From contig OY970192.1 in NCBI GenBank assembly GCA_963708135.1, positions 1,472,001 through 1,536,000 on the forward strand: a stretch of 64,000 bases of DNA, read 5' to 3'. The notes under the pieces are model-generated. The model saw nothing but the letters and a program-made list of their open reading frames with translations. It was not told where the DNA came from and did no database searches. The translations under genes were made by a program, and so were the position numbers. The number at the start of each line of letters is the position of its first letter. The stretch's first letter is position 1. The stretch comes from an uncultured Gemmatimonadales bacterium (GTDB lineage Bacteria; Gemmatimonadota; Gemmatimonadetes; Longimicrobiales; RSA9). Positions 1 through 64,000 of this stretch are shown here, piece by piece.

Positions 1-6
1 AACCCC

Positions 7-432
7 ATGGAACAGACGCTGGCCATCATCAAGCCCGACGCCGTCGGCCGCGGGCTCGCCGGACAGATCCTCGCCCTCCTCGAGGAGAAGGGCTTCCGCA
101 TCCGCGCCCTGCGCATGCTGCGCATGAGCGAGCCGCAGGCCCGCGAATTCTACGCGGTGCACCGGGATCGTCCCTTCTACGACTCGCTGGTCCGGTTCAT
201 GACCTCCGGCCCGGTCATTCCCGTGATCCTCGAGCGGGAGGGCGCGGTGACCCGGCTTCGGGAGGTCATCGGGGCCACGGATCCCGCGGAGGCCGCGCAT
301 GGCACCGTGCGGCAGCGCTTTGCGGAATCGAAGGAGCGCAACGCGATCCATGCATCCGATGCGGTCGAGACGGCGGCACGCGAAACGCGTTTCTTCTTCT
401 CGGAAGCGGACGTTCTGGGGACGCGGGGCTAG
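7..432 (+). CDS. ndk: Nucleoside diphosphate kinase
   Basis: N-terminal EQTLAIIKPDAV, FMTSGP, and catalytic NAIHASD motif; 141 aa. Confidence 0.97.
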   Translation: MEQTLAIIKPDAVGRGLAGQILALLEEKGFRIRALRMLRMSEPQAREFYAVHRDRPFYDSLVRFMTSGPVIPVILEREGAVTRLREVIGATDPAEAAHGTVRQRFAESKERNAIHASDAVETAARETRFFFSEADVLGTRG

Positions 433-454
433 GGAGTCGGGGCCGTTCGCTTGG

Positions 455-483
455 TTGACACGTCCAGGGGTTTCGAGCATCTT
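455..483 (+). promoter_or_regulatory. Sigma70-type promoter for the yceD-rpmF-fab operon (probably leaderless or near-leaderless)
   Basis: TTGACA (455-460), 17-bp spacer, CATCTT (478-483); ATG at 492 with no Shine-Dalgarno. Confidence 0.65.
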
Positions 484-491
484 ACACAGCT

Positions 492-1001
492 ATGCTGCAA
501 GTCGATCTGGGCTGTCTCGAGCGGCAGCGGCACGTGCGACTCGAGGCCGAGGTGGCCGCGGGCGATCCCCTCTGGAGCGATAGTGGACTGACGCTGGACG
601 GACCGCTGTCCGTGCGCCTCGATCTGCAGCAGGCGGGGCCGGACGTGGTGGTGCGGGGGGAGGCGAGCGGCCGGGTGCGGGCGAGCTGCCGGCGCTGCCT
701 GGCGGCGGTGAGGGTGGCTGTGGAGACGGAGATCTCGGCGCTGTACCGGGCCGGTGTGGATTCGGTGGAGGCGGAGGCGGAGGAGGTGTATCCGCTCCCG
801 GCGCGGGCGCAGGTGGTGGACCTGGGGCCGGCGATCCGGGAGCAGGTAGTGCTGGCGGCGCCGTCGTACGTGGTGTGCCGGGAGGAGTGCCGTGGGCTGT
901 GCCCGCGGTGTGGGACCGATCTGAACGAGGGGACGTGCGAGTGCGAGGTGGCGGACGCCGAGGAGCGGTGGGCGCCGCTGCGCAAGCTGAAGTTCGATTG
1001 A
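492..1001 (+). CDS. yceD: DUF177/YceD family ribosome-biogenesis protein
   Basis: CRRCL and CREECRGLCPRCGTDLN motifs, C-terminal RWAPLRKL, immediately upstream of rpmF. Confidence 0.92.
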   Translation: MLQVDLGCLERQRHVRLEAEVAAGDPLWSDSGLTLDGPLSVRLDLQQAGPDVVVRGEASGRVRASCRRCLAAVRVAVETEISALYRAGVDSVEAEAEEVYPLPARAQVVDLGPAIREQVVLAAPSYVVCREECRGLCPRCGTDLNEGTCECEVADAEERWAPLRKLKFD

Positions 1002-1011
1002 GGAGGAAACA

Positions 1012-1197
1012 ATGGCGGTACCGAAGAGGCGGGTCTCGAAGCAGCGCAAGCACAAGCGTCGGGGCCACCACAAGGCGGAGGCGGCGACGCTCGTGCGCTG
1101 CCCGAAGTGCGGGGACCCGAAGGTGCCGCACCGCGTTTGCCGGACGTGCGGAACGTACGCGGGCCAGCAGGTTCTGACGATCGAAGAAGAGCTCTAG
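1012..1197 (+). CDS. rpmF: 50S ribosomal protein L32 (Zn-ribbon form)
   Basis: MAVPKRRVSKQRK...CPKCG...PHRVCRTCGTY; strong SD GAGGAGG. Confidence 0.97.
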   Translation: MAVPKRRVSKQRKHKRRGHHKAEAATLVRCPKCGDPKVPHRVCRTCGTYAGQQVLTIEEEL

Positions 1198-1211
1198 TAC
1201 CGGAGGCCGTC

Positions 1212-2234
1212 GTGCGCATCGCGCTGGACGCCATGGGAACGGACCGACACCCTGAGGTGGAGGTACAGGGTGCCGTTCAGGCGTTGCGCGAGCTTCCGGG
1301 GGAGTTCACGCTGCTGCTGGTCGGGGACCGCGGCGCGATCGAGGCGGAGCTGGCGCGCTGCGGCGAGTTCCCGGCCGGGCGGCTGGAGATCGTGCACGCG
1401 GACCAGAAGATCGCGCCGGGGGAAGGCCCGGCGACGGCGGTGCGGCGCAAGCCGCAGTCCTCGATCGTGATCGGGCTCAGGCTGCAGCAGGATGGCAACG
1501 CGGACGCGTTCGTCAGCGCGGGATCGACGGGGGCGGTGATGGCGGCGTCGCTGTTCATCCTGCGGCCGCTGCCGGGGGTGGACCGGCCGGCGATCGCGAC
1601 GGTGCTGCCGACCAGCGCGGAGCCGGTGGTGATGCTGGACGCCGGGGCGAACGTGGACAGCAAGCCGCAGCAGCTGCTGCAGTTCGCCTATCTCGGCTCG
1701 ATCTACGCGCACGATGTGCTGCAGCGGCCGAACCCACGCGTCGGGCTGCTCAACATCGGCGAGGAGCCGGAGAAGGGGAACGAGCTGTCGCTGGAGGCGC
1801 ACCGGCTGCTGCGCGAGAGCGACCTGAACTTCGTGGGCAATGTCGAGGGCCGCGACATCATCCGCAGCGTCTGCGACGTGGTGGTGACGGATGGGTTCGT
1901 GGGCAACGTGCTGCTGAAGTTCTACGAGTCGGTGGCGGGCTTCGTCTACGGTCTGCTGGTACGGGAGTTCCGGGGCGACGGGGAGGCCGAGGTGCACCGG
2001 CAGAACATCTGCAACGCGCTGGATTACACGGAATACGGCGGCGCGCCGCTTCTGGGCGTGAACGGGATCTCCATCATCTGCCACGGCGGCTCGCCGCCGC
2101 ACGCGATCCGGAACGCGATCCGGGTGGCGGTCCAGGCGGTGCAGACGCGCATGGTGGGTCATATCCGGGAGCGGCTCGGCGGGGAAGGGGAGGAGAGCGC
2201 CGGGCGCGCGCACCGGCTCGCGGAGGGCGCATGA
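1212..2234 (+). CDS. plsX: Phosphate acyltransferase PlsX
   Basis: RIALDAMG, SAGSTGA, LDAGAN, NFVGNVEG, DGFVGN motifs; GTG start after GGAGG. Confidence 0.96.
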   Translation: MRIALDAMGTDRHPEVEVQGAVQALRELPGEFTLLLVGDRGAIEAELARCGEFPAGRLEIVHADQKIAPGEGPATAVRRKPQSSIVIGLRLQQDGNADAFVSAGSTGAVMAASLFILRPLPGVDRPAIATVLPTSAEPVVMLDAGANVDSKPQQLLQFAYLGSIYAHDVLQRPNPRVGLLNIGEEPEKGNELSLEAHRLLRESDLNFVGNVEGRDIIRSVCDVVVTDGFVGNVLLKFYESVAGFVYGLLVREFRGDGEAEVHRQNICNALDYTEYGGAPLLGVNGISIICHGGSPPHAIRNAIRVAVQAVQTRMVGHIRERLGGEGEESAGRAHRLAEGA

Positions 2235-3223
2235 AGCAACCGAAGCCGATCGTCGAGATCGCTGCCACCGGCCGGTACCTGCCGGACCGGGTGGTGACGA
2301 ACAGCGAGCTCGAGACGATGATGGACACGTCCGACGAGTGGATCCGGGAACGGACCGGGATCCGCGAGCGGCGGATCGCGCCGGCCGACGTGGGAGCGGC
2401 GGAGCTCGGGGCGGAGGCGGCCAAGGTCGCGATGTGCCGCGCGGGCGTGCAGGCGGGCGAGATCGACCTGATCGTGGTATCCACGGCGACGCCGGACCGG
2501 CTGCTGCCTTCGACGGCGTGCGACATCCAGGCGCTGCTGGGGGCGACGAACGCGGCTGCGTTCGACATCTCGGCGGCGTGCTCCGGCTTCATCTACGCGC
2601 TGGGTGTGGCGGAGGGTCACCTGGCGGCGAACCGGGGCGAGGTCGCGCTGGTCATTTCGGCGGAGAAGATGACGGGGATCGTGGACTGGAGCGACCGGTC
2701 CACGGCGGTGCTGTTCGGGGATGGCGCGGGCGCGGCGGTGGTGCGGCGGTCCACCGGCGGGCGGGGCATTCTGTCCAGCTACATCCGCTCGGACGGTACG
2801 CTGGCGGAGCTGCTCTGGCGGCCGGCGGGTGGGGTCAAGATCCCGATGGACTACGCGGTGCTCGACGAGCGCTCGCACCTCGTGAAGATGGCGGGGCGCG
2901 AGGTGTTCAAGGCGGCGGTGCGCTCGATGGCGGATGCGGCGGACCAGGCGCTGCTGCGGGCCGGGCTGACGGGCGAGGACATCGACATCTTCATCCCGCA
3001 CCAGGCCAACATCCGGATCATCGAGGCTACCGCCCGTTACGCCAAGGTCCCGATGGAGAAGGTCTTCGTCAACGTGGACCGTTACGGCAACATGAGCTCG
3101 GCCACGATCCCGGTGGCGCTCGACGAGGCGCTGGAGCAGGGACGGATCAAGCCGGGCGACAACATCCTCATGGCCGCCTTCGGGGCCGGCTTCACGTGGG
3201 CGTCGGCGGTGATCCGTTGGTAG
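2231..3223 (+). CDS. fabH: 3-oxoacyl-ACP synthase III
   Basis: AACSGF (catalytic Cys), FGDGAGA, PHQAN, GNMSSA, FGAGFTW. Confidence 0.97.
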   Translation: MKQPKPIVEIAATGRYLPDRVVTNSELETMMDTSDEWIRERTGIRERRIAPADVGAAELGAEAAKVAMCRAGVQAGEIDLIVVSTATPDRLLPSTACDIQALLGATNAAAFDISAACSGFIYALGVAEGHLAANRGEVALVISAEKMTGIVDWSDRSTAVLFGDGAGAAVVRRSTGGRGILSSYIRSDGTLAELLWRPAGGVKIPMDYAVLDERSHLVKMAGREVFKAAVRSMADAADQALLRAGLTGEDIDIFIPHQANIRIIEATARYAKVPMEKVFVNVDRYGNMSSATIPVALDEALEQGRIKPGDNILMAAFGAGFTWASAVIRW

Positions 3224-4140
3224 CGCTGCTGTTCCCGGGGCAGGGCTCGCAGCAGGTCGGCATGGGGCGCGACCTGGCCGAGCGCTACCCTGCCGCGCGC
3301 GAGACCTTCGAGGCCGCGGACGCGGCGCTGGGCGTGCCGCTCTCGCGGATCGCATGGGAGGGGCCGGAGGAGGAGCTGACGGCCACGCACAACGCGCAGC
3401 CCGCGATCCTGACCCATTCGGTCGCGGTCTACCGCGTGATCGCCGAGGCGCTGGGGGCCGTTCGCTACGCGGCAGGGCACTCGCTGGGCGAGTTCAGCGC
3501 GTACGCCGCGGCGGGCGCCCTCGACTTCGGGGACGCCGTGCGGACCGTGCGCCGGCGCGGGGAGCTCATGTACCGCGCCGGACGGGAGCGGCCCGGAACG
3601 ATGGCGGCGATCCTCGGCCTGGATGACGAGGCGGTGGAGCGGGCGTGCGTCGCGGCCACCGGCGACGGGGGCGAGTGCGTGGCGGCGAACTACAACGCGC
3701 CGTCGCAGGTCGTGATCAGCGGGGACGTGGCCGCGGTCGAGCGAGCCATGGTCCTGGCCCGGGAGGCGGGGGCGAAGCGGGCGGTCCGGCTGAACGTGTC
3801 GGGTGCCTTCCACTCGCCGCTGATGGAGCCGGCACGCGCGGGACTGGCGGATCAGCTCGCACGCGTGGAGATGAACGCCCCGGCCTTTGCCGTGGTGTCC
3901 AACGTGAGCGGTCGGCCGGTGGAGACGGTGGAGGCGGCCAAGCCGCTGCTGGTGGAGCAGCTCACCTCTCCGGTCCGCTGGACGCAGAGCATGCGGCTGC
4001 TGGTGGATGCGGGCGTGCAGCGCTTCCTCGAGGTCGGGCCCGGGGCGGTGCTGGCGGGGCTGCTGAAGCGGGTTTCGCGGGACGTGGAGGCGCGCAGCAT
4101 CGGAACGGCGGAACAGGTCTCGGAGTTCCTGGGGCGGTGA
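3217..4140 (+). CDS. fabD: Malonyl-CoA:ACP transacylase (start uncertain: TTG 3217 or GTG 3196)
   Basis: [28 protein letters not shown] motifs in the 2338..4140 frame. Confidence 0.94.
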
Positions 4141-4901
4141 TGACGAACGGGAACACGGCGGTGGGCGAGCTGTCGGGACAGGTTGCGCTGGTGACGGGCG
4201 GCAGCCGGGGCATCGGCCGCGCGGTCGCGGCGGAGCTCGCGCGTGCGGGCGCACGGGTTGCGCTGAGCGCGCGCGCCGCGGCGCGCGCGGCGGCGGCGGC
4301 GGCGGAACTGCCCGGGAGCGGGCATGCCGGGTACGCCGCGGACGTGGCGGATGCGGCGGCGGTGGAGGCGCTCGTCGAGCGGGTGGAGGCGGAGCAGGGG
4401 CCGGTGGCGATCCTCGTCAACAACGCGGGGATCACCGAGGATGGCCTGCTCGTGCGGCTGAGCGAGGAGGCGTGGGACCGGGTCCTCGACACGAACCTGA
4501 AGGGCGCGTTCCACATGATCAGGGCGGTGGCGCGCGGGATGATGCGGCGGCGGTCGGGCCGGATCGTGAACATCACGAGCGTGGTCGGGCTCGTGGGCAA
4601 CAAGGGGCAGGCGAACTACGCCGCCTCGAAGGCGGGGCTGTTGGGGCTGACGAAGTCGGTCGCCAGGGAGCTGGCCTCGCGCGGGATCCTGTGCAACGCG
4701 GTCGCTCCCGGCTATATCGAGACGGAGATGACCGCCGGGCTGGGCGAGCAGGCGAAGGAGGCGCTGGCGGCGCAGATCGCCGTAGGGCGTCTCGGCACGC
4801 CGGACGACGTCGCCGGGGTGGTACGGTTCCTGGTCGGGCCGGCCGGGAGCTACATCACGGGCCAGACGATCGTCGTGGACGGCGGCATGGTCATGCAGTA
4901 A
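4140..4901 (+). CDS. fabG: 3-oxoacyl-ACP reductase
   Basis: [24 protein letters not shown]; located between fabD and acpP. Confidence 0.96.
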
Positions 4902-4924
4902 CACCCCCAAACCGTGAGGAAACG

Positions 4925-5167
4925 ATGGCGGAGAACACCGAGGCGAAGGTCAAGGAGATCATCATCAACGAGCTGGGCGTGGAGCCGGAGAAGGTGACGC
5001 CGGAGGCCTCGTTCGTGGAGGATCTCGGGGCCGACTCGCTGGACACCGTCGAGCTGGTGATGGCGTTCGAGGAAGAGTTCGGGATCGAGATCCCGGACGA
5101 GGATGCGGAGAAGCTCCAGACGGTGGGTGATGCAATCACCTACCTGAAGGAGAAGGGGGTCGCCTGA
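4925..5167 (+). CDS. acpP: Acyl carrier protein
   Basis: [20 protein letters not shown] phosphopantetheine motif; SD GAGG. Confidence 0.98.
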
Positions 5168-5204
5168 GCCCGTGTGCCCGCAGTCGGCAGAACGGGAGGA
5201 TGCG

Positions 5205-6476
5205 ATGACCATGCGTACCCCGCAGCAGCACCGGGTCGTGATCACCGGCGTGGGGCTCGTCACGCCGGTCGGGAACGATGTCGAGAGCGCGTGGAGCGCG
5301 CTCCTGGCGGGAGTGAGCGGCGCCGGGCCGATCACGCAGTTCGATGCCACGCCGGACTTCGACGTGCGCTTCGCCTGCGAGGTCAAGGGCTTCGATCCGG
5401 AGCAGTACCTGGAGAAGAAGGAAGCCCGGCGGATGGACCGGTTCGCGCAATTCGCGATGGCCACGTCGCAGCAGGCGATGCGGTGCGCCGGCCTGGAGGA
5501 CACGCTGGACGGCGTGGACCGCAACCGCTTCGGCGTGGTGATCGGTAGCGGCATCGGCGGGATCGCCACGTTCGAGGAGCAGGCGCGCACGATGTTCGAG
5601 CGCGGGCCGAAGCGGATCAGTCCGTTCTTCGTGCCGATGTTCATCCCGGACATCGCGGCCGGCCACGTGTCGATGCGGTACGGCGCGCGGGGGCCGAACC
5701 TGGCCACGGTCTCGGCATGCGCATCGAGCGCGCACGCCGTGGGCATCGCGTTCCGGCTGGTTCAGCGAGGCGAGGCCGACCTCATGCTGGCGGGCGGGGC
5801 CGAGGCGACGGTCACGCCGATGACGATCGCCGGCTTCGCGAACATGAAGGCCCTCTCGACCCGTAACGACTCGCCGGAGACGGCGAGCCGTCCGTTCGAC
5901 GCCACGCGCGACGGCTTCGTGCTGGGCGAGGGCTCGGGCGTGCTGGTGCTCGAGTCGCTGGAGCACGCCCGCCGGCGCGGCGCGCCGATCGTGGCGGAAG
6001 TGGTGGGGTTCGGGCAGAGCGCCGATGCGTACCACCTGACGGCGCCCGCGCCCGAGGGGGTGGGCGCGCAGCTCGCCATGAGGGCGGCCCTGGCGGATGC
6101 GGGGCTGGCGCCGGAAGATGTAGACTACATCAACGCGCACGGCACCTCCACGCCGATGAACGACCTGAACGAGACGCTGGCGGTGAAGGCGGCGTTCGGG
6201 GATGCCGCGCGCCGGCTCGTCGTGGGCTCGACCAAGTCGATGACGGGGCACCTGCTGGGCGCCGCCGGCGGTGTGGAGGCGGTGATCTGCGCGCTGGCGA
6301 TCCGGGACGGCAGGATCCCACCGACCATCAACTTCAGCACGCCGGACCCCGCGTGCGATCTCGACTACGCGCACGGCGGGGTGGTGGAGCGGGACGTCGA
6401 GGTAGCGCTGTCGAACTCATTCGGCTTCGGCGGCCACAACGTCTGTCTGGCGATCCGGCGCTACGTAGCCGGCTGA
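5205..6476 (+). CDS. fabF: 3-oxoacyl-ACP synthase II
   Basis: RVVITGVG, SACAS, NAHGTST, KSMTGHLLGAAG, NSFGFGGHN. Confidence 0.97.
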   Translation: MTMRTPQQHRVVITGVGLVTPVGNDVESAWSALLAGVSGAGPITQFDATPDFDVRFACEVKGFDPEQYLEKKEARRMDRFAQFAMATSQQAMRCAGLEDTLDGVDRNRFGVVIGSGIGGIATFEEQARTMFERGPKRISPFFVPMFIPDIAAGHVSMRYGARGPNLATVSACASSAHAVGIAFRLVQRGEADLMLAGGAEATVTPMTIAGFANMKALSTRNDSPETASRPFDATRDGFVLGEGSGVLVLESLEHARRRGAPIVAEVVGFGQSADAYHLTAPAPEGVGAQLAMRAALADAGLAPEDVDYINAHGTSTPMNDLNETLAVKAAFGDAARRLVVGSTKSMTGHLLGAAGGVEAVICALAIRDGRIPPTINFSTPDPACDLDYAHGGVVERDVEVALSNSFGFGGHNVCLAIRRYVAG

Positions 6477-6501
6477 GGGAAGACGACCCGGCAGGCAAGG
6501 C

Positions 6502-6534
6502 CGCGGCCCCGCGGGAGCTTCCCCCGGGGCCGCG
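6502..6534 (+). terminator. GC-rich hairpin after fabF (possible terminator; no U-tract)
   Basis: CGCGGCCCCG (6502-6511) pairs with CGGGGCCGCG (6525-6534). Confidence 0.45.
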
Positions 6535-6625
6535 TCGCGTACCGGGGCCTGGGCGTGACGGACACGGGCGGGTGCCGGATCGCGCGGCCGTGCGGGTGCG
6601 CCCGCGCCTGAGGCCGCGCTCTTGC

Positions 6626-6655
6626 TTGCCGGGTCGAGGTGGGACGCCCTATTGT
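6626..6655 (+). promoter_or_regulatory. Possible sigma70 promoter for mqnE
   Basis: TTGCCG, 18-bp spacer, TATTGT, within the fabF-mqnE intergenic region. Confidence 0.4.
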
Positions 6656-6703
6656 TCCGCGCGAAGAAGGACTCTGGACGATGAACCCTGGCCGGACGGA
6701 GCC

Positions 6704-7843
6704 ATGACACCGGCTGTTGCCGAAGAGCTTCTCGTGCAGCCGACCGATCCTCGACTCGTGCCGATCGCCGGGAAGGTTCTCGCGGGCGAGCGGCTGGACG
6801 AGGGCGACGGCGTCGCACTGTTCGAGACGAACGATCTGCTGGCGGTGGGCGCGCTGGCCGACCACGTGAACCGGGCGAAGAACGGGGATCGCGTGTTCTT
6901 CGTCGCCAACCAGCACATCAACCCGACCAACGTCTGCATCCTGCGCAACACGTGCGTGTTCTGCTCGTACGCGCGGATGCCGAAGGAGGAAGGGGCGTAC
7001 ACGATGTCGCTCGAGGAGGCGTGGGGCGAGGCCTCCCGGGTGGAAGACACGCCGATCCGCGAGTTCCACATCGTGGGCGGGCTGCACCCGAAGCTGAGGG
7101 TGGACTACTACGCCGACATGATCCGCGGGCTCAAGGAGCGGCACCCGGGCGTGGAGGTGAAGGCGCTCACCGCCGTGGAAATCGCGAACCTGGCCCGGGT
7201 GGAGCGGACGAGCTTCGAGGATGTGCTCGCGCGGCTCAAGGAGGCGGGGCTGGACACCATGCCGGGCGGTGGCGCGGAAGTGTTTTCGAGCGGCGTGCGC
7301 GCGACGATCGCGGACCGGAAGCTCGTGGCGGAAGAGTGGCTGGAGGTGCACCGGGTCGCCCACGGGCTGGGGATCCGGACCAACTGCACGATGCTCTACG
7401 GGCACGTGGAGAGCTATCGCGACCGGATCGACCATCTGGCCATGCTGAGGCGGCTGCAGGACGAGACGGGTGGGTTCCTGACCTACATCCCGTTGGCGTA
7501 CCACCCGGACAACAACGAGCTGGGAAAGACGCTGGGTCGGCAGGGCACCGCGACGACGGGAACCGACGACCTGAAGAACCTGGCCGTCGGCCGGCTGTTC
7601 CTGGACAACTTCGACCACATCAAGACCCATTGGATCATGAACACGGCCAAGGTCAGCCAGATCGCGCTGCACTTCGGCGTGGACGACCTGGAGGGCACCG
7701 TGGTGCGGGAGAAGATCTACCACGAGGCGGGTGCCCACACGCCGCAGGGTCTCACCTTCAAGGAGATCATCAGGCTGATCAGGGATGCCGGAAAGCGGCC
7801 CACGGAGCGCGACGCGCACTACAACGAGCTGCGGGAGTGGTGA
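6704..7843 (+). CDS. mqnE: Aminofutalosine synthase (radical SAM)
   Basis: HINPTNVC...CVFC, EFHIVGGLHP, KALTAVEI, MPGGGAE, TNCTMLYGHVE, FGVDDLEGTVVREKIYHEAGA. Confidence 0.9.
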   Translation: MTPAVAEELLVQPTDPRLVPIAGKVLAGERLDEGDGVALFETNDLLAVGALADHVNRAKNGDRVFFVANQHINPTNVCILRNTCVFCSYARMPKEEGAYTMSLEEAWGEASRVEDTPIREFHIVGGLHPKLRVDYYADMIRGLKERHPGVEVKALTAVEIANLARVERTSFEDVLARLKEAGLDTMPGGGAEVFSSGVRATIADRKLVAEEWLEVHRVAHGLGIRTNCTMLYGHVESYRDRIDHLAMLRRLQDETGGFLTYIPLAYHPDNNELGKTLGRQGTATTGTDDLKNLAVGRLFLDNFDHIKTHWIMNTAKVSQIALHFGVDDLEGTVVREKIYHEAGAHTPQGLTFKEIIRLIRDAGKRPTERDAHYNELREW

Positions 7844-9099
7844 TGGCGGATCGTGCCGTAGCACCGGAACAGCGCGCGCTGCCGATTCTGCGGACGGTCT
7901 CGCCGCGCCTGCGCGAGCCGACCGCGGAAGGCGCGGTCGGGGTCGCCCGTCCCGCGCCGCAGCCCGCCTACGTGCCGCCGCCGCTGGAGGGGCGGCCGCA
8001 CGAGCAGGAGATCCGCCACTGGCTGGACGTGCTGGAGCGGACCCCGTTCCTGGAGTTGGCGGCACGGGCCGATGGCGTGCGCCGCGCGAAGCACCCGGAG
8101 GGGATCGTCAGCTACATCGTGGACCGGAACATCAACTACACCAACACCTGCATCACCGACTGCAAGTTCTGCGCGTTCTACCGGCGCCCGAAGGATGCCG
8201 AGGCATACGTGCTGAGCTACGAGGAGATCGGGGCGAAGATCGACGAGGCGAAGGCGCTCGGGGCGGTGCAGATCCTGATGCAGGGCGGCCACAATCCGTA
8301 TCTCCCCTTCGACTGGTACCTGGGGCTGCTCCGCTACATCAAGGAGGAGCACCCGATCCACGTGCATGGCTTCAGCGCGTCGGAGATCGAGCTCATGACG
8401 CGCGTGACCCGGCTGCCGCTGGACGAGGTGCTCCGGCAGCTTCACGAGGCCGGCCTGGACTCGATCCCGGGCGCGGGCGGGGAGATCCTGGTGGACGCGG
8501 TGCGGGACGTCATCGCGCCGAGGAAGATCGATTCGAGCCGCTGGCTCGAGATCCACGAGGCGGCGCACGAGGCGGGGATGCACACCACGGCGACCATGAT
8601 GTACGGGGTCGGCGAGACGTGGGCGGACCGGCTGGAGCACGTGCTCAGGGTACGCGCCTCTCAGGAGCGGAGCCTGGCGCGCGCCGGCGGCCGCTACACG
8701 GCCTTCATCGCCTGGTCGTTCCAGCCGTTGCACACCGAGATGCGGGCGTGGGATCTCGAGCTCGGCACCGGGATGGACTACCTGCGGATGACGGCGCTCG
8801 CGCGCCTGGCGCTGGACAACGTCGACAACCTCCAGGTCTCCTATGTGACGCAGGGGCCAAAGATGGCCCAGATCGCGCTGCGCATGGGCGCGAACGACTT
8901 CGGCTCGCTCATGATCGAGGAGAACGTGGTCAGCGCGGCCGGAATCGACTTCATCATGCCGGAGGGCGAGATCCGGCGGCTGATCGACGGAGCCGGCCTG
9001 GAGCCGCGCCGCCGCTACCAGGACTACACGCTGGTGGCGGAAAGCGATGAGGGCTGCCCGTGCTGCGCGCGCCGCGCGACCTTGCGGGCCAGCGCCTGA
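7843..9099 (+). CDS. mqnC: Dehypoxanthine futalosine cyclase (radical SAM)
   Basis: YIVDRNINYTNTCITDCKFCAF, QILMQGG, TTATMMYG, GANDFGSLMIEENVV. Confidence 0.9.
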   Translation: MADRAVAPEQRALPILRTVSPRLREPTAEGAVGVARPAPQPAYVPPPLEGRPHEQEIRHWLDVLERTPFLELAARADGVRRAKHPEGIVSYIVDRNINYTNTCITDCKFCAFYRRPKDAEAYVLSYEEIGAKIDEAKALGAVQILMQGGHNPYLPFDWYLGLLRYIKEEHPIHVHGFSASEIELMTRVTRLPLDEVLRQLHEAGLDSIPGAGGEILVDAVRDVIAPRKIDSSRWLEIHEAAHEAGMHTTATMMYGVGETWADRLEHVLRVRASQERSLARAGGRYTAFIAWSFQPLHTEMRAWDLELGTGMDYLRMTALARLALDNVDNLQVSYVTQGPKMAQIALRMGANDFGSLMIEENVVSAAGIDFIMPEGEIRRLIDGAGLEPRRRYQDYTLVAESDEGCPCCARRATLRASA

Positions 9100-9202
9100 G
9101 CGCCCGCGTCGCCGCGCGCCCGCGGGCGGCCGCCGGCGCGACGCCCGGGGCGCGGTCGGCTCCGGGCGTCTTGACGATGGAGGGCGCGCCAGGGAGGCGG
9201 CC

Positions 9203-9679
9203 ATGAGGGTGGGCATCGGGTACGACTCGCACCGCTTCGACGACGGACGGCCGCTGGTGCTGGGAGGTGTCGAGATTCCCGGCCATGCGGGCCTGGCAGG
9301 CCACTCCGACGGCGACGCCGTGGCCCACGCCGTGGCGGACGCCCTGCTCGGGGCGGCCGCGCTCGGCGACATCGGCAGCCACTTCCCCCCCTCCGAGGAG
9401 CGCTGGTGCGGCGCCGACTCCATTGATTTGCTGGCGGCGAGCCGGACGCTGGTGGAGCACGCCGGCTTCCGCGTGGCCAATGTGGACGTGACGGTGGTCT
9501 GCGAGAGCCCGCGCATCGGACCGCACGCGGAGCGGATGCGGCAGCGCCTCGCCGGTGCGCTGAAGGTTCCCGGCGAGTGCGTGTCCGTGAAGGGGAAGAG
9601 CAACGAGGGGCTGGGCTGGATCGGCGCCGGGGAGGGGCTCGCGGCCCTCGCCGTCGCCGCCATCGAACGGACGCGGTAG
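9203..9679 (+). CDS. ispF: 2-C-methyl-D-erythritol 2,4-cyclodiphosphate synthase
   Basis: MRVGIGYDSHRF, GHSDGD, DALLGAAALGDIG, VSVKGKSNEG; SD GGGAGG. Confidence 0.96.
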   Translation: MRVGIGYDSHRFDDGRPLVLGGVEIPGHAGLAGHSDGDAVAHAVADALLGAAALGDIGSHFPPSEERWCGADSIDLLAASRTLVEHAGFRVANVDVTVVCESPRIGPHAERMRQRLAGALKVPGECVSVKGKSNEGLGWIGAGEGLAALAVAAIERTR

Positions 9680-9694
9680 GGCGGGGAGGCGTCC

Positions 9695-10306
9695 ATTCCG
9701 GGCCTGCTGCGCACCCTCGCGGCGCTGCCGCCACTCGTCAGCTACGTGGTTCTCGGCGTGGGAGCGGCGCTGGAGAACATCGTGCCCCCCGTTCCGGCCG
9801 ACACCTTCGTGCTATTCGGCGCCTTTCTCGCCGCGACGGGCCGCGCCGACCCGCGGCTCGTCTTCGTCACCACGTGGCTGCCGAACGTGGCCTCCGCGAT
9901 CCTCGTCTACGCGCTCTCGCGCCGCTTCGGAGCGCGCCTCTTCGCCACCCGTCCAGGGCGGATGCTGCTGCACCCGCGCCAGATGGCGCGCATCCACGGC
10001 TTCTACCGCCGGTGGGGCGTGGCGGCGATCTTCGTCAGCCGCTTCCTGCCCGGGTTCCGCGCGGTGGTGCCGGTCTTCGCCGGAGTGAGCGGCGTCGGCG
10101 TCTGGCGCGTGTCGCTGCCGATCCTGGGCGCGTCCGGCCTCTGGTACGGCACGCTGGTCTACTTCGGGACGCTCGCCGGCCACAACTGGGCGGCCATCGC
10201 CGCGCTGTTCGTCCGCTACAACCGGTTGCTCCTGTGGGCGGCGCTCGGGCTGGCGCTGCTCCTCGCCGCCTGGTGGGCGCGCACGCGCAGGTCCCCGGAC
10301 GAGTGA
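9695..10306 (+). CDS. DedA family membrane protein (probable ATT start at 9695; first canonical start is GTG 9746)
   Basis: ENIVPPVPAD and SRFLPGFR DedA motifs; hydrophobic profile. Confidence 0.85.
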   Translation: MPGLLRTLAALPPLVSYVVLGVGAALENIVPPVPADTFVLFGAFLAATGRADPRLVFVTTWLPNVASAILVYALSRRFGARLFATRPGRMLLHPRQMARIHGFYRRWGVAAIFVSRFLPGFRAVVPVFAGVSGVGVWRVSLPILGASGLWYGTLVYFGTLAGHNWAAIAALFVRYNRLLLWAALGLALLLAAWWARTRRSPDE

Positions 10307-11190
10307 TGTTCCACCTCACCGCATTCCTGGATCATCTCGGCGTCGAGCGCGGCCTCTCGGCGCGCACGCTGGAGGCGTACGAGCGGGATGTCGGGCGTCT
10401 GATCGATTTCGTGCGGTCGCGCGGAATCACGGAAGTGAAGCAGGTCGGGGCTGGTGAGCTCCGCGACTTCACGTATCACTTGAAGGACCGGGGTCTGCAG
10501 GCCAGCTCGATCCGGCGGACGATCTCGGCCGTCCGCACGTACTTCGCCTTCATGCTGGCGGAGGGGCTCGTCGGAACGGACCCGAGCGACCGACTGGAGC
10601 TGCCGCGCACCTGGCGGCGGCTGCCGGATGTACTGAGCACCGACGACGTGGCGCGGCTGCTGGAGGCGCCCGACCCCGGCCACCGGCTCTACTGGAGGGA
10701 CCGTGCCCTGCTGGAGTTCGCGTACGCGGCGGGGGTGCGCGTGAGCGAGCTGATCTCGCTGCGGCTGCGCGACCTGGCGCTCGAGGAGGGGTTCGCTACG
10801 GTGCTGGGGAAGGGCTCGAAGGAGCGGCTCGTCCCGATCGGCCGGAGCGCGCGGCGGGCGCTCAATGTGTACCTGCGCGAGATCAGGCCGGGGCTGGGAT
10901 CGGGAGGCGGTGGCGGCATCGTCTTCCTCAACGATCGGGGGGGGCCGCTCTCGCGGATGGGGGTCTGGAAGATCCTGCAGAAGCACGTGAAGCGGGCCGG
11001 GCTCACGAAGCGGGTCACGCCGCACACGCTGCGCCACTCCTTCGCCACGCACCTGCTGGAGGGCGGCGCGGACCTGGCGGCCGTGCAGGAGATGCTCGGG
11101 CACGCGGACATCTCGACCACGCAGATCTATACGCACGTGGACCGGGAGTACCTGCGCGACGTGCACCGGCGCTACCACCCGCGCGGGTGA
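10306..11190 (+). CDS. xerD: Tyrosine recombinase XerD
   Basis: [20 protein letters not shown]...[52 protein letters not shown] end. Confidence 0.93.
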
Positions 11191-11212
11191 GGGGGCGGTC
11201 TCCGGCGCGCCC

Positions 11213-11241
11213 TTGTTCGGGTGTGGGGCCGCATTTACGTT
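11213..11241 (+). promoter_or_regulatory. Possible sigma70 promoter for the amidotransferase gene
   Basis: TTGTTC, 17-bp spacer, TACGTT. Confidence 0.45.
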
Positions 11242-11299
11242 CCCGTGCCGCCCGCCCGGCACGTGGGCGGGAGGACGAGAGCAGCCAGCGGTGGAGCGA

Positions 11300-11884
11300 A
11301 TGATCCTGGTCATCGACAACTACGACTCGTTCACCTGGAACCTGGTTCAGTACCTTGGCGAGCTCGGCGCCGAGCCGGTGGTGCGGCGCAACGACCAGGT
11401 CTCGCTGGATGAGATCGAGGCGCTGGGGCCGGAGGGGATCGTGATCTCTCCGGGGCCATGCACCCCGGCGGAGGCGGGCGTGAGCGTTGCGTGCGTGCGC
11501 CGCTTCGGGGCGAGCGTCCCGATACTCGGAGTGTGCCTGGGACACCAGGCCGTCGGAGAGGCCTACGGCGCACGGGTGGTGCGGGCGCGGCGCACGATGC
11601 ACGGAAAGGTCTCGCCCGTGCGCCACACCGGGGCCGGGCTCTTCGAGGGGCTGCCGGTGCCGCTGCGCGCGACGCGCTACCACTCGCTGGTGATCGAGCG
11701 CGAGACGCTTCCCGAGGGGCTCGAGATCGTGGCGTGGACGGACGAGCCGGGCTGGGAGGACGAGATCCAGGCAGTGCGCCACCGCCGCCACCCGGTGTGG
11801 GGGGTGCAGTTCCACCCGGAGTCGATCGCCAGCGAGGCGGGTCGCGCGCTGCTCGGGAACTTCCTCGCGCTCGCGGCGTCGTGA
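11300..11884 (+). CDS. Anthranilate/aminodeoxychorismate synthase component II (TrpG/PabA glutamine amidotransferase)
   Basis: [37 protein letters not shown]. Confidence 0.95.
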
Positions 11885-13419
11885 TCCGGCGCCGGCGTGC
11901 GACGGCGCTGGCGGTGCTGGCGCTCGGGTCGGTAGTGGCGGCGCCCCGCAGCGCGCGGGCGCAGGAGGCGCCACGGGTCACCCGCACGGGCCAGGGCGAC
12001 CCCGCCGCGGACGCCCACATCGACGCCCTCCTCGCCCGCGGCGGCTACCTTCTCCTCACGCGGGACACCGTCATCGCGCGGGGCGACACGGTGCATCGCC
12101 CGGTGCTCGCGCTGGGCGCGAAGCTCGCGCTCGAGGGCACCGTGGCCGGGGAGCTCGTCGGCGTGACGGCGAACCTCTTCCTGCGCCCCGGCGCGGTGGT
12201 GCAGGGCGCGGTAGTGAACGCGGGCGGCGGGCTCTACCCCTCGGACCAGGCGCATATCGAGGGCGACACGATCGACGCGGCACTCGCCCCCTACGCCGTC
12301 GAACGCACCTCCGGCGGCTACACGATCGTGGGGCAGCTGAAGGGGCCGCCGCTGGTGTCGCTGGACGCGCTGAAAGGGTTCCACGCACCGGCCTACGACC
12401 GCGTCGATGGGCTCTGGCTCCAGTGGGGCGCGAGGCTGAACCTGCCCGGCGTCGGCCGCCTGCATCCCTTCCTGCACGGGGTCGTGGGCTACCGGGGACA
12501 GCTCCAGGATGCCACCGCCACGCTCGAGGCCGGCGCGGCTCGCGGCGGGACCCGCCTCACCCTCGGCGTCGAGCGCCTCACCGCCACGCCCGATGCCTGG
12601 ATCCGCGGCACGCTGCTGAACGATCTGTCGTTTCTGGCGGATGGCAGCGACTACCGCAACTACTACGACGCCGATCGCGCGTACGCGCGGCTCGGGCGCA
12701 CCTCGTCCCGGGGGCCGTGGAGGGTGACCGGCAGCGTCCGCGCCCAACTCGAGCGGGCCCGCTCCCTCGAGACCCACGACGCCTTCGTCATCGTCCGGCC
12801 GGGGAAGGCGCCCGACGACTCGCTCAGGACCAACCCCGCGATCGACGAGGGCGATATCGCGAGCATCACCGGCCGGCTCGAGGGTCGCTGGCAGGGGCCG
12901 AGCGCCACCTTCTGGGGCGGAGTGGAAGCGGAGGGCGCGCCCGCGCTCGGCGGCACCGATTTCTCCTTCGCGCGCTATGCGACGTGGGGGGACTGGCGCA
13001 TGAACGCGCTGGCCAACCACACGCTCGATGTGCGCTGGCGCTTCCAGGGGCCGCTCCCGGGCACGAGCTCTCTGCCGCACCAGCGGTGGACGTTCGCCGG
13101 CGGCTCGCCGACGATCTTCACCGAGCGCATCGGCCGCTACCCGGGGGACCGGCTGACCTGGGTCGAGACCGAGTACGTCATCCCCGGCGACCCGCAGCTC
13201 GCACTCCCCATCGTGGGCTCGCCCGCCCTCATCCTGCTGCACAGCGCGGCCATGGCATGGAGCCACGGCGAGCACCCCAGGCTGGTGCAGAACATCGGAA
13301 TCGGCGTGCGCGTCCTTCTCTTCGAGGTGCGTGCCGTCACCAACCCCGCCCGCCCGTCCGCGGACGCCCAGCTGGACATCGGCTTCTCGCAGGAGGTGCA
13401 GCGTCTCGGGCTGCCCTGA
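11881..13419 (+). CDS. Exported protein: N-terminal beta-helix-like segment and C-terminal predicted outer-membrane beta-barrel
   Basis: Signal peptide ending ARA-Q; repeating V/G segment ([19 protein letters not shown]); YDRVDGL followed by amphipathic aromatic strands. Confidence 0.7.
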
Positions 13420-13425
13420 GGCGCT

Positions 13426-13454
13426 TTGACAGGAGGGCCGGCGGAGGTTAGATT
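13426..13454 (+). promoter_or_regulatory. Sigma70 promoter for the kdsB-pyrG-kds-lpt-rpoN block
   Basis: TTGACA (13426-13431), 17-bp spacer, TAGATT (13449-13454). Confidence 0.75.
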
Positions 13455-13508
13455 TGTGGGCGTGAATTTTGCGTGGGCGGCGGCCCTTTTTTCGCATAAG
13501 ATGGGCGC

Positions 13509-16870
<3,362 letters not shown>

Positions 16871-16874
<4 letters not shown>

Positions 16875-17478
16875 GCCGGGGGATCGCGGCGGAGCTCGCG
16901 GCGCGGGTCCGCCTCGTCCTGCTCGATGTGGACGGCGTCCTGACCGACGGGGCGATCTACGCCGGCGCCACCGAGGACGGGACGGCCGTGGAGCTCAAGC
17001 GCTTCGAGATCACGGACCAGCTCGGCATCAAGATGCTGCAGCGGGCGGGCATTCCGGTCATCTTCGTCAGCGGGCGTGAGTCCGCGGCCACGCGGATCAG
17101 GGCGGCGGAGCTCGGCGTCGAGCAGCAGCAGATCCCGGGCGGCTTCAAGCTGGGCGCCGTCGAGCGGCTGCTGGCCGAGCGCGGCGTGGACTGGGACGGC
17201 GTGGCCTTCGTGGGGGACGACCTGGCCGACCTGTCGGTGATGCGTCGTGCGGGACTCCCCGTCGCGGTCCGGAACGCGGTGCCGGAAGTGCGCGCCGCGG
17301 CCCGCTGGCGGACCTCGGTGCCCGGCGGCCACGGCGCCGTGCGCGAGTTCGCGGAGGCGCTGCTGCGCGGCCGCGGCTCGTGGAGCGAGCTGGTGGAGGC
17401 GTACGTGGCGGAGCGCGAGGGGCGCTCCGCGGCGCCCGAGGGTGCCGCACGTGCGCCCGGTGGGGCGGGGGAGGCGGC

Positions 17479-17482
<4 letters not shown>
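16871..17482 (+). CDS. kdsC: KDO 8-phosphate phosphatase (HAD)
   Basis: LDVDGVLTDG, VGDDLAD, GGHGAVRE. Confidence 0.93.
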
Positions 17483-18489
<1,007 letters not shown>

Positions 18490-18497
18490 TGAATCCT

Positions 18498-19040
18498 ATG
18501 AAGCACTTGGCGTTTTTCAGCGCTGTCGTCGTGGTGCTCGCAGGGTGCAGCGGCGGCGCCCAGGAGCCGACGGCGGGCGAGGGCTACCGCGCCCTGGCGG
18601 CGGATCAGGTGATGGAGGGGGTCCATCACTACTTCACCGCGGATGGTGTGCGGCGCGGCGAGCTCACGGCCGACTCGGCCTACATGTACGACGACTCCGC
18701 GCGAGCGGATCTGCGCGGGGTCCACCTGAAGATGTTCGACACGCAGGGGCGGGAGACGGCCACGCTGACCTCGCGCTCCGGCGTCGTCAACAACCGTACG
18801 CAGGCCATGGTGGCGCGCGGGGGCGTCGTGCTGGTCACGACGGAGGGGAACAAGCGGATCGAAACCGAAGAGCTGCACTACGACCCGAACACGCACCGGA
18901 TCTGGAGCACGGTGGCGAGCACGCTCCAGCAGAACGGCACGCGCGTGACCGGGGACGGCTTCACCGCGGACGACCAGATGCACAACCTGCAGATGACGCA
19001 TCCGCGCGGGAAGGTCGAGGGCATGAAGGTGCAGTTCTGA
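18498..19040 (+). CDS. lptC: LPS export protein LptC with lipoprotein signal (alternative starts 18486/18489)
   Basis: Located between kdsD and lptA/lptB; beta-jellyroll-like sequence (LTADSAY, IETEELHYD, VTGDGFTAD); lipobox LAGC. Confidence 0.85.
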   Translation: MKHLAFFSAVVVVLAGCSGGAQEPTAGEGYRALAADQVMEGVHHYFTADGVRRGELTADSAYMYDDSARADLRGVHLKMFDTQGRETATLTSRSGVVNNRTQAMVARGGVVLVTTEGNKRIETEELHYDPNTHRIWSTVASTLQQNGTRVTGDGFTADDQMHNLQMTHPRGKVEGMKVQF

Positions 19041-20845
19041 TGCGTGCCTCGCTCACGGGCCTGGCGTTCCTCGCCGCCCTGCTCGGCGGCGCCTCCGGCG
19101 CGGCCGCGCAGCAGCAGTGCAACCTGACGTCCGGCGCCAACGCACGCCTCAACCAGGTGAACCCCGGTACGCCGCAGTCGATGATCTTCATCGGCGGCCT
19201 GGCGCAGTTCACCTGCCCGGACGGCAAGGTCATCCGGGGCGACAGCGCGGTGATCGTGGAGTCCACGCAGCAGCGGTTCCTGATCGGCCACGCGTATTAC
19301 TCCGACGCCGAGAAGACGCTGACGGGCGACCGCATGACCTTCTTCGGCCGGGAGGGCAGGCTGACGGCGGAGCAGAACGTGGTGGTCACGGACAAGACGA
19401 ACGGGTCGGTCATCCGCGGGCAGTTCCTGAACTACGCCCAGCCGGCGGCCGGCCAGCCCTCGCGGGCGATCGTCTACGGCAACCGGCCGCACGCCGTGCT
19501 GCACGGAAAGGGCTCGGCGCCGACGCGCGCCCCGGCGGCGGCAAGGGACAGCACGGGCGTGGCAAGGGACAGCACGGGCGCGGCAAGGGACAGCACGGGC
19601 GCGGCAAGGGACAGCACGGGCGCGGCAAGGGACAGCACGGGCGCGGCAAGGGACAGCACGGGCGCGGCAAGGGACAGCACGGCCGCCGCGGCGCGGGACT
19701 CCGCCGCGCGCCGTCCCGCGGCCCCGGATTCCGCCGCGCGTGGCCCGGCGGCCCCGCCGGACACGACGACGACGATCGTGGACGCGGACCAGATGCAGCT
19801 GATCGGGCAGCAGGACTTCCATGCCACGGGGAACGTCAAGCTGGTCCGGGGAGAGCTGAAGGGGGAGGGGCAGCAGATCGACTACTCGCAGGTCAACGGG
19901 CACATGAAGCTGATCGGCAACGCGCGCATGGAGGGCAGCAACTTCACGCTCGAGGCGGGCACGATCGACGGTACCATGAAGGACAACCAGCTCGAGTCCG
20001 TCCGCGCCGAGTCCCGGGGGAAGCTCGTGGCTGACGAGGTGCGCGTGAACGCGCCGGTCATCCAGGTGGCCTTCATCAAGGGCAAGGTGCAGCGGCTGAT
20101 CGCGCTGAGCGCCAAGAGGGCCGATCGTACGGCGACGGACGGGGATGCCCGGGCCGAGGCGCTCGCGCGCGACATGCGGCTGGTGGCGGACTCGATCGAC
20201 GCGCTACTCCCCGAGCAGCGGATGGAGCGGCTGGTGGCGGTGGGCGGCGCGTACGGCGAGCGCACGAACGATTCGATCAAGGCCAAGCTGCCGGAGGTCG
20301 CCTCACGCGACTGGCTGCGCGGCGACACGATCATCGGCGTCTTCGCGCGACCCGGCATGCCGCTGGCCGCGGCCGACTCCGCGCTGGTAGTGGTGGCCGC
20401 GGACACGGCGAGGACGGCCTCCGATTCCGCCGGCGTGGCGGCGGGTGACTCGGCTGGGGCCGCGCATGCCAAAGCGCAGAAGAAGGCCAAGGCCGCGACG
20501 AAGCCCGCGCCGGGAAAGGTGGCGGGGGGACCCGCGGCCGCCGATACCACCGCGGAGCTGCGGGCGGTCGTCGCCCTGGGCGGCTCGACGCCGGCGAGCT
20601 CGATCTACCGGATGCAGGACAGGAAGAAGCCGGACCAAGGCCCCGCCATCAACTACCTGCTGGCGAAACGGATCGCGCTCGCGTTCCGGGACGGCGATGT
20701 CACCGCCGTGCGGGCGCAGGGCGAGATCCGGGGCGTGCACCTGCAGCCGGAGGCGGTGCCGGCGGATAGCACGACGAGCGCGAAGAAGAAGGGCGCGACG
20801 GAGCCCGGCGGCGGAGCCGGCGGGACGCTCGGGGCGCGGCGATGA
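19040..20845 (+). CDS. Extended LptA/OstA-like periplasmic protein with an internal repeat linker
   Basis: Signal peptide AAA-Q; OstA-like strands (IRGDSA, LTAEQNVVV, ATGNVKL); lies between lptC and lptB; 601 aa. Confidence 0.75.
   Translation: MRASLTGLAFLAALLGGASGAAAQQQCNLTSGANARLNQVNPGTPQSMIFIGGLAQFTCPDGKVIRGDSAVIVESTQQRFLIGHAYYSDAEKTLTGDRMTFFGREGRLTAEQNVVVTDKTNGSVIRGQFLNYAQPAAGQPSRAIVYGNRPHAVLHGKGSAPTRAPAAARDSTGVARDSTGAARDSTGAARDSTGAARDSTGAARDSTGAARDSTAAAARDSAARRPAAPDSAARGPAAPPDTTTTIVDADQMQLIGQQDFHATGNVKLVRGELKGEGQQIDYSQVNGHMKLIGNARMEGSNFTLEAGTIDGTMKDNQLESVRAESRGKLVADEVRVNAPVIQVAFIKGKVQRLIALSAKRADRTATDGDARAEALARDMRLVADSIDALLPEQRMERLVAVGGAYGERTNDSIKAKLPEVASRDWLRGDTIIGVFARPGMPLAAADSALVVVAADTARTASDSAGVAAGDSAGAAHAKAQKKAKAATKPAPGKVAGGPAAADTTAELRAVVALGGSTPASSIYRMQDRKKPDQGPAINYLLAKRIALAFRDGDVTAVRAQGEIRGVHLQPEAVPADSTTSAKKKGATEPGGGAGGTLGARR
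19538..19684 (+). repeat. Coding tandem repeat, 7 x 21 bp (GCGGCAAGGGACAGCACGGGC), encoding (AARDSTG)n
   Basis: Seven consecutive near-identical units; copy 2 starts GTG and copy 7 ends GCC. Confidence 0.97.
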
Positions 20846-22071
20846 ACGCGACGACGGTGCAGGCCTTCGCGGCAGGGCTCCGCCCGCACGAGAGCTCGGT
20901 GGGCCTGGCTTTGGTGGAGCTGCTGCAGAGGGCGGACGGGCAGGGAGTCGTGGAGCGCGGCTCGTGGCTCGCGGGCGTGCGGAACGCGTTTGCGCGGACG
21001 ACGGCGCAACATGACGGCGGGGAGGGCGAGGGCGAGCTGGTCCACGGCGCGCTCGAGTCGCAGGAGGAGCTGGTGCGCTACCTGGAAGAGCACGTGGTGG
21101 CGAGGCTGGAGGCGCAGCGGATCGCGTCGGCGGAGCCGGCGGGCGAAGGATGGGAGCACGTGCGCTTCGATCCGGAGCTCTGGGCGCAGCTCTTACCGCG
21201 GCGGGAGGCGGTGCTGGAGGAGCTGCAGCAGTCGGTAAGGATCTTGCTTGACGGGCGGGCCTACGGAGCCCCGGCGGCCGAGCGCGCGGCGCCCGCGCTC
21301 GTGGAGGGCGGGAGCACGCTCACGGCGAGCGGCATGGTCAAGGTGTTCCGGAAGCGGAAGGTCGTCAACGACGTGGACGTCCACGTCGCGCAGGGCGAGA
21401 TCGTGGGGCTGCTGGGGCCGAACGGGGCGGGGAAGACGACGACCTTCTACATGATCGTCGGACTCATCACGCCGAATGCGGGCAAGGTCTTCATCGATGA
21501 CGAGGAGCTGACCAGCGTGCCAATGTACCGTCGCGCACGCAAGGGGATCGGCTACCTCGCCCAGGAGCCTTCCGTGTTCCGGCGGCTGACGGTGGAGGAG
21601 AACATCCTCGCGATCCTGGAGACAATGCACCTGTCGCGGGGAGAGCGGAAAGCCCGCCTCGAGGTGCTGCTGGACGAGCTGGGACTGAAGCACCTGCGGA
21701 AGGCGAAGGCGTACTCGCTCTCCGGGGGCGAGCGGCGCCGGCTGGAGATCACGCGGGCGCTGGTGAGCGAGCCGAAGTTCATGCTGCTGGATGAGCCGTT
21801 CGCGGGGGTGGACCCGATCGCGGTGCACGACATCCAGCAGATCGTGGCCGGACTTCGCCACCGCGGCATCGGTGTGATCATCACGGACCACAACGTGGAG
21901 CAGACGCTCGACATCGTGGACCGTGCCTACATCATGTACGACGGCCGGGTCCGCGTGTCGGGGACGGTGGCCGAGCTGGTGTGGAACGACGAGGTGGCCG
22001 AGATCTACTTCGGCCCCACGCTGACCGCTCGCATGCGCGAGCGATACCGTCGACCGGAAGTGGTTGTATGA
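20842..22071 (+). CDS. lptB: LPS export ABC ATPase LptB with ~155-aa N-terminal extension
   Basis: GLLGPNGAGKTTTFYM, GYLAQEPSVFR, LSGGERRR, LLDEPFAGVDP, ITDHNV; ATGA overlap with the upstream gene. Confidence 0.93.
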   Translation: MNATTVQAFAAGLRPHESSVGLALVELLQRADGQGVVERGSWLAGVRNAFARTTAQHDGGEGEGELVHGALESQEELVRYLEEHVVARLEAQRIASAEPAGEGWEHVRFDPELWAQLLPRREAVLEELQQSVRILLDGRAYGAPAAERAAPALVEGGSTLTASGMVKVFRKRKVVNDVDVHVAQGEIVGLLGPNGAGKTTTFYMIVGLITPNAGKVFIDDEELTSVPMYRRARKGIGYLAQEPSVFRRLTVEENILAILETMHLSRGERKARLEVLLDELGLKHLRKAKAYSLSGGERRRLEITRALVSEPKFMLLDEPFAGVDPIAVHDIQQIVAGLRHRGIGVIITDHNVEQTLDIVDRAYIMYDGRVRVSGTVAELVWNDEVAEIYFGPTLTARMRERYRRPEVVV

Positions 22072-23531
22072 GCATACGTACGGGGCTGTTCCAGGGGACA
22101 CAGCTCAGGCAGGAGATGAAGATCAATCCGCGCCTGTACCAGGCGATGGATCTTCTCTACATGCCTCTGCTGGACCTGCAGCAGCACATCAAGCAGGAAA
22201 TGCTGAACAATCCGTTCCTCGACCTCGAGGAGCCGGCGGTCGCGGAGGACGAGGCGACGCTGACGGAGCAGCAGAAGGAGAAGGAGGAGAAGGAGAAGGA
22301 GAAGGACGAGGAGATCGACTGGGAGGAGATCCTCCTGGACGGCTTCGAGGCGGGCGGCCGGCGGCAGGAGTACGAGGAGAAGGAGTACTACGAGCCGGTG
22401 CCGGTGGACACGCAGGACCTCTACGACTATCTGCGCGAGCAGCTCACATTGATGCGGCTCTCGGACCGGCAGATGCTGCTGGGCGACGAGATCATCGGCA
22501 ACATCGACGAGGACGGCTACCTGACCTGCTCGGTGGAGGACGTGGTCACCGGGCTGAACAAGTGGATCGAGAGCGAGGAATCGGGGTGGTCGCCGGGGGA
22601 GATTCCGGCCTACTCGGTGGCGGAAGGGGAGGAGATGCTGCAGGTGGTGCAGGGCTTCGATCCTCCGGGGATCGCCGCGCGGGACCTGCGCGAGTGCCTG
22701 CTGCTGCAGATGCGTGACGAGGGGCTGGAGGACACGCTGGCGTTCCGGATCGTGCGCGAGTACTACGACCAGCTGATCAACCACCGGTGGTCGGAGATCT
22801 CGAAGGAGCTCTCGATCACGCCGAAGGACGTGCAGGCGGCGGCGGACGAGGTGGCGAAGCTGGACCCGAAGCCTGGACTCAAGCACTCCGCGCCGGCCGA
22901 CAACTACGTGATCGCGGACCTGATCGTCGACAAGATCGACGGAGAGTACCTGGTCTTCCTGAACGACACGAGCCTGCCGCGGCTGAAGCTGTCGCGGGCG
23001 TATCGCGAGATCGCGAAGGACAAGAACAAGTTCAAGGGGGAGAACAAGGAGTTCATCTCGAACAAGCTGAACAGCGCGAACTGGATGATCCAGGCGATCG
23101 AGCAGCGGCGCCAGACGATGCTGAAGGTCATGAACTTCATCGTGGACCGGCAGCGCGAGTTCTTCGAGAAGGGCGTGCAGTACCTCAAGCCGCTGACGCT
23201 GCGCGAGGTGGCCGAGGTGATCAACATGCACGAGTCGACCGTCTCGCGGGTGACGAACGAGAAGTTCGTGCAGACGCCCAGGGGTGTGCTGCCGCTCAAG
23301 TTCTTCTTCTCGAGCGGGCTGTCCACGACGTCGGGCGAGGACGTCAGCGCGCGCGGGATCAAGGCGAAGATCCAGAAGCTGGTGGACGAGGAGAACCCGA
23401 AGCGGCCGCTGACGGACCAGGCGATCGTGAACATCCTGAAGGAAGAGGGCATCCAGATCGCCCGCCGCACGGTGGCGAAGTACCGCGACCAGCTGGGCAT
23501 CCTCTCGGCGCGGATGCGCAAGCGGGTGTAG
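22068..23531 (+). CDS. rpoN: RNA polymerase sigma-54 factor
   Basis: PLTLREVAE...HESTVSRV, RpoN box ARRTVAKYR. Confidence 0.98.
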   Translation: MSIRTGLFQGTQLRQEMKINPRLYQAMDLLYMPLLDLQQHIKQEMLNNPFLDLEEPAVAEDEATLTEQQKEKEEKEKEKDEEIDWEEILLDGFEAGGRRQEYEEKEYYEPVPVDTQDLYDYLREQLTLMRLSDRQMLLGDEIIGNIDEDGYLTCSVEDVVTGLNKWIESEESGWSPGEIPAYSVAEGEEMLQVVQGFDPPGIAARDLRECLLLQMRDEGLEDTLAFRIVREYYDQLINHRWSEISKELSITPKDVQAAADEVAKLDPKPGLKHSAPADNYVIADLIVDKIDGEYLVFLNDTSLPRLKLSRAYREIAKDKNKFKGENKEFISNKLNSANWMIQAIEQRRQTMLKVMNFIVDRQREFFEKGVQYLKPLTLREVAEVINMHESTVSRVTNEKFVQTPRGVLPLKFFFSSGLSTTSGEDVSARGIKAKIQKLVDEENPKRPLTDQAIVNILKEEGIQIARRTVAKYRDQLGILSARMRKRV

Positions 23532-23558
23532 GCCTCCGGCCTCGGAGCAGGGATCTCG

Positions 23559-24545
23559 ATGGCGACGACACCGGTCGAGCAGATGACTGCTTCTCCGCCG
23601 CGCCTCACGGAAGAGGTGCGGCGGGGCTTTGCCGTGCTGGTGCCCGCCTACAACGAGGCGGACAACATGCGTGAGCTCGTGGCGGAGCTGCGGGCCACGT
23701 TCGAGCGTTGGCAGCTCGAGGGCGAGGTGGTGCTGGTGGACGACGGCTCCACGGACGGGACGGCCGAGGCGGCGAGGCGGGAGGCGGCGGGGTGGAGCGG
23801 CTTCAAGGTGGTTTCGCACCGACGCAACTTCGGCAAGACGGAGGCGCTGCTCACGGGCGCGGAGGCGACGGACGCCGGGGTGCTCGTCCTCTTCGACGCG
23901 GATCTGCAGCATGGGACGGAGGAGATCCCACGCTTTCTGGCGCGCGTGGCGGAGGGGTGGGACATCGTGACGGGACGGAAGGTCGGGCGCTACGAGAAGC
24001 GGGGCGTTTCCCGGGTGTACAACTGGCTGAACCGGCGCATCTTCGAGGTGCCGGTCTCGGACCTGAACTCGATGAAGGCGTTCCGGCGCGAGGTGCTGGA
24101 TGAGGTGCACCTGCGCCACGACTGGCACCGCTTCTTCGTGGTGCTGGCTTACGCGCGCGGCTTCAGCGTGACGGAGCTGGACATCGCGCTCCTGCCGCGT
24201 CGCCACGGCGTGGCAAAGTACTCCGCCCGGAGCCGGATCGTGGTGGGTCTGCTGGACCTGGTGTCGGTGGCGTTCTTCCTGTTCTTCTCGCGCAAGCCGA
24301 TGCTGTTCTTTGGCGTGAGCGGGCTCTTCACCGTGGGGCTCGGGCTGGTGGTCGGGGTGACGACGATCGTGCTCCGCGTGCTGCACACCATGCCGCCGTT
24401 CGGCTACCGCCCGCTCCTCTACCTCGTGGTTCTCCTCGAGACGCTCGGCTTCCTGCTCTTCGGCTTTGGCTTCGTGGCCGAGCAGAGCGCCCAGCAGCAG
24501 GCCGAACTGGACGCGCTGCGTACCCGCCTGCTCAAGCGGAAGTAG
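23559..24545 (+). CDS. GT2 glycosyltransferase, ArnC/GtrB-like (polyprenyl-phosphate sugar loader)
   Basis: VPAYNE, DDGSTD, RNFGK, DADLQ, two C-terminal TM helices. Confidence 0.9.
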   Translation: MATTPVEQMTASPPRLTEEVRRGFAVLVPAYNEADNMRELVAELRATFERWQLEGEVVLVDDGSTDGTAEAARREAAGWSGFKVVSHRRNFGKTEALLTGAEATDAGVLVLFDADLQHGTEEIPRFLARVAEGWDIVTGRKVGRYEKRGVSRVYNWLNRRIFEVPVSDLNSMKAFRREVLDEVHLRHDWHRFFVVLAYARGFSVTELDIALLPRRHGVAKYSARSRIVVGLLDLVSVAFFLFFSRKPMLFFGVSGLFTVGLGLVVGVTTIVLRVLHTMPPFGYRPLLYLVVLLETLGFLLFGFGFVAEQSAQQQAELDALRTRLLKRK

Positions 24546-24555
24546 CGCGAGCGCC

Positions 24556-25476
24556 ATGGCCAGCGAGCGACCGCTGTTCCCCGACGGCTACCCCCCGGCC
24601 GAGATCTTCGATCGGCTGGAGGAGGCGGCGCCGCTGCGGGAGATGCAGGGGTTCGCCGACCGCTTCCGCGAGGCGAATCCCGCGGCGCTGGCGCGCTACG
24701 CCCGCCAATGGGTGCCGGATCCGCTGCACCACTGGTCACGCCAATGGGAGTACCCGTACGTCTACGAGCGGCTGCGCGAGGAGCTCGGGGAGCGGTCCGC
24801 CGCGGCCGGCGGCGCGCGAATTCTCGACGCGGGGTCGGGCCTCACCTTTTTCCCGCATTTTCTGGCCGAGCGCCTCCCGCTCGCGCGGGTGGACTGCTGC
24901 GACCGGGATCCGCTCATCGAGGACGACGCCGCCCTGCTCCTGCCGCCGGCGAGCGCCGCCGTCGCCTACTCCACGCAGGACCTGTCGGCGCTCCGGTTCC
25001 CGGACGCGACCTTCGATGCCGTGTACTGCGTGTCCGTGCTGGAGCACAGCGACCGCAGGGAGGCGATCGCGGCGGAGTTCGCGCGCGTGCTGAAGCCGGG
25101 CGGACTGCTGGTGCTGACCATCGATGTGTCGCGGGATGGGCGTGCGGAGATCCCGCCGGAGGAGGCGGCCCGGCTGGTGGCGGAGGTCTCGGCGCGGTTC
25201 GACGCGGCGGGGGAGTACGGGGACGCGGTGCGGGGCGGGGAGCGGGGGGACGTGGCGACGACCGCGCACGCGTACGCGCTCGACCCCACGCTGCTGCCGT
25301 GGACCCCCGCCGGTGGGGAGGTGCTGCGGCGGCTGCTCCGGCCGTGGTCGTTCCCCTGGGTGCGGGCCATCCGGCGCGTGCTGCGCCGGAGCACCGGCGG
25401 GCCGGCGTACCCGGACCTCACGTTCTTCTGCATGGCGTGGCGGCGTGGCGGCGTGGCGGCGGAGGGCGGCGGGTGA
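24556..25476 (+). CDS. Class I SAM-dependent methyltransferase
   Basis: ILDAGSG, FDAVYCVSVLEH, RVLKPGG. Confidence 0.88.
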   Translation: MASERPLFPDGYPPAEIFDRLEEAAPLREMQGFADRFREANPAALARYARQWVPDPLHHWSRQWEYPYVYERLREELGERSAAAGGARILDAGSGLTFFPHFLAERLPLARVDCCDRDPLIEDDAALLLPPASAAVAYSTQDLSALRFPDATFDAVYCVSVLEHSDRREAIAAEFARVLKPGGLLVLTIDVSRDGRAEIPPEEAARLVAEVSARFDAAGEYGDAVRGGERGDVATTAHAYALDPTLLPWTPAGGEVLRRLLRPWSFPWVRAIRRVLRRSTGGPAYPDLTFFCMAWRRGGVAAEGGG

Positions 25477-26639
25477 GCCCGCGCGCGCTGGTGGTGGTCG
25501 GAACCCGGCCGGAGGGGATCAAGCTGGCGCCGGTGGTGCGGGGGCTGGAGGAGCGCGCGGCCGAGATCGAGACGCGGGTCGCGCTGACGGGGCAGCACAG
25601 CGAGCTGCTGGACCAGGTGCTGGACGTGTTCGGGGTCGCCGCGGCGTGGGACCTGGAGATCATGCGGGAGGGGCAGGACCTCTACGACGTGGCCCACCGC
25701 TGCCTGGACGGTCTCCGCGCAGTGGTGGCGGAATGGGCGCCGGACATCGTCCTCGTGCAGGGCGACACGGCGACGGTGTTCTTCGGGGCGCTCGTCGCCT
25801 TCTTCGAGAAGACGCGGGTGGGGCACGTGGAGGCGGGCCTGCGCAGCCGGGACAAGTGGCGGCCGTTCCCGGAGGAGATGCTCCGGCGCATGACGGGTGT
25901 GCTGGCGGACCTGCACTTCGCGCCGACCGCCGAGGCGCGCGAGAACCTGCTGGCGGAGGGCGTTCCGGGATCGTCGGTGTTCCTGACGGGCAACACCGTC
26001 GTGGACGCGCTCCAGGAGGTGGCCGGCGCGGCGGGAGCGCCCGTGGACGCGGAGCTCGGGCGCGCGCTCGAGGAGGGGGGCCGGGTGGTGCTGGTCACCG
26101 CGCACCGGCGCGAGTCGTTCGGCGCGCCGCTGCGGGAGGCGTTCGGCGCGATCCGGGAGGCGGCGGACCGCTTCCCGGACACGGTGTTCGTCTACCCCGT
26201 GCACCCGAATCCGGCCGTGCGCCGCGCGGCTTCCGAGGTGCTCTCCGGCCATCCGCGGATCCGTCTGACGGAGCCGCTCGCCTACAGGGACCTCGTGATC
26301 GCGCTGCGCAGCGCCGCGCTGGTGCTCACCGACTCGGGCGGGATCCAGGAGGAGGCGCCGAGCTTCGGCGTCCCGGTCCTCGTGCTGCGCGAGGTGACGG
26401 AGCGGCCCGAGGCGGTGCGCGCGGGGGCGGCCCGGCTGGTGGGCACGGATCGGGCGGCGATCCTCGCCGGGGTGGAGGCGGCGCTCGCGCCGGACGGCGC
26501 ATGGGCCCGTCAGCGGATCGTGAATCCCTACGGCGATGGCGCCGCCGGCCGGCGGATCGCGGACATCGTGGTGCACGCGCTGACGGGCGCGCCGCGGCGG
26601 ACGGAAGACTGGACGGGCCCGGAGGGTGCGCGGCCGTGA
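25473..26639 (+). CDS. wecB: UDP-N-acetylglucosamine 2-epimerase (non-hydrolysing)
   Basis: GTRPEGIK, TGQH, VQGDT, HVEAGLRS, TAHRRES, DSGGIQEEAP, NPYGDG. Confidence 0.95.
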   Translation: MSPRALVVVGTRPEGIKLAPVVRGLEERAAEIETRVALTGQHSELLDQVLDVFGVAAAWDLEIMREGQDLYDVAHRCLDGLRAVVAEWAPDIVLVQGDTATVFFGALVAFFEKTRVGHVEAGLRSRDKWRPFPEEMLRRMTGVLADLHFAPTAEARENLLAEGVPGSSVFLTGNTVVDALQEVAGAAGAPVDAELGRALEEGGRVVLVTAHRRESFGAPLREAFGAIREAADRFPDTVFVYPVHPNPAVRRAASEVLSGHPRIRLTEPLAYRDLVIALRSAALVLTDSGGIQEEAPSFGVPVLVLREVTERPEAVRAGAARLVGTDRAAILAGVEAALAPDGAWARQRIVNPYGDGAAGRRIADIVVHALTGAPRRTEDWTGPEGARP

Positions 26640-27757
26640 ACGTCCTGCAGCAGTGCATCTACTTCCCGCCGGAGGTAGGCGGCCTCGAGAGCCACGCCTA
26701 CTATCTGTGCCGGGAGCTCGTGCGACAGGGCGACGCGGTGACCATGCTGACGTCGCGCTCGATGCCGGGGACGCCCGCGGCGGAAGTGATGGACGGCGTG
26801 CGCGTGCGGCGGATGTGGTTCCCGGGGAAGAGCCCGGCGGGGTGGGTGCTGCACACGCTCTGGACGGTTCCGGCCTATCAGCGGCTGGCGGGGTGGGCGG
26901 ACGTGCTGCACGCGCAGACCTTCGCCTCCGCGGTGCCGGCACTCGTGGCCCGGCGACGACTCGGGAAGCCGGTGGTGCTGACGCTGCATACGTCGCATTT
27001 TCTCCGGCTGGCGAAGAGGCCGATGTGGCGGCCGGTCCTGGCGCGGATCATCCGCGGCGCGGATTGGCTCCTGGCGGCGAGCGAGGAAATCCGGGACGTG
27101 GCGCTGGACCTCTATCCGCATGCGCGGGCGGAAGCGCTGACGAACGGGGTGGATACGTCGGTGTTCCGGCCGGTCGAGCCGGCGTTGCGGCGGGAGGGTG
27201 GGCGGGCGCGGATCATCGTGCCGCGCCGGCTGTACCCGAAGAACGGCGTGGAGTCGCTGGTGCGGGCGGTGCCGCTGCTCGCGGCGCGACTGGACGTGGA
27301 GGCGGTGATCGTCGGGGACGGCCCGGAGCGAAGCCGGCTGGAAGCGCTCGCGCGCGAGCTGGGCGTGGAGGCGCGGATCCGCTTCCTGGGCGCGCGGCCG
27401 AACACGGAGCTGCCGGGGCTCCTCTGCTCGGGAGACGCGGCCGTGATCCCGTCGCTCATGGAGGCGACCAGCGTCGCGGCGCTCGAGGCAATGAGCTGCG
27501 AGCGGCCCGTGGCGGCATCGGCGGTGGGCGGGCTGCCCGAGATCGTGGATGAGGCGGTCGGGACGCTGTTCCGGCCGGCGGATCCGGCGGACCTGGCCGA
27601 GCGCGTGGCGGCGCTGCTCGCGGCGCCCGACCGGGCGGAGCGCGGGCGGGAGGCGCGGCGCCGGGTGGTGGAGCGCTGGAGCGTGGCGCGGCTGGCACGC
27701 CGGCACAGGGAGATCTACAGGACGCTGCTGGAGGAAAAGGCGGAGGCGCGGACGTGA
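26636..27757 (+). CDS. GT4 (GT-B) glycosyltransferase
   Basis: YFPPEVGG, TNGVD, VGDGPE, E-x7-E motif (EATSVAALEAM), VGGLPEIV. Confidence 0.92.
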   Translation: MNVLQQCIYFPPEVGGLESHAYYLCRELVRQGDAVTMLTSRSMPGTPAAEVMDGVRVRRMWFPGKSPAGWVLHTLWTVPAYQRLAGWADVLHAQTFASAVPALVARRRLGKPVVLTLHTSHFLRLAKRPMWRPVLARIIRGADWLLAASEEIRDVALDLYPHARAEALTNGVDTSVFRPVEPALRREGGRARIIVPRRLYPKNGVESLVRAVPLLAARLDVEAVIVGDGPERSRLEALARELGVEARIRFLGARPNTELPGLLCSGDAAVIPSLMEATSVAALEAMSCERPVAASAVGGLPEIVDEAVGTLFRPADPADLAERVAALLAAPDRAERGREARRRVVERWSVARLARRHREIYRTLLEEKAEART

Positions 27758-30228
27758 CGAGGAGGCCGAAACGTGGGGCGGGCGGGCGGAGCACGCCGGC
27801 GAGCGCGCGGGGCGCGGAGGCGGAGCGGCCGCTGCCGGCGTGGCTGCCGCTCGTGGTATACGCGCTGCTGGTGGTCGTGCTGTTCCGCGCGTTCGTCTTC
27901 TCGGACCAGATGCTGTTCGGGACGGACACGCTCGCGCTGGGCTACTTCGCGCGCGACTTCTACCGGAACTTCGTCCTCTCGCTGCACCACTTCCCGCTCT
28001 GGGATCCCTACCTGTTCGGCGGGCTTCCATTCGTGGACGGGATGCACGGCGACATCTTCTATCCCACGACCGTGCTGCTCTTCCTGATGAAGACATCGCG
28101 GGCGCTGGGGTGGCGGCTCATCGTGCACATCTTCCTGGCCGGGATCTTCACCTACGGCTGGTTGCGCCAGATCGGGGCGAGGCGGGCGGGGGCGTTCTTC
28201 GCCGGCCTGGTCTACATGCTGGGCGCGCACCTGGTCAGCCTGATCTACCCGGGCGGCGACGGCAAGATCTTCAACGCCACGCTCATGCCCCTGCTGTTCT
28301 GGCTCACGGAGCGCGCGGCGGCGCGCCGCCGCTACGCGGACTTCGTGTTCCTGGCGCTCGGCGTGTCGCTCATGATCTACACGTCGCACATGCAGGTGGC
28401 GTACTTCGCCATCTGGGGGTTCTCGCTCTACTTCATCTTCCGGCTCGGGCAGATGTGGCGCGCGCAGCGCAGCCCACGCTCCGCGGCGCGGCTGCTTGCG
28501 CTCTTCGCGCTCTCCGGGCTGGTGGGCGCGGCGGCGTCGGCGGTGCAGCTCGTGCCACCGTACGTGTACCTGAACAGGAGCTCGCACCGCGCGGAAAAGA
28601 CGGTCGAGGCCGGCGCGACGCGCGGCTACGAGTACTCGACCTCCTGGTCGCTGCATCCGGAGGAGGCCGTCTCTCTCGTGGTGCCGGAGTTCGCCGGGAC
28701 GAGCGTCTCTACGCCCTCCTCACCCGAGAACACCTACTGGGGCCGCAACGCGTTCAAGCTGAACGCCGAGTACGCCGGCTTCATCCCGCTGCTGCTGATC
28801 CCGTTCGTGTTCTTCCGGCGCCGGCGCAGGGGCCGCGCCTGGTTCTTCATCGGCCTCGGCGTGCTCGCGCTCCTCTACGCGCTCGGAGACACGACGCCGT
28901 TCTTCCATCTGTTCTACGCGCTGGTCCCGGGGGTGAAGCTGTTCCGCGCGCCCTCCACGATCATCCCGCTCTACGCGCTGATGGTGGCCACGCTGGGCGG
29001 CCTCGGCCTCGACGCGCTGCTCGAGCGGGGCGGGGAGGAGGCGGCCGGCCGGGAGGGGACGGGCGGAACGGGAAGCCGCTATCTCTGGATCGCCGCGGGC
29101 GTGCTCCTCGTTCTCGCGCTGCTGTCCTCGGGCGATACCCTCGCGAAGGTCTGGATCGCGGCGTTCTACCGCGACATTCCGCCCGACAAGCTGCAGGCGC
29201 TGGAGGCGAACCTCCCGTCGATGCGGGCGGGCTTCTGGATCACGTTCGTCCTCGCCGCGGCGGTGGCCGGGGTGTGGGAGGCGATGCGGCGCGGGATGCT
29301 CGGGCGGCGGGCGGCGTTCGGGGTGATCGCGGTGCTGGGGCTGCTCGACGTATGGCGGGTGGACCCGCAGTTCATCGAGGTGATGGACCCGCAGCCGGTG
29401 TTCGGAGCGGACGACGTCGTCGCGTTCCTGAAGCAGCAGCAGACGAAGGGCGAGGTCTTCCGGGTGCTCGATGCGGGCGCGTACAGCCAGACGCCGGACT
29501 ACCTGGCCGACTACGGCATCGAGCAGATGGCCGGGCACCACGGCAACGAGATGGCCCGCTACCGGGACCTGATCGGCGGCACCGAGCTGCGCAACGTCTC
29601 CGCCTCCGGGCTGCGGCTGCTCAACCTGCTGAACGTTGCCTACCTGGTCGCGCCGCAGGAGGCGCGGCTGCCGCCCGGCTATACGGAGGCGTACAAGGGA
29701 AGCCGCGGGGCGGTGGTGTACCGCAACGACAACGCGCTGCCGCGAGCGTTCCTGGTGGACGCGACGCGCGTGGTGCCGGACTCGCAGGCGGTGGCGCGGC
29801 TGATCTCGGCCGACTTCGACTTCCGACGGGTGGCGCTGCTGCCGGCGCCGCCGCCGGCGGAGGTCTCGCTGCCGGCCGGGGCCCCGGCCGGCGGGCTGGT
29901 CGGAACGACGCACTGGCGGGCCCACGGCGTGAACGAGCAGACGGTCGAGGTGAGCGCCACGCGGCCGGCGCTGCTCGTGGTCACGGACAACTGGTACGAT
30001 GCCTGGCGGGCGACGGTGGACGGCGCACCCGCGCCCGTGCTCCGCGCAGATTACAGCTTCCGAGGGATCCCGGTTCCCGCGGGCGCGCACGTCGTCACGC
30101 TGCGCTACGTCTCGCCGATGCTCGTCGATGCGGCGTGGGTCTCGGTGCTGGTGCTGGCGGTGCTGGCGGTGCTGGCCGTGTGGAGCTGGCTGCGGCCGAC
30201 CGGCTGGCTGGCGCGGGAGCGGCCGTGA
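27754..30228 (+). CDS. YfhO-like polytopic membrane glycosyltransferase (GT-C)
   Basis: PLWDPYLFGGLPF, FYP, many TM helices, FRAP motif, C-terminal ALPRAF...LLVVTDNWYDAWRATVDG...VPAGAHVVTLRY; 824 aa. Confidence 0.85.
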   Translation: MTRRPKRGAGGRSTPASARGAEAERPLPAWLPLVVYALLVVVLFRAFVFSDQMLFGTDTLALGYFARDFYRNFVLSLHHFPLWDPYLFGGLPFVDGMHGDIFYPTTVLLFLMKTSRALGWRLIVHIFLAGIFTYGWLRQIGARRAGAFFAGLVYMLGAHLVSLIYPGGDGKIFNATLMPLLFWLTERAAARRRYADFVFLALGVSLMIYTSHMQVAYFAIWGFSLYFIFRLGQMWRAQRSPRSAARLLALFALSGLVGAAASAVQLVPPYVYLNRSSHRAEKTVEAGATRGYEYSTSWSLHPEEAVSLVVPEFAGTSVSTPSSPENTYWGRNAFKLNAEYAGFIPLLLIPFVFFRRRRRGRAWFFIGLGVLALLYALGDTTPFFHLFYALVPGVKLFRAPSTIIPLYALMVATLGGLGLDALLERGGEEAAGREGTGGTGSRYLWIAAGVLLVLALLSSGDTLAKVWIAAFYRDIPPDKLQALEANLPSMRAGFWITFVLAAAVAGVWEAMRRGMLGRRAAFGVIAVLGLLDVWRVDPQFIEVMDPQPVFGADDVVAFLKQQQTKGEVFRVLDAGAYSQTPDYLADYGIEQMAGHHGNEMARYRDLIGGTELRNVSASGLRLLNLLNVAYLVAPQEARLPPGYTEAYKGSRGAVVYRNDNALPRAFLVDATRVVPDSQAVARLISADFDFRRVALLPAPPPAEVSLPAGAPAGGLVGTTHWRAHGVNEQTVEVSATRPALLVVTDNWYDAWRATVDGAPAPVLRADYSFRGIPVPAGAHVVTLRYVSPMLVDAAWVSVLVLAVLAVLAVWSWLRPTGWLARERP

Positions 30229-30944
30229 TGGAGAAGGCGCCGCTCACCGCCTACGATGTGCGGGATGAATACGACGAGGCGTACTACCGGCGCCTGTCGG
30301 AGAGCTACGAGAGCGAGAACCGCTTCTCGCGCCAGCGGATCCGCAACGTGCTCTCGCTGCTGCCGGAGCTGCGGGACAGGCGCCTGCTCGACATGGGTTG
30401 CGGGATGGGCACGTTCACGCTGGAGGCGGCCGAGCGAGGCGCGTGGACGCTCGGCCTCGACTTCACCGCGGCCGCGGTGCGGGAGGGGAAGCGGATCGGA
30501 GAGTCGCACGGGGTCGCCGGCGCCCGGTTCGTGCAGGGAGACGCGGCCGCGCTTCCGCTCCGCGATGGGAGCCTGGACGCGGTTGTGGCCGCGGACTTCA
30601 CGGAACACCTGGACGACGAGAGCCTGCGCCGGATCCTTGCCGAGACGGCGCGGGTGCTCGCGCCGGGCGGCACGCTCGTGCTCTACACCCCTTCGCCGTC
30701 CCACCTGCTCGAGCGGCTGCGCGAGCACCGGCTACTCCTGCAGCCCTACGGCTCCCACATCGGGATGCGGTCCGCGGCGGTGCTGGCGCGGGAGGTCGAG
30801 CGGGCGGGATTCTCGGTGCGCCGCGTCGCCTTCCTGCCGTCCCACCTCCCGGGGCTGAACCAGGTGGAGCGCCTCCTCGCCCGGTGGGTGCCGCTCCTGC
30901 GGCGCAGGATCGGCCTCGTGGCCAGCAAGCCGGGGCGACGTTGA
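30228..30944 (+). CDS. Class I SAM-dependent methyltransferase
   Basis: LLDMGCGMG, GDAAALP, EHL, RVLAPGG. Confidence 0.9.
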   Translation: MEKAPLTAYDVRDEYDEAYYRRLSESYESENRFSRQRIRNVLSLLPELRDRRLLDMGCGMGTFTLEAAERGAWTLGLDFTAAAVREGKRIGESHGVAGARFVQGDAAALPLRDGSLDAVVAADFTEHLDDESLRRILAETARVLAPGGTLVLYTPSPSHLLERLREHRLLLQPYGSHIGMRSAAVLAREVERAGFSVRRVAFLPSHLPGLNQVERLLARWVPLLRRRIGLVASKPGRR

Positions 30945-32155
30945 GGCCGGCGGGGCGCTGGCTGCTGCGGGCGGTCCAGCTCGCCGCGGTCGTGGTGCTG
31001 GGGTGGGCGCTATGGCGCCGCCTCGCGCCCGAGCTGGCGCAGCTGAAGCCCGAAGACCTCACCCGCTGGCGCCCGGCGATGCTGCCGCTGCTCCTCTCGT
31101 TCGGCCTGCTCGTGGTGGTCTACCTGCTGAACGCCTTTCTCTGGCGGCGGATCCTGCGCGACATCTCGGGCCGGGAAGCGAGCCCGCGGGCCACCGTGAA
31201 GATCTATTTCCTCTCGGGCCTCGGTCGCTACGTGCCCGGCAAAGTCTGGCTGGTGGCCAGCATGGTGTATCTGGCCGGAAAGGAAGACGTTCCGCCTCTG
31301 GCCGCCACGGCGTCGGCGGTGCTGGGGCAGATCGGCTTTCTCACCACGGGGCTGCTGTTCCTCGCCCTCACCTTGCCCAGCTACGGGGGCCTCGGCTCGG
31401 CGATCCTGGCCGCGCTCGCCGCCCTCGCCGCCCTCGTCGCGGGGATCTTCTTCCTCAGCGCGAGCGGGCCGGGCGCCCGGCTGCGCCACCTCGTGGCGCA
31501 CCACGTGGGCGAGAGGGCGGCGCGCGCCTTCGAGATCTTCGACCGGATCCGGCCCCGGACCGCGCTCGTATGGGGGCTCGGCTACCTGCTGGCCTGGGCG
31601 CTCCTGGGCCTCGCCTTCGCCACGTTCGTGGCCGCCTTCGTGCCCGTCACCACACGGGAGCTCCGCCTGCTCGGCGGCACGGTCGCCGCCTCCTACCTGG
31701 CCGGCTACCTCTTCCTCGTGGCGCCGGCCGGGATCGGCGTCCGCGAGGGGGTGATGACGGCGCTGCTGAGCGGCGTCATGCCCGCGCCGGCCGCGCTCGT
31801 CGTCGCCGTCGTCTCGCGCATCTGGTTCACCGCGGCGGAGATCCTGCCGCTGGCGCTGCTGCCGGTACTCCCGGCGGCCCGCGGTCGGGGTGGGGACGGA
31901 GATGGCGGGCCCGGTGACGGGGGCCAGGAGCCATGGCAGCCGCCGACTTCGGAAGCGGAGGGCCGCGCACCGGATGCCGCCGGTGCGCGGCGCGGTCCGG
32001 TCGTGCCGCGCGACCCGGTGGACCGGAATGGCGCCAATGATCCGCGGGAGTCCGGCGCGCCGGAGCGCACAGGGGGCTCCGGGGACGGAGCAACCAGGCG
32101 CGACGGGGCCGCGGTCCGGACCGGACGTGGGTGGCCGGAAGGGAGGGAGGCGTGA
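30941..32155 (+). CDS. Flippase-like membrane protein (lysylphosphatidylglycerol-synthase TM/UPF0104 type) with a disordered C-terminal tail
   Basis: GRYVPGKVW and APAGIGVREG motifs; ~8 hydrophobic helices; TTG start overlaps the upstream stop. Confidence 0.8.
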   Translation: MRPAGRWLLRAVQLAAVVVLGWALWRRLAPELAQLKPEDLTRWRPAMLPLLLSFGLLVVVYLLNAFLWRRILRDISGREASPRATVKIYFLSGLGRYVPGKVWLVASMVYLAGKEDVPPLAATASAVLGQIGFLTTGLLFLALTLPSYGGLGSAILAALAALAALVAGIFFLSASGPGARLRHLVAHHVGERAARAFEIFDRIRPRTALVWGLGYLLAWALLGLAFATFVAAFVPVTTRELRLLGGTVAASYLAGYLFLVAPAGIGVREGVMTALLSGVMPAPAALVVAVVSRIWFTAAEILPLALLPVLPAARGRGGDGDGGPGDGGQEPWQPPTSEAEGRAPDAAGARRGPVVPRDPVDRNGANDPRESGAPERTGGSGDGATRRDGAAVRTGRGWPEGREA

Positions 32156-32889
32156 GCGGAGGAGGGGCGGGGCAGCGGGCGCTGGTGATCATCCCGACCT
32201 ACAACGAGAGTCAGAACCTGCCGCGCCTCCTGCCGATGGTGCTGGAGCAGGATCCACGTCTCGAAGTGCTGGTCATCGATGACGCCTCGCCCGACGGGAC
32301 GGGGGCGGTAGCGGACGAGCTGGCGTCGGCCGATCCTAGAATTCACATCATCCATCGGGCTGGAAAGCTAGGTCTTGGAACCGCTTACATTTCCGGGTTC
32401 AAGTGGGGACTGGAGCGCGGCTACGACCTGCTGCTGGAGATGGACGCCGACTTCTCACACGATCCGGGACACCTGCCGCAGTTTCTGGAGGCGGCGCACG
32501 ACTACGACGTGGTGCTGGGCTCGCGCTACCTGGACGGGCGCGTGACGGTGATCAACTGGCCAATGGGGCGGCTGCTGCTCTCCTATTTCGCGAACCACTA
32601 CGCCCGCCTCGTCACCGGGCTGCCGGTGGCGGATGCGACGGGCGGCTACAAGTGCTTCCGGCAGACGGTGCTGGAGTCGATCGACCTGGACGTGGTGGAA
32701 TCGGAGGGCTACGCCTTCCAGATCGAGATGAGCTTCCGTGCGTGGAAGCGCGGCTTCCGGCTGGGCGAGATTCCGATCGTGTTCGTGGACCGGACGCTGG
32801 GCGAGTCGAAGATGTCGAAGCGGATCGTGCGGGAGGCGGTCTGGAAGGTCTGGAAGCTGCGCTGGCTGGATCTGGTCGGTCGCTTGTAA
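32152..32889 (+). CDS. Polyprenol monophosphomannose synthase (Ppm1/Dpm1-like GT2)
   Basis: IIPTYNE, DDASPDGT, GKLGLGTAY, EMDADFSH, DATGGYKC, GYAFQIE, FVDRTLGESKMS. Confidence 0.9.
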   Translation: MSGGGAGQRALVIIPTYNESQNLPRLLPMVLEQDPRLEVLVIDDASPDGTGAVADELASADPRIHIIHRAGKLGLGTAYISGFKWGLERGYDLLLEMDADFSHDPGHLPQFLEAAHDYDVVLGSRYLDGRVTVINWPMGRLLLSYFANHYARLVTGLPVADATGGYKCFRQTVLESIDLDVVESEGYAFQIEMSFRAWKRGFRLGEIPIVFVDRTLGESKMSKRIVREAVWKVWKLRWLDLVGRL

Positions 32890-32902
32890 GTCGGGGCTCT
32901 CC

Positions 32903-33544
32903 ATGGCGATACACGATCTCCTCTGGGCCTGTCCGGCGTGCGGGACCGAGGGCGGGCTGCGGCCGTGGCGGGGTGGCGAGACCTGCACGGCCTGCGGGAG
33001 GCGCTACCGACAGCTCGGCGGAGGGCGCATCGTTGCCGAGGGAGCGGGGGAGCCCGAGGTCACGCGCGAGGCGGGGGAGTGGGCCGCGCGGCTTCCGGAG
33101 GTGCGTGGCGTCCCCGCCGGCGAGGCGATGGAGGCGGCGGTGCAGCTGCGGCGTGCCGTGGGTGACCAGGTGGTAAAGGTGGCGGGGGAGTACCTCGGCC
33201 GGGTGGAGCGGTTCGGCCCACCCGTGCCCGGGACGCTCCGCCTGACGGCCGATGCGCTCGGATTCATGCCGGAGAGTGGAGGGGAAGAGCTTGCCTGGGG
33301 ACTCGAGGAGCTGACGGCGGTGCAGCTCAGCTCGGGCAGCCTCCAGCTAAAGTTCCGCAGGAAGCCGCTGGCCTCGTTCCGCTTCCGCGACAGCTCGCCA
33401 CGCCTCTGGGAGGCACGCCTCGGGGCCACGCTCCGCGCGCTCTATGCCCGGAGAGGCTGGGGAGAAGTCCGCGAGATGCAGCCACGGATCGCGGTGCGGC
33501 CCGGCTCCGCCACGCCAGGGCCGGAGAGCGCGGGGGACGCGTGA
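32903..33544 (+). CDS. Hypothetical protein: N-terminal Zn ribbon plus PH-like beta domain
   Basis: LWACPACG...CTACG; GTLRLTADALGF; overlaps the plsC start (GTGA). Confidence 0.7.
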   Translation: MAIHDLLWACPACGTEGGLRPWRGGETCTACGRRYRQLGGGRIVAEGAGEPEVTREAGEWAARLPEVRGVPAGEAMEAAVQLRRAVGDQVVKVAGEYLGRVERFGPPVPGTLRLTADALGFMPESGGEELAWGLEELTAVQLSSGSLQLKFRRKPLASFRFRDSSPRLWEARLGATLRALYARRGWGEVREMQPRIAVRPGSATPGPESAGDA

Positions 33545-34188
33545 TCTACCGACTCGCGCAGTGGCTGGCCCGTACGCTCTGGCACCTCCTGGGCCGGGTC
33601 GAGGTGCGCGGGCTGGGGAACGTACCGCCGGACGGGCCGTTCCTGCTCGTCGCCAACCACCTGAGCATCCTCGACCCCATCCTCGTCCAGTCGATGCTGC
33701 CGCGTCCACTCCACACGATGGCCAAGAGCACACAGTTCACGGCGCCGCTCGTCGGCTGGCTGATGGCCACGCACCTGCGTTCCTTCCCGGTGCGCCGCTA
33801 CGAGATCGACCCACAGGCCGTGCGTCTCGTACTGCGGCGCCTGCAGGAAGGAAAGGGCGTCGGCATCTTCATCGAGGGCGAGCGAAGCTGGGACGGACGG
33901 CTCCAGGAGCCGCGCCTCGGCACGCTCCGGCTGCTCCTCAAGGCCGGCGTGCCCGTCATCCCGTGCGGCGTCCACGGAACCTATGGTGTTTGGCCGCGCT
34001 GGGGCCGCCCGAGGCGCTCCCACGTCCGGATCACCTTCGGTGAGCCGCTCCGATTCCCGAAGCTCGACCGCCGGGACGAGCGCGAGGCGCTCCTGGACGA
34101 GACCGGCGAGCGCCTCATGGCCGCGATCCGGGCCTCGATCAACGGTGCCGAGCGCGCCGAGCGGGCTCAGTCGCGGCGCCGCCGGTGA
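33541..34188 (+). CDS. plsC: 1-acyl-sn-glycerol-3-phosphate acyltransferase family
   Basis: NHLSILD (HX4D), FIEGERS, VPVIP, VRITFGEP. Confidence 0.88.
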   Translation: MIYRLAQWLARTLWHLLGRVEVRGLGNVPPDGPFLLVANHLSILDPILVQSMLPRPLHTMAKSTQFTAPLVGWLMATHLRSFPVRRYEIDPQAVRLVLRRLQEGKGVGIFIEGERSWDGRLQEPRLGTLRLLLKAGVPVIPCGVHGTYGVWPRWGRPRRSHVRITFGEPLRFPKLDRRDEREALLDETGERLMAAIRASINGAERAERAQSRRRR

Positions 34189-34335
34189 CGAGATCCTTCC
34201 ATTTTGGGCGCCGATGCCCGATTGTCATGGCATGAGGACGATCCGCTATCTGGGCGTGCGCTGGCGGCCGGGCAGGGCGGCGGCGTGGGCCGCGGTGGAG
34301 AAGTCGTGGAGTTCTCCACAGCTTTCGCGTCCTCA

Positions 34336-34363
34336 GGTTTACATAATGTATATTATGCGAAGC
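34336..34363. other. dif: dif site (XerC/XerD chromosome dimer resolution site)
   Basis: GGTTTACATAA-TGTATA-TTATGCGAAGC: 11-6-11 architecture with the CATAA-N6-TTATG core of E. coli dif (GGTGCGCATAATGTATATTATGTTAAAT); intergenic AT-rich island; gene strand and KOPS polarity switch nearby. Confidence 0.9.
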
Positions 34364-34413
34364 GGACCCGCGGCCACGGCGGCCACCACCACGACGAGTC
34401 TCGAGAGGCAGAC

Positions 34414-35337
34414 ATGCCCCAGACCATCTGGAACGGAAGCCTCCGTTTCGGGCTGATCGAAATACCGGTCAACCTTTTCGCGGCGGAGCGGCCGGCGGCG
34501 GGCCTGCCGATCCAGATGCTGGATGGGCGGGACATGGAGCCGGTGGCATACCGGCGCGTGAACCGGCGGACGGGCGAAGTAGTGCCGTGGGAGGCGGTGG
34601 TTCGCGGATACGAATACGAGGCGGGCCGCTACGTCGTGGTCACGGACGAGGACCTCGAGCGGGCGGATCCGGAGGCGACGCGGGCGATGGAGCTCGTCGC
34701 GTTCGTCGAGCCGGAGGCGATCGAGCCTCCCTACTACGACACCCCGTACTACCTCGTTCCGAGCGAGGCCGAGGCCGCGAGCGGGTATGCCCTGCTGCGG
34801 GAGGCGCTGCGGCGGAGCGGCAAGGTTGGGATCGCGAAGCTGGTGCTGCGGACGCGGCAGCATCTGGCGGCTGTGCTCGTCCGGGGCTCCGTTCTGGTGC
34901 TGGAGCTGCTGCGCTACGCGGCGGAGGTTCGCGAGGCGCGGCTGCCGGGTGTGCCGGGTGAGGATCTCGAGAGTTTGGGTCTGACGCCGGCGGAGGTGGA
35001 GCTGGCGGGGCTGCTCGTGGAACGCATGACGGAGTCGTGGGACCCGGGCGCGTACCGGGACGACTACCGGGACGAGGTACTGGCGGCGCTCTCGAGCAAG
35101 GCGACCGGCGCGCGTCAGGTGCCGGCCCAGGAGCTCCCGCTTGCCGCGACGGCTGCCGCCGTGGGTTCGGCGGCGAACGGGGGCTCGGCCGAGGCCGCGG
35201 AGACGCCGCCTGTGGGGGTGGTGGACCGGATCGGATTGCTGGAGCAGAGCCTCGAGCGGGCGGTCGCGGGCGAGCGGCGTCCGGCCCGGCGGGGCCGCCG
35301 GGCGCTGGGCGAGGTGGCGGCGCGCAGGCCGGCCTGA
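34414..35337 (+). CDS. ku: Non-homologous end-joining protein Ku
   Basis: IWNGSLRFGLIEIPVNL, RGYEY, PYYLVP, YALLREAL, YRDDY, basic C-terminal tail. Confidence 0.95.
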   Translation: MPQTIWNGSLRFGLIEIPVNLFAAERPAAGLPIQMLDGRDMEPVAYRRVNRRTGEVVPWEAVVRGYEYEAGRYVVVTDEDLERADPEATRAMELVAFVEPEAIEPPYYDTPYYLVPSEAEAASGYALLREALRRSGKVGIAKLVLRTRQHLAAVLVRGSVLVLELLRYAAEVREARLPGVPGEDLESLGLTPAEVELAGLLVERMTESWDPGAYRDDYRDEVLAALSSKATGARQVPAQELPLAATAAAVGSAANGGSAEAAETPPVGVVDRIGLLEQSLERAVAGERRPARRGRRALGEVAARRPA

Positions 35338-37910
35338 TGGGGCTGGAGCGGTACCGGAAGAAGCGGGATTTCGAGCGGACCCCCGAGCCGGCCGGCAGGA
35401 AGGCGCGCCGGCGCGGGGGTCCTCTTTCGTTCGTCGTGCAGCGGCACGCCGCCAGCCACCTGCACTACGATTTCCGGCTGGAGCACGATGGCGTGCTGTT
35501 GAGCTGGGCGGTGCCGAAGGGTCCGAGCATGGATCCGGGCGAGCGCCGTCTGGCGATCCACGTGGAGGACCATCCACTGGAGTACGGGGACTTCGAGGGG
35601 GTGATCCCCGCGGGCGAGTACGGCGGCGGGACGGTCATGGTCTGGGACCGCGGCCGCTGGATTCCCCGCGGCGATCCAGCGGCGGGGCTGCGCAGGGGCA
35701 AGCTCGAGTTCGAGTTGCAGGGCGAGAGGCTGCGCGGCGGCTGGGCGCTCGTCCGGCTGCGAGGCAGGAAGGGGCGCGGCGGCAAGGATGAGTGGCTGCT
35801 CATCAAGGAACAGGATGATCTGGCGGCGCCGGGCAGCGGGGACGCCATCGTGCGCGAGCGGTCCTCGAGCGTCCTGAGCGGACGCAGCATGGAGGAGATC
35901 GCGCGCGCGGAGGACCGCGTCTGGCGCTCGGGCGAGGCGGCGGGAGGAGGCGGCGCGAGTGCCCTGCCGCCGCTGGCCACGGTCGCGGGCGCCCGGCGCG
36001 CCCGGTTTCCCTCCTCGCTCTTGCCGGAGCTCGCCACGCTGGTTTCGGCGGCGCCCGAGGGGGAGGACTGGCTGCACGAGCTCAAGTACGACGGCTATCG
36101 TGTGCTCTCGTTCGTTCGCAACGGGACGGCGACGCTGCGCACCCGGCGTGACCAGGACTGGACGGACCGCTTCCCTCGGATCGCGGCGGAGGCGGCGGCG
36201 CTGCCGATCGAGAGCGCCGTGCTGGACGGCGAGGCGGTGGTGGTAGGTGCGAACGGCCTGACCAGCTTCCAGGGGCTCCAGAACGCGATCGGCTCGGATC
36301 CGAACGCGATCGTCTACTACGCCTTCGATCTTCCCTACCTGAACGGCCACGACCTGAGGCGAGTGCCGCTCGTGGATCGCAAGTCGCTTCTGCGGGCCGT
36401 GCTTCCCTTCTCGTCCGCCGGCGCGCTGCGCTACAGCGACGATGTCCGCGCGAACGGCCCGGCCTTTCACGTGGAGGTGTGCCGGCGCGGCGCGGAAGGC
36501 ATCGTGTCGAAGCGCGCGGCATCGCATTACGAGAGCCGGAGAACGCGTGACTGGGTGAAGGTCAAGTGCTTGTGGCGACAGGAGTTCGTTGTTGTCGGCT
36601 ACACCGATCCTTCAGGGTCGAGGGCCGGGCTCGGCGCGTTGCTGTTGGGAGTGCGGGAGCGGCGGCGCGGCCCGCTCGTGTTCGCCGGCAAGGTGGGCAC
36701 CGGGTTCACCAACTCGCAGCTCGTGGCGCTTCGGAAACGGCTGGACCCACTGGTGCGCAAGAGTTCGCCCGTGGAGGGAGCGCCGCGGGGTGCGGCGGCG
36801 CGGGGCGTGCACTGGGTGCGGCCGGAGCTGGTGGCGGAGGTGGCGTTCACGGAATGGACGAAGGACGGCGTGGTGCGGCACCCGTCGTTCCAGGGGCTGC
36901 GGGAGGACCGCTCCCCGGAGAGCGTGGTGCGGGAGCGGCCGGCGGCGGCTGGAGAGGCGGCGTCGCCCCGGGCGCCGGCGGGAGATGAGGAGATGGCCGA
37001 GGCGAGCGTGGCGGAGGTGCCCGAGCTGGCGGAGGTGCGGTTCACGAGCCCGGACCGCGTGCTGTACGAGACGCAGGGGCTGACAAAGCTCGATCTGGCG
37101 CGCTACTACGCGGCGGTGGCGCAGTGGCTCGCGCCGCTGATCGCGGAGCGGCCGCTGACGCTCGTGCGTTGCCCGCAGGGGGAGCAGCGCGACTGTTTCT
37201 TCCAGAAACACGCGGACGACAGCTTCCCCGAGTCGATCGGACGCGTGGAGATCCGGGAGAAGACCCGCACGCGGACCTATTTCTACGTGGACTCGCTGGC
37301 AGGGATCCTGTCGGTGGTGAACCTTGGCGCGCTGGAGCTGCACACGTGGGGGGCGAGGCGGGACCGGTTGGAGCGGCCGGACCGGCTCGTCTTCGACCTC
37401 GACCCGGATCCGAGCGTCGGCTGGGCGCGGGTGGTGGAAGCCGCGCACGCGGTGCGGCAGACGCTCGCCGCGCTGGGCCTCGAGTCCTTCGCGAAGACGA
37501 CGGGGGGCAAGGGCATCCACGTCGTGGTGCCGCTCGTCCGGCGCACGGACTGGGACGTGGCGTACGGGTTCGCGAAGGGGGTGGCGGAGTCGATCGTCGG
37601 GGCGGCGCCCGACCGCTACACGGCCACAATGTCGAAGCAGAAGCGCAAGGGGAGGATCTTCATCGACTACCTGCGGAACACGCGCGGCGCGACGGCGGTG
37701 GAAGCCTACTCGACGCGAGCGCGTCCGGCGGCGCCGGTGTCGATGCCGGTGGCGTGGGAGGAGGTGACGGAGTCGCTGCGCCGCGACCAGTTCACGGTGG
37801 CGAACGCGGCCGACCACATGGCGCGCCGCACCGCCGATCCGTGGGCCGGAGCGGCGGCGCTGAGGCAGTCGATCACGAAGGGGATGCGCCACGCCGTCGG
37901 CGCGGCGTGA
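35337..37910 (+). CDS. ligD: DNA ligase D (phosphoesterase-ligase-polymerase)
   Basis: YRKKRDF..TPEP, HYDFRLE, SWAVPKGP; ELKYDGYR, EGIVSKR; FDLDP, KTTGGKGIH, IFIDYLRN. Confidence 0.96.
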   Translation: MGLERYRKKRDFERTPEPAGRKARRRGGPLSFVVQRHAASHLHYDFRLEHDGVLLSWAVPKGPSMDPGERRLAIHVEDHPLEYGDFEGVIPAGEYGGGTVMVWDRGRWIPRGDPAAGLRRGKLEFELQGERLRGGWALVRLRGRKGRGGKDEWLLIKEQDDLAAPGSGDAIVRERSSSVLSGRSMEEIARAEDRVWRSGEAAGGGGASALPPLATVAGARRARFPSSLLPELATLVSAAPEGEDWLHELKYDGYRVLSFVRNGTATLRTRRDQDWTDRFPRIAAEAAALPIESAVLDGEAVVVGANGLTSFQGLQNAIGSDPNAIVYYAFDLPYLNGHDLRRVPLVDRKSLLRAVLPFSSAGALRYSDDVRANGPAFHVEVCRRGAEGIVSKRAASHYESRRTRDWVKVKCLWRQEFVVVGYTDPSGSRAGLGALLLGVRERRRGPLVFAGKVGTGFTNSQLVALRKRLDPLVRKSSPVEGAPRGAAARGVHWVRPELVAEVAFTEWTKDGVVRHPSFQGLREDRSPESVVRERPAAAGEAASPRAPAGDEEMAEASVAEVPELAEVRFTSPDRVLYETQGLTKLDLARYYAAVAQWLAPLIAERPLTLVRCPQGEQRDCFFQKHADDSFPESIGRVEIREKTRTRTYFYVDSLAGILSVVNLGALELHTWGARRDRLERPDRLVFDLDPDPSVGWARVVEAAHAVRQTLAALGLESFAKTTGGKGIHVVVPLVRRTDWDVAYGFAKGVAESIVGAAPDRYTATMSKQKRKGRIFIDYLRNTRGATAVEAYSTRARPAAPVSMPVAWEEVTESLRRDQFTVANAADHMARRTADPWAGAAALRQSITKGMRHAVGAA

Positions 37911-37922
37911 AGGCGCTTCCGC

Positions 37923-38624
37923 CTACTTCCTGGCCGCCCCGTCACTCGCCGCGGCCTGCGCCTCGGCGAGCCGCATCTGATAGATGGAGTGCTGGGCCAG
38001 GCTGTCCGGCGTCATCTTCAGGAGCCGCTGGTAAAGCGCGGCGGCGCCGGCTTCGTCTCCCTTCTCGGTCTTGAGCCGGGCGGCGGACTGGAGCGCATCG
38101 CGGCGCTGGTAGTCGAACGGGGCGGTGTCCGCGATATGGAGGTAGCTTGCCTCCGCCTGCTGCCCCTTCCCGTCCGCTTCCTGCGCCGCGGCGACCAGGA
38201 AGGCGGCCGTGGGCCCGAGCGGCGCGTCCAGCTCGGCGGCGAGCGGCCGGGCGACGTTCCCCGCCTGCTGGGCCTTCCCTTCCTCGAGCAGCGTCTGCGC
38301 CAGGATCACGCGGCCCTCGGCCGCGGCCGGCGTCCCCTTGAACTTCTGGACGAAGGTCTCGAGGTCCTTCTCGGCGAGGGCGCGGTTGCCGCTCGCCGCG
38401 GTCTGCCGGATCTCGTTCAGCCGCGCGGCGGCGGTGTCCGCGATGCGCGCGCGGAAGTTCCGGTAGTAGAAGAAGCCGGCGATCAGCATGGCGAGCGCCA
38501 CCGCGGTAACGATCAGGAGCTGGCTGTGGCGGCTCGCCCACGCCGTGGCCTCGAGAGTCCGGGCAACGAAGACGTCCTCCTCCTGGTCCGCGGCGCCGCG
38601 CCGCACGGTCGTATGCTTGGCCAT
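37923..38624 (-). CDS. Membrane-anchored TPR protein (YfgM-like)
   Basis: Single N-terminal TM helix followed by Ala/Leu-rich TPR-type helices. Confidence 0.75.
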   Translation of the reverse strand: MAKHTTVRRGAADQEEDVFVARTLEATAWASRHSQLLIVTAVALAMLIAGFFYYRNFRARIADTAAARLNEIRQTAASGNRALAEKDLETFVQKFKGTPAAAEGRVILAQTLLEEGKAQQAGNVARPLAAELDAPLGPTAAFLVAAAQEADGKGQQAEASYLHIADTAPFDYQRRDALQSAARLKTEKGDEAGAAALYQRLLKMTPDSLAQHSIYQMRLAEAQAAASDGAARK

Positions 38625-38723
38625 GTCCTGTCGGGATTCTGGACTCGAGGGCTCCGGAACGGCTCCGCCCGCGGACGCGTGCACGTGGCGCGGGCGGAGA
38701 CGGCCGAACTGCCTAACCTGTTG

Positions 38724-38752
38724 AAGTTACCAGGCCTTCGGGGCACCGTCAA
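38724..38752 (-). promoter_or_regulatory. Sigma70 promoter for the TPR gene
   Basis: On the - strand: TTGACG, 17-bp spacer, TAACTT. Confidence 0.7.
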
Positions 38753-38784
38753 GGCGCCGAAGAAGCGCTTCTCCCGGCGGGGAG

Positions 38785-40932
38785 CTACGCGACTTCGGCC
38801 CCCGTCCGCCCCGGTCGGGCCGGGCCCCGGCGGGCGGACCGGCCGGTGGTGTCCGGCGGGGTCGGAGTCGGCTCTCGCCGGCGCGCGTGGCGGGCTGCCG
38901 CGGGGGTGCCGCCGCGCGTGGTGTCCCGCGCAGGCGCCGGCTTCCGGGTGGTGTCGCGCGGATCCCGTGCCGGCGGGGGCGCCGGGCGCCGCATGGTGTC
39001 GGGCGTGGGCGGTGCAGCGGGGTGCGCGGAGGTGTCGCGCCGGGGCGTGGCCGCCGGTTGGGTGCTCGAGTCGGCCGGGGCGATTGGGCCCGGACTGGCG
39101 GGCGGCGTGGGGGTGGTGGCCCGGTGGATCTCGGCGGCGGTGAGCGGTCCGGAGTGCCGGAAGCGGGGGGCGGGCGGCGTCGCCAGGGGCGGCTTCGGCG
39201 CCCTGCCGTCGAGGGTGAAGGCGAGGAGGGCGTCTCCCATCGGCGTGCCGAGCTGAAAGCTTCCGCCCGCGGCGACCACCACGTACTGCACGCCGCCCAC
39301 GGCGAACGTGATCGGGGGCGCGGCGATGCCGGCGCCGGTGTCGAAGCGCCAGAGCAGGTTTCCGCTGCGGGCATCGAAGGCGTCGAGGGCACCGCTTCCC
39401 TGCCCCACGAACACGAGGCCGCCGGCCGTGGCGAGGGCGCCGCCCTCGACGGGCTCGGGGAGGCGGTGCTCCCATGCGATGCGGCCGGTGGCCAGATCGA
39501 TGGCCGCGACGACGCCCCACTGGTCCTCGCCCGGCAGGTAGCGGAAGGTGCCGCCGAGGCGCATGCCATCATGCTGCTCGTCGAACGGCGTGACCGTGTA
39601 GGCCATGGGCTGGTGACTGCCGACGACGTAGGCGTGGCGCGTGAGCGGCGAGTACGCGGGGGGCGAGAAGTCCGTGCCGCCGTTGGCGCCGGGCAGCATC
39701 CTGGTGCCGGTGGGTGTGGGCGGCGCGAAGAGGTTCTCCTGCGCCACGTAGTTGTCGGAGCGGAGCACGGGGTGGCCGGTGGCGGCGTCGAGGACATAGA
39801 GCCAGCCGGTCTTCCCGGCCACGGCCACGTAGCGGTGGCCATCGACGGTCGCGAGGAAGGGCGCGCTGACGGGGCTCATATCCCAGAGGTCGTGGGGCAC
39901 GAGCTGGGTGAACCAGCGGAGCGTGCCCGCCGTGGCGTCGAGCGCGACGACGGAGCCGGTGTAGAGGTTGTCCCCGGGCCGGATGCCGCCATCCAGGTCG
40001 GGGGAAGGGCTGCCGACGGAGACGAAGAGGGTATGGCTCGCCGGATCGTAGGCGGGGGTGGTGGAGACCGGACCGCCGCCGCGCACCCAGCTTCCGGGGT
40101 AATCCGCGCTGTCGGCCTTCTCCCTGGCAATGTCGCGGTGGAGCGAGGCGCCGAAGGGATCGGTCTCGGACCAGCTCCCCCACCAGCCGTTCGGCGCCTC
40201 GCCGGGAGAGGGGATGGTGTACCACGTCCACAGGATCTGGCCGGTCTGCGCATCGAGGGCGATGACGCGGCCGCGAATGCCGTACTCTCCGCCGCTCAAC
40301 CCCACGATGACGCGTCCATCGGCCGCGAGCGGCGCCATGGTGATGCTGGCGCCCTCGATGCTGTCGGCGACGGGGGCATCCCAGTCGACGCGGCCGGTGT
40401 GGTGATCGAGGGCGATGACGTGACCGTCGAGGGTGGCCACGAACACGCGCTCGCCCCAGGCGGCCACGCCGCGGTTGTTCGGCCCGCAGCAGAGCGGGAC
40501 GGGACGCGTGTGGGGCGCGTACTCCCAGAGCTTCTCGCCGGAGGCGGCGTTCAGGGCGATGACGTGACTGCCGGGAGTGGTGAGATAGAGGACGTTGCCG
40601 ACCACGATCGGCGTGGTCTGGAAGGCGCCGGCGACGCCTGTCTGCTGGATCCAGGCCGGCCGCAGCCGACTCACGTTGGACGTACCAATGGCGTCCAGTG
40701 TGGAGTAGCGTTGGTTCGCGAACGCCCCGCCGTGTACGGGCCAGGCCGTCCCGGCCGCGGAGGCGGTATCGACCAACGCGGCGGTAACGGGCGTAAAGGC
40801 AGCGGGGCGTGCCGTCTCGGCGGTCGTGGCGGTCCGGCCGGGGGCTGCGCCGCCGCCGCACGCGGCGAGGAGAAGCGCGAGGCCGGCAAGCGGGCCGGCG
40901 CGGCGCGGCCGGAGCGCTGGGCTTGACGTCAT
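38785..40932 (-). CDS. PQQ-dependent alcohol dehydrogenase family lipoprotein with Pro/Thr-rich C-terminal tail
   Basis: Lipobox LAAC; NQRYSTL, FQTTPIV, vicinal CC (PLCCGPNNRG), GDNLYT, PHDLWD, repeated ALDA.TG..LW propeller motifs. Confidence 0.88.
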   Translation of the reverse strand: MTSSPALRPRRAGPLAGLALLLAACGGGAAPGRTATTAETARPAAFTPVTAALVDTASAAGTAWPVHGGAFANQRYSTLDAIGTSNVSRLRPAWIQQTGVAGAFQTTPIVVGNVLYLTTPGSHVIALNAASGEKLWEYAPHTRPVPLCCGPNNRGVAAWGERVFVATLDGHVIALDHHTGRVDWDAPVADSIEGASITMAPLAADGRVIVGLSGGEYGIRGRVIALDAQTGQILWTWYTIPSPGEAPNGWWGSWSETDPFGASLHRDIAREKADSADYPGSWVRGGGPVSTTPAYDPASHTLFVSVGSPSPDLDGGIRPGDNLYTGSVVALDATAGTLRWFTQLVPHDLWDMSPVSAPFLATVDGHRYVAVAGKTGWLYVLDAATGHPVLRSDNYVAQENLFAPPTPTGTRMLPGANGGTDFSPPAYSPLTRHAYVVGSHQPMAYTVTPFDEQHDGMRLGGTFRYLPGEDQWGVVAAIDLATGRIAWEHRLPEPVEGGALATAGGLVFVGQGSGALDAFDARSGNLLWRFDTGAGIAAPPITFAVGGVQYVVVAAGGSFQLGTPMGDALLAFTLDGRAPKPPLATPPAPRFRHSGPLTAAEIHRATTPTPPASPGPIAPADSSTQPAATPRRDTSAHPAAPPTPDTMRRPAPPPARDPRDTTRKPAPARDTTRGGTPAAARHARRREPTPTPPDTTGRSARRGPARPGRTGAEVA

Positions 40933-40997
40933 GGCCTTCCTTGCGGGGCGGAGCGGGACGCGCGGTCCCCGAGTGTGCGGGCGGGCGGCTGCCGGGC

Positions 40998-41012
40998 GCA
41001 AGAGGGGTGCCA
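40998..41012 (-). promoter_or_regulatory. Sigma54 (-24/-12) promoter for the PQQ dehydrogenase
   Basis: - strand TGGCAC-CCCTC-TTGC, a full consensus match. Confidence 0.75.
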
Positions 41013-41033
41013 TGGTCGGGGCCGGCCGGGAGG

Positions 41034-41048
41034 TGGCGTATGGCTTGC
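41034..41048 (+). promoter_or_regulatory. Sigma54-type promoter for the tamA/tamB-like genes
   Basis: TGGCGT-ATGGC-TTGC (GG-N10-GC). Confidence 0.55.
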
Positions 41049-41079
41049 GTGGCACGCCACGCCGTGAAAGCCTTTGAAC

Positions 41080-43278
41080 ATGGTGAGGATGCGTAAGGAA
41101 CGGACGGAGCGCGAGAACGGGATCGCGCCGCCGGGGCGTGCCCGGGGCGCGCGGCTTCTCGGTCCGCTCCTGCTGGGACTTCTGGCGGGCGGCTGCGTGA
41201 TGCAGGCGGGCGGCTCGGGTCCGTACGAGGCGCTGAAGAAGTTCGGCGGCAAGAACATCGACGCGGTCATCTTCCGGAACGCGGCGCCATTCGGCCGCGA
41301 CACGCTGCTCGCGCTGACGATGACGCTGCCGACGCGCTGCAACTTCCTCGGTCTTCCCATCTGCCTTCCGCTTCTTCATGTCGGCCAGGAGCGGCACACG
41401 TTCGATGCCACGGTGCTGCAGCAGGACGTGCAGCGGCTGGAGCTCTTCTACCGGGCGGCGGGCTACTTCGGCACGCAGGTCACGCCGAGCGTGGCCGCGC
41501 GCGGCAGCGACGGCGTGGCCGTGACGTTCACCGTGCTGCCGGGCGACCCGGTCCTGCTGGACACTCTCACGGTGACGGGGCTCTCCGGCATCGTGGATCC
41601 GGACTCGCTCGCGCGCCGCCTGCCGCTCCAGCCGGGTCAGCTGTTCGACGTGAACAAGTTCCTCGCGGCGGCGGACACGGTGCGGGGCGTGCTGCTCGCG
41701 CGCGGCCACGCCTACGCGCAGGTGCTGCGCAACTACGGCGTGGACACGGTCCGGAACCGGGCGACGGCGGAGATCGATGCCATTCCCGGCCCGCGCGTGC
41801 GGATCGACTCGATCCTGGTGATCGGGGCCCGGCACCTGGGCCGGACCGCCGTGCTTCGGCAGGTGACCGCGCGTCCGGGGGAGTACCTCCAGCTCCCGAA
41901 ACTGGTGGAAAGCCAGCGGAACCTCTACGGGCTCGACATCGTGCAGATCGCCACCGTGGGCATCGCGCCTGACTCCCTGCAGCAGGCGCCGCAGGATTCC
42001 TCCAGGGCGACGATCGCGGCGCGTATCGTGGAGGCGCCGGAGCACCAGGTGGAAGCGGCGCTGGGCTTCGGGTCGGTGGAATGCCTGCGCACGGAGGAGA
42101 GCTGGGTGGACCGCAGCCTCGGCGGCGGCGCGCGCAGGCTGGAGATCAATGGCTCGGTGAGCAAGATCGGGATCGGCACGGGTCTCGGCGGCAACCTGTG
42201 CTCCGCGTACGCCGGCGACCTCTACTCGAGCCGCCTCGACTACCAGTTGTCCACGCAGCTCACGCAGCCGTTTTTCCTGACCCCGACGAACCACCTTTCG
42301 CTCACCGTGTACGCGCAGCGGCAGTCGGCGCCGAAGGTCTACCAGCGCACGGCCCAGGGCGCCCGCACGGCCGTGGCGCACCGGCTTTCCACGCGCGAGG
42401 CGCTGACCTCGTCGATAAGCCTCGAGCGCTCGCATACCGATGCGACGCCAGTGGTCTACTGCATCGCGCTCCAGGCCTGCGAGCGCTCCCTGGTGGACTC
42501 GCTCTCGCAGGCGCGCTGGCGCAACATGCTCGGAACGGAGTGGCTCCGGGACCGCACCAACGCGCCGCTCAGCCCGACGGCCGGCTACGTCGCGCGGCTC
42601 TCGCTCGAGTGGTCCGCGCGCTGGCTCGGCTCGCGGGTGCGCTTCGTCCGGCTCACCGGCAACGTCAACTACTATCTCACGCTCAGCCCCGGCTACGTGC
42701 TGGCCGCCGACGCCCGCTTCGGGTCCTTCTTCCGCGGCGTGGGTCTCACCCCCGGGCAGAGCTTTCTGTCCCCCGAAGACCGCTTCTACACCGGCGGCGC
42801 GACGAGCGTGCGCGGCTTCGGCCAGCCCCTGCTCGGGCCGATCGCGTACGTCGCGGACACCATCCGGATCGGCGAGAACGACAAGGTCCTGGAGACCTAC
42901 GGGTTGCGCTCCGTCCCGACCGGCGGCACGGCGATGGGGGTGGCCAACCTGGAGCTTCGCACGCCGTCCCCCTTCCTGGCCGGCCGGGTGCGCTGGGCCT
43001 TCTTCGTGGACGGCGGCGCGGTCGGCTCGGACCCGCTGTGGAGCCTCGGCGCTCACGATTGGCGCTTCACTCCCGGGGCGGGTGTGCGGGTGAGCACCCC
43101 GGTGGGGCCGATCCGGCTCGACGTCGCCTACAACCCCTACCCGCCGACGAGCGGTCCGCTCTTCCTGATCACGCCGGCCGGGAACCAGCTCAGCCGCTTC
43201 TCGGACTCGTTCCGGCCGCCCACCGACTCGTTCTGGCGCCGGCTGCACTTCAACCTGGCCGTGGGCCAGCCGTTCTGA
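41080..43278 (+). CDS. Omp85 family (TamA/BamA-like) outer-membrane protein with POTRA domains (start uncertain, 41074-41089)
   Basis: DVQRLELFYRAAGYF POTRA motif, FYTGGATSVRGF, TPVGPIRLDVAY, C-terminal GQPF; possible lipobox AGGC. Confidence 0.88.
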   Translation: MVRMRKERTERENGIAPPGRARGARLLGPLLLGLLAGGCVMQAGGSGPYEALKKFGGKNIDAVIFRNAAPFGRDTLLALTMTLPTRCNFLGLPICLPLLHVGQERHTFDATVLQQDVQRLELFYRAAGYFGTQVTPSVAARGSDGVAVTFTVLPGDPVLLDTLTVTGLSGIVDPDSLARRLPLQPGQLFDVNKFLAAADTVRGVLLARGHAYAQVLRNYGVDTVRNRATAEIDAIPGPRVRIDSILVIGARHLGRTAVLRQVTARPGEYLQLPKLVESQRNLYGLDIVQIATVGIAPDSLQQAPQDSSRATIAARIVEAPEHQVEAALGFGSVECLRTEESWVDRSLGGGARRLEINGSVSKIGIGTGLGGNLCSAYAGDLYSSRLDYQLSTQLTQPFFLTPTNHLSLTVYAQRQSAPKVYQRTAQGARTAVAHRLSTREALTSSISLERSHTDATPVVYCIALQACERSLVDSLSQARWRNMLGTEWLRDRTNAPLSPTAGYVARLSLEWSARWLGSRVRFVRLTGNVNYYLTLSPGYVLAADARFGSFFRGVGLTPGQSFLSPEDRFYTGGATSVRGFGQPLLGPIAYVADTIRIGENDKVLETYGLRSVPTGGTAMGVANLELRTPSPFLAGRVRWAFFVDGGAVGSDPLWSLGAHDWRFTPGAGVRVSTPVGPIRLDVAYNPYPPTSGPLFLITPAGNQLSRFSDSFRPPTDSFWRRLHFNLAVGQPF

Positions 43279-46200
43279 TGGCGCGCGGCGACGCTCCCCA
43301 CCCGACCCGCCCCGGCGTGGTAGCGGCGCTCGCCGCCGCCCTGGCGCTGGCGGTGCTCGGGGGGTGGTGGTACTGGACGGGGGGCGGCCACGCACGCCGG
43401 CCGGCGGCCCCGGAGGCGAAGAACGGGGCGAACATCCGGCCCGTGGCGGTGGCCGAGATCAGCCGCTTCGACCGCCGCATCTACGACGAGTTGCACCGCA
43501 CGCGCCCGCGCACCACGCCGCTGCGTGGCGTGGCCAGGGTGACGGTCACGAACATCCGCTGGCGGGATGCGCGCGGGCGGCCGTTCCTGGACGCTGACGG
43601 CGTGACGGGCAAGCTGGACCTGGGCGCGCTCGCGCGCGGCGATTTCGTCGCCTCCCAGGTCGAGTCGCGCAACCCCGACGTGCTGCTCTACAAGCAGGCG
43701 GGCGACACGCTCTGGAACTACGAGCGCGTGCTCGCCGCGTTCCTGGTCGGCGGCGCCTCCTCCGGTCGCGGCGGGGGCCAGGCGCCCCGGACGGTGCTCG
43801 TGCGCGACCTGCGCATCGACGGCGGCAAGGCGCGCCTCGAGATGCCGGCCCGGACGCTCCGGTTCCTGGACGTGCAGGCGCAGCTTGCACGCGTGGCGCT
43901 ATCCGGGCCCGCCCTCCCCGCGCCGCAGGTGGAGCTCGCGCAGGGCACGGCCGTCTACGCCTCGGGCGACACCGTGCGCTTCCCGTTCTCCGTCGCCGGT
44001 GGCGTCTTCGAGTTCCCCACGGACAGCACGACGTTCCGGATCGCGACGGTGTCGTTCGGCCAGAGCCGGATCGAGGAGCTGCGCGGCTTCTACGATCCGA
44101 CTGCGCCGGGGCTGGGGGTCCGCGCCGCGGGGGTCGCGTCCCACCTGCGGCTCGCGGACCTGAGCGCGTTCCTGCCCGGGGCGAAGGGAGAGGAAGGCGT
44201 GGCATCGGGACGCTTCACGCTCGCGCCGACGGCCGCGGGTGGGCCGCGGCTCGGCATCGAGCATCTCGCGCTCGCCACCCAGGCCTCGAGGGCGACCGGC
44301 TCGCTCACGCTCGAGGTCGGAGCGGAAGGCACCCGGATCGAGTCCGCCGACCTGCGCCTGACCCCGCTGCAGCTCACCCTGGTAGAGCGGCTGACCGGCC
44401 GCACGCTTCCCTTCCACGGCACCGTCACGGGACGGCTGATGGGGACGGGCGGCGTGCTGCACTTCGAGGCGCTCGCGCAGCTCACCCGGCAGGGCAAGGG
44501 GCCGTACACCGTGAATCTCGAGGGCGAGCTCACGCAGCAGGCGCACGGCTTCGGGATTCAGGGGCTCACGCTGAACGTGAAGCAGCTCCCGCTCGAGGCG
44601 GTGCGCGCGCTCATGCCCGTCCCGCTACAGGGCAACATCAGCGGGAAGGTGACCCTCACGGGGGCGCCCGGCGCCGGCCCGATGCGAGTGGACGTCCGCC
44701 TGGATGTCGGCGGGGGCGTGGCCGTGGTGCAGGGCACCATCAACCCCGGGAAGGAGGCGCCGAGCTACGACCTCTCGGGCCGCCTCATCGATCTCCGGCT
44801 GCGCGACCTCCTCGCCCACGCGCCTCCCGCGGCGCTGACGGCGACGTTCTCGGCGTCGGGCCAGGGGCTCTCTCCGGCGACGGCGACGACGCACCTGCGC
44901 GTGGACGGCCGCTTCACCGGCTGGCGCACGACGCCAGGCGACCGCATTGCGGTGCACGCGGACCTCGAGCGGGGCACCCTCACGCTGGACACGCTGCTCG
45001 TCAACCTGGCCACGCTGCGCGTGGCGGCGGCGGGCCGCTGGACGGTCGAGGCACCGGGCGGCGGGGGGATCACCTATCGCGCTTCTCTCGCCTCGATGGC
45101 GCCGTTCGCGCCCTACGTGCCGGGACCGAACGGGGTGGCCGCGGCGGGTTCCTGGACCGTGGCCGGCACGCTCTCGGGGACACTCGCGCGCCCGGAGCTG
45201 GGCGGTACCCTGGCCGCGGACTCTCTGCGCTACGCGGACTGGGCTCTCCACCACGCCACGGGGAGCTACCGCCTCGGGCTGGGCGAGCCCGTCCCGGCGG
45301 TGGCTCTCGACGTGGTGGGGCAGACGTTCCACACGCCGACGCTGGGGGACTTCTCGACGCTTCGCCTCCAGGCGCAGCTCGCCCAGCCGCAACTCTCGAT
45401 GGCGCTGCGGGGGGAGCGGCCCGGCGGCGGCGCGGTGGAGCTCGTCGCCGACGGGCAGGTCCCGGCCAGCGGCCCGCGCATCCTCACGCTACGCACCTTC
45501 TCCGCCGACCTGGCCGGCAAGCAGTGGGCGCTCGAGCAGCCAGCCGTCGTAACGTGGACGCCTGGCGCCGCGCTCGACGTGCAGGGGCTCACGATCCAGC
45601 AGGCGGGAGGCGAGGGGCGGCTCGCGCTCTCCGGCCGACTGCTGCCGGCGGACGAGGCGCAGTTCACCCTGTCAACGACGGCGCTCCCGGTGGGCGACGC
45701 GTTCCAGCTGGCGGGCCGCGCGCCGCCCTTGACGGGCGACCTGTGGCTGACGGCGCAGGTCCAGGGACCGGGCGCGGCGCCGGCGCTGAAGGGGGAGTTC
45801 CAGCTGCGGCAGGGGAACATCGAGGGAGTCGCGCTGACCGCGCTGCACGGCACCATGAGCTACCGCGACCGCCGGCTCACCGCCTCGACGGAGGTGGACA
45901 TCGCCAATGGCGGCTCGATCCGCGCGGAGGCCGACCTGCCGGCCGAGCTCACGCTCGGGGCGCCGCCGAAGCTGTCGCTGCTGGGCACCGGCGCGGCGCA
46001 CGGGCGGCTGGTGGCGGACACGGTACCGCTGCGGATCGTCTCCTCGCTGGTCTCGCAGGTGAGAGACGTGGACGGCTATGTCAGCGCAAGCCTCGCCCTG
46101 GCCGGCACGGCGGAGAACCCGGAGCTCTCCGGGTCGGCGTCCCTGCTGGGCGGCGCGGTCACCATCCCGGCCGTGGACCAGCGCTACGACCAGATCACGG

Positions 46201-47429
46201 GCACGCTCGCGCTCCAGGACCGGCGCGTGGTCATCGAGGACCTGCGGGCGCACAGCGGCGGCTGGGCGGTAGCCACGGGGAACATCGTGCTCAAGGAGCT
46301 GAACAACCCGGTGGCCGACGTGAAGCTGAGCCTGGACGGCTTCCGTCCGATGAACGCGCCGAACCAGCAGGACGCGGCGGCGTGGGGCGAGCTGCACCTG
46401 ACGGGTGCCGTCCATTCGCCGACGCTCACCGGGGCCGTCCGGCTCGACGACGGCACCCTGGTCGTGCCCACCGGCGCGCAGGCGGGCAACCTGGCGGCGG
46501 CGGAGGCGGGCGCGCCGCCGCTCGCGGGCGCGCAGATCGCCTCGACACCGGCCACGCCGTTCGCGCAGGCGCTCACGGTGGAGGGACTCGGGGTCACGGC
46601 CGGCCAGGACCTGTGGTTCGCCACACCGCAGCAGGAGGCGCGGGTGCAGCTGTCGGGGACGCTCACCGTCTACAAGTCGGGGAGCGAGATCCGGGTATTC
46701 GGCGCCCTCACCGGGCAGCGCGGCACGTTTACGCTGTTCGCCGGGCCCATCATCCGGCGGCTGGACATCGTGCAGGCGCAGATCCGCTTCCTTGGCGGCA
46801 CGCAGCTGAACCCGCAGATCGACATCGTGGCGCAGAAGACGGTGCTCGACGCGCAGCAGCGGCAGGTCGGCATCCTGGCGCACATGACGGGCAGCCTGGA
46901 GTCGCCGCAGCTCGCGCTGTCCACGGCGGAAGGCGTGCAGATCCCGGAGTCGGAGCTGCTGAGCTTCCTGGTCTTCGGGCAGCCGAGCTTCGAGCTGGGC
47001 AACCAGCGGCTGATCCAGCAGACGGTGGTGGGCGGGGCGGCGCAGCTGCTGAGCCTGCAGCTCCAGCAGGCACTGGCGGCGCAGGGCGTGTTCGGGCTGG
47101 ACGTACTGGAGATCCGGCCGGGCCCGCAGGGGGCGCTCGGAGGGCTCGGCTCCTCACACGTGGTGGCGGGCGTGGAGGTCTACCGGAGCGTGTTCCTCAC
47201 GGTGGAGGGAGCCATCGGCGCCCTGTTCGGGTCGTCGGCGGAAACCGGCAGTGGTGGGATCTACGCCTGGCACCTGAACTGGCAGGCGAATCCGGGCACG
47301 TCGCTGCGTCTGGGGTGGGAACCCGTCAATCCGGCGTCGCTCCCCGGCATGTTCACCAACACGCTACCGGGCGCCCTGAGCGCGGTCCAGCAGGTTACCG
47401 TCGAGATCCGTCGCCGATGGACATACTGA
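43278..47429 (+). CDS. TamB/AsmA-like translocation and assembly protein
   Basis: N-terminal TM anchor, long beta-taco repeats, C-terminal NPQIDIVA...GSLESPQLALST...ELLSFLVFG; overlaps the Omp85 gene stop (TGATG). Confidence 0.85.
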   Translation: MARGDAPHPTRPGVVAALAAALALAVLGGWWYWTGGGHARRPAAPEAKNGANIRPVAVAEISRFDRRIYDELHRTRPRTTPLRGVARVTVTNIRWRDARGRPFLDADGVTGKLDLGALARGDFVASQVESRNPDVLLYKQAGDTLWNYERVLAAFLVGGASSGRGGGQAPRTVLVRDLRIDGGKARLEMPARTLRFLDVQAQLARVALSGPALPAPQVELAQGTAVYASGDTVRFPFSVAGGVFEFPTDSTTFRIATVSFGQSRIEELRGFYDPTAPGLGVRAAGVASHLRLADLSAFLPGAKGEEGVASGRFTLAPTAAGGPRLGIEHLALATQASRATGSLTLEVGAEGTRIESADLRLTPLQLTLVERLTGRTLPFHGTVTGRLMGTGGVLHFEALAQLTRQGKGPYTVNLEGELTQQAHGFGIQGLTLNVKQLPLEAVRALMPVPLQGNISGKVTLTGAPGAGPMRVDVRLDVGGGVAVVQGTINPGKEAPSYDLSGRLIDLRLRDLLAHAPPAALTATFSASGQGLSPATATTHLRVDGRFTGWRTTPGDRIAVHADLERGTLTLDTLLVNLATLRVAAAGRWTVEAPGGGGITYRASLASMAPFAPYVPGPNGVAAAGSWTVAGTLSGTLARPELGGTLAADSLRYADWALHHATGSYRLGLGEPVPAVALDVVGQTFHTPTLGDFSTLRLQAQLAQPQLSMALRGERPGGGAVELVADGQVPASGPRILTLRTFSADLAGKQWALEQPAVVTWTPGAALDVQGLTIQQAGGEGRLALSGRLLPADEAQFTLSTTALPVGDAFQLAGRAPPLTGDLWLTAQVQGPGAAPALKGEFQLRQGNIEGVALTALHGTMSYRDRRLTASTEVDIANGGSIRAEADLPAELTLGAPPKLSLLGTGAAHGRLVADTVPLRIVSSLVSQVRDVDGYVSASLALAGTAENPELSGSASLLGGAVTIPAVDQRYDQITGTLALQDRRVVIEDLRAHSGGWAVATGNIVLKELNNPVADVKLSLDGFRPMNAPNQQDAAAWGELHLTGAVHSPTLTGAVRLDDGTLVVPTGAQAGNLAAAEAGAPPLAGAQIASTPATPFAQALTVEGLGVTAGQDLWFATPQQEARVQLSGTLTVYKSGSEIRVFGALTGQRGTFTLFAGPIIRRLDIVQAQIRFLGGTQLNPQIDIVAQKTVLDAQQRQVGILAHMTGSLESPQLALSTAEGVQIPESELLSFLVFGQPSFELGNQRLIQQTVVGGAAQLLSLQLQQALAAQGVFGLDVLEIRPGPQGALGGLGSSHVVAGVEVYRSVFLTVEGAIGALFGSSAETGSGGIYAWHLNWQANPGTSLRLGWEPVNPASLPGMFTNTLPGALSAVQQVTVEIRRRWTY

Positions 47430-48384
47430 CGGGCACCGCGGCCTCGGTCTCTCCCACCCGCCGGATGGCCGCGTCGAGGATCGCGGCGCGGATCCGGGCC
47501 AGCGAGTCCTTGCTCACGCTCTGGCGCGGGCGGTAGCGCTCGACGCCGGCGGGCAGCGCCTCCTCGACCCAGCGCGGCGCGCCGGGCCAGAGGAAGAGGG
47601 AACGCGCGCCGCGGGCAACCTCCGCGAGCCCGGCACGGTCCGCCACGCCGACGACGCGCACCGCCTCGCCGTCCACCATGATGCCGCAGTGGTCGAGCGC
47701 GCGGCGGATCTTCGGCACGGCGGGTCCGTCGGCGGCGACGATGACGAGCGGCCCCTGAGCGACGCGGAGCCCGAGTTCGGCCACGAGCTCCGGGGAGAGC
47801 GTCGCCTCGATGATCGGGCGGCCAGGCAGCATGGCGGCCAGCTCGTAATAGTGGTAGGGCGTGGTCACGAGCACGGGAGCCTCGGCGAGCACCGGATCGT
47901 CGGCCCGGATCTCGCTCATGACGACGGGCGTGGCCCGCACGCCGAGGCGGTCGCGCAGCTCGGCCGCGAGGGCGTCCGCCTGCCCGTGGTCGCACTCGAC
48001 GACGGGCAGCCGCAGCCGCTCGAGCTCGGCGATCGCAGTCACCAGCTGGAGGATGGTGCGCGTGTCGAGGCCGAGCGCGCGCGCGCCGTCGTAGGTATTT
48101 TCCAGCCAGCGCCGGTACAACCGCTCGAGAGGGCCGGCCGCGTGTCGGTGCGTCGGCGCGCTGAGGTACACGCCGGACCTCGCCCGCACCCGGACGAGAC
48201 CCTCCTCCTCCAGCCGCCGGTACGCGGCGGCGGCGGTCTTGCGGTCCACGTTCTCCGCATCGGCGATTTCGCGGATGCTCGGCAGCCGGTCTCCGGCCCG
48301 CCAGTGCCCCAGATAGAGACCCGAGATCATGCGCTCCCGCAGCCGATCCAGGATGATTGCTCCAGCTACGTGTTCCCTGCCCAT
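47395..48384 (-). CDS. GntR family transcriptional regulator
   Basis: GDRLPSIREIA...VDRKTAAAAYRRLEEEGLV..RARSGVY winged HTH; SD GGAGGAG. Confidence 0.88.
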   Translation of the reverse strand: MGREHVAGAIILDRLRERMISGLYLGHWRAGDRLPSIREIADAENVDRKTAAAAYRRLEEEGLVRVRARSGVYLSAPTHRHAAGPLERLYRRWLENTYDGARALGLDTRTILQLVTAIAELERLRLPVVECDHGQADALAAELRDRLGVRATPVVMSEIRADDPVLAEAPVLVTTPYHYYELAAMLPGRPIIEATLSPELVAELGLRVAQGPLVIVAADGPAVPKIRRALDHCGIMVDGEAVRVVGVADRAGLAEVARGARSLFLWPGAPRWVEEALPAGVERYRPRQSVSKDSLARIRAAILDAAIRRVGETEAAVPVSMSIGDGSRR

Positions 48385-48427
48385 GGACCGCGTCTCCTCC
48401 ATGTAGGGTGAAGTGCGCGCGTGAGTC

Positions 48428-48442
48428 GCAAGAAGGATTCCA
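48428..48442 (-). promoter_or_regulatory. Sigma54-type promoter for the GntR gene
   Basis: - strand TGGAAT-CCTTC-TTGC (GG-N10-GC). Confidence 0.55.
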
Positions 48443-48462
48443 GATCGGAAGGCTGCCGCGAA

Positions 48463-50241
48463 ATGCTGCTCCACCTCCTTATTGCCCTGCAACTCCCGGC
48501 CACGGCGCCGCCGCAGGACTCCGCGCGGGCGTTGCGCCGGGAGGCGAAGCACGCGGAATCGCGCTACGAGCGGCTGACGCGGCGGCTGGCGCCGAGGACG
48601 CTTGGCGGCGGCTCACACGAGCCGTGCGATGAGGTGGTCGGCCGGTTCTGTCTGCGCTTCGATCCGGACGAGCGGAGCACACCGCTGCCGGCCGAGGCCC
48701 CGGCGGCGGTGGCGGCGCGGCTGGACGCGGTGCGGCGGCTCGAGCGGGCGGCCGAGGCGGCGCCCCGCAACGGCGCAATGGCGGGTGCGCTGGTGCGTCA
48801 CCTCGTCGAGATGGACAGCGCGGGCGCGGCGGTGGCGGCCGCGCGCAGGTTCGCCGCCGCGTCGCCGGACACCGCATGGGCGCCGCTCCTGCTCGGCTTC
48901 GCGCTCCACGCGGCGGGCCAGGACAGCGCGGCGGAGGCGTACTTCGACGGCGCGGCGGCGCGGCTTTCCGAGGAGGAGCGGCGGCGGCTCCGTCCCGACG
49001 TGCTGCTCCCCGGTGAGGAGCGGCACGCGCTCGGCCGGCTCGGTCCGGATGCCCGCCTCCGCTATGCCGCCGCCCTCTGGCGGCTGTCGGACCCGCTGTA
49101 CCTGACGCCGGGCAACGAGGTGCGGGCGGAGCATGTGGCACGCTACGTCTGGTGCCGGATCCTCGCGGACGTTCCCGTCGTCACCGACATGACCTCGTGG
49201 GGGTGGGACCTGGAAGAGCTGACCATGCGCTACGGCGTGCCGCGCGGACGCAGCCGCGAGGTCGGGTTCGGCGCGGAGCCCGACGCCCTCATCGAGCGCT
49301 ACGATCCGGCCGCGCTCGCCTTCGTCCCCGAGTCCCTGCTCTCGGTGGGAATCCGCGCGACGCCGCCGCCGGGCACGCCCTGGCCGCTCGAGGCGCGTGT
49401 CGCCCACACCGGCTACGCGCCCGCCACGTTCCGCCTGATGCTGCCGCTCGCCCCGCAGGTCTCCCGCTTCCCCGCCGGGGACTCCGTGCGCGTCCGCATC
49501 GACGCCACGCTGCCTCTCGACTCCCTGCCCCGCGGCGTGCGCCGCGTCCGCACGGCCCTCTTCGTACTGCCCGACGACAGCGCGCTGCTGCGCGGCGACA
49601 CGGCGCTGCGCGCCCATGTCGCGCGACTCGTCGAGACCGGCGACGACAGCGCACACGTCGCGCTGGAGGCCACGCTCCCACCAGGCCGCTATATCTACAG
49701 CATCGAGGCGCTCTCCGAGGACGGCCGACTGGCGCTCCGGGCGCGCCACAGCGTGCACCTCGAGACCGCCCCGCCGCCCGGCCGTCCAGCCGTGTCGGAT
49801 CCGCTCATCGCGGCGCCGCTCCCCGCCGGGGTCACGCCGGCCGGCCGGCAGGATCCCCGCCTGCGGCCGAGGGGCGGACTGGACCTCACCACCGGTGACA
49901 CGATCGGGATCTACGCCGAGGTCTCCGGCCTCGCCGCCGGCCGCGACGGCAGGCCGCGCTACGCCGTCGACCTCTGGCTCGAGCGGCTGGGGCATCCTTC
50001 GCTGCCGGGACGGGCGATCCGCTGGCTCGGCAGGCGCCTGGGCCTCGGCTCCGAGCACCGGCCGATCCGGCTCGGGTGGCAGGCGGAAGGCGACGACGCG
50101 GGCCGTGGCACCGTCGCCGTGAGCCTCCCGCTGCCGGCGATCCCCGCGGATCTCTACGCGCTGCACCTCGAGGTCACGGACCGGACGACGGGAGGACGCA
50201 CCGCGGTGTCTCGCGTGGTGCGGGTGCTGCGCCCGAGGTGA
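48463..50241 (+). CDS. Exported GWxTD-like domain protein with C-terminal Ig-like domains
   Basis: Signal peptide; WRLSDPLYLTPGNEVRAEH.AR...RYGVP resembles the GWxTD core; C-terminal beta-sandwich (YALHLEVTDRTTG). Confidence 0.7.
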   Translation: MLLHLLIALQLPATAPPQDSARALRREAKHAESRYERLTRRLAPRTLGGGSHEPCDEVVGRFCLRFDPDERSTPLPAEAPAAVAARLDAVRRLERAAEAAPRNGAMAGALVRHLVEMDSAGAAVAAARRFAAASPDTAWAPLLLGFALHAAGQDSAAEAYFDGAAARLSEEERRRLRPDVLLPGEERHALGRLGPDARLRYAAALWRLSDPLYLTPGNEVRAEHVARYVWCRILADVPVVTDMTSWGWDLEELTMRYGVPRGRSREVGFGAEPDALIERYDPAALAFVPESLLSVGIRATPPPGTPWPLEARVAHTGYAPATFRLMLPLAPQVSRFPAGDSVRVRIDATLPLDSLPRGVRRVRTALFVLPDDSALLRGDTALRAHVARLVETGDDSAHVALEATLPPGRYIYSIEALSEDGRLALRARHSVHLETAPPPGRPAVSDPLIAAPLPAGVTPAGRQDPRLRPRGGLDLTTGDTIGIYAEVSGLAAGRDGRPRYAVDLWLERLGHPSLPGRAIRWLGRRLGLGSEHRPIRLGWQAEGDDAGRGTVAVSLPLPAIPADLYALHLEVTDRTTGGRTAVSRVVRVLRPR

Positions 50242-50245
50242 ACGC

Positions 50246-50962
50246 TCAGAAGCGCGGAAAGAGAGTCGCGCCGACGAGCGCGCGCAGATGGCTCACGAAC
50301 CCCACCGTCCCCTGCCCTCCCCCCGGCGGCGGGCCGGGCGCGGGCGCCACGTGGTCCGTCACCTGGAAGTCGAGCGCGAAGCCGTGGACGGGCACGAGCA
50401 CGCCCGCGCCGAGCACTCCCGCGGGGCGAGTGATGGCGCGCCGGCCGAACGCCGCGGGGGCACCGGCGGGGATCGGCGCATCGGGCACCGGCCGCGCCGC
50501 GTACGTGACGGCGCCCAACCCCACGATCCCGTACGGCTTCGCCCGGTAGCGAAGCGGAATGCGGACCAGGAGGTCGACGTCCAGCAGCCAGATCCCGAGC
50601 TGGGCGTACTGCACCGGCGTCCCGCCGTACGGCTGCTCGGCCAGCTCGGCCGGGCGCACCTCGAAGCGCGAGGGCGCGAGCGAGGCCATCGCCCGGACGG
50701 CGACGCCATCGCTCAGCCAGTACCCGACGCCCGCCGCCACCGCGGCGCTCGGCGAGGCCGAGACGCGACGGTGGACGGTGGCACCATCGTCGGCGAACGG
50801 AACCGGCACCGGCGCGCCCCGCTGGAAATCGCTGAACACCGCTCCGCCCGCGAAGACGGAGAGCATGAGCCGGCCTGCCGGTGCCGGGGCGCGCTGCGCC
50901 GCCGCTGGTGCGCTCGCCGCGAAAACGAGGGCGAAGGCGAGTACTGGGATTCCGGATCTCAT
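50246..50962 (-). CDS. Small outer-membrane beta-barrel protein
   Basis: Signal peptide AAA-Q; KPYGIVGLG, GVLGAG amphipathic strands; terminal Phe. Confidence 0.7.
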   Translation of the reverse strand: MRSGIPVLAFALVFAASAPAAAQRAPAPAGRLMLSVFAGGAVFSDFQRGAPVPVPFADDGATVHRRVSASPSAAVAAGVGYWLSDGVAVRAMASLAPSRFEVRPAELAEQPYGGTPVQYAQLGIWLLDVDLLVRIPLRYRAKPYGIVGLGAVTYAARPVPDAPIPAGAPAAFGRRAITRPAGVLGAGVLVPVHGFALDFQVTDHVAPAPGPPPGGGQGTVGFVSHLRALVGATLFPRF

Positions 50963-50964
50963 GT

Positions 50965-51444
50965 CTAGCGCGGCACGGTGTAGAAGAGGCCGAAGATGAC
51001 GCCGTAGGCGATGTGCGCGGCGAGCGTGAGGAGCGGCGTGCGGCGGCCGTAGTGGAGGGCGAGGAAGCCCGGCGGCTGGAGCTGCCGCGTGGGCGTGGGC
51101 CCCTGGCGCTCGTCGGCCATGCGCGGGTGGATGCCCGGCAGCAGGGGGAGCGCGGCCACCAGGATGAAGAGGCCGTGGGCGGTGCCGATGATGCCGCCGA
51201 TCCACCACGTCGCATGCCCCAGCGCGTCGAACACGATGGCGTAGAAGAACGCGACGATGAGGCCGTTCAGGAAATGGAGCACCGAGCCGTAGATGAGGGC
51301 GCGGTCCCGGTCGGGCGTGATCATGGTGCCGAGCAGGAAGGGGATGCTCATGCGCGTGAGGCCCATGGTCTGGCTGCCGGTCATGAGGCCGGTCAGCGCC
51401 ACGGTGGCGACGAAGCCCCAGAGGAGCACGCTCGGTACGTTCAT
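50965..51444 (-). CDS. Conserved hypothetical membrane protein
   Basis: ~4 hydrophobic helices, TRMSIPFLLGT, HPRMA..., AHIAYG; ATGA overlap with the GH15 gene. Confidence 0.75.
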   Translation of the reverse strand: MNVPSVLLWGFVATVALTGLMTGSQTMGLTRMSIPFLLGTMITPDRDRALIYGSVLHFLNGLIVAFFYAIVFDALGHATWWIGGIIGTAHGLFILVAALPLLPGIHPRMADERQGPTPTRQLQPPGFLALHYGRRTPLLTLAAHIAYGVIFGLFYTVPR

Positions 51445-53309
51445 ACGGGCTCCTTCGCGCCCCTGCGCGTCTCCAGCTCGCCGGGCGGCTCGTGCTGGCC
51501 GCGCCGGGCGGCGATGGTCAGGGCCGCGCTGATGAGGCCGATGTGGGTGAAGGCCTGCGGGAAGTTGCCGATCGCCGCACCGCTGTGCGGGTCGATCTCC
51601 TCGGCGAAGAGGCCGACGTCGTTGGCGAAGCCGAGCAGGTGGCGGAAGTCGTGCTCCGCGCCGTCCAGGTCCCCCGCGTTGGCCTTGAACTCGACGGACC
51701 AGAAGCCGCACACGCCGAAGGCGTTCTCGCCCTCGGGAAGGCCGTCGTCCAGGCGGGCGTAGCGGAAGAGCAGCCCGTTGCTGCCGAGGTGGCTCCAGAT
51801 GGTGCGGAAGGTGGACTGCATGCGGGGGGAGACGGCATCCTCGAAGCCGAACTGCGCGAGCTGGAGCGAGCTCGCGTCGATGCCCCCCTCGCCGAACGTG
51901 GCGGTGTAGGAGCCGAGCCGCTCGTCCCAGCCGCGCTCCTCGATGGCGCTGCGGATCTCGTCGCGGACGCGCCGGAAGTGATCGACCGGGATATCGAGGT
52001 GCCGTCTCTCGTGGAGCTGGATGAGCCGGTCAACCGCGACCCAGCACATCATCTTCGAGTAGGTGTGGTGGCGTGCCGGCGCGCGCGTCTCCCAGATCCC
52101 CTGGTCCTTCTTCTTCCAGTCCTCGCAGACCGTCTTGCCGAGACCGACGAGCACCCGCTCGGTGGCGCTGTCGATGCGGCCGCCGTGGTCCACGAAGCGG
52201 AACGCGGCATCGATCACCTCGCCGTAGACGTCCAGCTGCAGCTGGCTGGCGGCGCCGTTGCCGATGCGGACCGGCTTGCTGCCGGCGTAGCCCTGCAGGT
52301 GGGGGAGCGACTCCTCGTCGAGGTTGGTGTTGCCGTAGACGTCGTAGAGGACCTGCAGCCTCGGGAAGGTCAGGCGCGTGCTGTGGAGCAGCCAGGAGAG
52401 GAAGGCGGCGCCCTCGGTCGCGTAGCCGAGCTCGAAGAGCGCCCGCATGGTGAGCGAGGCGTCGCGCAGCCAGCAGTAGCGGTAGTCCCAGTTGCGCATG
52501 CCGCCGATCTTCTCGGGCAGCGAGGTGGTGGGCGCGGCGATGATTGCGCCGGACGGAGCGTAAGTCAGGAGCTTGAGCGCGAGCGCGCTGCGCACGACGG
52601 CGTCGCGGAACGGGCCGTTGTAGCGGCAGTAGGCCGCCCACCTGCGCCACCACTGGATGGAGCGGTCGATGCGCTGCGCAGCCTCGGCGCCCAGCCTGGG
52701 CAGAATGCCCGGCACGCCGTGGTCGTAGGCGAGCGAGATGAAGCGACGCTGCCCGGCGGCGAGCGTCGCCCGGCCGACCGCGCCGCGCCCCTCCGGCTCG
52801 AGCTCGAGCGGGATCTCGCTGCGCAGCGCGAGCAGGTGCGGACCGTGCTCGTAGAGAAACCCGAGCTTGCCGCGGTGCACCAGGTGCGGCATGACGCGGG
52901 CGTAATCGGGCCGGGGATCGCAGGCCACCTCGATCTCCACCTCGCCCTCAACGCACTCGACCAGGCGCAGCACTTCGTGGTCCGGCCACAGGGCGCGGTT
53001 CTTCTCGTCCTCGTCCGCCACCGGCATGACGTCCACCAGCCGGACGCGCCCGCCCTCCGTGAGGAAGGTCGTCTCGAGGACGTTCGTGTCCTCGAGGTAG
53101 CGGCGGGAGCTGCGGAACGGCGTGGTAGGCGCGACGGTGAGCGCCCCGCCCTTCTCGCGGTCGAGGATGGAGGCGAACACGGACGGGCTGTCGAAGCGCG
53201 GCAGGCACAGCCACTCGAGCGCGCCGGCCTTCGAGATCAGGGCCGCCGTGCGGCAGTTGCCGATCAGCGCGTAGTCCCCGATCGCGGGGTAGCCACCCTC
53301 CTCGCTCAC
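51441..53309 (-). CDS. Glycoside hydrolase family 15 (trehalase/glucoamylase-like)
   Basis: IGDYALIGNCRTAAL, AAPTTSLPE, RNWDYRYCWLRD, QLDVYGE, GNFPQAFTH. Confidence 0.93.
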   Translation of the reverse strand: MSEEGGYPAIGDYALIGNCRTAALISKAGALEWLCLPRFDSPSVFASILDREKGGALTVAPTTPFRSSRRYLEDTNVLETTFLTEGGRVRLVDVMPVADEDEKNRALWPDHEVLRLVECVEGEVEIEVACDPRPDYARVMPHLVHRGKLGFLYEHGPHLLALRSEIPLELEPEGRGAVGRATLAAGQRRFISLAYDHGVPGILPRLGAEAAQRIDRSIQWWRRWAAYCRYNGPFRDAVVRSALALKLLTYAPSGAIIAAPTTSLPEKIGGMRNWDYRYCWLRDASLTMRALFELGYATEGAAFLSWLLHSTRLTFPRLQVLYDVYGNTNLDEESLPHLQGYAGSKPVRIGNGAASQLQLDVYGEVIDAAFRFVDHGGRIDSATERVLVGLGKTVCEDWKKKDQGIWETRAPARHHTYSKMMCWVAVDRLIQLHERRHLDIPVDHFRRVRDEIRSAIEERGWDERLGSYTATFGEGGIDASSLQLAQFGFEDAVSPRMQSTFRTIWSHLGSNGLLFRYARLDDGLPEGENAFGVCGFWSVEFKANAGDLDGAEHDFRHLLGFANDVGLFAEEIDPHSGAAIGNFPQAFTHIGLISAALTIAARRGQHEPPGELETRRGAKEPV

Positions 53310-54299
53310 GCCGCCTTCCAGATCGCCGCGGCCGCCACGGCCGCGAGCCCCGCCCCCGCCAGCGCGATCAGGCCGCGGTGCTCATCCGCCCACAGCTCCG
53401 CGCTGTGGCGGCTCGCCCGGCCGTCGAACGCGCCGTGCGCACCGAAGTCGCCAGGGACAGGCTCCCACAGGTTGTCCGGCCGATCGGGATCCACCGGCTC
53501 GTCCGTCTGCTGCGAGCTGTAGCCGTGCTCCGCCAGATAGCGGTCCGCGTACCACGAGGCGACGCGGTTGCCGTAAACGGTCTTCACCGTCGGCCCGCCC
53601 ACGAGCAGCTGACGTCGCCGGTTGTGCGCGGCGTAGTCGATCGCCTCCGCCGCCACCTCCGGCTGGAAGATCGGCGGCACCGGCTGCGGCTTCTTCGGCA
53701 GCCGCGTCTTCACCCAGTCGAACTGCGGCGTGTTCAGCGCCGGCATGTGCACGATCGAGACGAACACGTTGCTGCCGTCGTGCATGAGCTCCGTGCGCAG
53801 CGACTCCGTGAACCCCTGGATCGCGTGCTTGGCCCCGCAGTATGCCGACTGCAGCGGAATCCCCCGGAATGCCAGCGCGGACCCGACCTGCACGATCGTG
53901 CCGCGGTCCCTCTCCAGCATGCGGCGCAGCGCCGCGAGCGTGCCGTGCACCACGCCCAGATACGTGACCTCCGTCACGCGCCGGTACTCCTCCGCCTTCA
54001 TCTGCTTCACGGGCGAGAACACCGACGTCATGGCGTTGTTCACCCAGAATGTCGATCGCGCCGAACCGTTCCTCGACCGCCGCCGCCGCCCGCTCCACCG
54101 CGTCCGCGTCCGCCACGTCCGTCGGCAGCTCGATCGCCTCCCCGCCCAGCGACTCGACGTCCCGCCGCGTGGCCCGCAGGCCGTCCGTCCCGCGCGCCAC
54201 CAGGCCCAGCTTCGCGCCCTGCCGCGCGAAGCGCCGGACCGTCGCGCGCCCCACTCCCGCCGTCGCCCCCGTCACCACAATGACTTCACGCTTCTCCAT
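53306..54299 (-). pseudogene. SDR oxidoreductase with a 1-bp frameshift at ~54048 (pseudogene or sequencing error)
   Basis: N-half (VVTGATAGVG...GAIDI) is in one frame; VNNA...YCGAK and a C-terminal TM are in another. - strand reads ATTCTGGGTGAAC where ATCTGGGTGAAC (I-W-V-N) is expected. Confidence 0.85.
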
Positions 54300-57294
54300 T
54301 GCCGCGTCTCCCTTCCCCTTCGAGTCCGATCGCCATCACTTCCGCCGTGTGCAGCGCGCGCCGGCCCGTGCCGTGCCGGATCTGCTCCCGGCAACTGAAG
54401 CCGTCCGCCACCACCACCACGTCATCCGCCAGCGCGCGCACGGCCGGCAGGAGCACCTGCTCGCCGATCCGCATGGAGACCTCGTAGTGCTCCCGCTGGA
54501 AGCCGAACGACCCCGCCAGCCCACAGCACCCCGAGTCGAGTACCTCGCACGCCACGCCGAGCGCCGAAAGCGCCCGCTCGGCGGGGCCCATGCCGACCAG
54601 TGCCTTCTCGTGGCAATGTCCGTGCACGACCGCCCTGACCTCGACCCGGGGCAGGCGCGACAGATCGGCCGAGCGGGCCAGAAACTCGCCGAACCCGAAG
54701 GTCTGGTCCGCCAGCCGGCGAGCCAGCGGATCGGCCGGAAAGAGCGCCGGAAGCTCGTCCCGGAACACGGCCACGCAGCTCGGCTCGAGGCCGACCACCG
54801 GGATGCCGGCCTCGATGTCCGGGGCGAGCGCCTCGAGGATCTCGCGGAGCAGCGCGCGGGCGGTGTCCAGCATGCCGGCGTCGTAGAGCGGTCGGCCGCA
54901 GCAGAGCGGGCGTGCGGGGATGCGGATGTCGAATCCCGCGGCCTCCAGCACGCGGACGGCGGCGCGGGCGGGGCCGGGGGTGAGATGGTCGTTGAAGGTG
55001 TCGGGCCAGAGGAGGACGGCGGGCCGCTCGCCGGCGGCGGCGCGAGTGGCTGCCGTGCCCGGCGCCCGGCCGTGCTGCGGCGCCCGGCCGCCGCGGTTCG
55101 TCTGCGTCCTCGCCTCGAACCAGCTCCGGAACGTGCGGGTGGCGAACCGGGGCAGCTCGCGCTCGGGCGCGAAGCCGCCGAGGCGCCTGGCCAGGATCGA
55201 GAACGGCGGCGTGTGGCCGAGGGCGTTGGCCAGTCGGGGCGCGTGGGAGGCGAGGCGCGCCCAGCGGTGGAAGAGCCCCGTCGCCAGCATGTGCATCGGG
55301 CGGCGCCGGCCCTCGTAGTAGTGGGCCAGGAACTCGGCCTTGTAGGTGGCCATGTCCACGCTGACGGGGCAGTCCCGCTTGCAGCCCTTGCAGGCGAGGC
55401 AGAGGTCGAGGGCCTCGCGGACGGCCTCGTTCCGCCAGACGCCTTCGAGCGGATCCCCTTCGAGCATCTCGAACAGGAGCCGGGCGCGGCCGCGCGTGGA
55501 GTGCTTCTCCTCGAGAGTGGCGCGGTAGCTCGGGCACATGGTGCCGCCGCTGGCGCGGCGGCATGCGCCGACGCCGACGCAGCGGAGCGTGGCGCGCGCG
55601 AAGCTGCCCTCGTCCTCCGGAAAGGCGAAGTGCGTGTGAACGGGGAGCGGATCGTAGTCTGTGCCGAGGCGCAGGTCGGCGGTGATCGGGTAGGGATCGA
55701 CGACCTTGCCCGGGTTCATCCTGCCCTGGGGGTCCCAGATCGCCTTGAACTCGCGGAACGCCTCGACGAGCTCGGGGCCGAACATCTTCGGCAGCAGCTC
55801 GCCGCGGGCCTGGCCGTCGCCGTGCTCGCCGGAGAGCGAGCCGCCGTAGCGGAGCACGAGATCGGCGGCCTCACCCACGAAGCGGCGGAACGTGGTGATC
55901 CCGTCGGCGCTCACGAGGTCGAAGGAGATGCGGCTGTGGATGCAGCCGTGGCCGAAGTGGCCGTAGAGCGTGCCGCGATAGCCGTAGTGCTCGAGCAGCG
56001 CGCGGAAGTCGCGCAGGTAGGCCCCGAGCTGGTCGGGACGGACGGCGGCATCCTCCCAGCCCTCCCACTGGTCGGGCTGGCCCGGCACGGCGGTGCCGGC
56101 GGCGAGGGCGGCCTCGCGGACGGCCCAGACCTGGCGCGCCTCGGCCGCATCGCAGAGCCGGGCCGCGGGCCCGCTCCCCTTTCCGGCCACGCCGTCGATC
56201 AGCCGCCGGGCCCGGTCCAGCGCTTCGGCCTCACTTTCGCCGGCGAGCTCGACGAGCAGCCAGCCGCGGCCCTCCGGCAGCAGGGGCAGCTTGTCGAGGT
56301 GCAGCCCCTTCCTTCGCATGTCGTCCACGAGCAGCCCATCGAAGCCCTCGAGGCCGACGGGCCCGTACGCCATCACCTCCGGCACCGCCTCGCCCGCTGA
56401 GAAGACGGTGTCATAGCCGAGCACGACGAGGGTGCGGAACGGCGGCGAGTGGACCAGGCGGAGCATCGCCTCGAGCACGGTCACGCAGGTGGACTCCGTG
56501 CCGACGAGCGCGCGTGCCACGTTGAAGCCGCTCTCGGGGAGCAGCTGCGGCAGGTTGAAGCCAGAGACGCGGCGGGGGATGTCGGGGTAGCGGGCGCGGA
56601 TCAGGTCGGCATAGCGGTCGCGCAGCGCGCGCAGCCGTGCGTAGATGTCGCCTCGCCGGCCGCCCGCCGCGATGATGCGCTCGAGCTCGTCGTCCGGCGT
56701 CCGGCCGACCGTGAGGCGGAGGCCATCGTAGGTGAGGATGTCGAGCGCCTCGACGTTGTCCTCTGTCTTCCCGGCCATGATCGAGTGCACGCCGCACGAG
56801 TTGTTGCCGATCATGCCGCCCAGCGTGCAGCGGCTGTGGGTGGCGGGATCGGGGCCGAAGGTGAGGTGGTGGGCCTCGGCCGCAGCGCGCAGCTCGTCCA
56901 GCACGATGCCGGGCTGGACGCGGGCCAGGCGGCGCTCCGGGTCGAGAAGTGCGATGCCACGCATGTACTTCGAGAAGTCGAGCACCACCGCCACGTTGCA
57001 GCACTGGCCGGCCAGGCTGGTGCCGCCGCCGCGGGAGAGGAGCGGCGCGCCGTGCTCGCGGCACGCGGAGACGGCGGCGATCACGTCTTCGGCGTCACGC
57101 GGCACCACGACGCCGATCGGCAGCTGGCGGTAGTTGGAGGCGTCGGTCGAGTAGAGCGCGCGGCTGCCCGCGTCGAATCGCACCTCGCCGCGGACGCGCT
57201 CGTGAAGCGCGCGGGCGAGGGCTTCCGCGTCCACCTCGGCGGCAGCGGTCGCGGTACGCGGCGTCCCCCGTCGGATCGGTGCGGTCTCGGGCAT
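54286..57294 (-). CDS. FAD-linked oxidase fused to 4Fe-4S/CCG domains (YdiJ/GlcD-GlcF-like)
   Basis: RGGGTSLAGQ, GGMIGNNSCG, SGEHGDG, CVGVGACR, CLACKGCKRDCP, two CCG motifs; 1002 aa. Confidence 0.92.
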   Translation of the reverse strand: MPETAPIRRGTPRTATAAAEVDAEALARALHERVRGEVRFDAGSRALYSTDASNYRQLPIGVVVPRDAEDVIAAVSACREHGAPLLSRGGGTSLAGQCCNVAVVLDFSKYMRGIALLDPERRLARVQPGIVLDELRAAAEAHHLTFGPDPATHSRCTLGGMIGNNSCGVHSIMAGKTEDNVEALDILTYDGLRLTVGRTPDDELERIIAAGGRRGDIYARLRALRDRYADLIRARYPDIPRRVSGFNLPQLLPESGFNVARALVGTESTCVTVLEAMLRLVHSPPFRTLVVLGYDTVFSAGEAVPEVMAYGPVGLEGFDGLLVDDMRRKGLHLDKLPLLPEGRGWLLVELAGESEAEALDRARRLIDGVAGKGSGPAARLCDAAEARQVWAVREAALAAGTAVPGQPDQWEGWEDAAVRPDQLGAYLRDFRALLEHYGYRGTLYGHFGHGCIHSRISFDLVSADGITTFRRFVGEAADLVLRYGGSLSGEHGDGQARGELLPKMFGPELVEAFREFKAIWDPQGRMNPGKVVDPYPITADLRLGTDYDPLPVHTHFAFPEDEGSFARATLRCVGVGACRRASGGTMCPSYRATLEEKHSTRGRARLLFEMLEGDPLEGVWRNEAVREALDLCLACKGCKRDCPVSVDMATYKAEFLAHYYEGRRRPMHMLATGLFHRWARLASHAPRLANALGHTPPFSILARRLGGFAPERELPRFATRTFRSWFEARTQTNRGGRAPQHGRAPGTAATRAAAGERPAVLLWPDTFNDHLTPGPARAAVRVLEAAGFDIRIPARPLCCGRPLYDAGMLDTARALLREILEALAPDIEAGIPVVGLEPSCVAVFRDELPALFPADPLARRLADQTFGFGEFLARSADLSRLPRVEVRAVVHGHCHEKALVGMGPAERALSALGVACEVLDSGCCGLAGSFGFQREHYEVSMRIGEQVLLPAVRALADDVVVVADGFSCREQIRHGTGRRALHTAEVMAIGLEGEGRRGNGEA

Positions 57295-57304
57295 GGTCCC
57301 CCGG

Positions 57305-58426
57305 TCAGGTCACGGCGTAGCGCGCGGCATCGGCGCGGCGCAGCTCCAGGCCGAGCCCCGGCCGGCCGAGGTCGGGCACGAGCGCGCCGTCGCGCGCCAC
57401 GAGGGCGCCGTCGAAGAGCATGGATTCGATGCGTACGTGGTCGAAGAAGTATTCTACGTTGAGCGCCTCGGGGGCGACACAGCAGAGGTGACCGTGCAGC
57501 GAGGGCGCGGTGTGGGCCGAGAGCGGCAGCGCGCGCGCGGCGCAGAGCGGCGCCACGCGCAGGAAGCCGGTCGCGCCGCCGCAGCGGGTGGCATCGGCCT
57601 GCAGCACATCCACGGCCTCCGCCTCGAGCATGCGCCGGAAGTAGAAGATGTCGTAGCCGTACTCGCCCGCGGCGATCCTCATGCCCGCGGGGCCCCGGTC
57701 GCGCAGCAGGCGGAGCCCCGCGAGATCGTCGGAGGAGACGGGCTCCTCCAGCCAGCTGACGTCCTGCTCGGCGAAGCGCTCCGCCATGAGGAGCGCCTCT
57801 TTGCGCGACCACGCGCCGTTGGCGTCCGTGTAGAGCTCGACGCCGGCGCCGACGGCCTCGCGGGCCACGCGCACGCGGTGCGGGTCGCGCTCGGGCTCGC
57901 GGCCGACCTTCATCTTCACCGCGCCGATCCCCTCCTCCGCCCAGCCGCCGAGCTGCTCGCGCAGCTGCGCGTCCGTGTAGGAGGTGAAGCCGCCGCTGCC
58001 GTAGACGGGGATCCTTTCGCGCGCGCGCCCGAGCAGGGTGACGAGGGGCAGGTCGAGGAGGCGGGCCTTGAGGTCCCAGAGCGCGAAGTCCACCGCGGCC
58101 ATGGCGCTCGAGACCAGGCCGGGCCGGCCAATGTTCCTGATCTCGTGCCACATGCGGTGGAACGCCGCGGGCACGTCCATGGCATCGAGCCCCGTCACGA
58201 CGCCCGCCAGCTTGGCGGAGATCAGGCTGGCGGCGGCCGCGTGGGTGTAGCTGTAGCCCAGTCCGGTCCTGCCGCCCGCGTGCGCCTCAACGAGCACCAT
58301 GGTGGTCGAGTCCCACTCCAGGGTGCCGTCGGATTCCGGGGTGGCCGTCGGGATGGTGTAGGCGGAGACGTCGAGAGACTCGATGGCGACGTCGGGCCCG
58401 CCGCCACCCGCGCCCGCCTCACTCAT
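57305..58426 (-). CDS. Mandelate racemase/muconate lactonizing enzyme (enolase superfamily) protein
   Basis: ALWDLKAR, YGSGG, KMKVG, DAN, EEP, AGEY, PGLG. Confidence 0.9.
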   Translation of the reverse strand: MSEAGAGGGGPDVAIESLDVSAYTIPTATPESDGTLEWDSTTMVLVEAHAGGRTGLGYSYTHAAAASLISAKLAGVVTGLDAMDVPAAFHRMWHEIRNIGRPGLVSSAMAAVDFALWDLKARLLDLPLVTLLGRARERIPVYGSGGFTSYTDAQLREQLGGWAEEGIGAVKMKVGREPERDPHRVRVAREAVGAGVELYTDANGAWSRKEALLMAERFAEQDVSWLEEPVSSDDLAGLRLLRDRGPAGMRIAAGEYGYDIFYFRRMLEAEAVDVLQADATRCGGATGFLRVAPLCAARALPLSAHTAPSLHGHLCCVAPEALNVEYFFDHVRIESMLFDGALVARDGALVPDLGRPGLGLELRRADAARYAVT

Positions 58427-58799
58427 CGCTCGAATACGCGATCGTCGTGAGCAGCGCGTTCTTCTCCTGCCGCGAGTCGAGGCGAGTATGCTGCACGACG
58501 ATCGGCACGTCCGACTCGATGACGCTCGAGTAGTCCGTGCCACGCGGGATCTCCGGGTCCTCCAGTTCATTGAAGCGCAGGTGCTTCGTGCGCCGCGGCG
58601 GCACCGTCACGCGGTACGGCCCGGCGGGTTCCCGGTCGGAGAAGTAGATGGTGATCTCGACGTGGGCCTCCTCGTCCGCCGCGTTGAGCAGGCACGCCGT
58701 CTCGTGGCTGGTGAACTCCGGCTCGGGGCCGTTGCTCCACGAGGGGATATAGCCCTCGGCGATGGCCCAGCGCTTCCGTCCGATCGGGGATCGTGTCAT
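58419..58799 (-). CDS. Sensory rhodopsin transducer (ASRT) family protein
   Basis: IGRKRWAIAEGYIP, SHETACLLN, FSDREP, ESDVPIVVQHTRLDSRQ. Confidence 0.88.
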   Translation of the reverse strand: MTRSPIGRKRWAIAEGYIPSWSNGPEPEFTSHETACLLNAADEEAHVEITIYFSDREPAGPYRVTVPPRRTKHLRFNELEDPEIPRGTDYSSVIESDVPIVVQHTRLDSRQEKNALLTTIAYSSDE

Positions 58800-58877
58800 G
58801 TTGCGCTCCCGCGCGTCCGCCCGCGCATGAACGCGCCATTAGGGACTCGGGTGGTGCGCGGGCGAGGGTGGAGCGTC

Positions 58878-58893
58878 GCACCGGACGTGCCAG
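58878..58893 (-). promoter_or_regulatory. Sigma54-type promoter for the ASRT-enolase-oxidase-SDR-GH15 operon
   Basis: - strand CTGGCACG-TCCG-GTGC (GG-N10-GC), ~80 bp upstream of the ASRT start. Confidence 0.6.
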
Positions 58894-58953
58894 CGAAGCG
58901 CCCTGGCACGTGCCCGGCGGGGCTCTCGTGCCAACCGGAAGGGGAGAGGTCCA

Positions 58954-59631
58954 TTGGCAAGGAAGAAAGAGCGGCCCACGCGGAAGACCGACGCCGGGCC
59001 GACGGCGGCGCCCTGCTGGCGCGGCGCAGGCGACGACGCCCCCTACGTCCCCGGGCAGCCGGAGACCGTGCCGCGCTTCGATTCGCTCGCCGCGCTGTTC
59101 GACGCCATGGCGTGCTGCACGCGCTGCCCGCTGGCCGAGGGACGGACGCAGACGGTGCCCGGCGTGGGGCCGGCGGATGCGCGCGTGATGTTCGTGGGCG
59201 AGGCGCCCGGCGCGCGGGAGGACCGGATGGGCCGGCCGTTCGTGGGCGCCGCGGGGAAGCTATTCGACACGCTGCTCGAGGGGGTCGGGCTCGAGCGCGA
59301 CGCGGTCTTCATCACCAACATCGTCGCCTGCCGGCCGCCGGGGAACCGCAATCCCCGCGCCCGCGAGGTGCGCGCCCACGCGCCCTGGCTCGAGGAGCAG
59401 CTCCGGCTGCTGGCGCCGCGCCTGCTCGTGACCCTGGGCCGGATCGCGCTGACCTACTTCGTGCCCGGCGCGAAGGTCACCGAGCTGCGCGGCGAGCCGC
59501 AGCACCTGGAGCCCGACGGGCGCGCGCTGCCGCTCCTCCCGCTGCTCCACCCGGCCGCCGTGCTGCGGAACCGGCGCGAGATGCTCCCCGCCATGCAGGC
59601 CGACTTCGCCCGGATCCTCGAGCTGCTCTGA
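58954..59631 (+). CDS. udg: Uracil-DNA glycosylase, family 4
   Basis: CTRCPL, VGEAPG..ED..GRPFVGAAG, TNIVACRPPGNR, HPAAVLR. Confidence 0.9.
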   Translation: MARKKERPTRKTDAGPTAAPCWRGAGDDAPYVPGQPETVPRFDSLAALFDAMACCTRCPLAEGRTQTVPGVGPADARVMFVGEAPGAREDRMGRPFVGAAGKLFDTLLEGVGLERDAVFITNIVACRPPGNRNPRAREVRAHAPWLEEQLRLLAPRLLVTLGRIALTYFVPGAKVTELRGEPQHLEPDGRALPLLPLLHPAAVLRNRREMLPAMQADFARILELL

Positions 59632-59922
59632 GGCCGCCGTTCCCTGCGGCCGGGGTTGCAACACCCCCGCCGTCTCATGAAACACCCGCGCGTACGCCGA
59701 GCCGTGCCCCGGCCGGCTGAAACGCCGCGGCGCGGCGCGGATTCCCTCCTCTCCACGCTCCGGCACCACGCCCGGACCGCCGCTTGCCCCGCCGCAGCAC
59801 GTCCGCACGGGTTCGCGCACCGGCCGTCCTCAGCCGGCGGTGCGCGCGTCCGCCCCCCTGCGCCGGCCGGACGCTCGACGATCCGTGCCCGCGGAGTCTT
59901 TACCGTCACGGGAGGAAGAGAG

Positions 59923-60306
59923 ATGAAGGCGAGAGCATTGCTGGTGCTGATTCCTGCCGCGCTGCTGCTCGGCTGCGCCCCCGACCAGTCCGGTCCGGTG
60001 GCGCCGCTGGCCAACACCCCGGTGCAATTCACGAGGAACCCGCCGATCGGGCGCGGCCACGGGGCCCTGGGTGTGGTGTACGTCAGCAGCCAGGGGCTCT
60101 ACTACGACACGTTCGTCGCCGTCCAGTCACTGCCGATGGAAGGCCGGTTCCAGCTGCTCGACAACGGCGTGACCGAGTTCGGCCCGGGCGAGCCGGGGTA
60201 CCTGGCCGGTCGCTGGTGGGAGGATGTGAACGGCGACGGGATCCAGGATTCCGGTGACAATTTCCTGCTCTGTCCTCTCCTGCCACCGGGCCGCCCCACC
60301 CCCTGA
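59923..60306 (+). CDS. Small lipoprotein with a DxNxDG Ca-binding-like loop
   Basis: SD GGGAGG; lipobox LLGC; EFGPGEPGYLAGRWWEDVNGDG. Confidence 0.75.
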   Translation: MKARALLVLIPAALLLGCAPDQSGPVAPLANTPVQFTRNPPIGRGHGALGVVYVSSQGLYYDTFVAVQSLPMEGRFQLLDNGVTEFGPGEPGYLAGRWWEDVNGDGIQDSGDNFLLCPLLPPGRPTP

Positions 60307-60314
60307 TGCGAAAG

Positions 60315-60344
60315 CCCGCGCCGGCCCGATCGGGCCGGCGCGGG
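60315..60344. terminator. Perfect 30-bp palindrome between convergent genes (probable terminator)
   Basis: CCCGCGCCGGCCC-GATC-GGGCCGGCGCGGG; followed by CTTT on the - strand. Confidence 0.7.
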
Positions 60345-60399
60345 GGTCTCGTCGCGCCGCTCCGTCGCGGGCGCCGCAGCCGCGGCGCCCGCGCGCGTT

Positions 60400-61278
60400 C
60401 TAGGACCGGCTGCCTCGCACCGCCGGCTCGGGCCTGGCCTTCCGGCGGGGCGCGGTCGAGGGGAGCGCCGCGGTGGCGGGCGCCTCGCTCCGGCGCGCCC
60501 AGAGATAGGCGCCGAGAGCGATGATGAGAAGGCTGGCCACCTGCGAGGTGGAGAGGCCGAACACGATGCGGTCGCCCTTGGCGCGCACGAACTCTACCAG
60601 GAAGCGCTCGACGCCGTACAGGCCGAGATAGGCGCCGAAGAGCTGCCAGGGCCGGAGCGGGTTCTTCGACAGACGCCAGAGGATCGCGAAGATCACGAGC
60701 GCGGCCGCGATCTCGTAGAGCTGCGTGGGGTGCACCCGCACGACGGCCCAGTCGGGGACGTTGGCAGGGATGCTCCCGCCCACCGAGCGCAGGTAGCCGG
60801 CCGTGGTCGGCGGCGAGCCGTTCGGGAACGCGATGCCGACCCAGCTACGCGTCGGCAGCCCGTAATCGTCGCCCACGAGGAAGCAGCCCACCCGGCCCAC
60901 CGCGTACGCCAGGGCCAGCGCCGGCGCGGACGCGTCGAACATCGTGGCCAGCGGCAGCTTTCGGCGCCGCACCTGCCAGAAGTACATGAGCACGCCGCCG
61001 GCGAAGCCGCCGTACCAGACGAGCCCCCCACGGCTGGTGAGCTCGCCCACGGGGTCCAGCATGAGCTGGTGCCAGTGGAGCCCGAGATAGTAGAGCTTGG
61101 CGCCCACGATCCCGCCGATCGCCACCCAGGCGAGGACGTCCCACGCGATCTCCCGCTCCAAACCCCGGCGTCCGAGCTGAATGCTGAGAATCCAGGCCCC
61201 GGAGATGAAGGAGAGGAACATCATGAGCCCGAAGCTCGTGATGGTGAAGCTGCCGATTCTGAACAACGTGGGATACAT
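60400..61278 (-). CDS. lgt: Prolipoprotein diacylglyceryl transferase
   Basis: GGIVGAKLYY, GGLVWYGG, GRVGCFLVGDDYG, HPTQLYE, ERFLVEFVR. Confidence 0.95.
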   Translation of the reverse strand: MYPTLFRIGSFTITSFGLMMFLSFISGAWILSIQLGRRGLEREIAWDVLAWVAIGGIVGAKLYYLGLHWHQLMLDPVGELTSRGGLVWYGGFAGGVLMYFWQVRRRKLPLATMFDASAPALALAYAVGRVGCFLVGDDYGLPTRSWVGIAFPNGSPPTTAGYLRSVGGSIPANVPDWAVVRVHPTQLYEIAAALVIFAILWRLSKNPLRPWQLFGAYLGLYGVERFLVEFVRAKGDRIVFGLSTSQVASLLIIALGAYLWARRSEAPATAALPSTAPRRKARPEPAVRGSRS

Positions 61279-61367
61279 GGGCGCTCCCGAGGGGGCGACG
61301 ATTACGTTCGAACGACCTACTCTAGTACCACCCAGCCCGCGTACGGATCCCGCGCGCGGGCTCCCCC

Positions 61368-62066
61368 TCAGTCGGCGGGCTCGAGGTTCTCCTCCACCTC
61401 CGCCTCCGAGGGCTCGACCCCCGCGATCCGCTCCCTGAGCTGCCGGGTAGCGAGCGCGGCCACGGAGCTGATCACGGCCTTTCCGAGCTCACGCCGGAGC
61501 CCGCCGGCGAGGGTCGCGCGGCGCCTCGCCCGGCGCCGCCGCCGGATCGGGCGGGGTGCCTCGTCGTCTTCCTCCTCCTCGTCCTCGTCCCAGTCCTCCC
61601 ACTCGTCCTCGGCCTCGGCCTCGGACCCGCCGGCCGCGCCCAGCAGCCGGCCGACCAGGAAGCCCGCGCCGAGGGCGAGGCCGACGCTCGCGAGCGGGTG
61701 CTCGCGGATCGCTTCCACCACGTCGTCGCCGATGACCTCCACCGGATGCGTTCGCAGGTAGGCGCCGCCGCTCTCCATGGCATCGCCCGTACGGCCCATC
61801 GCGCGGCCGAGCTTCCGCTTCAGGCCCGCCTCCGCGGCGAGGCTCTCGCCGCGCTCCTCGAGGCGTTCGCCGAGGCTCTCCATGCCCCCCGCCACCCTCG
61901 ACTTCCCCTGCTCCAGCGCGTCGGCGGCGCGCTCCCGGAACGCGCGGTAGGCGCCATCGGATTCGCGCTCTCCGGAGGGGCCCTCCGGCTCCCCCATCCG
62001 TCCCTGGCCGGGTGGCGGCGTACCCCAGCGGGCGCCGGCGTCGTGCTCTTCGCCGCGACTCTCCAT
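61368..62066 (-). CDS. Hypothetical stress-type protein with a DUF883/ElaB-like C-terminal membrane anchor
   Basis: Amphipathic helical repeats, then IREHPLASVGLALGAGFLVGRLL; acidic and Arg-rich tail; [11 protein letters not shown]. Confidence 0.65.
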   Translation of the reverse strand: MESRGEEHDAGARWGTPPPGQGRMGEPEGPSGERESDGAYRAFRERAADALEQGKSRVAGGMESLGERLEERGESLAAEAGLKRKLGRAMGRTGDAMESGGAYLRTHPVEVIGDDVVEAIREHPLASVGLALGAGFLVGRLLGAAGGSEAEAEDEWEDWDEDEEEEDDEAPRPIRRRRRARRRATLAGGLRRELGKAVISSVAALATRQLRERIAGVEPSEAEVEENLEPAD

Positions 62067-62115
62067 GACCCCTCCTTCACTGCGGATTTCTGTCCGTTCG
62101 GAACGCCGCCGCGGG

Positions 62116-62132
62116 TGCAAGACGCATACCCC
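62116..62132 (-). promoter_or_regulatory. Sigma54-type promoter for the DUF883-like gene
   Basis: - strand GGGGTAT-GCGTC-TTGCA (GG-N10-GC). Confidence 0.55.
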
Positions 62133-62144
62133 GGGCGGCCTCTC

Positions 62145-62777
62145 TCACGGCGTGTCCGGCTGCGGCGCGGCCGGCGCCGGCGGCGGCGTCTGGCCGCTCG
62201 GGAAGTGCACCTTCGGCGGCGTCTGCACGTTGGCCGGGGCCGAGAACGGCGTCTGCTCCTTGGCGCCGATCACCCTGGCCGTGAGCGTCTGCGGGAACTG
62301 CCGGATGTAGGTGTTGTACTCGCGCACGGCGTCGTTGTAGTCGCGGCGCGCCACGGCGATGCGGTTCTCCGTCGCGGTCAGCTCGTCCTGCAGCCCCGTG
62401 AAGTTCTGGTTCGCCCGCAGCTGGGGGTAGGCCTCGACCGAGACGCTGAGGAACGTGCGCAGATTGCTCGTGAGGGCGGCGCTCGCCTGCCCCAGCTCAT
62501 CGGCGCCGGCCTTCGACTGCACGGCGCTGGCCACGCGCTGGCGGGCCTGGTCGAGCCCGGAGCGCGCCTCCGCCACCTGCGTGTACGTCTGCTTCTCGAA
62601 CTGCGCCGCGCCCTGCACCGTCGCCACCAGGTTCGGGATCAGGTCGTTCCGCCGCAACAGCTCGGTGTCGATGTTGGCACGGGTCTGCTTGACCTGCTCG
62701 TCCAGCGACTGGATGCGGTTGTAGCCGCAGCCGGCCAGGAGCACGAGCAGCGGCGCCCACAGAAGGTGACGCTTCAT
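62145..62777 (-). CDS. lemA: LemA family protein (lipoprotein)
   Basis: LAGCGYN, RRNDLIPNLV, EAYPQLRANQNF, ENRIAVARRDYN. Confidence 0.94.
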   Translation of the reverse strand: MKRHLLWAPLLVLLAGCGYNRIQSLDEQVKQTRANIDTELLRRNDLIPNLVATVQGAAQFEKQTYTQVAEARSGLDQARQRVASAVQSKAGADELGQASAALTSNLRTFLSVSVEAYPQLRANQNFTGLQDELTATENRIAVARRDYNDAVREYNTYIRQFPQTLTARVIGAKEQTPFSAPANVQTPPKVHFPSGQTPPPAPAAPQPDTP

Positions 62778-63502
62778 CACACCTCTCCCTCGTCCAGGGT
62801 GTCCACGTATCGGATGGCCCGCTCGACTCCCGCGTGGTACGCCGCCACCAGCGCCGCGTCGGGCTCGAACCGGGCCGGCAGGCCGCGTGCCTTCCAGGCG
62901 CGCAGGAAAGGCGCGGCATCGAAGCCGGCGAGCGCCGCCGCGGCGGCGATGACTTCCTCCGTCGCCGCCGGCGGCGTGCCGCCGGCCAGGCGCAGCAAGG
63001 TCCGGAAGTAGGTGGTGAAGGACGGCAGCGCCGCGAGCAGCAGCCGGCCCCGCTCCGCGTCGCGCTCGCCGGTAACCATGAGCCCCGCGCGCAGCTGGAC
63101 CAGCTTGCCGCGCAGCTCGCGCTCCGCCTGCAGCCGCAGCGCGGGCAGATCGGGCGGGACGCCGTCCAGGGGATCGTCGCCCTTCAACACCGCGCGCGCG
63201 TCGCGCATGTCCGCCGCCTCGATCGCGAACGCATCCGATGCCGCGTGCCATTCGTCCCACGCCATGAGCAGCGGTGCGGTGTTGCCCGCCTCGACCCAGC
63301 GTCGGACGAGCGATCCCGCGAGCTTCAGCGCCGCCGGATCGACGCGGTCCAGGAGCACCAGCACGTTGACATCGCTGACCTCCGGCACCGCCTCCCCCCG
63401 CGCCACGCTGCCGTGCAGCAGCACGCTCCGCAGCCGCGGGCCGTACAGCGCCGCGAGCTCTTCCGCGAACCGCTCGGCGTTCTGCCTCGCACCCGTCACC
63501 AT
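62777..63502 (-). CDS. Nucleotidyltransferase-fold protein
   Basis: LRSVLLHGSVARGE....SDVNVLVLL pol-beta-type motif followed by a helical C-terminal domain. Confidence 0.78.
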   Translation of the reverse strand: MVTGARQNAERFAEELAALYGPRLRSVLLHGSVARGEAVPEVSDVNVLVLLDRVDPAALKLAGSLVRRWVEAGNTAPLLMAWDEWHAASDAFAIEAADMRDARAVLKGDDPLDGVPPDLPALRLQAERELRGKLVQLRAGLMVTGERDAERGRLLLAALPSFTTYFRTLLRLAGGTPPAATEEVIAAAAALAGFDAAPFLRAWKARGLPARFEPDAALVAAYHAGVERAIRYVDTLDEGEV

Positions 63503-63512
63503 GCCGGCCTCC

Positions 63513-64000
63513 TCACCAGCTGCGTCCCGCGCCACCGCCCCCGAATCCGCCGCCGCCCCCGAACCCGCCGAACCCGCCCCCACCGCCGCCGAATCCACCC
63601 ATCCCACCGCCGAATCCGCCCCAGCCGCCGCGGTGCGAGCCGCCCATCGGGAACGGCAGGATGATCGGCCCGCGCCAGCGGCGCCCGCCCGGGCCGCCGC
63701 CGCCCCGCCCGCCGCCGCGGAACGAGCCCAGGATGACGAGGGCGATGATCACCCAGAAGATGATCGAGCCGACCGTGCCGGTGCCGCCCCCATGAGCCCC
63801 CTCCGGCGGCGGCGGCGGCACGGCGCCGGTGAGCTCGAAGCCGAACTCCCGCGCGTACAGCCCCGCCACCGCCGCCACGCCCTGGAGGAGGCCCTGCCCG
63901 TAGTCGCGCTTCCTGAGCTCCGGGATCACCGACTGGTCGAGGATCCGGCCCGCCTGCGCGGCGGTGATGAACGCCGTCGTGCCGATTCCCGTCTCGATCT
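63513..64000 (-). CDS. TPM domain (YgcG-like) membrane protein, partial (5' end outside the window)
   Basis: IETGIG...AGRILD..IPELRKRDYGQGL, one TM helix, Gly-rich tail ending GGFGGGGAGRSW. Confidence 0.88.
   Translation of the reverse strand, partial: IETGIGTTAFITAAQAGRILDQSVIPELRKRDYGQGLLQGVAAVAGLYAREFGFELTGAVPPPPPEGAHGGGTGTVGSIIFWVIIALVILGSFRGGGRGGGGPGGRRWRGPIILPFPMGGSHRGGWGGFGGGMGGFGGGGGGFGGFGGGGGFGGGGAGRSW

Follow-up and report, generated by a model that had tools for sequence, protein, structure and literature searches.

Asp-Ser/Thr sequons in exported proteins point to a putative Bacteroidota-type O-glycosylation system in Gemmatimonadota

Protein O-glycosylation in Bacteroidota uses D-[ST]-[AILVMT] as its acceptor sequon (PMC12871550), as the sequence-only reading of the present DNA had stated. 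According to the sections of that 2025 review on the glycan and its assembly, the core begins with mannose, the inner glycan is of the Man-Rha-GlcA type, serine is frequent as third residue in the glycoproteomes, and the metG-wzx-glycosyltransferase locus (LFG) is not conserved throughout the phylum; the transferase, ligase and core flippase are listed there as undiscovered. Its text on distribution calls the system unique to Bacteroidota, suggests Fibrobacterota for study and names no other phylum. In P. gingivalis, the relevant part of one report (PMC8729774) places LptD, TamA and TamB among the richest carriers, with the periplasm as the main site. Two further enzyme families are pertinent. 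PgtC2 and PgfM1, of the YfhO family, O-glycosylate streptococcal proteins (sections of PMC12041528). TMEM260 is a protein O-mannosyltransferase, the human enzyme being specific for IPT domains (PMC10214176), and a literature search found no bacterial activity for its family.

The window (the whole stretch of 64,000 nucleotides analysed) had been attributed to a non-Bacteroidota, Gemmatimonadota-like organism, and homologue names do place it in Gemmatimonadota, with Longimicrobiales names among the closest. Sugar tagging of this kind, so far described for Bacteroidota alone, probably operates in this second phylum too. If an abundant environmental phylum shows the signal cleanly, the origin of the system would move deeper.

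Sequons in exported proteins

Proteins were assigned to compartments with our own signal-peptide and transmembrane heuristics rather than SignalP. Relative to a composition expectation, D-[ST]-[AILVMT] was found 1393 times for 756 expected in 623 exported proteins (1.84-fold, bootstrap 1.71-1.99) versus 1160 times for 1112 in 1614 cytoplasmic proteins (1.04-fold, 0.98-1.11); this contrast is conservative, because the exported PQQ, TPR, 48463 and 11881 proteins were sorted into the membrane class. The enrichment beyond composition that had been predicted was thereby borne out, and the ratio held at 1.72-1.81 under local shuffles of 10-50 residues. DSA, ADS, DSL and DST ranked highest among 5718 tripeptides. 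DSA, DSI, DSL, DST and DSV were enriched 2.2-2.7-fold, DSE (0.36), DSG (0.60) and DTG (0.51) were depleted, and the Ser form exceeded the Thr form (DS 2.27, DT 1.46). Alanine was the commonest third residue; Gly, charged residues and, in this genome, Ser (DSS 0.89, DTS 0.76) were not enriched there. Control motifs in the same genome were flat (E-[ST]-x 0.87, reversed motif 0.98), as was the Campylobacter/eukaryote type N-x-S/T (732/768). Sites were flanked by Ala at -3 and +4/+5, and cytoplasmic D-[ST] slightly favoured a hydrophobic third residue (0.49 vs 0.41). Serine in the sites was encoded alike by TCN and AGY codons (526 vs 294), so the signal is not a DNA motif.

The proposal that selection acts in exported sequence only also stood. 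In 355 polytopic proteins, periplasmic loops gave 199/144 (1.38; Ser form 1.75) versus 82/96 (0.85) for cytoplasmic loops. Two further comparisons were uninformative: single-anchor orientation gave 1.29 vs 1.39, and outer membrane proteins, only 25 in number, gave 1.28 in the barrel vs 1.47 in the N-terminal part.

Other Gemmatimonadota samples pooled at 237/124 (1.91) versus 152/187 (0.81) for diderm outgroups, with agreement among samples spanning 58-72% GC; one Gemmatimonadota sample (7/9, 0.80) was, at 40 kb, too small to judge. No excess appeared among the exported proteins from Woeseiaceae (71/88), from Hyalangium (53/69, at 67% GC) or from a delta proteobacterium (18/22). The Actinomycetota sample, 30 loci drawn through a 17-base stretch of the window that matched mostly Actinomycetota, fell from 83/60 to 34/33 once repeated orthologues were removed (49 to 26 proteins), the excess being traced to one repeated lipoprotein. 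The Bacteroidota positive control was weak (93/75 = 1.24, 1.00-1.52, two genome samples only), which leaves the test without a full-strength calibration on a known system. In sufficiently sampled families, selection acts on D-[ST]-[AILVT] at the protein level and is confined to extracytoplasmic sequence.

All of the sequon counts previously made by hand were reproduced from independent gene calls. The exported carriers of the window are as follows.

11881..13419, plus strand: exported, probably outer-membrane protein; 4 sequons vs 1.4 expected; outside 18498..50241
18498..19040, plus strand: LptC-like lipoprotein (Pfam LptC); 2 sequons
19040..20845, plus strand: LptA-like periplasmic protein, 601 aa, with Ala/Pro-rich linkers; 20 sequons vs 2.3 expected
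19538..19686, plus strand: 21-nt tandem array in the LptA-like gene, 7.1 copies, one sequon per unit
37923..38624, minus strand: membrane-anchored TPR protein; 3 sequons vs 0.5 expected
38785..40935, minus strand: PQQ dehydrogenase, a probable lipoprotein with a likely start near 40935; 7 sequons vs 2.4 expected
41089..43278, plus strand: Omp85/TamA-like lipoprotein, 729 aa; 9 sequons vs 1.8 expected
43278..47429, plus strand: TamB; 6 sequons vs 3.4 expected
48463..50241, plus strand: exported protein, 592 aa; 10 sequons vs 1.4 expected

The last of these had been labelled GWxTD-like, a name that was dropped since the protein has no Pfam match. Cytoplasmic products carried few sequons (PyrG 0, RpoN 1, GH15 1, LigD 1, FAD oxidase 2). 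The LptA-like protein has the largest excess among the exported proteins of the genome, and sequon numbers in 72 homologues range from 6 to 26, with a median of 13. Clustering in Pro/Ala-rich linkers, claimed for both the LptA-like and PQQ proteins, was found in the former, where the array supplies 7 of the 20 sites as a dense run of acceptors; in the latter only 4 of 7 lie in the Pro/Ala-rich C-terminal tail. Sites accumulate in low-complexity linkers whose spacers are unrelated. The POTRA part of the TamA-like protein holds 7 of its 9 sequons, and among 120 homologues enrichment is 6.0-fold in POTRA and 2.2-fold in the barrel. Two sites are kept in 120/120 homologues, with S/T and I/L/V exchange, and D is coupled to S/T with an odds ratio of 3.96 (control pairs 0.47, 0.78 and 1.01; rows are related, not independent).

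Candidate glycan genes

Candidate glycan machinery lies within 18498..50241, where the sequence-only reading had overlooked it. The locus comes after lptC-lptA-lptB-rpoN and is itself followed by acyltransferase-like genes.

23616..24545, plus strand: GT2 glycosyltransferase, ArnC/PgfS-like below cut-off; candidate polyprenyl-phosphate sugar synthase
24556..25476, plus strand: SAM methyltransferase (profile match)
25473..26639, plus strand: UDP-GlcNAc 2-epimerase (profile match)
26636..27757, plus strand: GT4 glycosyltransferase (profile match)
27754..30228, plus strand: YfhO-family GT-C membrane glycosyltransferase; candidate transferase or ligase
30228..30944, plus strand: SAM methyltransferase (profile match)
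30941..32155, plus strand: LPG_synthase_TM family membrane protein; possible flippase
32152..32889, plus strand: short GT2; candidate polyprenyl-phosphate hexose synthase

The YfhO protein is the only YfhO match of the genome (PF09586, 32.1 bits vs a cut-off of 28.5). Foldseek returned AglB, STT3, PglB and AftD as top matches (best E 3e-8), in keeping with a GT-C fold; searches gave no plasmid match and, by sequence, no solved structure. The first external loop of the protein carries Asp58 (codon at 27925), a residue shared by 39/39 rows from Gemmatimonadota and Bacteroidota and by Hyalangium as well. The LPG_synthase_TM gene lies immediately 3' of YfhO in genomes G054, G002 and G020, and the two GT2 proteins are 56% (23616) and 61% (32152, syntenic) identical to products of the YfhO locus of G002, which belongs to another class.

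A second candidate lies outside the window.

G000:C1:4687038-4689296: TMEM260-like GT-C (PF11028)

Two genes of this genome match PF11028 over the cut-off (129 and 119 bits), and a conserved Asp is found in 22/22 aligned rows. All 151 Gemmatimonadota genomes and 60 of 61 Bacteroidota genomes have a YfhO-like protein, and the figures for TMEM260-like proteins are 150/151 and 61/61; both are core genes common to the two phyla. In midpoint-rooted trees with few outgroups the main copies from both phyla form one clade (support 0.98 for YfhO, 0.94 for TMEM260). Copies outside the shared clades occur in Hyalangium (YfhO; sequon O/E 0.76) and G154 (TMEM260; 0.81). The Chloroflexota genome G152 holds many paralogues of each.

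Of three GT-C families compared, these two passed as core in both phyla and are candidates for the still-missing transferase. The third, a PMT-like GT-C, was set aside as patchy (41/61 Gemmatimonadota, many weak; 10/61 Bacteroidota); it adjoins YfhO in G054, G002 and G020 and lies elsewhere in this genome.

Proposed pathway and alternatives

The motif rules, localisation and outgroups without signal support the envelope glycosylation originally suggested; glycan attachment itself we infer. Judged from sequence, periplasmic O-glycosylation of Bacteroidota type, with putative glycans, is the likely explanation. GT2 enzymes would load sugar onto undecaprenyl phosphate, and a flippase, for which the LPG_synthase_TM protein (30941) is one possibility, would turn the loaded lipid to the periplasm. 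One GT-C would read Asp-Ser/Thr-small hydrophobic on exported chains and place the first sugar or core on Ser/Thr, and the second would extend the core or ligate an outer glycan whose synthesis would fall to the GT4, epimerase and methyltransferase encoded in the window. Linkers with multiplied sequons, such as the LptA-like ones, would form dense glycan brushes. That the TMEM260-like protein initiates is close to an even call, that the YfhO-like protein does so is a fair contender short of even, and initiation by some other protein is rather improbable.

A structural preference of exported proteins for the tripeptide (helix N-cap, strand start or turn), with no modification, would accommodate the flanking Ala, which is compatible with short helices, the mild third-residue bias of cytoplasmic D-[ST] and the invariant sites within POTRA domains. 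It is nevertheless highly improbable, given exported proteins without excess in Woeseiaceae, Hyalangium and the delta proteobacterium, the loss of the Actinomycetota excess, an [ST]xxE capping box equal in both classes (1.07 and 1.06) and the concentration of sites in linkers with unrelated spacers. Inflation of counts by GC-rich tandem expansions and Ala/Pro linkers could draw on the 21-nt array and on sequon clusters in 42 of the 623 exported proteins, but is largely refuted and hardly credible: the shuffles preserve the ratio, 444 of the 623 carry at least one site (364 expected by chance), the ratio is 1.48 without the top 50 contributors and 1.26 without the top 100, both Ser codon families are used, and samples from 58 to 72% GC agree.

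The motif might instead serve another periplasmic modification or interaction, e.g. transfer of phosphoglycerol or another group, or a chaperone or protease signal; sequence analysis cannot detect a sugar, and the spectrum departs slightly from that of Bacteroidota. This is quite improbable, since D not E, S over T and A/I/L/V/T are documented glycosylation rules and two GT-C clades are common to Bacteroidota. Either GT-C enzyme could act in the making of LPS or of some other envelope glycan, and it is unlikely, yet far from negligible, that glycosylation is real while the YfhO locus makes such a glycan and plays no part in it. The neighbouring lpt and acyltransferase-like genes fit that role, B. 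subtilis YfhO acts on lipoteichoic acid (part of PMC5836110), the sequon-glycosylating P. gingivalis is reported without YfhO in a section of a preprint, and sample G181 (about 120 kb), without a YfhO match, gave 33/26 (1.28, 0.88-1.80), a ratio too uncertain to decide the matter. Against this, YfhO is core and of a single clade in both phyla, and streptococcal members modify proteins. PF09586 also misses G194, which our own YfhO profile matches, so reported absences may be misses.

With periplasmic O-glycosylation preferred, the glycan itself probably differs from that of Bacteroidota, because a metG-wzx locus is missing (the genes called beside metG, G000:C1:90313-91830, include no multi-pass flippase) and RmlC (PF00908) has no match in the genome, which is 97.65% complete. 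PF01050 gave one short match only, and the same profile missed B. thetaiotaomicron. Tentatively, with less than even confidence, we propose that the D-[ST]-x system is older than the Gemmatimonadota/Bacteroidota split and that the missing enzymes are the two shared GT-Cs, a bacterial TMEM260 counterpart as initiating protein O-mannosyltransferase and YfhO as extender or outer-glycan ligase (or the reverse), with the LptA-like protein of the LPS bridge having gained, in Gemmatimonadota, mucin-like runs of 6-26 sequons that build up a glycan brush in the periplasm. At about 13 sequons each, the LptA-like proteins would be sensitive reporters.

Comparison with described systems

As in B. subtilis CsbB/YfhO, a YfhO-family protein stands with a partner glycosyltransferase, whereas the acceptor there is a wall polymer and not a protein (same part of PMC5836110). 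The streptococcal GtrB/PgtC2 and PgfS/PgfM1 pairs likewise join a YfhO-family GT-C to a GT-A polyprenyl-phosphate sugar synthase and modify Ser/Thr in extracytoplasmic disordered regions, and the window GT2 and YfhO gave weak, sub-cut-off matches to the PgfS and PgfM1 models; their hosts, however, are monoderm and their acceptors Ser/Thr-rich, with no D-[ST]-x sequon described in those sections of PMC12041528. Human TMEM260 and the protein found here, which exists in two copies, both belong to PF11028 and have an acidic residue following helix 1.

The Bacteroidota system differs in phylum, in its weaker statistical signal in the samples (1.2 vs 1.8-1.9), in third-residue use (Ala first here), and in the dense linker arrays and the missing metG-wzx and RmlC matches on the Gemmatimonadota side, which is known here from sequence alone. 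YfhO sits in a glycosyltransferase cluster here, whereas at the single Cyclobacteriaceae locus inspected it does not. Common to both are D-[ST]-[AILVMT] with Ser preferred, D not E, Gly disfavoured and non-cytoplasmic placement only, carriage of the motif by at least around half of the non-cytoplasmic proteins (444 of 623 here, a weak criterion with 364 expected by chance), periplasmic domains of LptD/TamA/TamB type rich in sites, and the same YfhO-like and TMEM260-like GT-C clades.

Selection of the sequon on the periplasmic side

The genome of the uncultured Gemmatimonadales bacterium is a single contig of 5.45 Mb (GC 72%), in which 4337 genes were called using a purpose-written gene finder; the window spans C1 1472001-1536000. 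The sequence-only reading had found the D-[ST]-[AILVMT] sequon, the acceptor motif of Bacteroidota O-glycosylation, concentrated in exported proteins of the window; every one of its counts was matched by the independent gene calls. Pfam supported the assignments LptC, LptA, Omp85/POTRA, TamB, PQQ and TPR and gave no match for the protein at 48463-50241. Its Gemmatimonadota host was borne out by two window proteins, the named matches among their closest homologues being Longimicrobiales or Gemmatimonadota. A 21-nt array at 19538-19686 accounts for 7 of the 20 sequons of the LptA-like protein (19040-20845). The LptB-like ORF (20842-22071) encodes 409 aa, about 170 residues preceding the ABC domain (Pfam 175-321), and the syntenic gene in G054, another member of the phylum, encodes 241 aa; either the extra N-terminal part is a real extension or the true start is internal. 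Adjoining Ku-like and LigD genes at 34414-37910 are, judging by their translations, a presumed non-homologous end joining pair.

The sequon is under selection on the periplasmic side. The 3954 proteins retained (≥100 aa, score ≥25) were localized by our own heuristics as exported (623), cytoplasmic (1614) and membrane or ambiguous (1717). After correction for composition the concentration held genome-wide, with observed/expected counts of 1393/756 = 1.84 (bootstrap 1.71-1.99) in exported, 1160/1112 = 1.04 (0.98-1.11) in cytoplasmic and 1882/1529 = 1.23 in membrane or ambiguous proteins. Motif-free ranking of exported versus cytoplasmic proteins placed DSA, ADS, DSL and DST as the top four among 5718 tripeptides. 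Within exported proteins the Ser forms (DSA, DSI, DSL, DST, DSV) reached 2.2-2.7, the Thr forms 1.3-1.6, D-x-[ST] 1.14, and DSE, DSG, DSS and DTS 0.36-0.89; control motifs were flat (E-[ST]-x 0.87, reversed motif 0.98, [ST]-D-x 0.90). The enrichment was kept under local shuffles (1.72-1.81), and the ratio was 1.48 without the top 50 contributors and 1.26 without the top 100. Both Ser codon families occur at sequon serines. Among polytopic proteins, the 355 whose positive-inside bias was clear gave 199/144 in outer loops and 82/96 in inner loops; two sub-tests, anchor orientation and barrel versus N-terminus, were both uninformative.

Across 120 homologues of the TamA-like protein (41089-43278), whose rows are related and whose counts are hence not independent, enrichment was 6.0-fold in the POTRA part and 2.2-fold in the barrel. 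Two sites were kept in 120/120 and two others in 112/119 and 115/120, still swapping Ser/Thr and Ile/Leu/Val; in variable columns Asp and Ser/Thr were gained or lost jointly (odds ratio 3.96; controls 0.47, 0.78 and 1.01). All 72 LptA-like homologues carried 6-26 sites (median 13), frequently in arrays with unrelated spacers, as found by a search seeded on words of the sequon-rich query, which may favour sequon-rich proteins. The G054 orthologue (L261:15491-17389), retrieved through its location next to the YfhO gene of that genome, was likewise sequon-rich. It has more than 25 sites, with its own sequon expansions and differing spacers.

Distribution of the signal among phyla

Samples of 40-460 kb from comparison genomes were processed using the same pipeline. 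Exported proteins of Gemmatimonadota gave 60/31 (G063), 30/19 (G138), 51/29 (G054), 7/9 (G012, 40 kb) and, in a pool of three genomes from another class, 89/37; pooled, they gave 237/124 = 1.91 (1.67-2.17), with cytoplasmic proteins at 1.05. Among diderm outgroups the counts were 71/88 in Woeseiaceae, 53/69 in Hyalangium, 18/22 in a delta proteobacterium and 10/7 across four small loci, for a pooled 152/187 = 0.81 (0.69-0.95). Actinomycetota (30 loci) gave 83/60, or 34/33 after 49 proteins were collapsed to 26. The signal thus belongs to particular lineages and is no universal property of exported proteins. Bacteroidota, the known-positive phylum, was weaker than Gemmatimonadota in these small samples (Cyclobacteriaceae 60/49, G181 33/26; pooled 1.24, 1.00-1.52; cytoplasmic 0.82); abundant surface proteins of P. 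gingivalis are described as avoiding the sequon (PMC8729774), which would dilute the signal and offers a partial explanation.

Glycan locus and GT-C enzymes

The window holds a glycan locus:

23616-32889, glycan gene run directly after lptC-lptA-lptB-rpoN
Gene order in 23616-32889: GT2, methyltransferase, UDP-GlcNAc 2-epimerase, GT4, YfhO (27754-30228), methyltransferase, LPG_synthase_TM protein, GT2

The order YfhO, LPG_synthase_TM, GT2 was found again in 3/3 other Gemmatimonadota loci examined, from two classes, and was absent at the one Cyclobacteriaceae locus examined. The predicted YfhO structure (pLDDT 87) matches the GT-C structures AftD, AglB, STT3, ArnT, PglB and Pmt.

YfhO-like and TMEM260-like proteins form two core GT-C clades common to Gemmatimonadota and Bacteroidota. 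A YfhO-like profile (44 homologues) had matches in 151/151 Gemmatimonadota and 60/61 Bacteroidota genomes. The YfhO tree, built on 9 rows from Gemmatimonadota, 30 from Bacteroidota and 4 from outgroups, joined the two phyla in one clade (support 0.98, midpoint root), its Bacteroidota rows, G151 and 29 of the top 30 loci by score, being biased towards closeness; one Bacteroidota ORF, two Chloroflexota ORFs and one shorter paralogue (<700 aa) were left out. Asp58 is present in 39/39 rows of the two phyla. TMEM260-like genes (PF11028), with two copies in the genome under study, occur in 150/151 Gemmatimonadota, 61/61 Bacteroidota and 1/14 control genomes (B. thetaiotaomicron). In a tree of 22 rows, taking in 10 of the 12 loci found, the main copies of both phyla form one clade (0.94), and secondary copies, one per phylum, group with outgroups. 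The second TMEM260-like gene (L003, C1 2978422-2980953) has an N-terminal extension and is preceded by a small, presumably PadR-like gene.

The YfhO-like gene of Hyalangium and the TMEM260-like gene of G154 lie outside the shared clades in hosts without sequon enrichment, so presence of a GT-C family alone is insufficient. In G152 (Ardenticatenaceae, Chloroflexota; L149-L156, L145-L148) there are YfhO-like matches in 16 stretches and six TMEM260-like matches. A third GT-C as the shared transferase was rejected for its patchy distribution. At C1 2680000-2695000 about six PMT_2-like GT-C genes stand in an array beside two type IV pilin-like genes, possibly a pilin glycosylation locus.

Proposed mechanism and comparison with Bacteroidota

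The organism probably glycosylates its sequon-bearing proteins. GT2 enzymes would make a lipid-linked sugar, which would then be flipped; one GT-C would transfer the sugar to Ser/Thr and the other would extend it. The Bacteroidota model requires exactly two enzymes of this kind, a transferase and a ligase (PMC12871550). TMEM260-like may be the initiating enzyme, at a likelihood just short of even, because human TMEM260 acts as a protein O-mannosyltransferase (PMC10214176), the Bacteroidota core starts with mannose (PMC12871550) and P. gingivalis is reported to be without YfhO (bioRxiv 10.64898/2026.07.27.740950). The same preprint already proposes YfhO as the transferase, streptococcal YfhO proteins attach glycans to proteins (PMC12041528), and the Pfam YfhO model was found here to overlook family members; for these reasons YfhO-like is also a possible initiator, slightly less likely than TMEM260-like.

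Published sequon ratios over all GTDB genera describe enrichment 'mainly' in Bacteroidota, with Fibrobacterota also named; the text consulted makes no mention of Gemmatimonadota, although Fig. 2A of that paper may show them (PMC12871550). Among the papers listed by our literature searches, none gave an account of sequon glycosylation in Gemmatimonadota or a bacterial role for DUF2723/TMEM260. The metG-wzx locus, one feature of the Bacteroidota system, was not found in the genome under study; RmlC was without a match. The Gemmatimonadota system likely works like Bacteroidota O-glycosylation, of which it is a candidate member.

Follow-up and report, generated by a model that had tools for sequence, protein, structure and literature searches.

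Directly 3' of rpoN in the window (the whole 64,000-nucleotide stretch of DNA analysed here) lies an eight-gene operon that we consider quite likely to encode an extracytoplasmic, lipid-carrier-dependent glycosylation scheme of three components: a lipid-sugar synthase, a flippase-like membrane protein and a YfhO-family GT-C glycosyltransferase. In the proposed mechanism gH would load a hexose, most likely mannose, on polyprenol phosphate at the inner membrane face, gG would act as its membrane partner and flip the loaded lipid, and gE would rely on Asp58, a conserved residue of the first periplasmic loop, to pass the sugar to a periplasmic acceptor. The most likely acceptor would be Ser/Thr of D-(S/T)-(A/I/L/V/M/T) sequons in exported proteins, foremost those in disordered linkers such as that of the neighbouring LptA-like protein; taken whole, with this protein acceptor included, the scheme is put forward more tentatively, falling just short of what we would call probable. 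A second lipid-linked sugar would come from the ArnC/GtrB-like gA, and wecB, a GT4 and two methyltransferases would serve as lineage-variable cytoplasmic accessories.

Gene content and conservation of the operon

Gene calls in the window, made by GC3 frame analysis together with Pfam and NCBIfam scans, confirm the predicted row of eight close-packed genes, which lie co-directionally on the + strand at 23559-32889, 27 bp beyond rpoN (22068-23531), with 4-bp overlaps at five junctions (gB/gC, gC/gD, gD/gE, gE/gF and gF/gG). Located 5' of the operon are, in order, kdsB, pyrG, kdsA, kdsC, kdsD, lptC, the LptA-like gene, lptB and rpoN. As originally predicted, wzx, wzy and waaL are not recognisable, with no Pfam match to Polysacc_synt (Wzx), Wzy or Wzy_C (WaaL) among the 55 window proteins scanned, and the Pfam/NCBIfam scans of the window found neither polymerase, chain-length or export genes nor a primer phosphoglycosyltransferase. 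Beyond gH the operon runs on into two further co-directional genes on the + strand, encoding the zinc-ribbon protein gI (32906-33544; no Pfam or NCBIfam match) and the PlsC-type acyltransferase gJ (33541-34188; PF01553, E 6.5e-26), the latter found in 11 of 23 Gemmatimonadota loci and 0 of 15 other loci; their membership of the glycosylation system is uncertain. The Bacteroidota framing of the original prediction had to be abandoned, given a genome with a GC content of 72% whose proteins have nearest homologues named Gemmatimonadota or Longimicrobiales.

The 824-aa gE (P0001; 27754-30228, + strand) is assigned as a YfhO-family GT-C glycosyltransferase by Pfam, fold and hhalign. It scores 32.1 bits against PF09586 (YfhO; cut-off 28.5) in a match confined to residues 748-791, and a YfhO from Flavobacteriaceae aligns with it end to end in hhalign (730 columns, prob 100, E 1.2e-55); the corresponding values for PMT_2-type neighbours are prob 94.8 and E 4.9e-8, and the Pfam scan did not assign gE to PMT_2, the family of ArnT. 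A Foldseek comparison of its AF2 model (pLDDT 92.9, pTM 0.93) with the PDB gave 32 matches at E<=1e-3, all 32 of them GT-C enzymes, and we are confident that the predicted fold is of the GT-C type. Structure comparison with PMT, PglB and ArnT had been suggested as a check on this protein, and PMT was not singled out: AftD (E 7e-8), STT3A (9e-7), AglB (8e-6), ArnT (1e-5) and PglB (4e-5) all surpassed Pmt4 (1e-2), the top TM-score per target (0.55) belonged to ArnT, and the modelled fold shows no special likeness to PMT among the GT-Cs. The first-loop residue D58 is Asp in 75 of 76 aligned sequences, and W83, G90, P92, H212, Q214, R279, R570 and W751 are invariant or nearly so. In an unrooted tree of 81 sequences the gE clade falls on the same side of a split (support 0.98) as a Flavobacteriaceae/Kapabacteria clade, this sister clade holding just 1 sequence named Bacteroidota. 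Proteins in which Wzx and YfhO are fused also occur (P0480 and P0491).

The last of the eight genes, gH (32131-32889, + strand), encodes a soluble DPMS/Dpm1-like GT2 (PF00535, E 4.5e-32) with no predicted membrane helix. Its top PDB sequence match, limited to the catalytic domain, is dolichol-phosphate mannose synthase from Pyrococcus furiosus (5mlz, E 1.9e-28), and identity is 59-83% in 30 of 33 aligned orthologs and 44% in those of loci L045, L046 and L079; judging by sequence, gH is a candidate polyprenol-phosphate hexose synthase whose sugar is probably mannose. The stand-alone MprF-membrane-domain-like protein gG (30941-32155, + strand) matches PF03706 (LPG_synthase_TM) at 56.7 bits (cut-off 33.4). 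With its AF2 model (pLDDT 80.7, including a disordered tail of ~100 aa) the top 6 Foldseek matches were all MprF membrane domains at prob 1.00, TM 0.43-0.55 and E 8e-3 or worse (for 7duw, TMq 0.55, rmsd 3.9, prob 1.00 and E 8.7e-3), all remaining matches having prob <0.2, and on this modelled likeness we treat gG as a candidate flippase. The first gene, gA (23559-24545, + strand), had been predicted to encode a GT2, and this family call stands (PF00535, E 2.5e-25), but the protein is of the membrane-anchored ArnC/GtrB polyprenyl-phosphate type, with three predicted C-terminal hydrophobic helices (residues 225-307) and full-length PDB sequence matches to ArnC (9bhc, the best, E 4.9e-27) and GtrB (5ekp, E 2.9e-14). 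Its top NCBIfam models were ArnC, PgfS and PpgS, each under its cut-off, and the equivalog cut-off of NCBIfam was reached by none of gA, gD, gE, gG and gH.

To follow these genes across phyla we used 80 loci with a related YfhO-like gene from Gemmatimonadota and several other phyla, counting gH, gG and gA when they lay <=2.5 kb from that gene. Directly downstream of it is gH in 33/33 Gemmatimonadota and 14/16 other loci (47/49 in total); gG adjoins it in 28/29 and 10/14, respectively (38/43), and gA is nearby in 32/35 and 12/16 (44/51). One locus (L036) carries a second PF03706, methyltransferase, GT2 and PMT_2 set in tandem, so the combination of PF03706, soluble GT2 and GT-C recurs, and in relatives a gA ortholog adjoins a PMT_2-type GT-C, a gene that the window lacks. 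Together with the matches of gH, gG and gE, this adjacency across phyla supports the original reading of a synthase, a flippase-like protein and a GT-C.

The methyltransferases gB (24556-25476, + strand; the start is uncertain and may be 24466) and gF (30225-30944, + strand), both class-I SAM enzymes (Methyltransf_11, E 9.9e-16, and Methyltransf_25, E 6.6e-21), are accessory genes. An ortholog of gB occurs in 1 of 80 loci (L041), and in some Gemmatimonadota loci its position is taken by a GT-C-like gene of 532 aa with multiple helices. For gF the counts are 14/36 in Gemmatimonadota and 0/19 in other loci. The non-hydrolysing UDP-GlcNAc 2-epimerase gene gC (wecB; 25473-26639, + strand; TIGR00236, 418.8 bits, cut-off 210) is present in 38/40 Gemmatimonadota loci versus 4/18 others and is outside the conserved core. 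The cytoplasmic GT4 glycosyltransferase gD (26636-27757, + strand; Glycos_transf_1, E 3.7e-32; Glyco_transf_4, E 9.1e-26) has weak NCBIfam similarities that include the lipid- or small-molecule-directed GT4s BshA and GlcNAc-phosphatidylglycerol synthase, and is found between gA and gG in 43/46 Gemmatimonadota loci versus 11/21 others. Since gB, gD and gF are all predicted to lack a signal peptide or membrane helix, their substrates should be limited to cytoplasmic or lipid-linked precursors, and this, with the sparse distribution of the methyltransferases, lends no support to the earlier suggestion that these enzymes extend or cap a protein-bound glycan.

Sequon enrichment in exported proteins

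Sequons were counted as D-[ST]-[AILVMT] and compared with expectation. Nine exported window proteins contain 60 against 14.5 expected (z 13.7), a set that was classified by hand after the per-protein counts were known and may therefore be biased; without the LptA-like protein the figures are 40 against 11.7 (z 8.9). The 36 cytoplasmic window proteins contain 21 versus 23.9 expected, and the reverse motif in the exported ones numbers 8 versus 14.2. Position -1 in the exported window proteins favours Asp (3.3x), followed by Phe (1.9x) and Leu (1.5x), and at position +1 A/I/L/V/M are 3-6x over-represented and G/P/R/K/D under-represented. Under an automatic signal-peptide rule exported proteins yielded 39 sequons against 11.3 expected in the window, 323 against 80 in Gemmatimonadota loci (cytoplasmic proteins, 282 against 236) and 117 against 52.6 in other phyla, with no enrichment in the E. 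coli control (9 against 11.9), so that the enrichment check proposed in the original prediction came out positive for this genome and its Gemmatimonadota relatives and negative for E. coli. Broken down by family in the Gemmatimonadota loci plus the window, the signal is chiefly that of LptA-like proteins (347 versus 56) and LptC (47 versus 21), and 3 of 16 'exported' families carry sequons at >=2x. Four clear periplasmic enzymes in locus L032 hold 4 sequons in 1766 aa, and in the L033/L036/L039 clade, where the cluster is complete, 7 exported proteins contain 4 sequons versus 8.8 expected.

The exported LptA-like protein (19040-20845, + strand; 601 aa), recognised by its signal peptide and an LptA/LptD_N match, has 20 D-[ST]-[AILVMT] sites versus 2.5 expected (z 11.7). 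The repeat peptide of the original prediction is real, (ARDSTGA)7 being encoded within this gene by a 21-bp tandem repeat at 19538-19686 (7.1 copies, 97% matches), and among the orthologs listed the linkers are unrelated and lineage-specific, all built of the sequon motif. We regard the protein as a candidate acceptor that stands outside the machinery, and infer that gE could be the maker of the genome's sequon signature.

Alternative acceptors and donors

Modification of LPS would have gA and/or gH make undecaprenyl-phosphate sugars that gE attaches in the periplasm either to lipid A or to the Kdo/heptose core, as with ArnC/ArnT, the sequon signature then coming from a different enzyme encoded elsewhere. 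We think this unlikely, even though the operon sits behind kdsB-pyrG-kdsACD-lptC-lptA-lptB-rpoN and keeps rpoN beside it in 33/35 and lptB in 32/34 Gemmatimonadota loci, GmhB- and HldE-like heptose genes lie just 3' of it in one locus (L018), gA is closest, among solved proteins, to ArnC, which modifies lipid A, and ArnT is a good fold match for gE. Outside Gemmatimonadota, the core genes stand by rpoN in 0/16 loci and by an lptB-like gene in 1/15 (that one a 28% ABC match), and Pfam places gE outside the ArnT family. We know of no LPS-modifying YfhO-family enzyme. As far as the available portions of the literature describe them, characterised YfhO-family enzymes use teichoic acids or proteins as acceptors and lipid-monophosphate monosaccharides as donors.

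It is likewise doubtful that the product is some other envelope glycoconjugate, neither protein nor LPS, such as a lipoglycan, periplasmic glycan or exopolysaccharide. In one version the GT4, with wecB, would make a glycolipid or lipid-linked oligosaccharide that gG flips and gE polymerises, ligates or mannosylates, which would suit the place of the GT4 between gA and gG, its weak similarity to BshA and GlcNAc-phosphatidylglycerol synthase, the flipping of a modified phospholipid by the MprF membrane domain (as worded in PDB entry titles), the downstream PlsC-type acyltransferase, the Wzx-YfhO fusions, and the WecA/MraY-family primer gene and further, rhamnosyltransferase-like GT2 that come after the cluster in other phyla. 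However, the sequon signature would be left without explanation and still need an enzyme, wecB falls outside the conserved core, the GT4 of Zixibacteria-like loci is just 23-28% identical to gD, and the window scans found no polymerase, chain-length or export genes. Rather improbable, in our estimation, is that gE acts as a protein O-glycosyltransferase moving a complete lipid-PP-linked core oligosaccharide, built by the cytoplasmic GT4/GT2 and flipped by gG, with gH and gA providing only later periplasmic decorations. Such a route would follow the Bacteroidota model of a core glycan assembled on undecaprenyl phosphate, flipped and then transferred by an OTase, as given in the available part of PMC12871550. 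The oligosaccharyltransferases STT3, AglB and PglB are among the best fold matches of gE, and the WecA-family gene and cytoplasmic GTs in other-phyla clusters fit this route as well as a single-sugar route. The Wzx-YfhO fusions also speak for transfer en bloc. Against it stand the monosaccharide donors of described YfhO enzymes and the strictly conserved neighbour of gE, a DPMS-like monosaccharide loader and not a primer phosphoglycosyltransferase. To our knowledge, WecA-family enzymes do not install mannose. The Bacteroidota O-glycan has mannose first, at its reducing end, according to the accessible text of PMC12871550.

Relation to known O-glycosylation systems

The single-sugar scheme with a protein acceptor resembles that of streptococci, where, in the available part of PMC12041528, the YfhO-family enzymes PgtC2 and PgfM1 work together with GtrB and PgfS to add O-glycans to extracytoplasmic proteins within disordered, Ser/Thr-rich regions. 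For Bacteroidota the core flippase and OTase are termed 'undiscovered' in the portion of PMC12871550 available, and a 2026 preprint (10.64898/2026.07.27.740950), in its accessible text, already predicts that YfhO is the Bacteroidota OTase. The same text describes Porphyromonas gingivalis as lacking YfhO, and the accessible part of a 2024 Prevotella paper lists this species among those with a characterised O-glycoproteome; YfhO therefore cannot be the sole such transferase. Because the operon joins a lipid-sugar maker, a flippase-like protein and a YfhO GT-C in a genome that carries the motif in its exported proteins, it is a candidate for the missing enzymes of the Bacteroidota-type pathway, and if the acceptor is indeed protein, gE and gG would supply the roles of the first transferase and the core flippase. 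The sequon motif has hitherto been described only in Bacteroidota, whereas here it is found in exported proteins of a Gemmatimonadota-like genome, and we propose that the operon may represent a Gemmatimonadota counterpart to the general O-glycosylation system of Bacteroidota.

The eight-gene block and its surroundings

Given the 72% GC content of the window, its genes were called by third-position GC. On the + strand kdsB (13533-14291) opens an order that continues with pyrG, kdsA, kdsC, kdsD, lptC, the gene of an LptA-like protein of 601 aa (19040-20845, + strand), lptB (409 aa, 20842-22071, + strand) and rpoN (22068-23531, + strand), after which come eight + strand genes (gA-gH, 23559-32889) with 4-bp overlaps at five of their junctions. 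An eight-gene block after rpoN without Wzx, Wzy or WaaL had been described from the sequence, and this was confirmed by the gene calls and by a scan of 55 window proteins, none of which matched any of the three families. Nor was a Wzx-containing outer-glycan (LFG-like) locus seen within the 64-kb window, and scans returned no convincing internal promoter or terminator in the operon and no Rfam family at its gathering score in the window. In order, the block encodes a GT2 (gA), a methyltransferase (gB), WecB (gC; TIGR00236, 418.8 bits against a cut-off of 210), a GT4 (gD), the YfhO-family gE, a second methyltransferase (gF), the PF03706 protein gG and another GT2 (gH). LptB carries an N-terminal extension of ~165 aa, with its Pfam ABC match starting at residue 175; orthologs from Gemmatimonadota loci span 93-100% of the window protein, and the extension is therefore conserved.

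The genes 3' of gH encode, in order, a zinc-ribbon protein (gI), a PlsC-type acyltransferase (gJ), Ku and LigD. The first two (32906-34188) are translationally coupled through a 4-bp overlap, gI being a 212-aa protein of no known family with an N-terminal CxxC...CxxC zinc ribbon, and the pair was found again in Longimicrobiales-like loci. Directly after them, at 34285-37910, come Ku and a LigD with all three domains (phosphoesterase, ligase, primase-polymerase), and a Ku-LigD pair is also found 3' of the cluster in the related loci L005, L017, L028, L029 and L041. Elsewhere in the window, ARAGORN reported a 91-nt tRNA-Glu on the minus strand (62849-62939) within a coding frame (62777-63607), which is probably a false call, and a 126-aa protein (58419-58799) belongs to the Anabaena sensory rhodopsin transducer family (PF07100, E 1.8e-55), with no rhodopsin gene in the window.

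The nearest relatives of gE, the 824-aa YfhO-family protein of the block, show 84%, 80% and then at most 57% identity, and the records that they belong to carry the name Gemmatimonadota or Longimicrobiales, as is the case for most of the best 80 of 520 related loci. For this reason the Bacteroidota framing of the original prediction was wrong. Gemmatimonadota and Bacteroidota both belong to the FCB group.

Two candidate sugar loaders, a flippase-like membrane protein and a GT-C protein

Two GT2 proteins encoded with gE are candidate polyprenyl-phosphate sugar synthases, the DPMS-like gH and the ArnC/GtrB-like gA, and neither reaches an NCBIfam equivalog cut-off. Among PDB sequences gA aligns over its whole length with ArnC (E 4.9e-27) and GtrB, and it ends in three hydrophobic helices, which marks it as a probable polyprenyl-phosphate glycosyltransferase; earlier it had been labelled GT2 and no more. 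Its ArnC score of 102.9 bits is far short of the 529-bit equivalog cut-off, and PgfS is its second-best NCBIfam model, also far below cut-off. gH lacks membrane helices; among solved structures it comes closest to dolichol-phosphate mannose synthase of Pyrococcus (5mlz, E 1.9e-28), in the catalytic domain.

The membrane protein gG matches PF03706 (LPG_synthase_TM) at 56.7 bits, with no credible match in a sequence search of the PDB. When its model (pLDDT 80.7) was compared with PDB folds the top six matches were all MprF (7duw: TMq 0.55, rmsd 3.9 Å, prob 1.00, E 8.7e-3); those beyond had prob <0.2, and none reached E≤1e-3. On this model gG appears to be a stand-alone protein resembling the membrane (lipid flippase) domain of MprF, and we infer that it acts as a flippase in place of GtrA/GtcA, a family of small flippases that was not found in any window protein scanned. 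Hopanoid genes of the HpnB/HpnL type were considered and rejected, since the HpnB similarity was weak (E 1e-10, well short of the cut-off) and no NCBIfam model matched gG.

For gE, PF09586 (YfhO) scores 32.1 bits against a threshold of 28.5 and covers residues 748-791 only; the sole NCBIfam match is PgfM1, far below cut-off, and a sequence search of the PDB gave no credible match (best E 0.075, to designed helical proteins). In its AF2 model (pLDDT 92.9, pTM 0.93) the membrane domain is helical and extends to about residue 540; a beta-rich domain occupies about 570-785, and the last helix spans 788-813. Every one of the 32 PDB folds matched at E≤1e-3 is a GT-C glycosyltransferase, with AftD (7e-8) ranking ahead of STT3A (9e-7), AglB (8e-6), ArnT (1e-5) and PglB (4e-5), and with Emb and AftA also represented; Pmt4 (1e-2) and Pmt1-Pmt2 (6.8e-2) rank lower. 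The comparison with PMT, PglB and ArnT that had been called for thus confirms the GT-C fold without favouring PMT or pointing to any one acceptor. PMT (PF02366), PMT_2 and MIR did not match gE at E≤0.01, and membership of the PMT or ArnT family was rejected on the Pfam results and fold ranks together. Residues 133-273 are related to PMT_2-type proteins (hhalign prob 94.8, E 4.9e-8).

In the gE model D58 lies where helix 57-77 begins, beyond TM1 (helix 31-43), and it is Asp in 75 of 76 aligned relatives and, separately, in 19 of 19 sequences of the Flavobacteriaceae clade. We infer that it is catalytic and sits in the first extracytoplasmic loop, both role and sidedness being putative. W83, G90, P92, H212, Q214, R279, R570 and W751 are likewise invariant or nearly so among relatives of gE. 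D58 itself stands in the string T-D-T-L, which reads as a D-T-L sequon (27922-27930, gE residues 57-59).

The gE family is large and counts 40,796 cluster representatives when the limit is set at E≤1e-3, or 2,222 when it is set at E≤1e-30. We used a close 30-sequence gE alignment to scan one genome per species, which confirmed 520 relatives among 571 candidates; the window proteins were mapped onto six-frame ORFs of the best 80 loci, 55 of them Gemmatimonadota-like and 25 from other phyla (with labels that include Zixibacteria, Ignavibacteria, one Terriglobales and UBP14), and counts take loci with enough flanking DNA. Among these best 80 of 520 loci, gH lies near gE in 33/33 Gemmatimonadota-like and 14/16 other-phyla loci (47/49 in total), gA in 32/35 and 12/16 (44/51 in total) and gG in 28/29 and 10/14. 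The GT4 gene follows with 43/46 and 11/21 and wecB with 38/40 and 4/18, while rpoN (33/35 and 0/16) and lptB (32/34 and 1/15) show that linkage to the kds-lpt-rpoN genes is a Gemmatimonadota feature. The methyltransferase gene gF was near gE in 14/36 and 0/19 of these loci, gJ in 11/23 and 0/15, and an ortholog of the other methyltransferase gene, gB, was found in L041 only. These counts define a conserved core of gA ... gG - gE - gH. In 30 of 33 alignments the gH ortholog shares 59-83% identity with the window protein; in the other three, L045, L046 and L079, it shares 44%.

In other phyla the Pfam order is GT2 (gA-like), GT4, PF03706, YfhO-like, GT2 (gH-like), GT2, WecA/MraY-family, accA, EIIA(Ntr) and mreC. 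The stretch after the cluster, in which a rhamnosyltransferase-like GT2 is followed by the WecA/MraY-family gene, accA, EIIA(Ntr) (ptsN-like) and mreC, was seen in L036, L039, L053, L079 (~13000-17600) and L081 (24718-27070). In E. coli ptsN lies 3' of rpoN. With the cluster placed 3' of rpoN in Gemmatimonadota and EIIA(Ntr) placed 3' of the cluster in other phyla, this hints at an old tie to the rpoN-ptsN operon.

Further GT-C and flippase genes accompany some relatives. PMT_2-type GT-Cs adjoin the gA orthologs in L036, L062 and L033, and L036 (1529-6291) has a tandem second set upstream made up of a PF03706 flippase-like protein (TIGR00374, above cut-off), a methyltransferase, a soluble AglJ/PpgS-like GT2 and a PMT_2 GT-C. 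Some Gemmatimonadota loci encode a 532-aa multi-helix protein that looks like a GT-C and has no Pfam match; in L018, the locus examined, it lies between gA and wecB (6154-7752), the position of gB in the window, and GmhB-like and HldE-kinase-like heptose genes come after gH (14155-15703). Natural fusions place a PMT_2-type GT-C N-terminal to the YfhO-like part (1209-1289 aa; P0172, P0175, P0177, P0192, P0197, P0219) or a Wzx-type (Polysacc_synt/MurJ-like) flippase C-terminal to it (1368-1399 aa; P0480, P0491).

A three-component scheme of loader (gH), flippase-like protein (gG) and GT-C (gE) is well supported by the folds and by synteny across phyla. The locus combines loader-like GT2s and a GT-C in conserved synteny, but the GtrA-type flippase by which the classical systems are defined is absent and an MprF-domain protein is present instead, and we therefore class the system as a variant of the Gtr/CsbB-GtcA-YfhO type and not as one of its members.

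Sequons in exported proteins

Occurrences of the sequon D-[ST]-[AILVMT] were compared with those in within-protein shuffles. Pooled, nine exported window proteins held 60 sequons against 14.5 expected (z 13.7), and without the LptA-like protein, which has 20 against 2.5, there were still 40 against 11.7 (z 8.9), with TamA (9 against 1.8), a PQQ propeller (6 against 2.3) and TamB (6 against 3.4) among the contributors. The 36 cytoplasmic window proteins showed no excess (21 against 23.9), the reverse motif in exported window proteins came to 8 against 14.2 and E-[ST]-hydrophobic in the window to 6 against 10.9. In the exported proteins other than the LptA-like one, Asp is enriched 3.3-fold at position -1, followed by Phe (1.9-fold) and Leu (1.5-fold), and at position +1 A, I, L, V and M are over-represented 3-6-fold and G, P, R, K and D under-represented. 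At the level of sequence this is the Bacteroidota motif as set out in a 2025 review (PMC12871550). Over-representation in non-cytoplasmic proteins only, as in Bacteroidota, was found in the window and was uneven across protein families.

Since the exported proteins had been sorted by hand with the per-protein counts already known, the analysis was repeated with a suffix-score gene caller and a crude automatic signal-peptide rule, which gave 39 against 11.3 for exported (8 proteins) and 17 against 20.9 for cytoplasmic window proteins (29 proteins). The rule called FabF and KdsA exported and TamA, the PQQ protein and a 512-aa signal-peptide protein membrane; these errors weaken the sequon signal and do not create it. 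A control region around lptA-rpoN of E. coli K-12 had no excess (exported 9 against 11.9 (10), cytoplasmic 17 against 17.9 (19)).

Among the window proteins, the product of 48463-50241 (592 aa), which has a signal-like N-terminus and belongs to no Pfam or NCBIfam family, carries 10 sequons where 1.4 are expected (z 7.6). The LptA-like protein, which at 601 aa is some three times as long as LptA of E. coli, contains a linker (ARDSTGA)7 whose coding sequence (19538-19686) is a tandem repeat of 21 bp in 7.1 copies with 97% matches.

By the automatic rule, exported proteins of Gemmatimonadota loci among the best 80 of 520 had 323 sequons against 80 expected, with 70 for the reverse motif (63 proteins), and cytoplasmic ones 282 against 236, with 336 for the reverse (294 proteins). 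For other-phyla loci of the same set the figures were 117 against 52.6, reverse 47, for exported (41 proteins) and 75 against 81 for cytoplasmic proteins, the enriched loci being L070 (a dockerin protein, 34 against 7.1), L051, L054 and L055. Across the Gemmatimonadota loci and the window the main sources were LptA-like proteins (347 against 56), LptC (47 against 21) and TamA-like proteins (16 against 4.5), and only 3 of 16 'exported' families reached at least twofold enrichment; in L032, four clear periplasmic enzymes have 4 sequons in 1766 aa. The densest clusters fall in the disordered linkers of LptA-like proteins. In the orthologs inspected, the linkers and tails are unrelated and lineage-specific, yet all made of D-S/T-hydrophobic units, for example DTAvva repeats (L030), DSLaaDSLaaDSLaagDTA (L067) and DSAtaaaDSLsgaaaDTAaaDTA (L018), which speaks for selection on the motif itself.

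Co-occurrence of the YfhO clade with sequon enrichment, offered with the original prediction as a check, held for the window and for the Gemmatimonadota loci. On the other hand, the clade of L033, L036 and L039 has the full cluster and no enrichment (4 against 8.8 expected in 7 exported proteins), which is evidence, from small samples, against a strict one-to-one link.

The acceptor and the comparison with known systems

A July 2026 preprint (10.64898/2026.07.27.740950) predicts in silico that the Bacteroidota YfhO is the OTase, and the idea of YfhO in that role is thus not itself new. In our searches a Zixibacteria-like query returned no Bacteroidota orthologs, and a KSB1-like query returned one named Bacteroidota protein, P0474 ('YfhO family protein [Flavobacteriaceae bacterium]'). 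Its PF09586 match likewise lies at the C-terminus only (36.7 bits), it can be aligned with the gE family profile over the full length (hhalign prob 100, E 1.2e-55, 730 columns, 19% identity), and its 19-member clade keeps D58 and the other invariant residues of gE. In a FastTree phylogeny of 81 sequences and 777 columns, the window clade (42 sequences, support 0.78) and the Flavobacteriaceae/Kapabacteria clade (19, support 0.998) were separated with support 0.98 from 20 others, among them Ignavibacteria, Omnitrophica, CPR and a Lokiarchaeial sequence. We consider orthology of gE and the Bacteroidota YfhO plausible and put it no higher, because the tree is unrooted, sampling was set by the two queries and the sister clade holds one sequence named Bacteroidota.

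Our best guess is that the acceptor is protein. This is argued by the sequon signature, the streptococcal YfhO precedent, the homology to the Bacteroidota YfhO and a DPMS-like donor synthase that would fit a mannose-first glycan, the reducing end of the Bacteroidota O-glycan being mannose-rhamnose-glucuronic acid according to the review (PMC12871550). LPS as the alternative acceptor gains from the LPS gene neighbourhood, the ArnC-like gA and the heptose genes of L018, and the unenriched Zixibacteria-like clade also calls for caution over a protein acceptor. So does the exception of Porphyromonas gingivalis, from which, like some Alistipes and endosymbionts, YfhO is absent in the preprint's account; the same account places Bacteroides yfhO beside sahH or luxS and not beside a DPMS-like or PF03706 gene (10.64898/2026.07.27.740950). 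The suggestion that the other GTs and the methyltransferases extend or cap the protein-bound glycan is not supported: the GT4, WecB and the methyltransferases are cytoplasmic, with no direct reach to a periplasmic glycan, and not conserved with the core.

A broader proposal, which we advance tentatively and regard as rather doubtful, is that sequon-directed O-glycosylation is ancestral beyond Bacteroidota, extending to Gemmatimonadota and some Zixibacteria-like bacteria, and that its initiators would be a synthase like DPMS, a flippase resembling the MprF membrane domain and a YfhO-family GT-C that adds a single mannose from polyprenol-P-mannose in a PMT-like and not an en-bloc manner.

The review likens the Bacteroidota system to eukaryotic O-mannosylation and states that its core-glycan flippase, OTase and ligase 'remain undiscovered' (PMC12871550). 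If the narrower reading, of gH, gG and gE as a three-gene machinery acting on protein, is right, the missing enzymes would be named, a mannose-first, PMT-like mechanism would be favoured and stand-alone PF03706 proteins would gain a function; if the acceptor is LPS or a glycolipid, this would still be the first proposed YfhO-type role in diderms outside Bacteroidota. In the literature searched no paper joined 'Gemmatimonadota' with 'O-glycosylation', and by title and abstract neither the sequon signature nor O-glycosylation in this phylum was covered. The Bacteroidota sequon signature is now seen in a Gemmatimonadota-like genome and in related ones, in their exported proteins, and the genetic locking of a YfhO-family GT-C to a DPMS-like synthase and an MprF-like protein across several phyla makes a concrete three-gene hypothesis, for which the (ARDSTGA)7 linker next door is a natural candidate acceptor peptide and the system could be reconstituted.

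Of the known systems, ArnC-ArnE/F-ArnT shares the scheme of GT2 loader and GT-C, the LPS gene neighbourhood and a loader nearest to gA, but the window has no ArnT/PMT_2, ArnA/B/D or ArnE/F among the proteins scanned. Ppm1-Pmt of Actinobacteria and Dpm1-PMT of eukaryotes likewise have a DPMS-type synthase feeding a GT-C, there for mannosylation of Ser/Thr in secreted proteins; gE, however, is not a GT39 PMT, and the membrane partner here is PF03706-like. The membrane domain of mycobacterial Ppm1 is Lnt-like.

YfhO-family GT-Cs acting with CsbB/GtlA and GtcA are described in the glycosylation of teichoic acids. In CsbB/GtlA-GtcA-YfhO/GtlB of Bacillus subtilis and Listeria, where the acceptor is LTA, a GT2 undecaprenyl-P loader, a candidate membrane flippase and an extracytoplasmic YfhO-family GT-C are combined as they are here. 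In contrast, the present host is a diderm without teichoic acid, the flippase candidate is a homologue of PF03706/the MprF membrane domain and not of GtrA/GtcA, strict linkage is seen for a soluble, DPMS-like GT2 synthase that has no membrane helices, and gE belongs to a divergent clade matched by Pfam in its C-terminal 44 residues only.

Bacteroidota general O-glycosylation, as reviewed (PMC12871550), resembles the present case in the motif, its asymmetry and its restriction to non-cytoplasmic proteins, and gE is a full-length homologue of the Flavobacteriaceae YfhO with invariant residues in common; the phylum differs, the YfhO clades are distinct (19% identity) and no Wzx outer-glycan locus was seen in the 64-kb window. 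In streptococci, YfhO-family GT-Cs with GtrB or PgfS are reported to glycosylate Ser/Thr-rich disordered extracytoplasmic regions (PMC12041528). Those pairs, GtrB-PgtC2 and PgfS-PgfM1, belong to another phylum and cell envelope, and their targets are poly-Ser/Thr tracts without a sequon, whereas here the signal is a three-residue D-S/T-hydrophobic motif in the predicted sequences; nonetheless both cases join a YfhO-family GT-C to a GT2 synthase, and the disordered segments of envelope-biogenesis proteins modified there have their likeness here in the LptA-like linkers.
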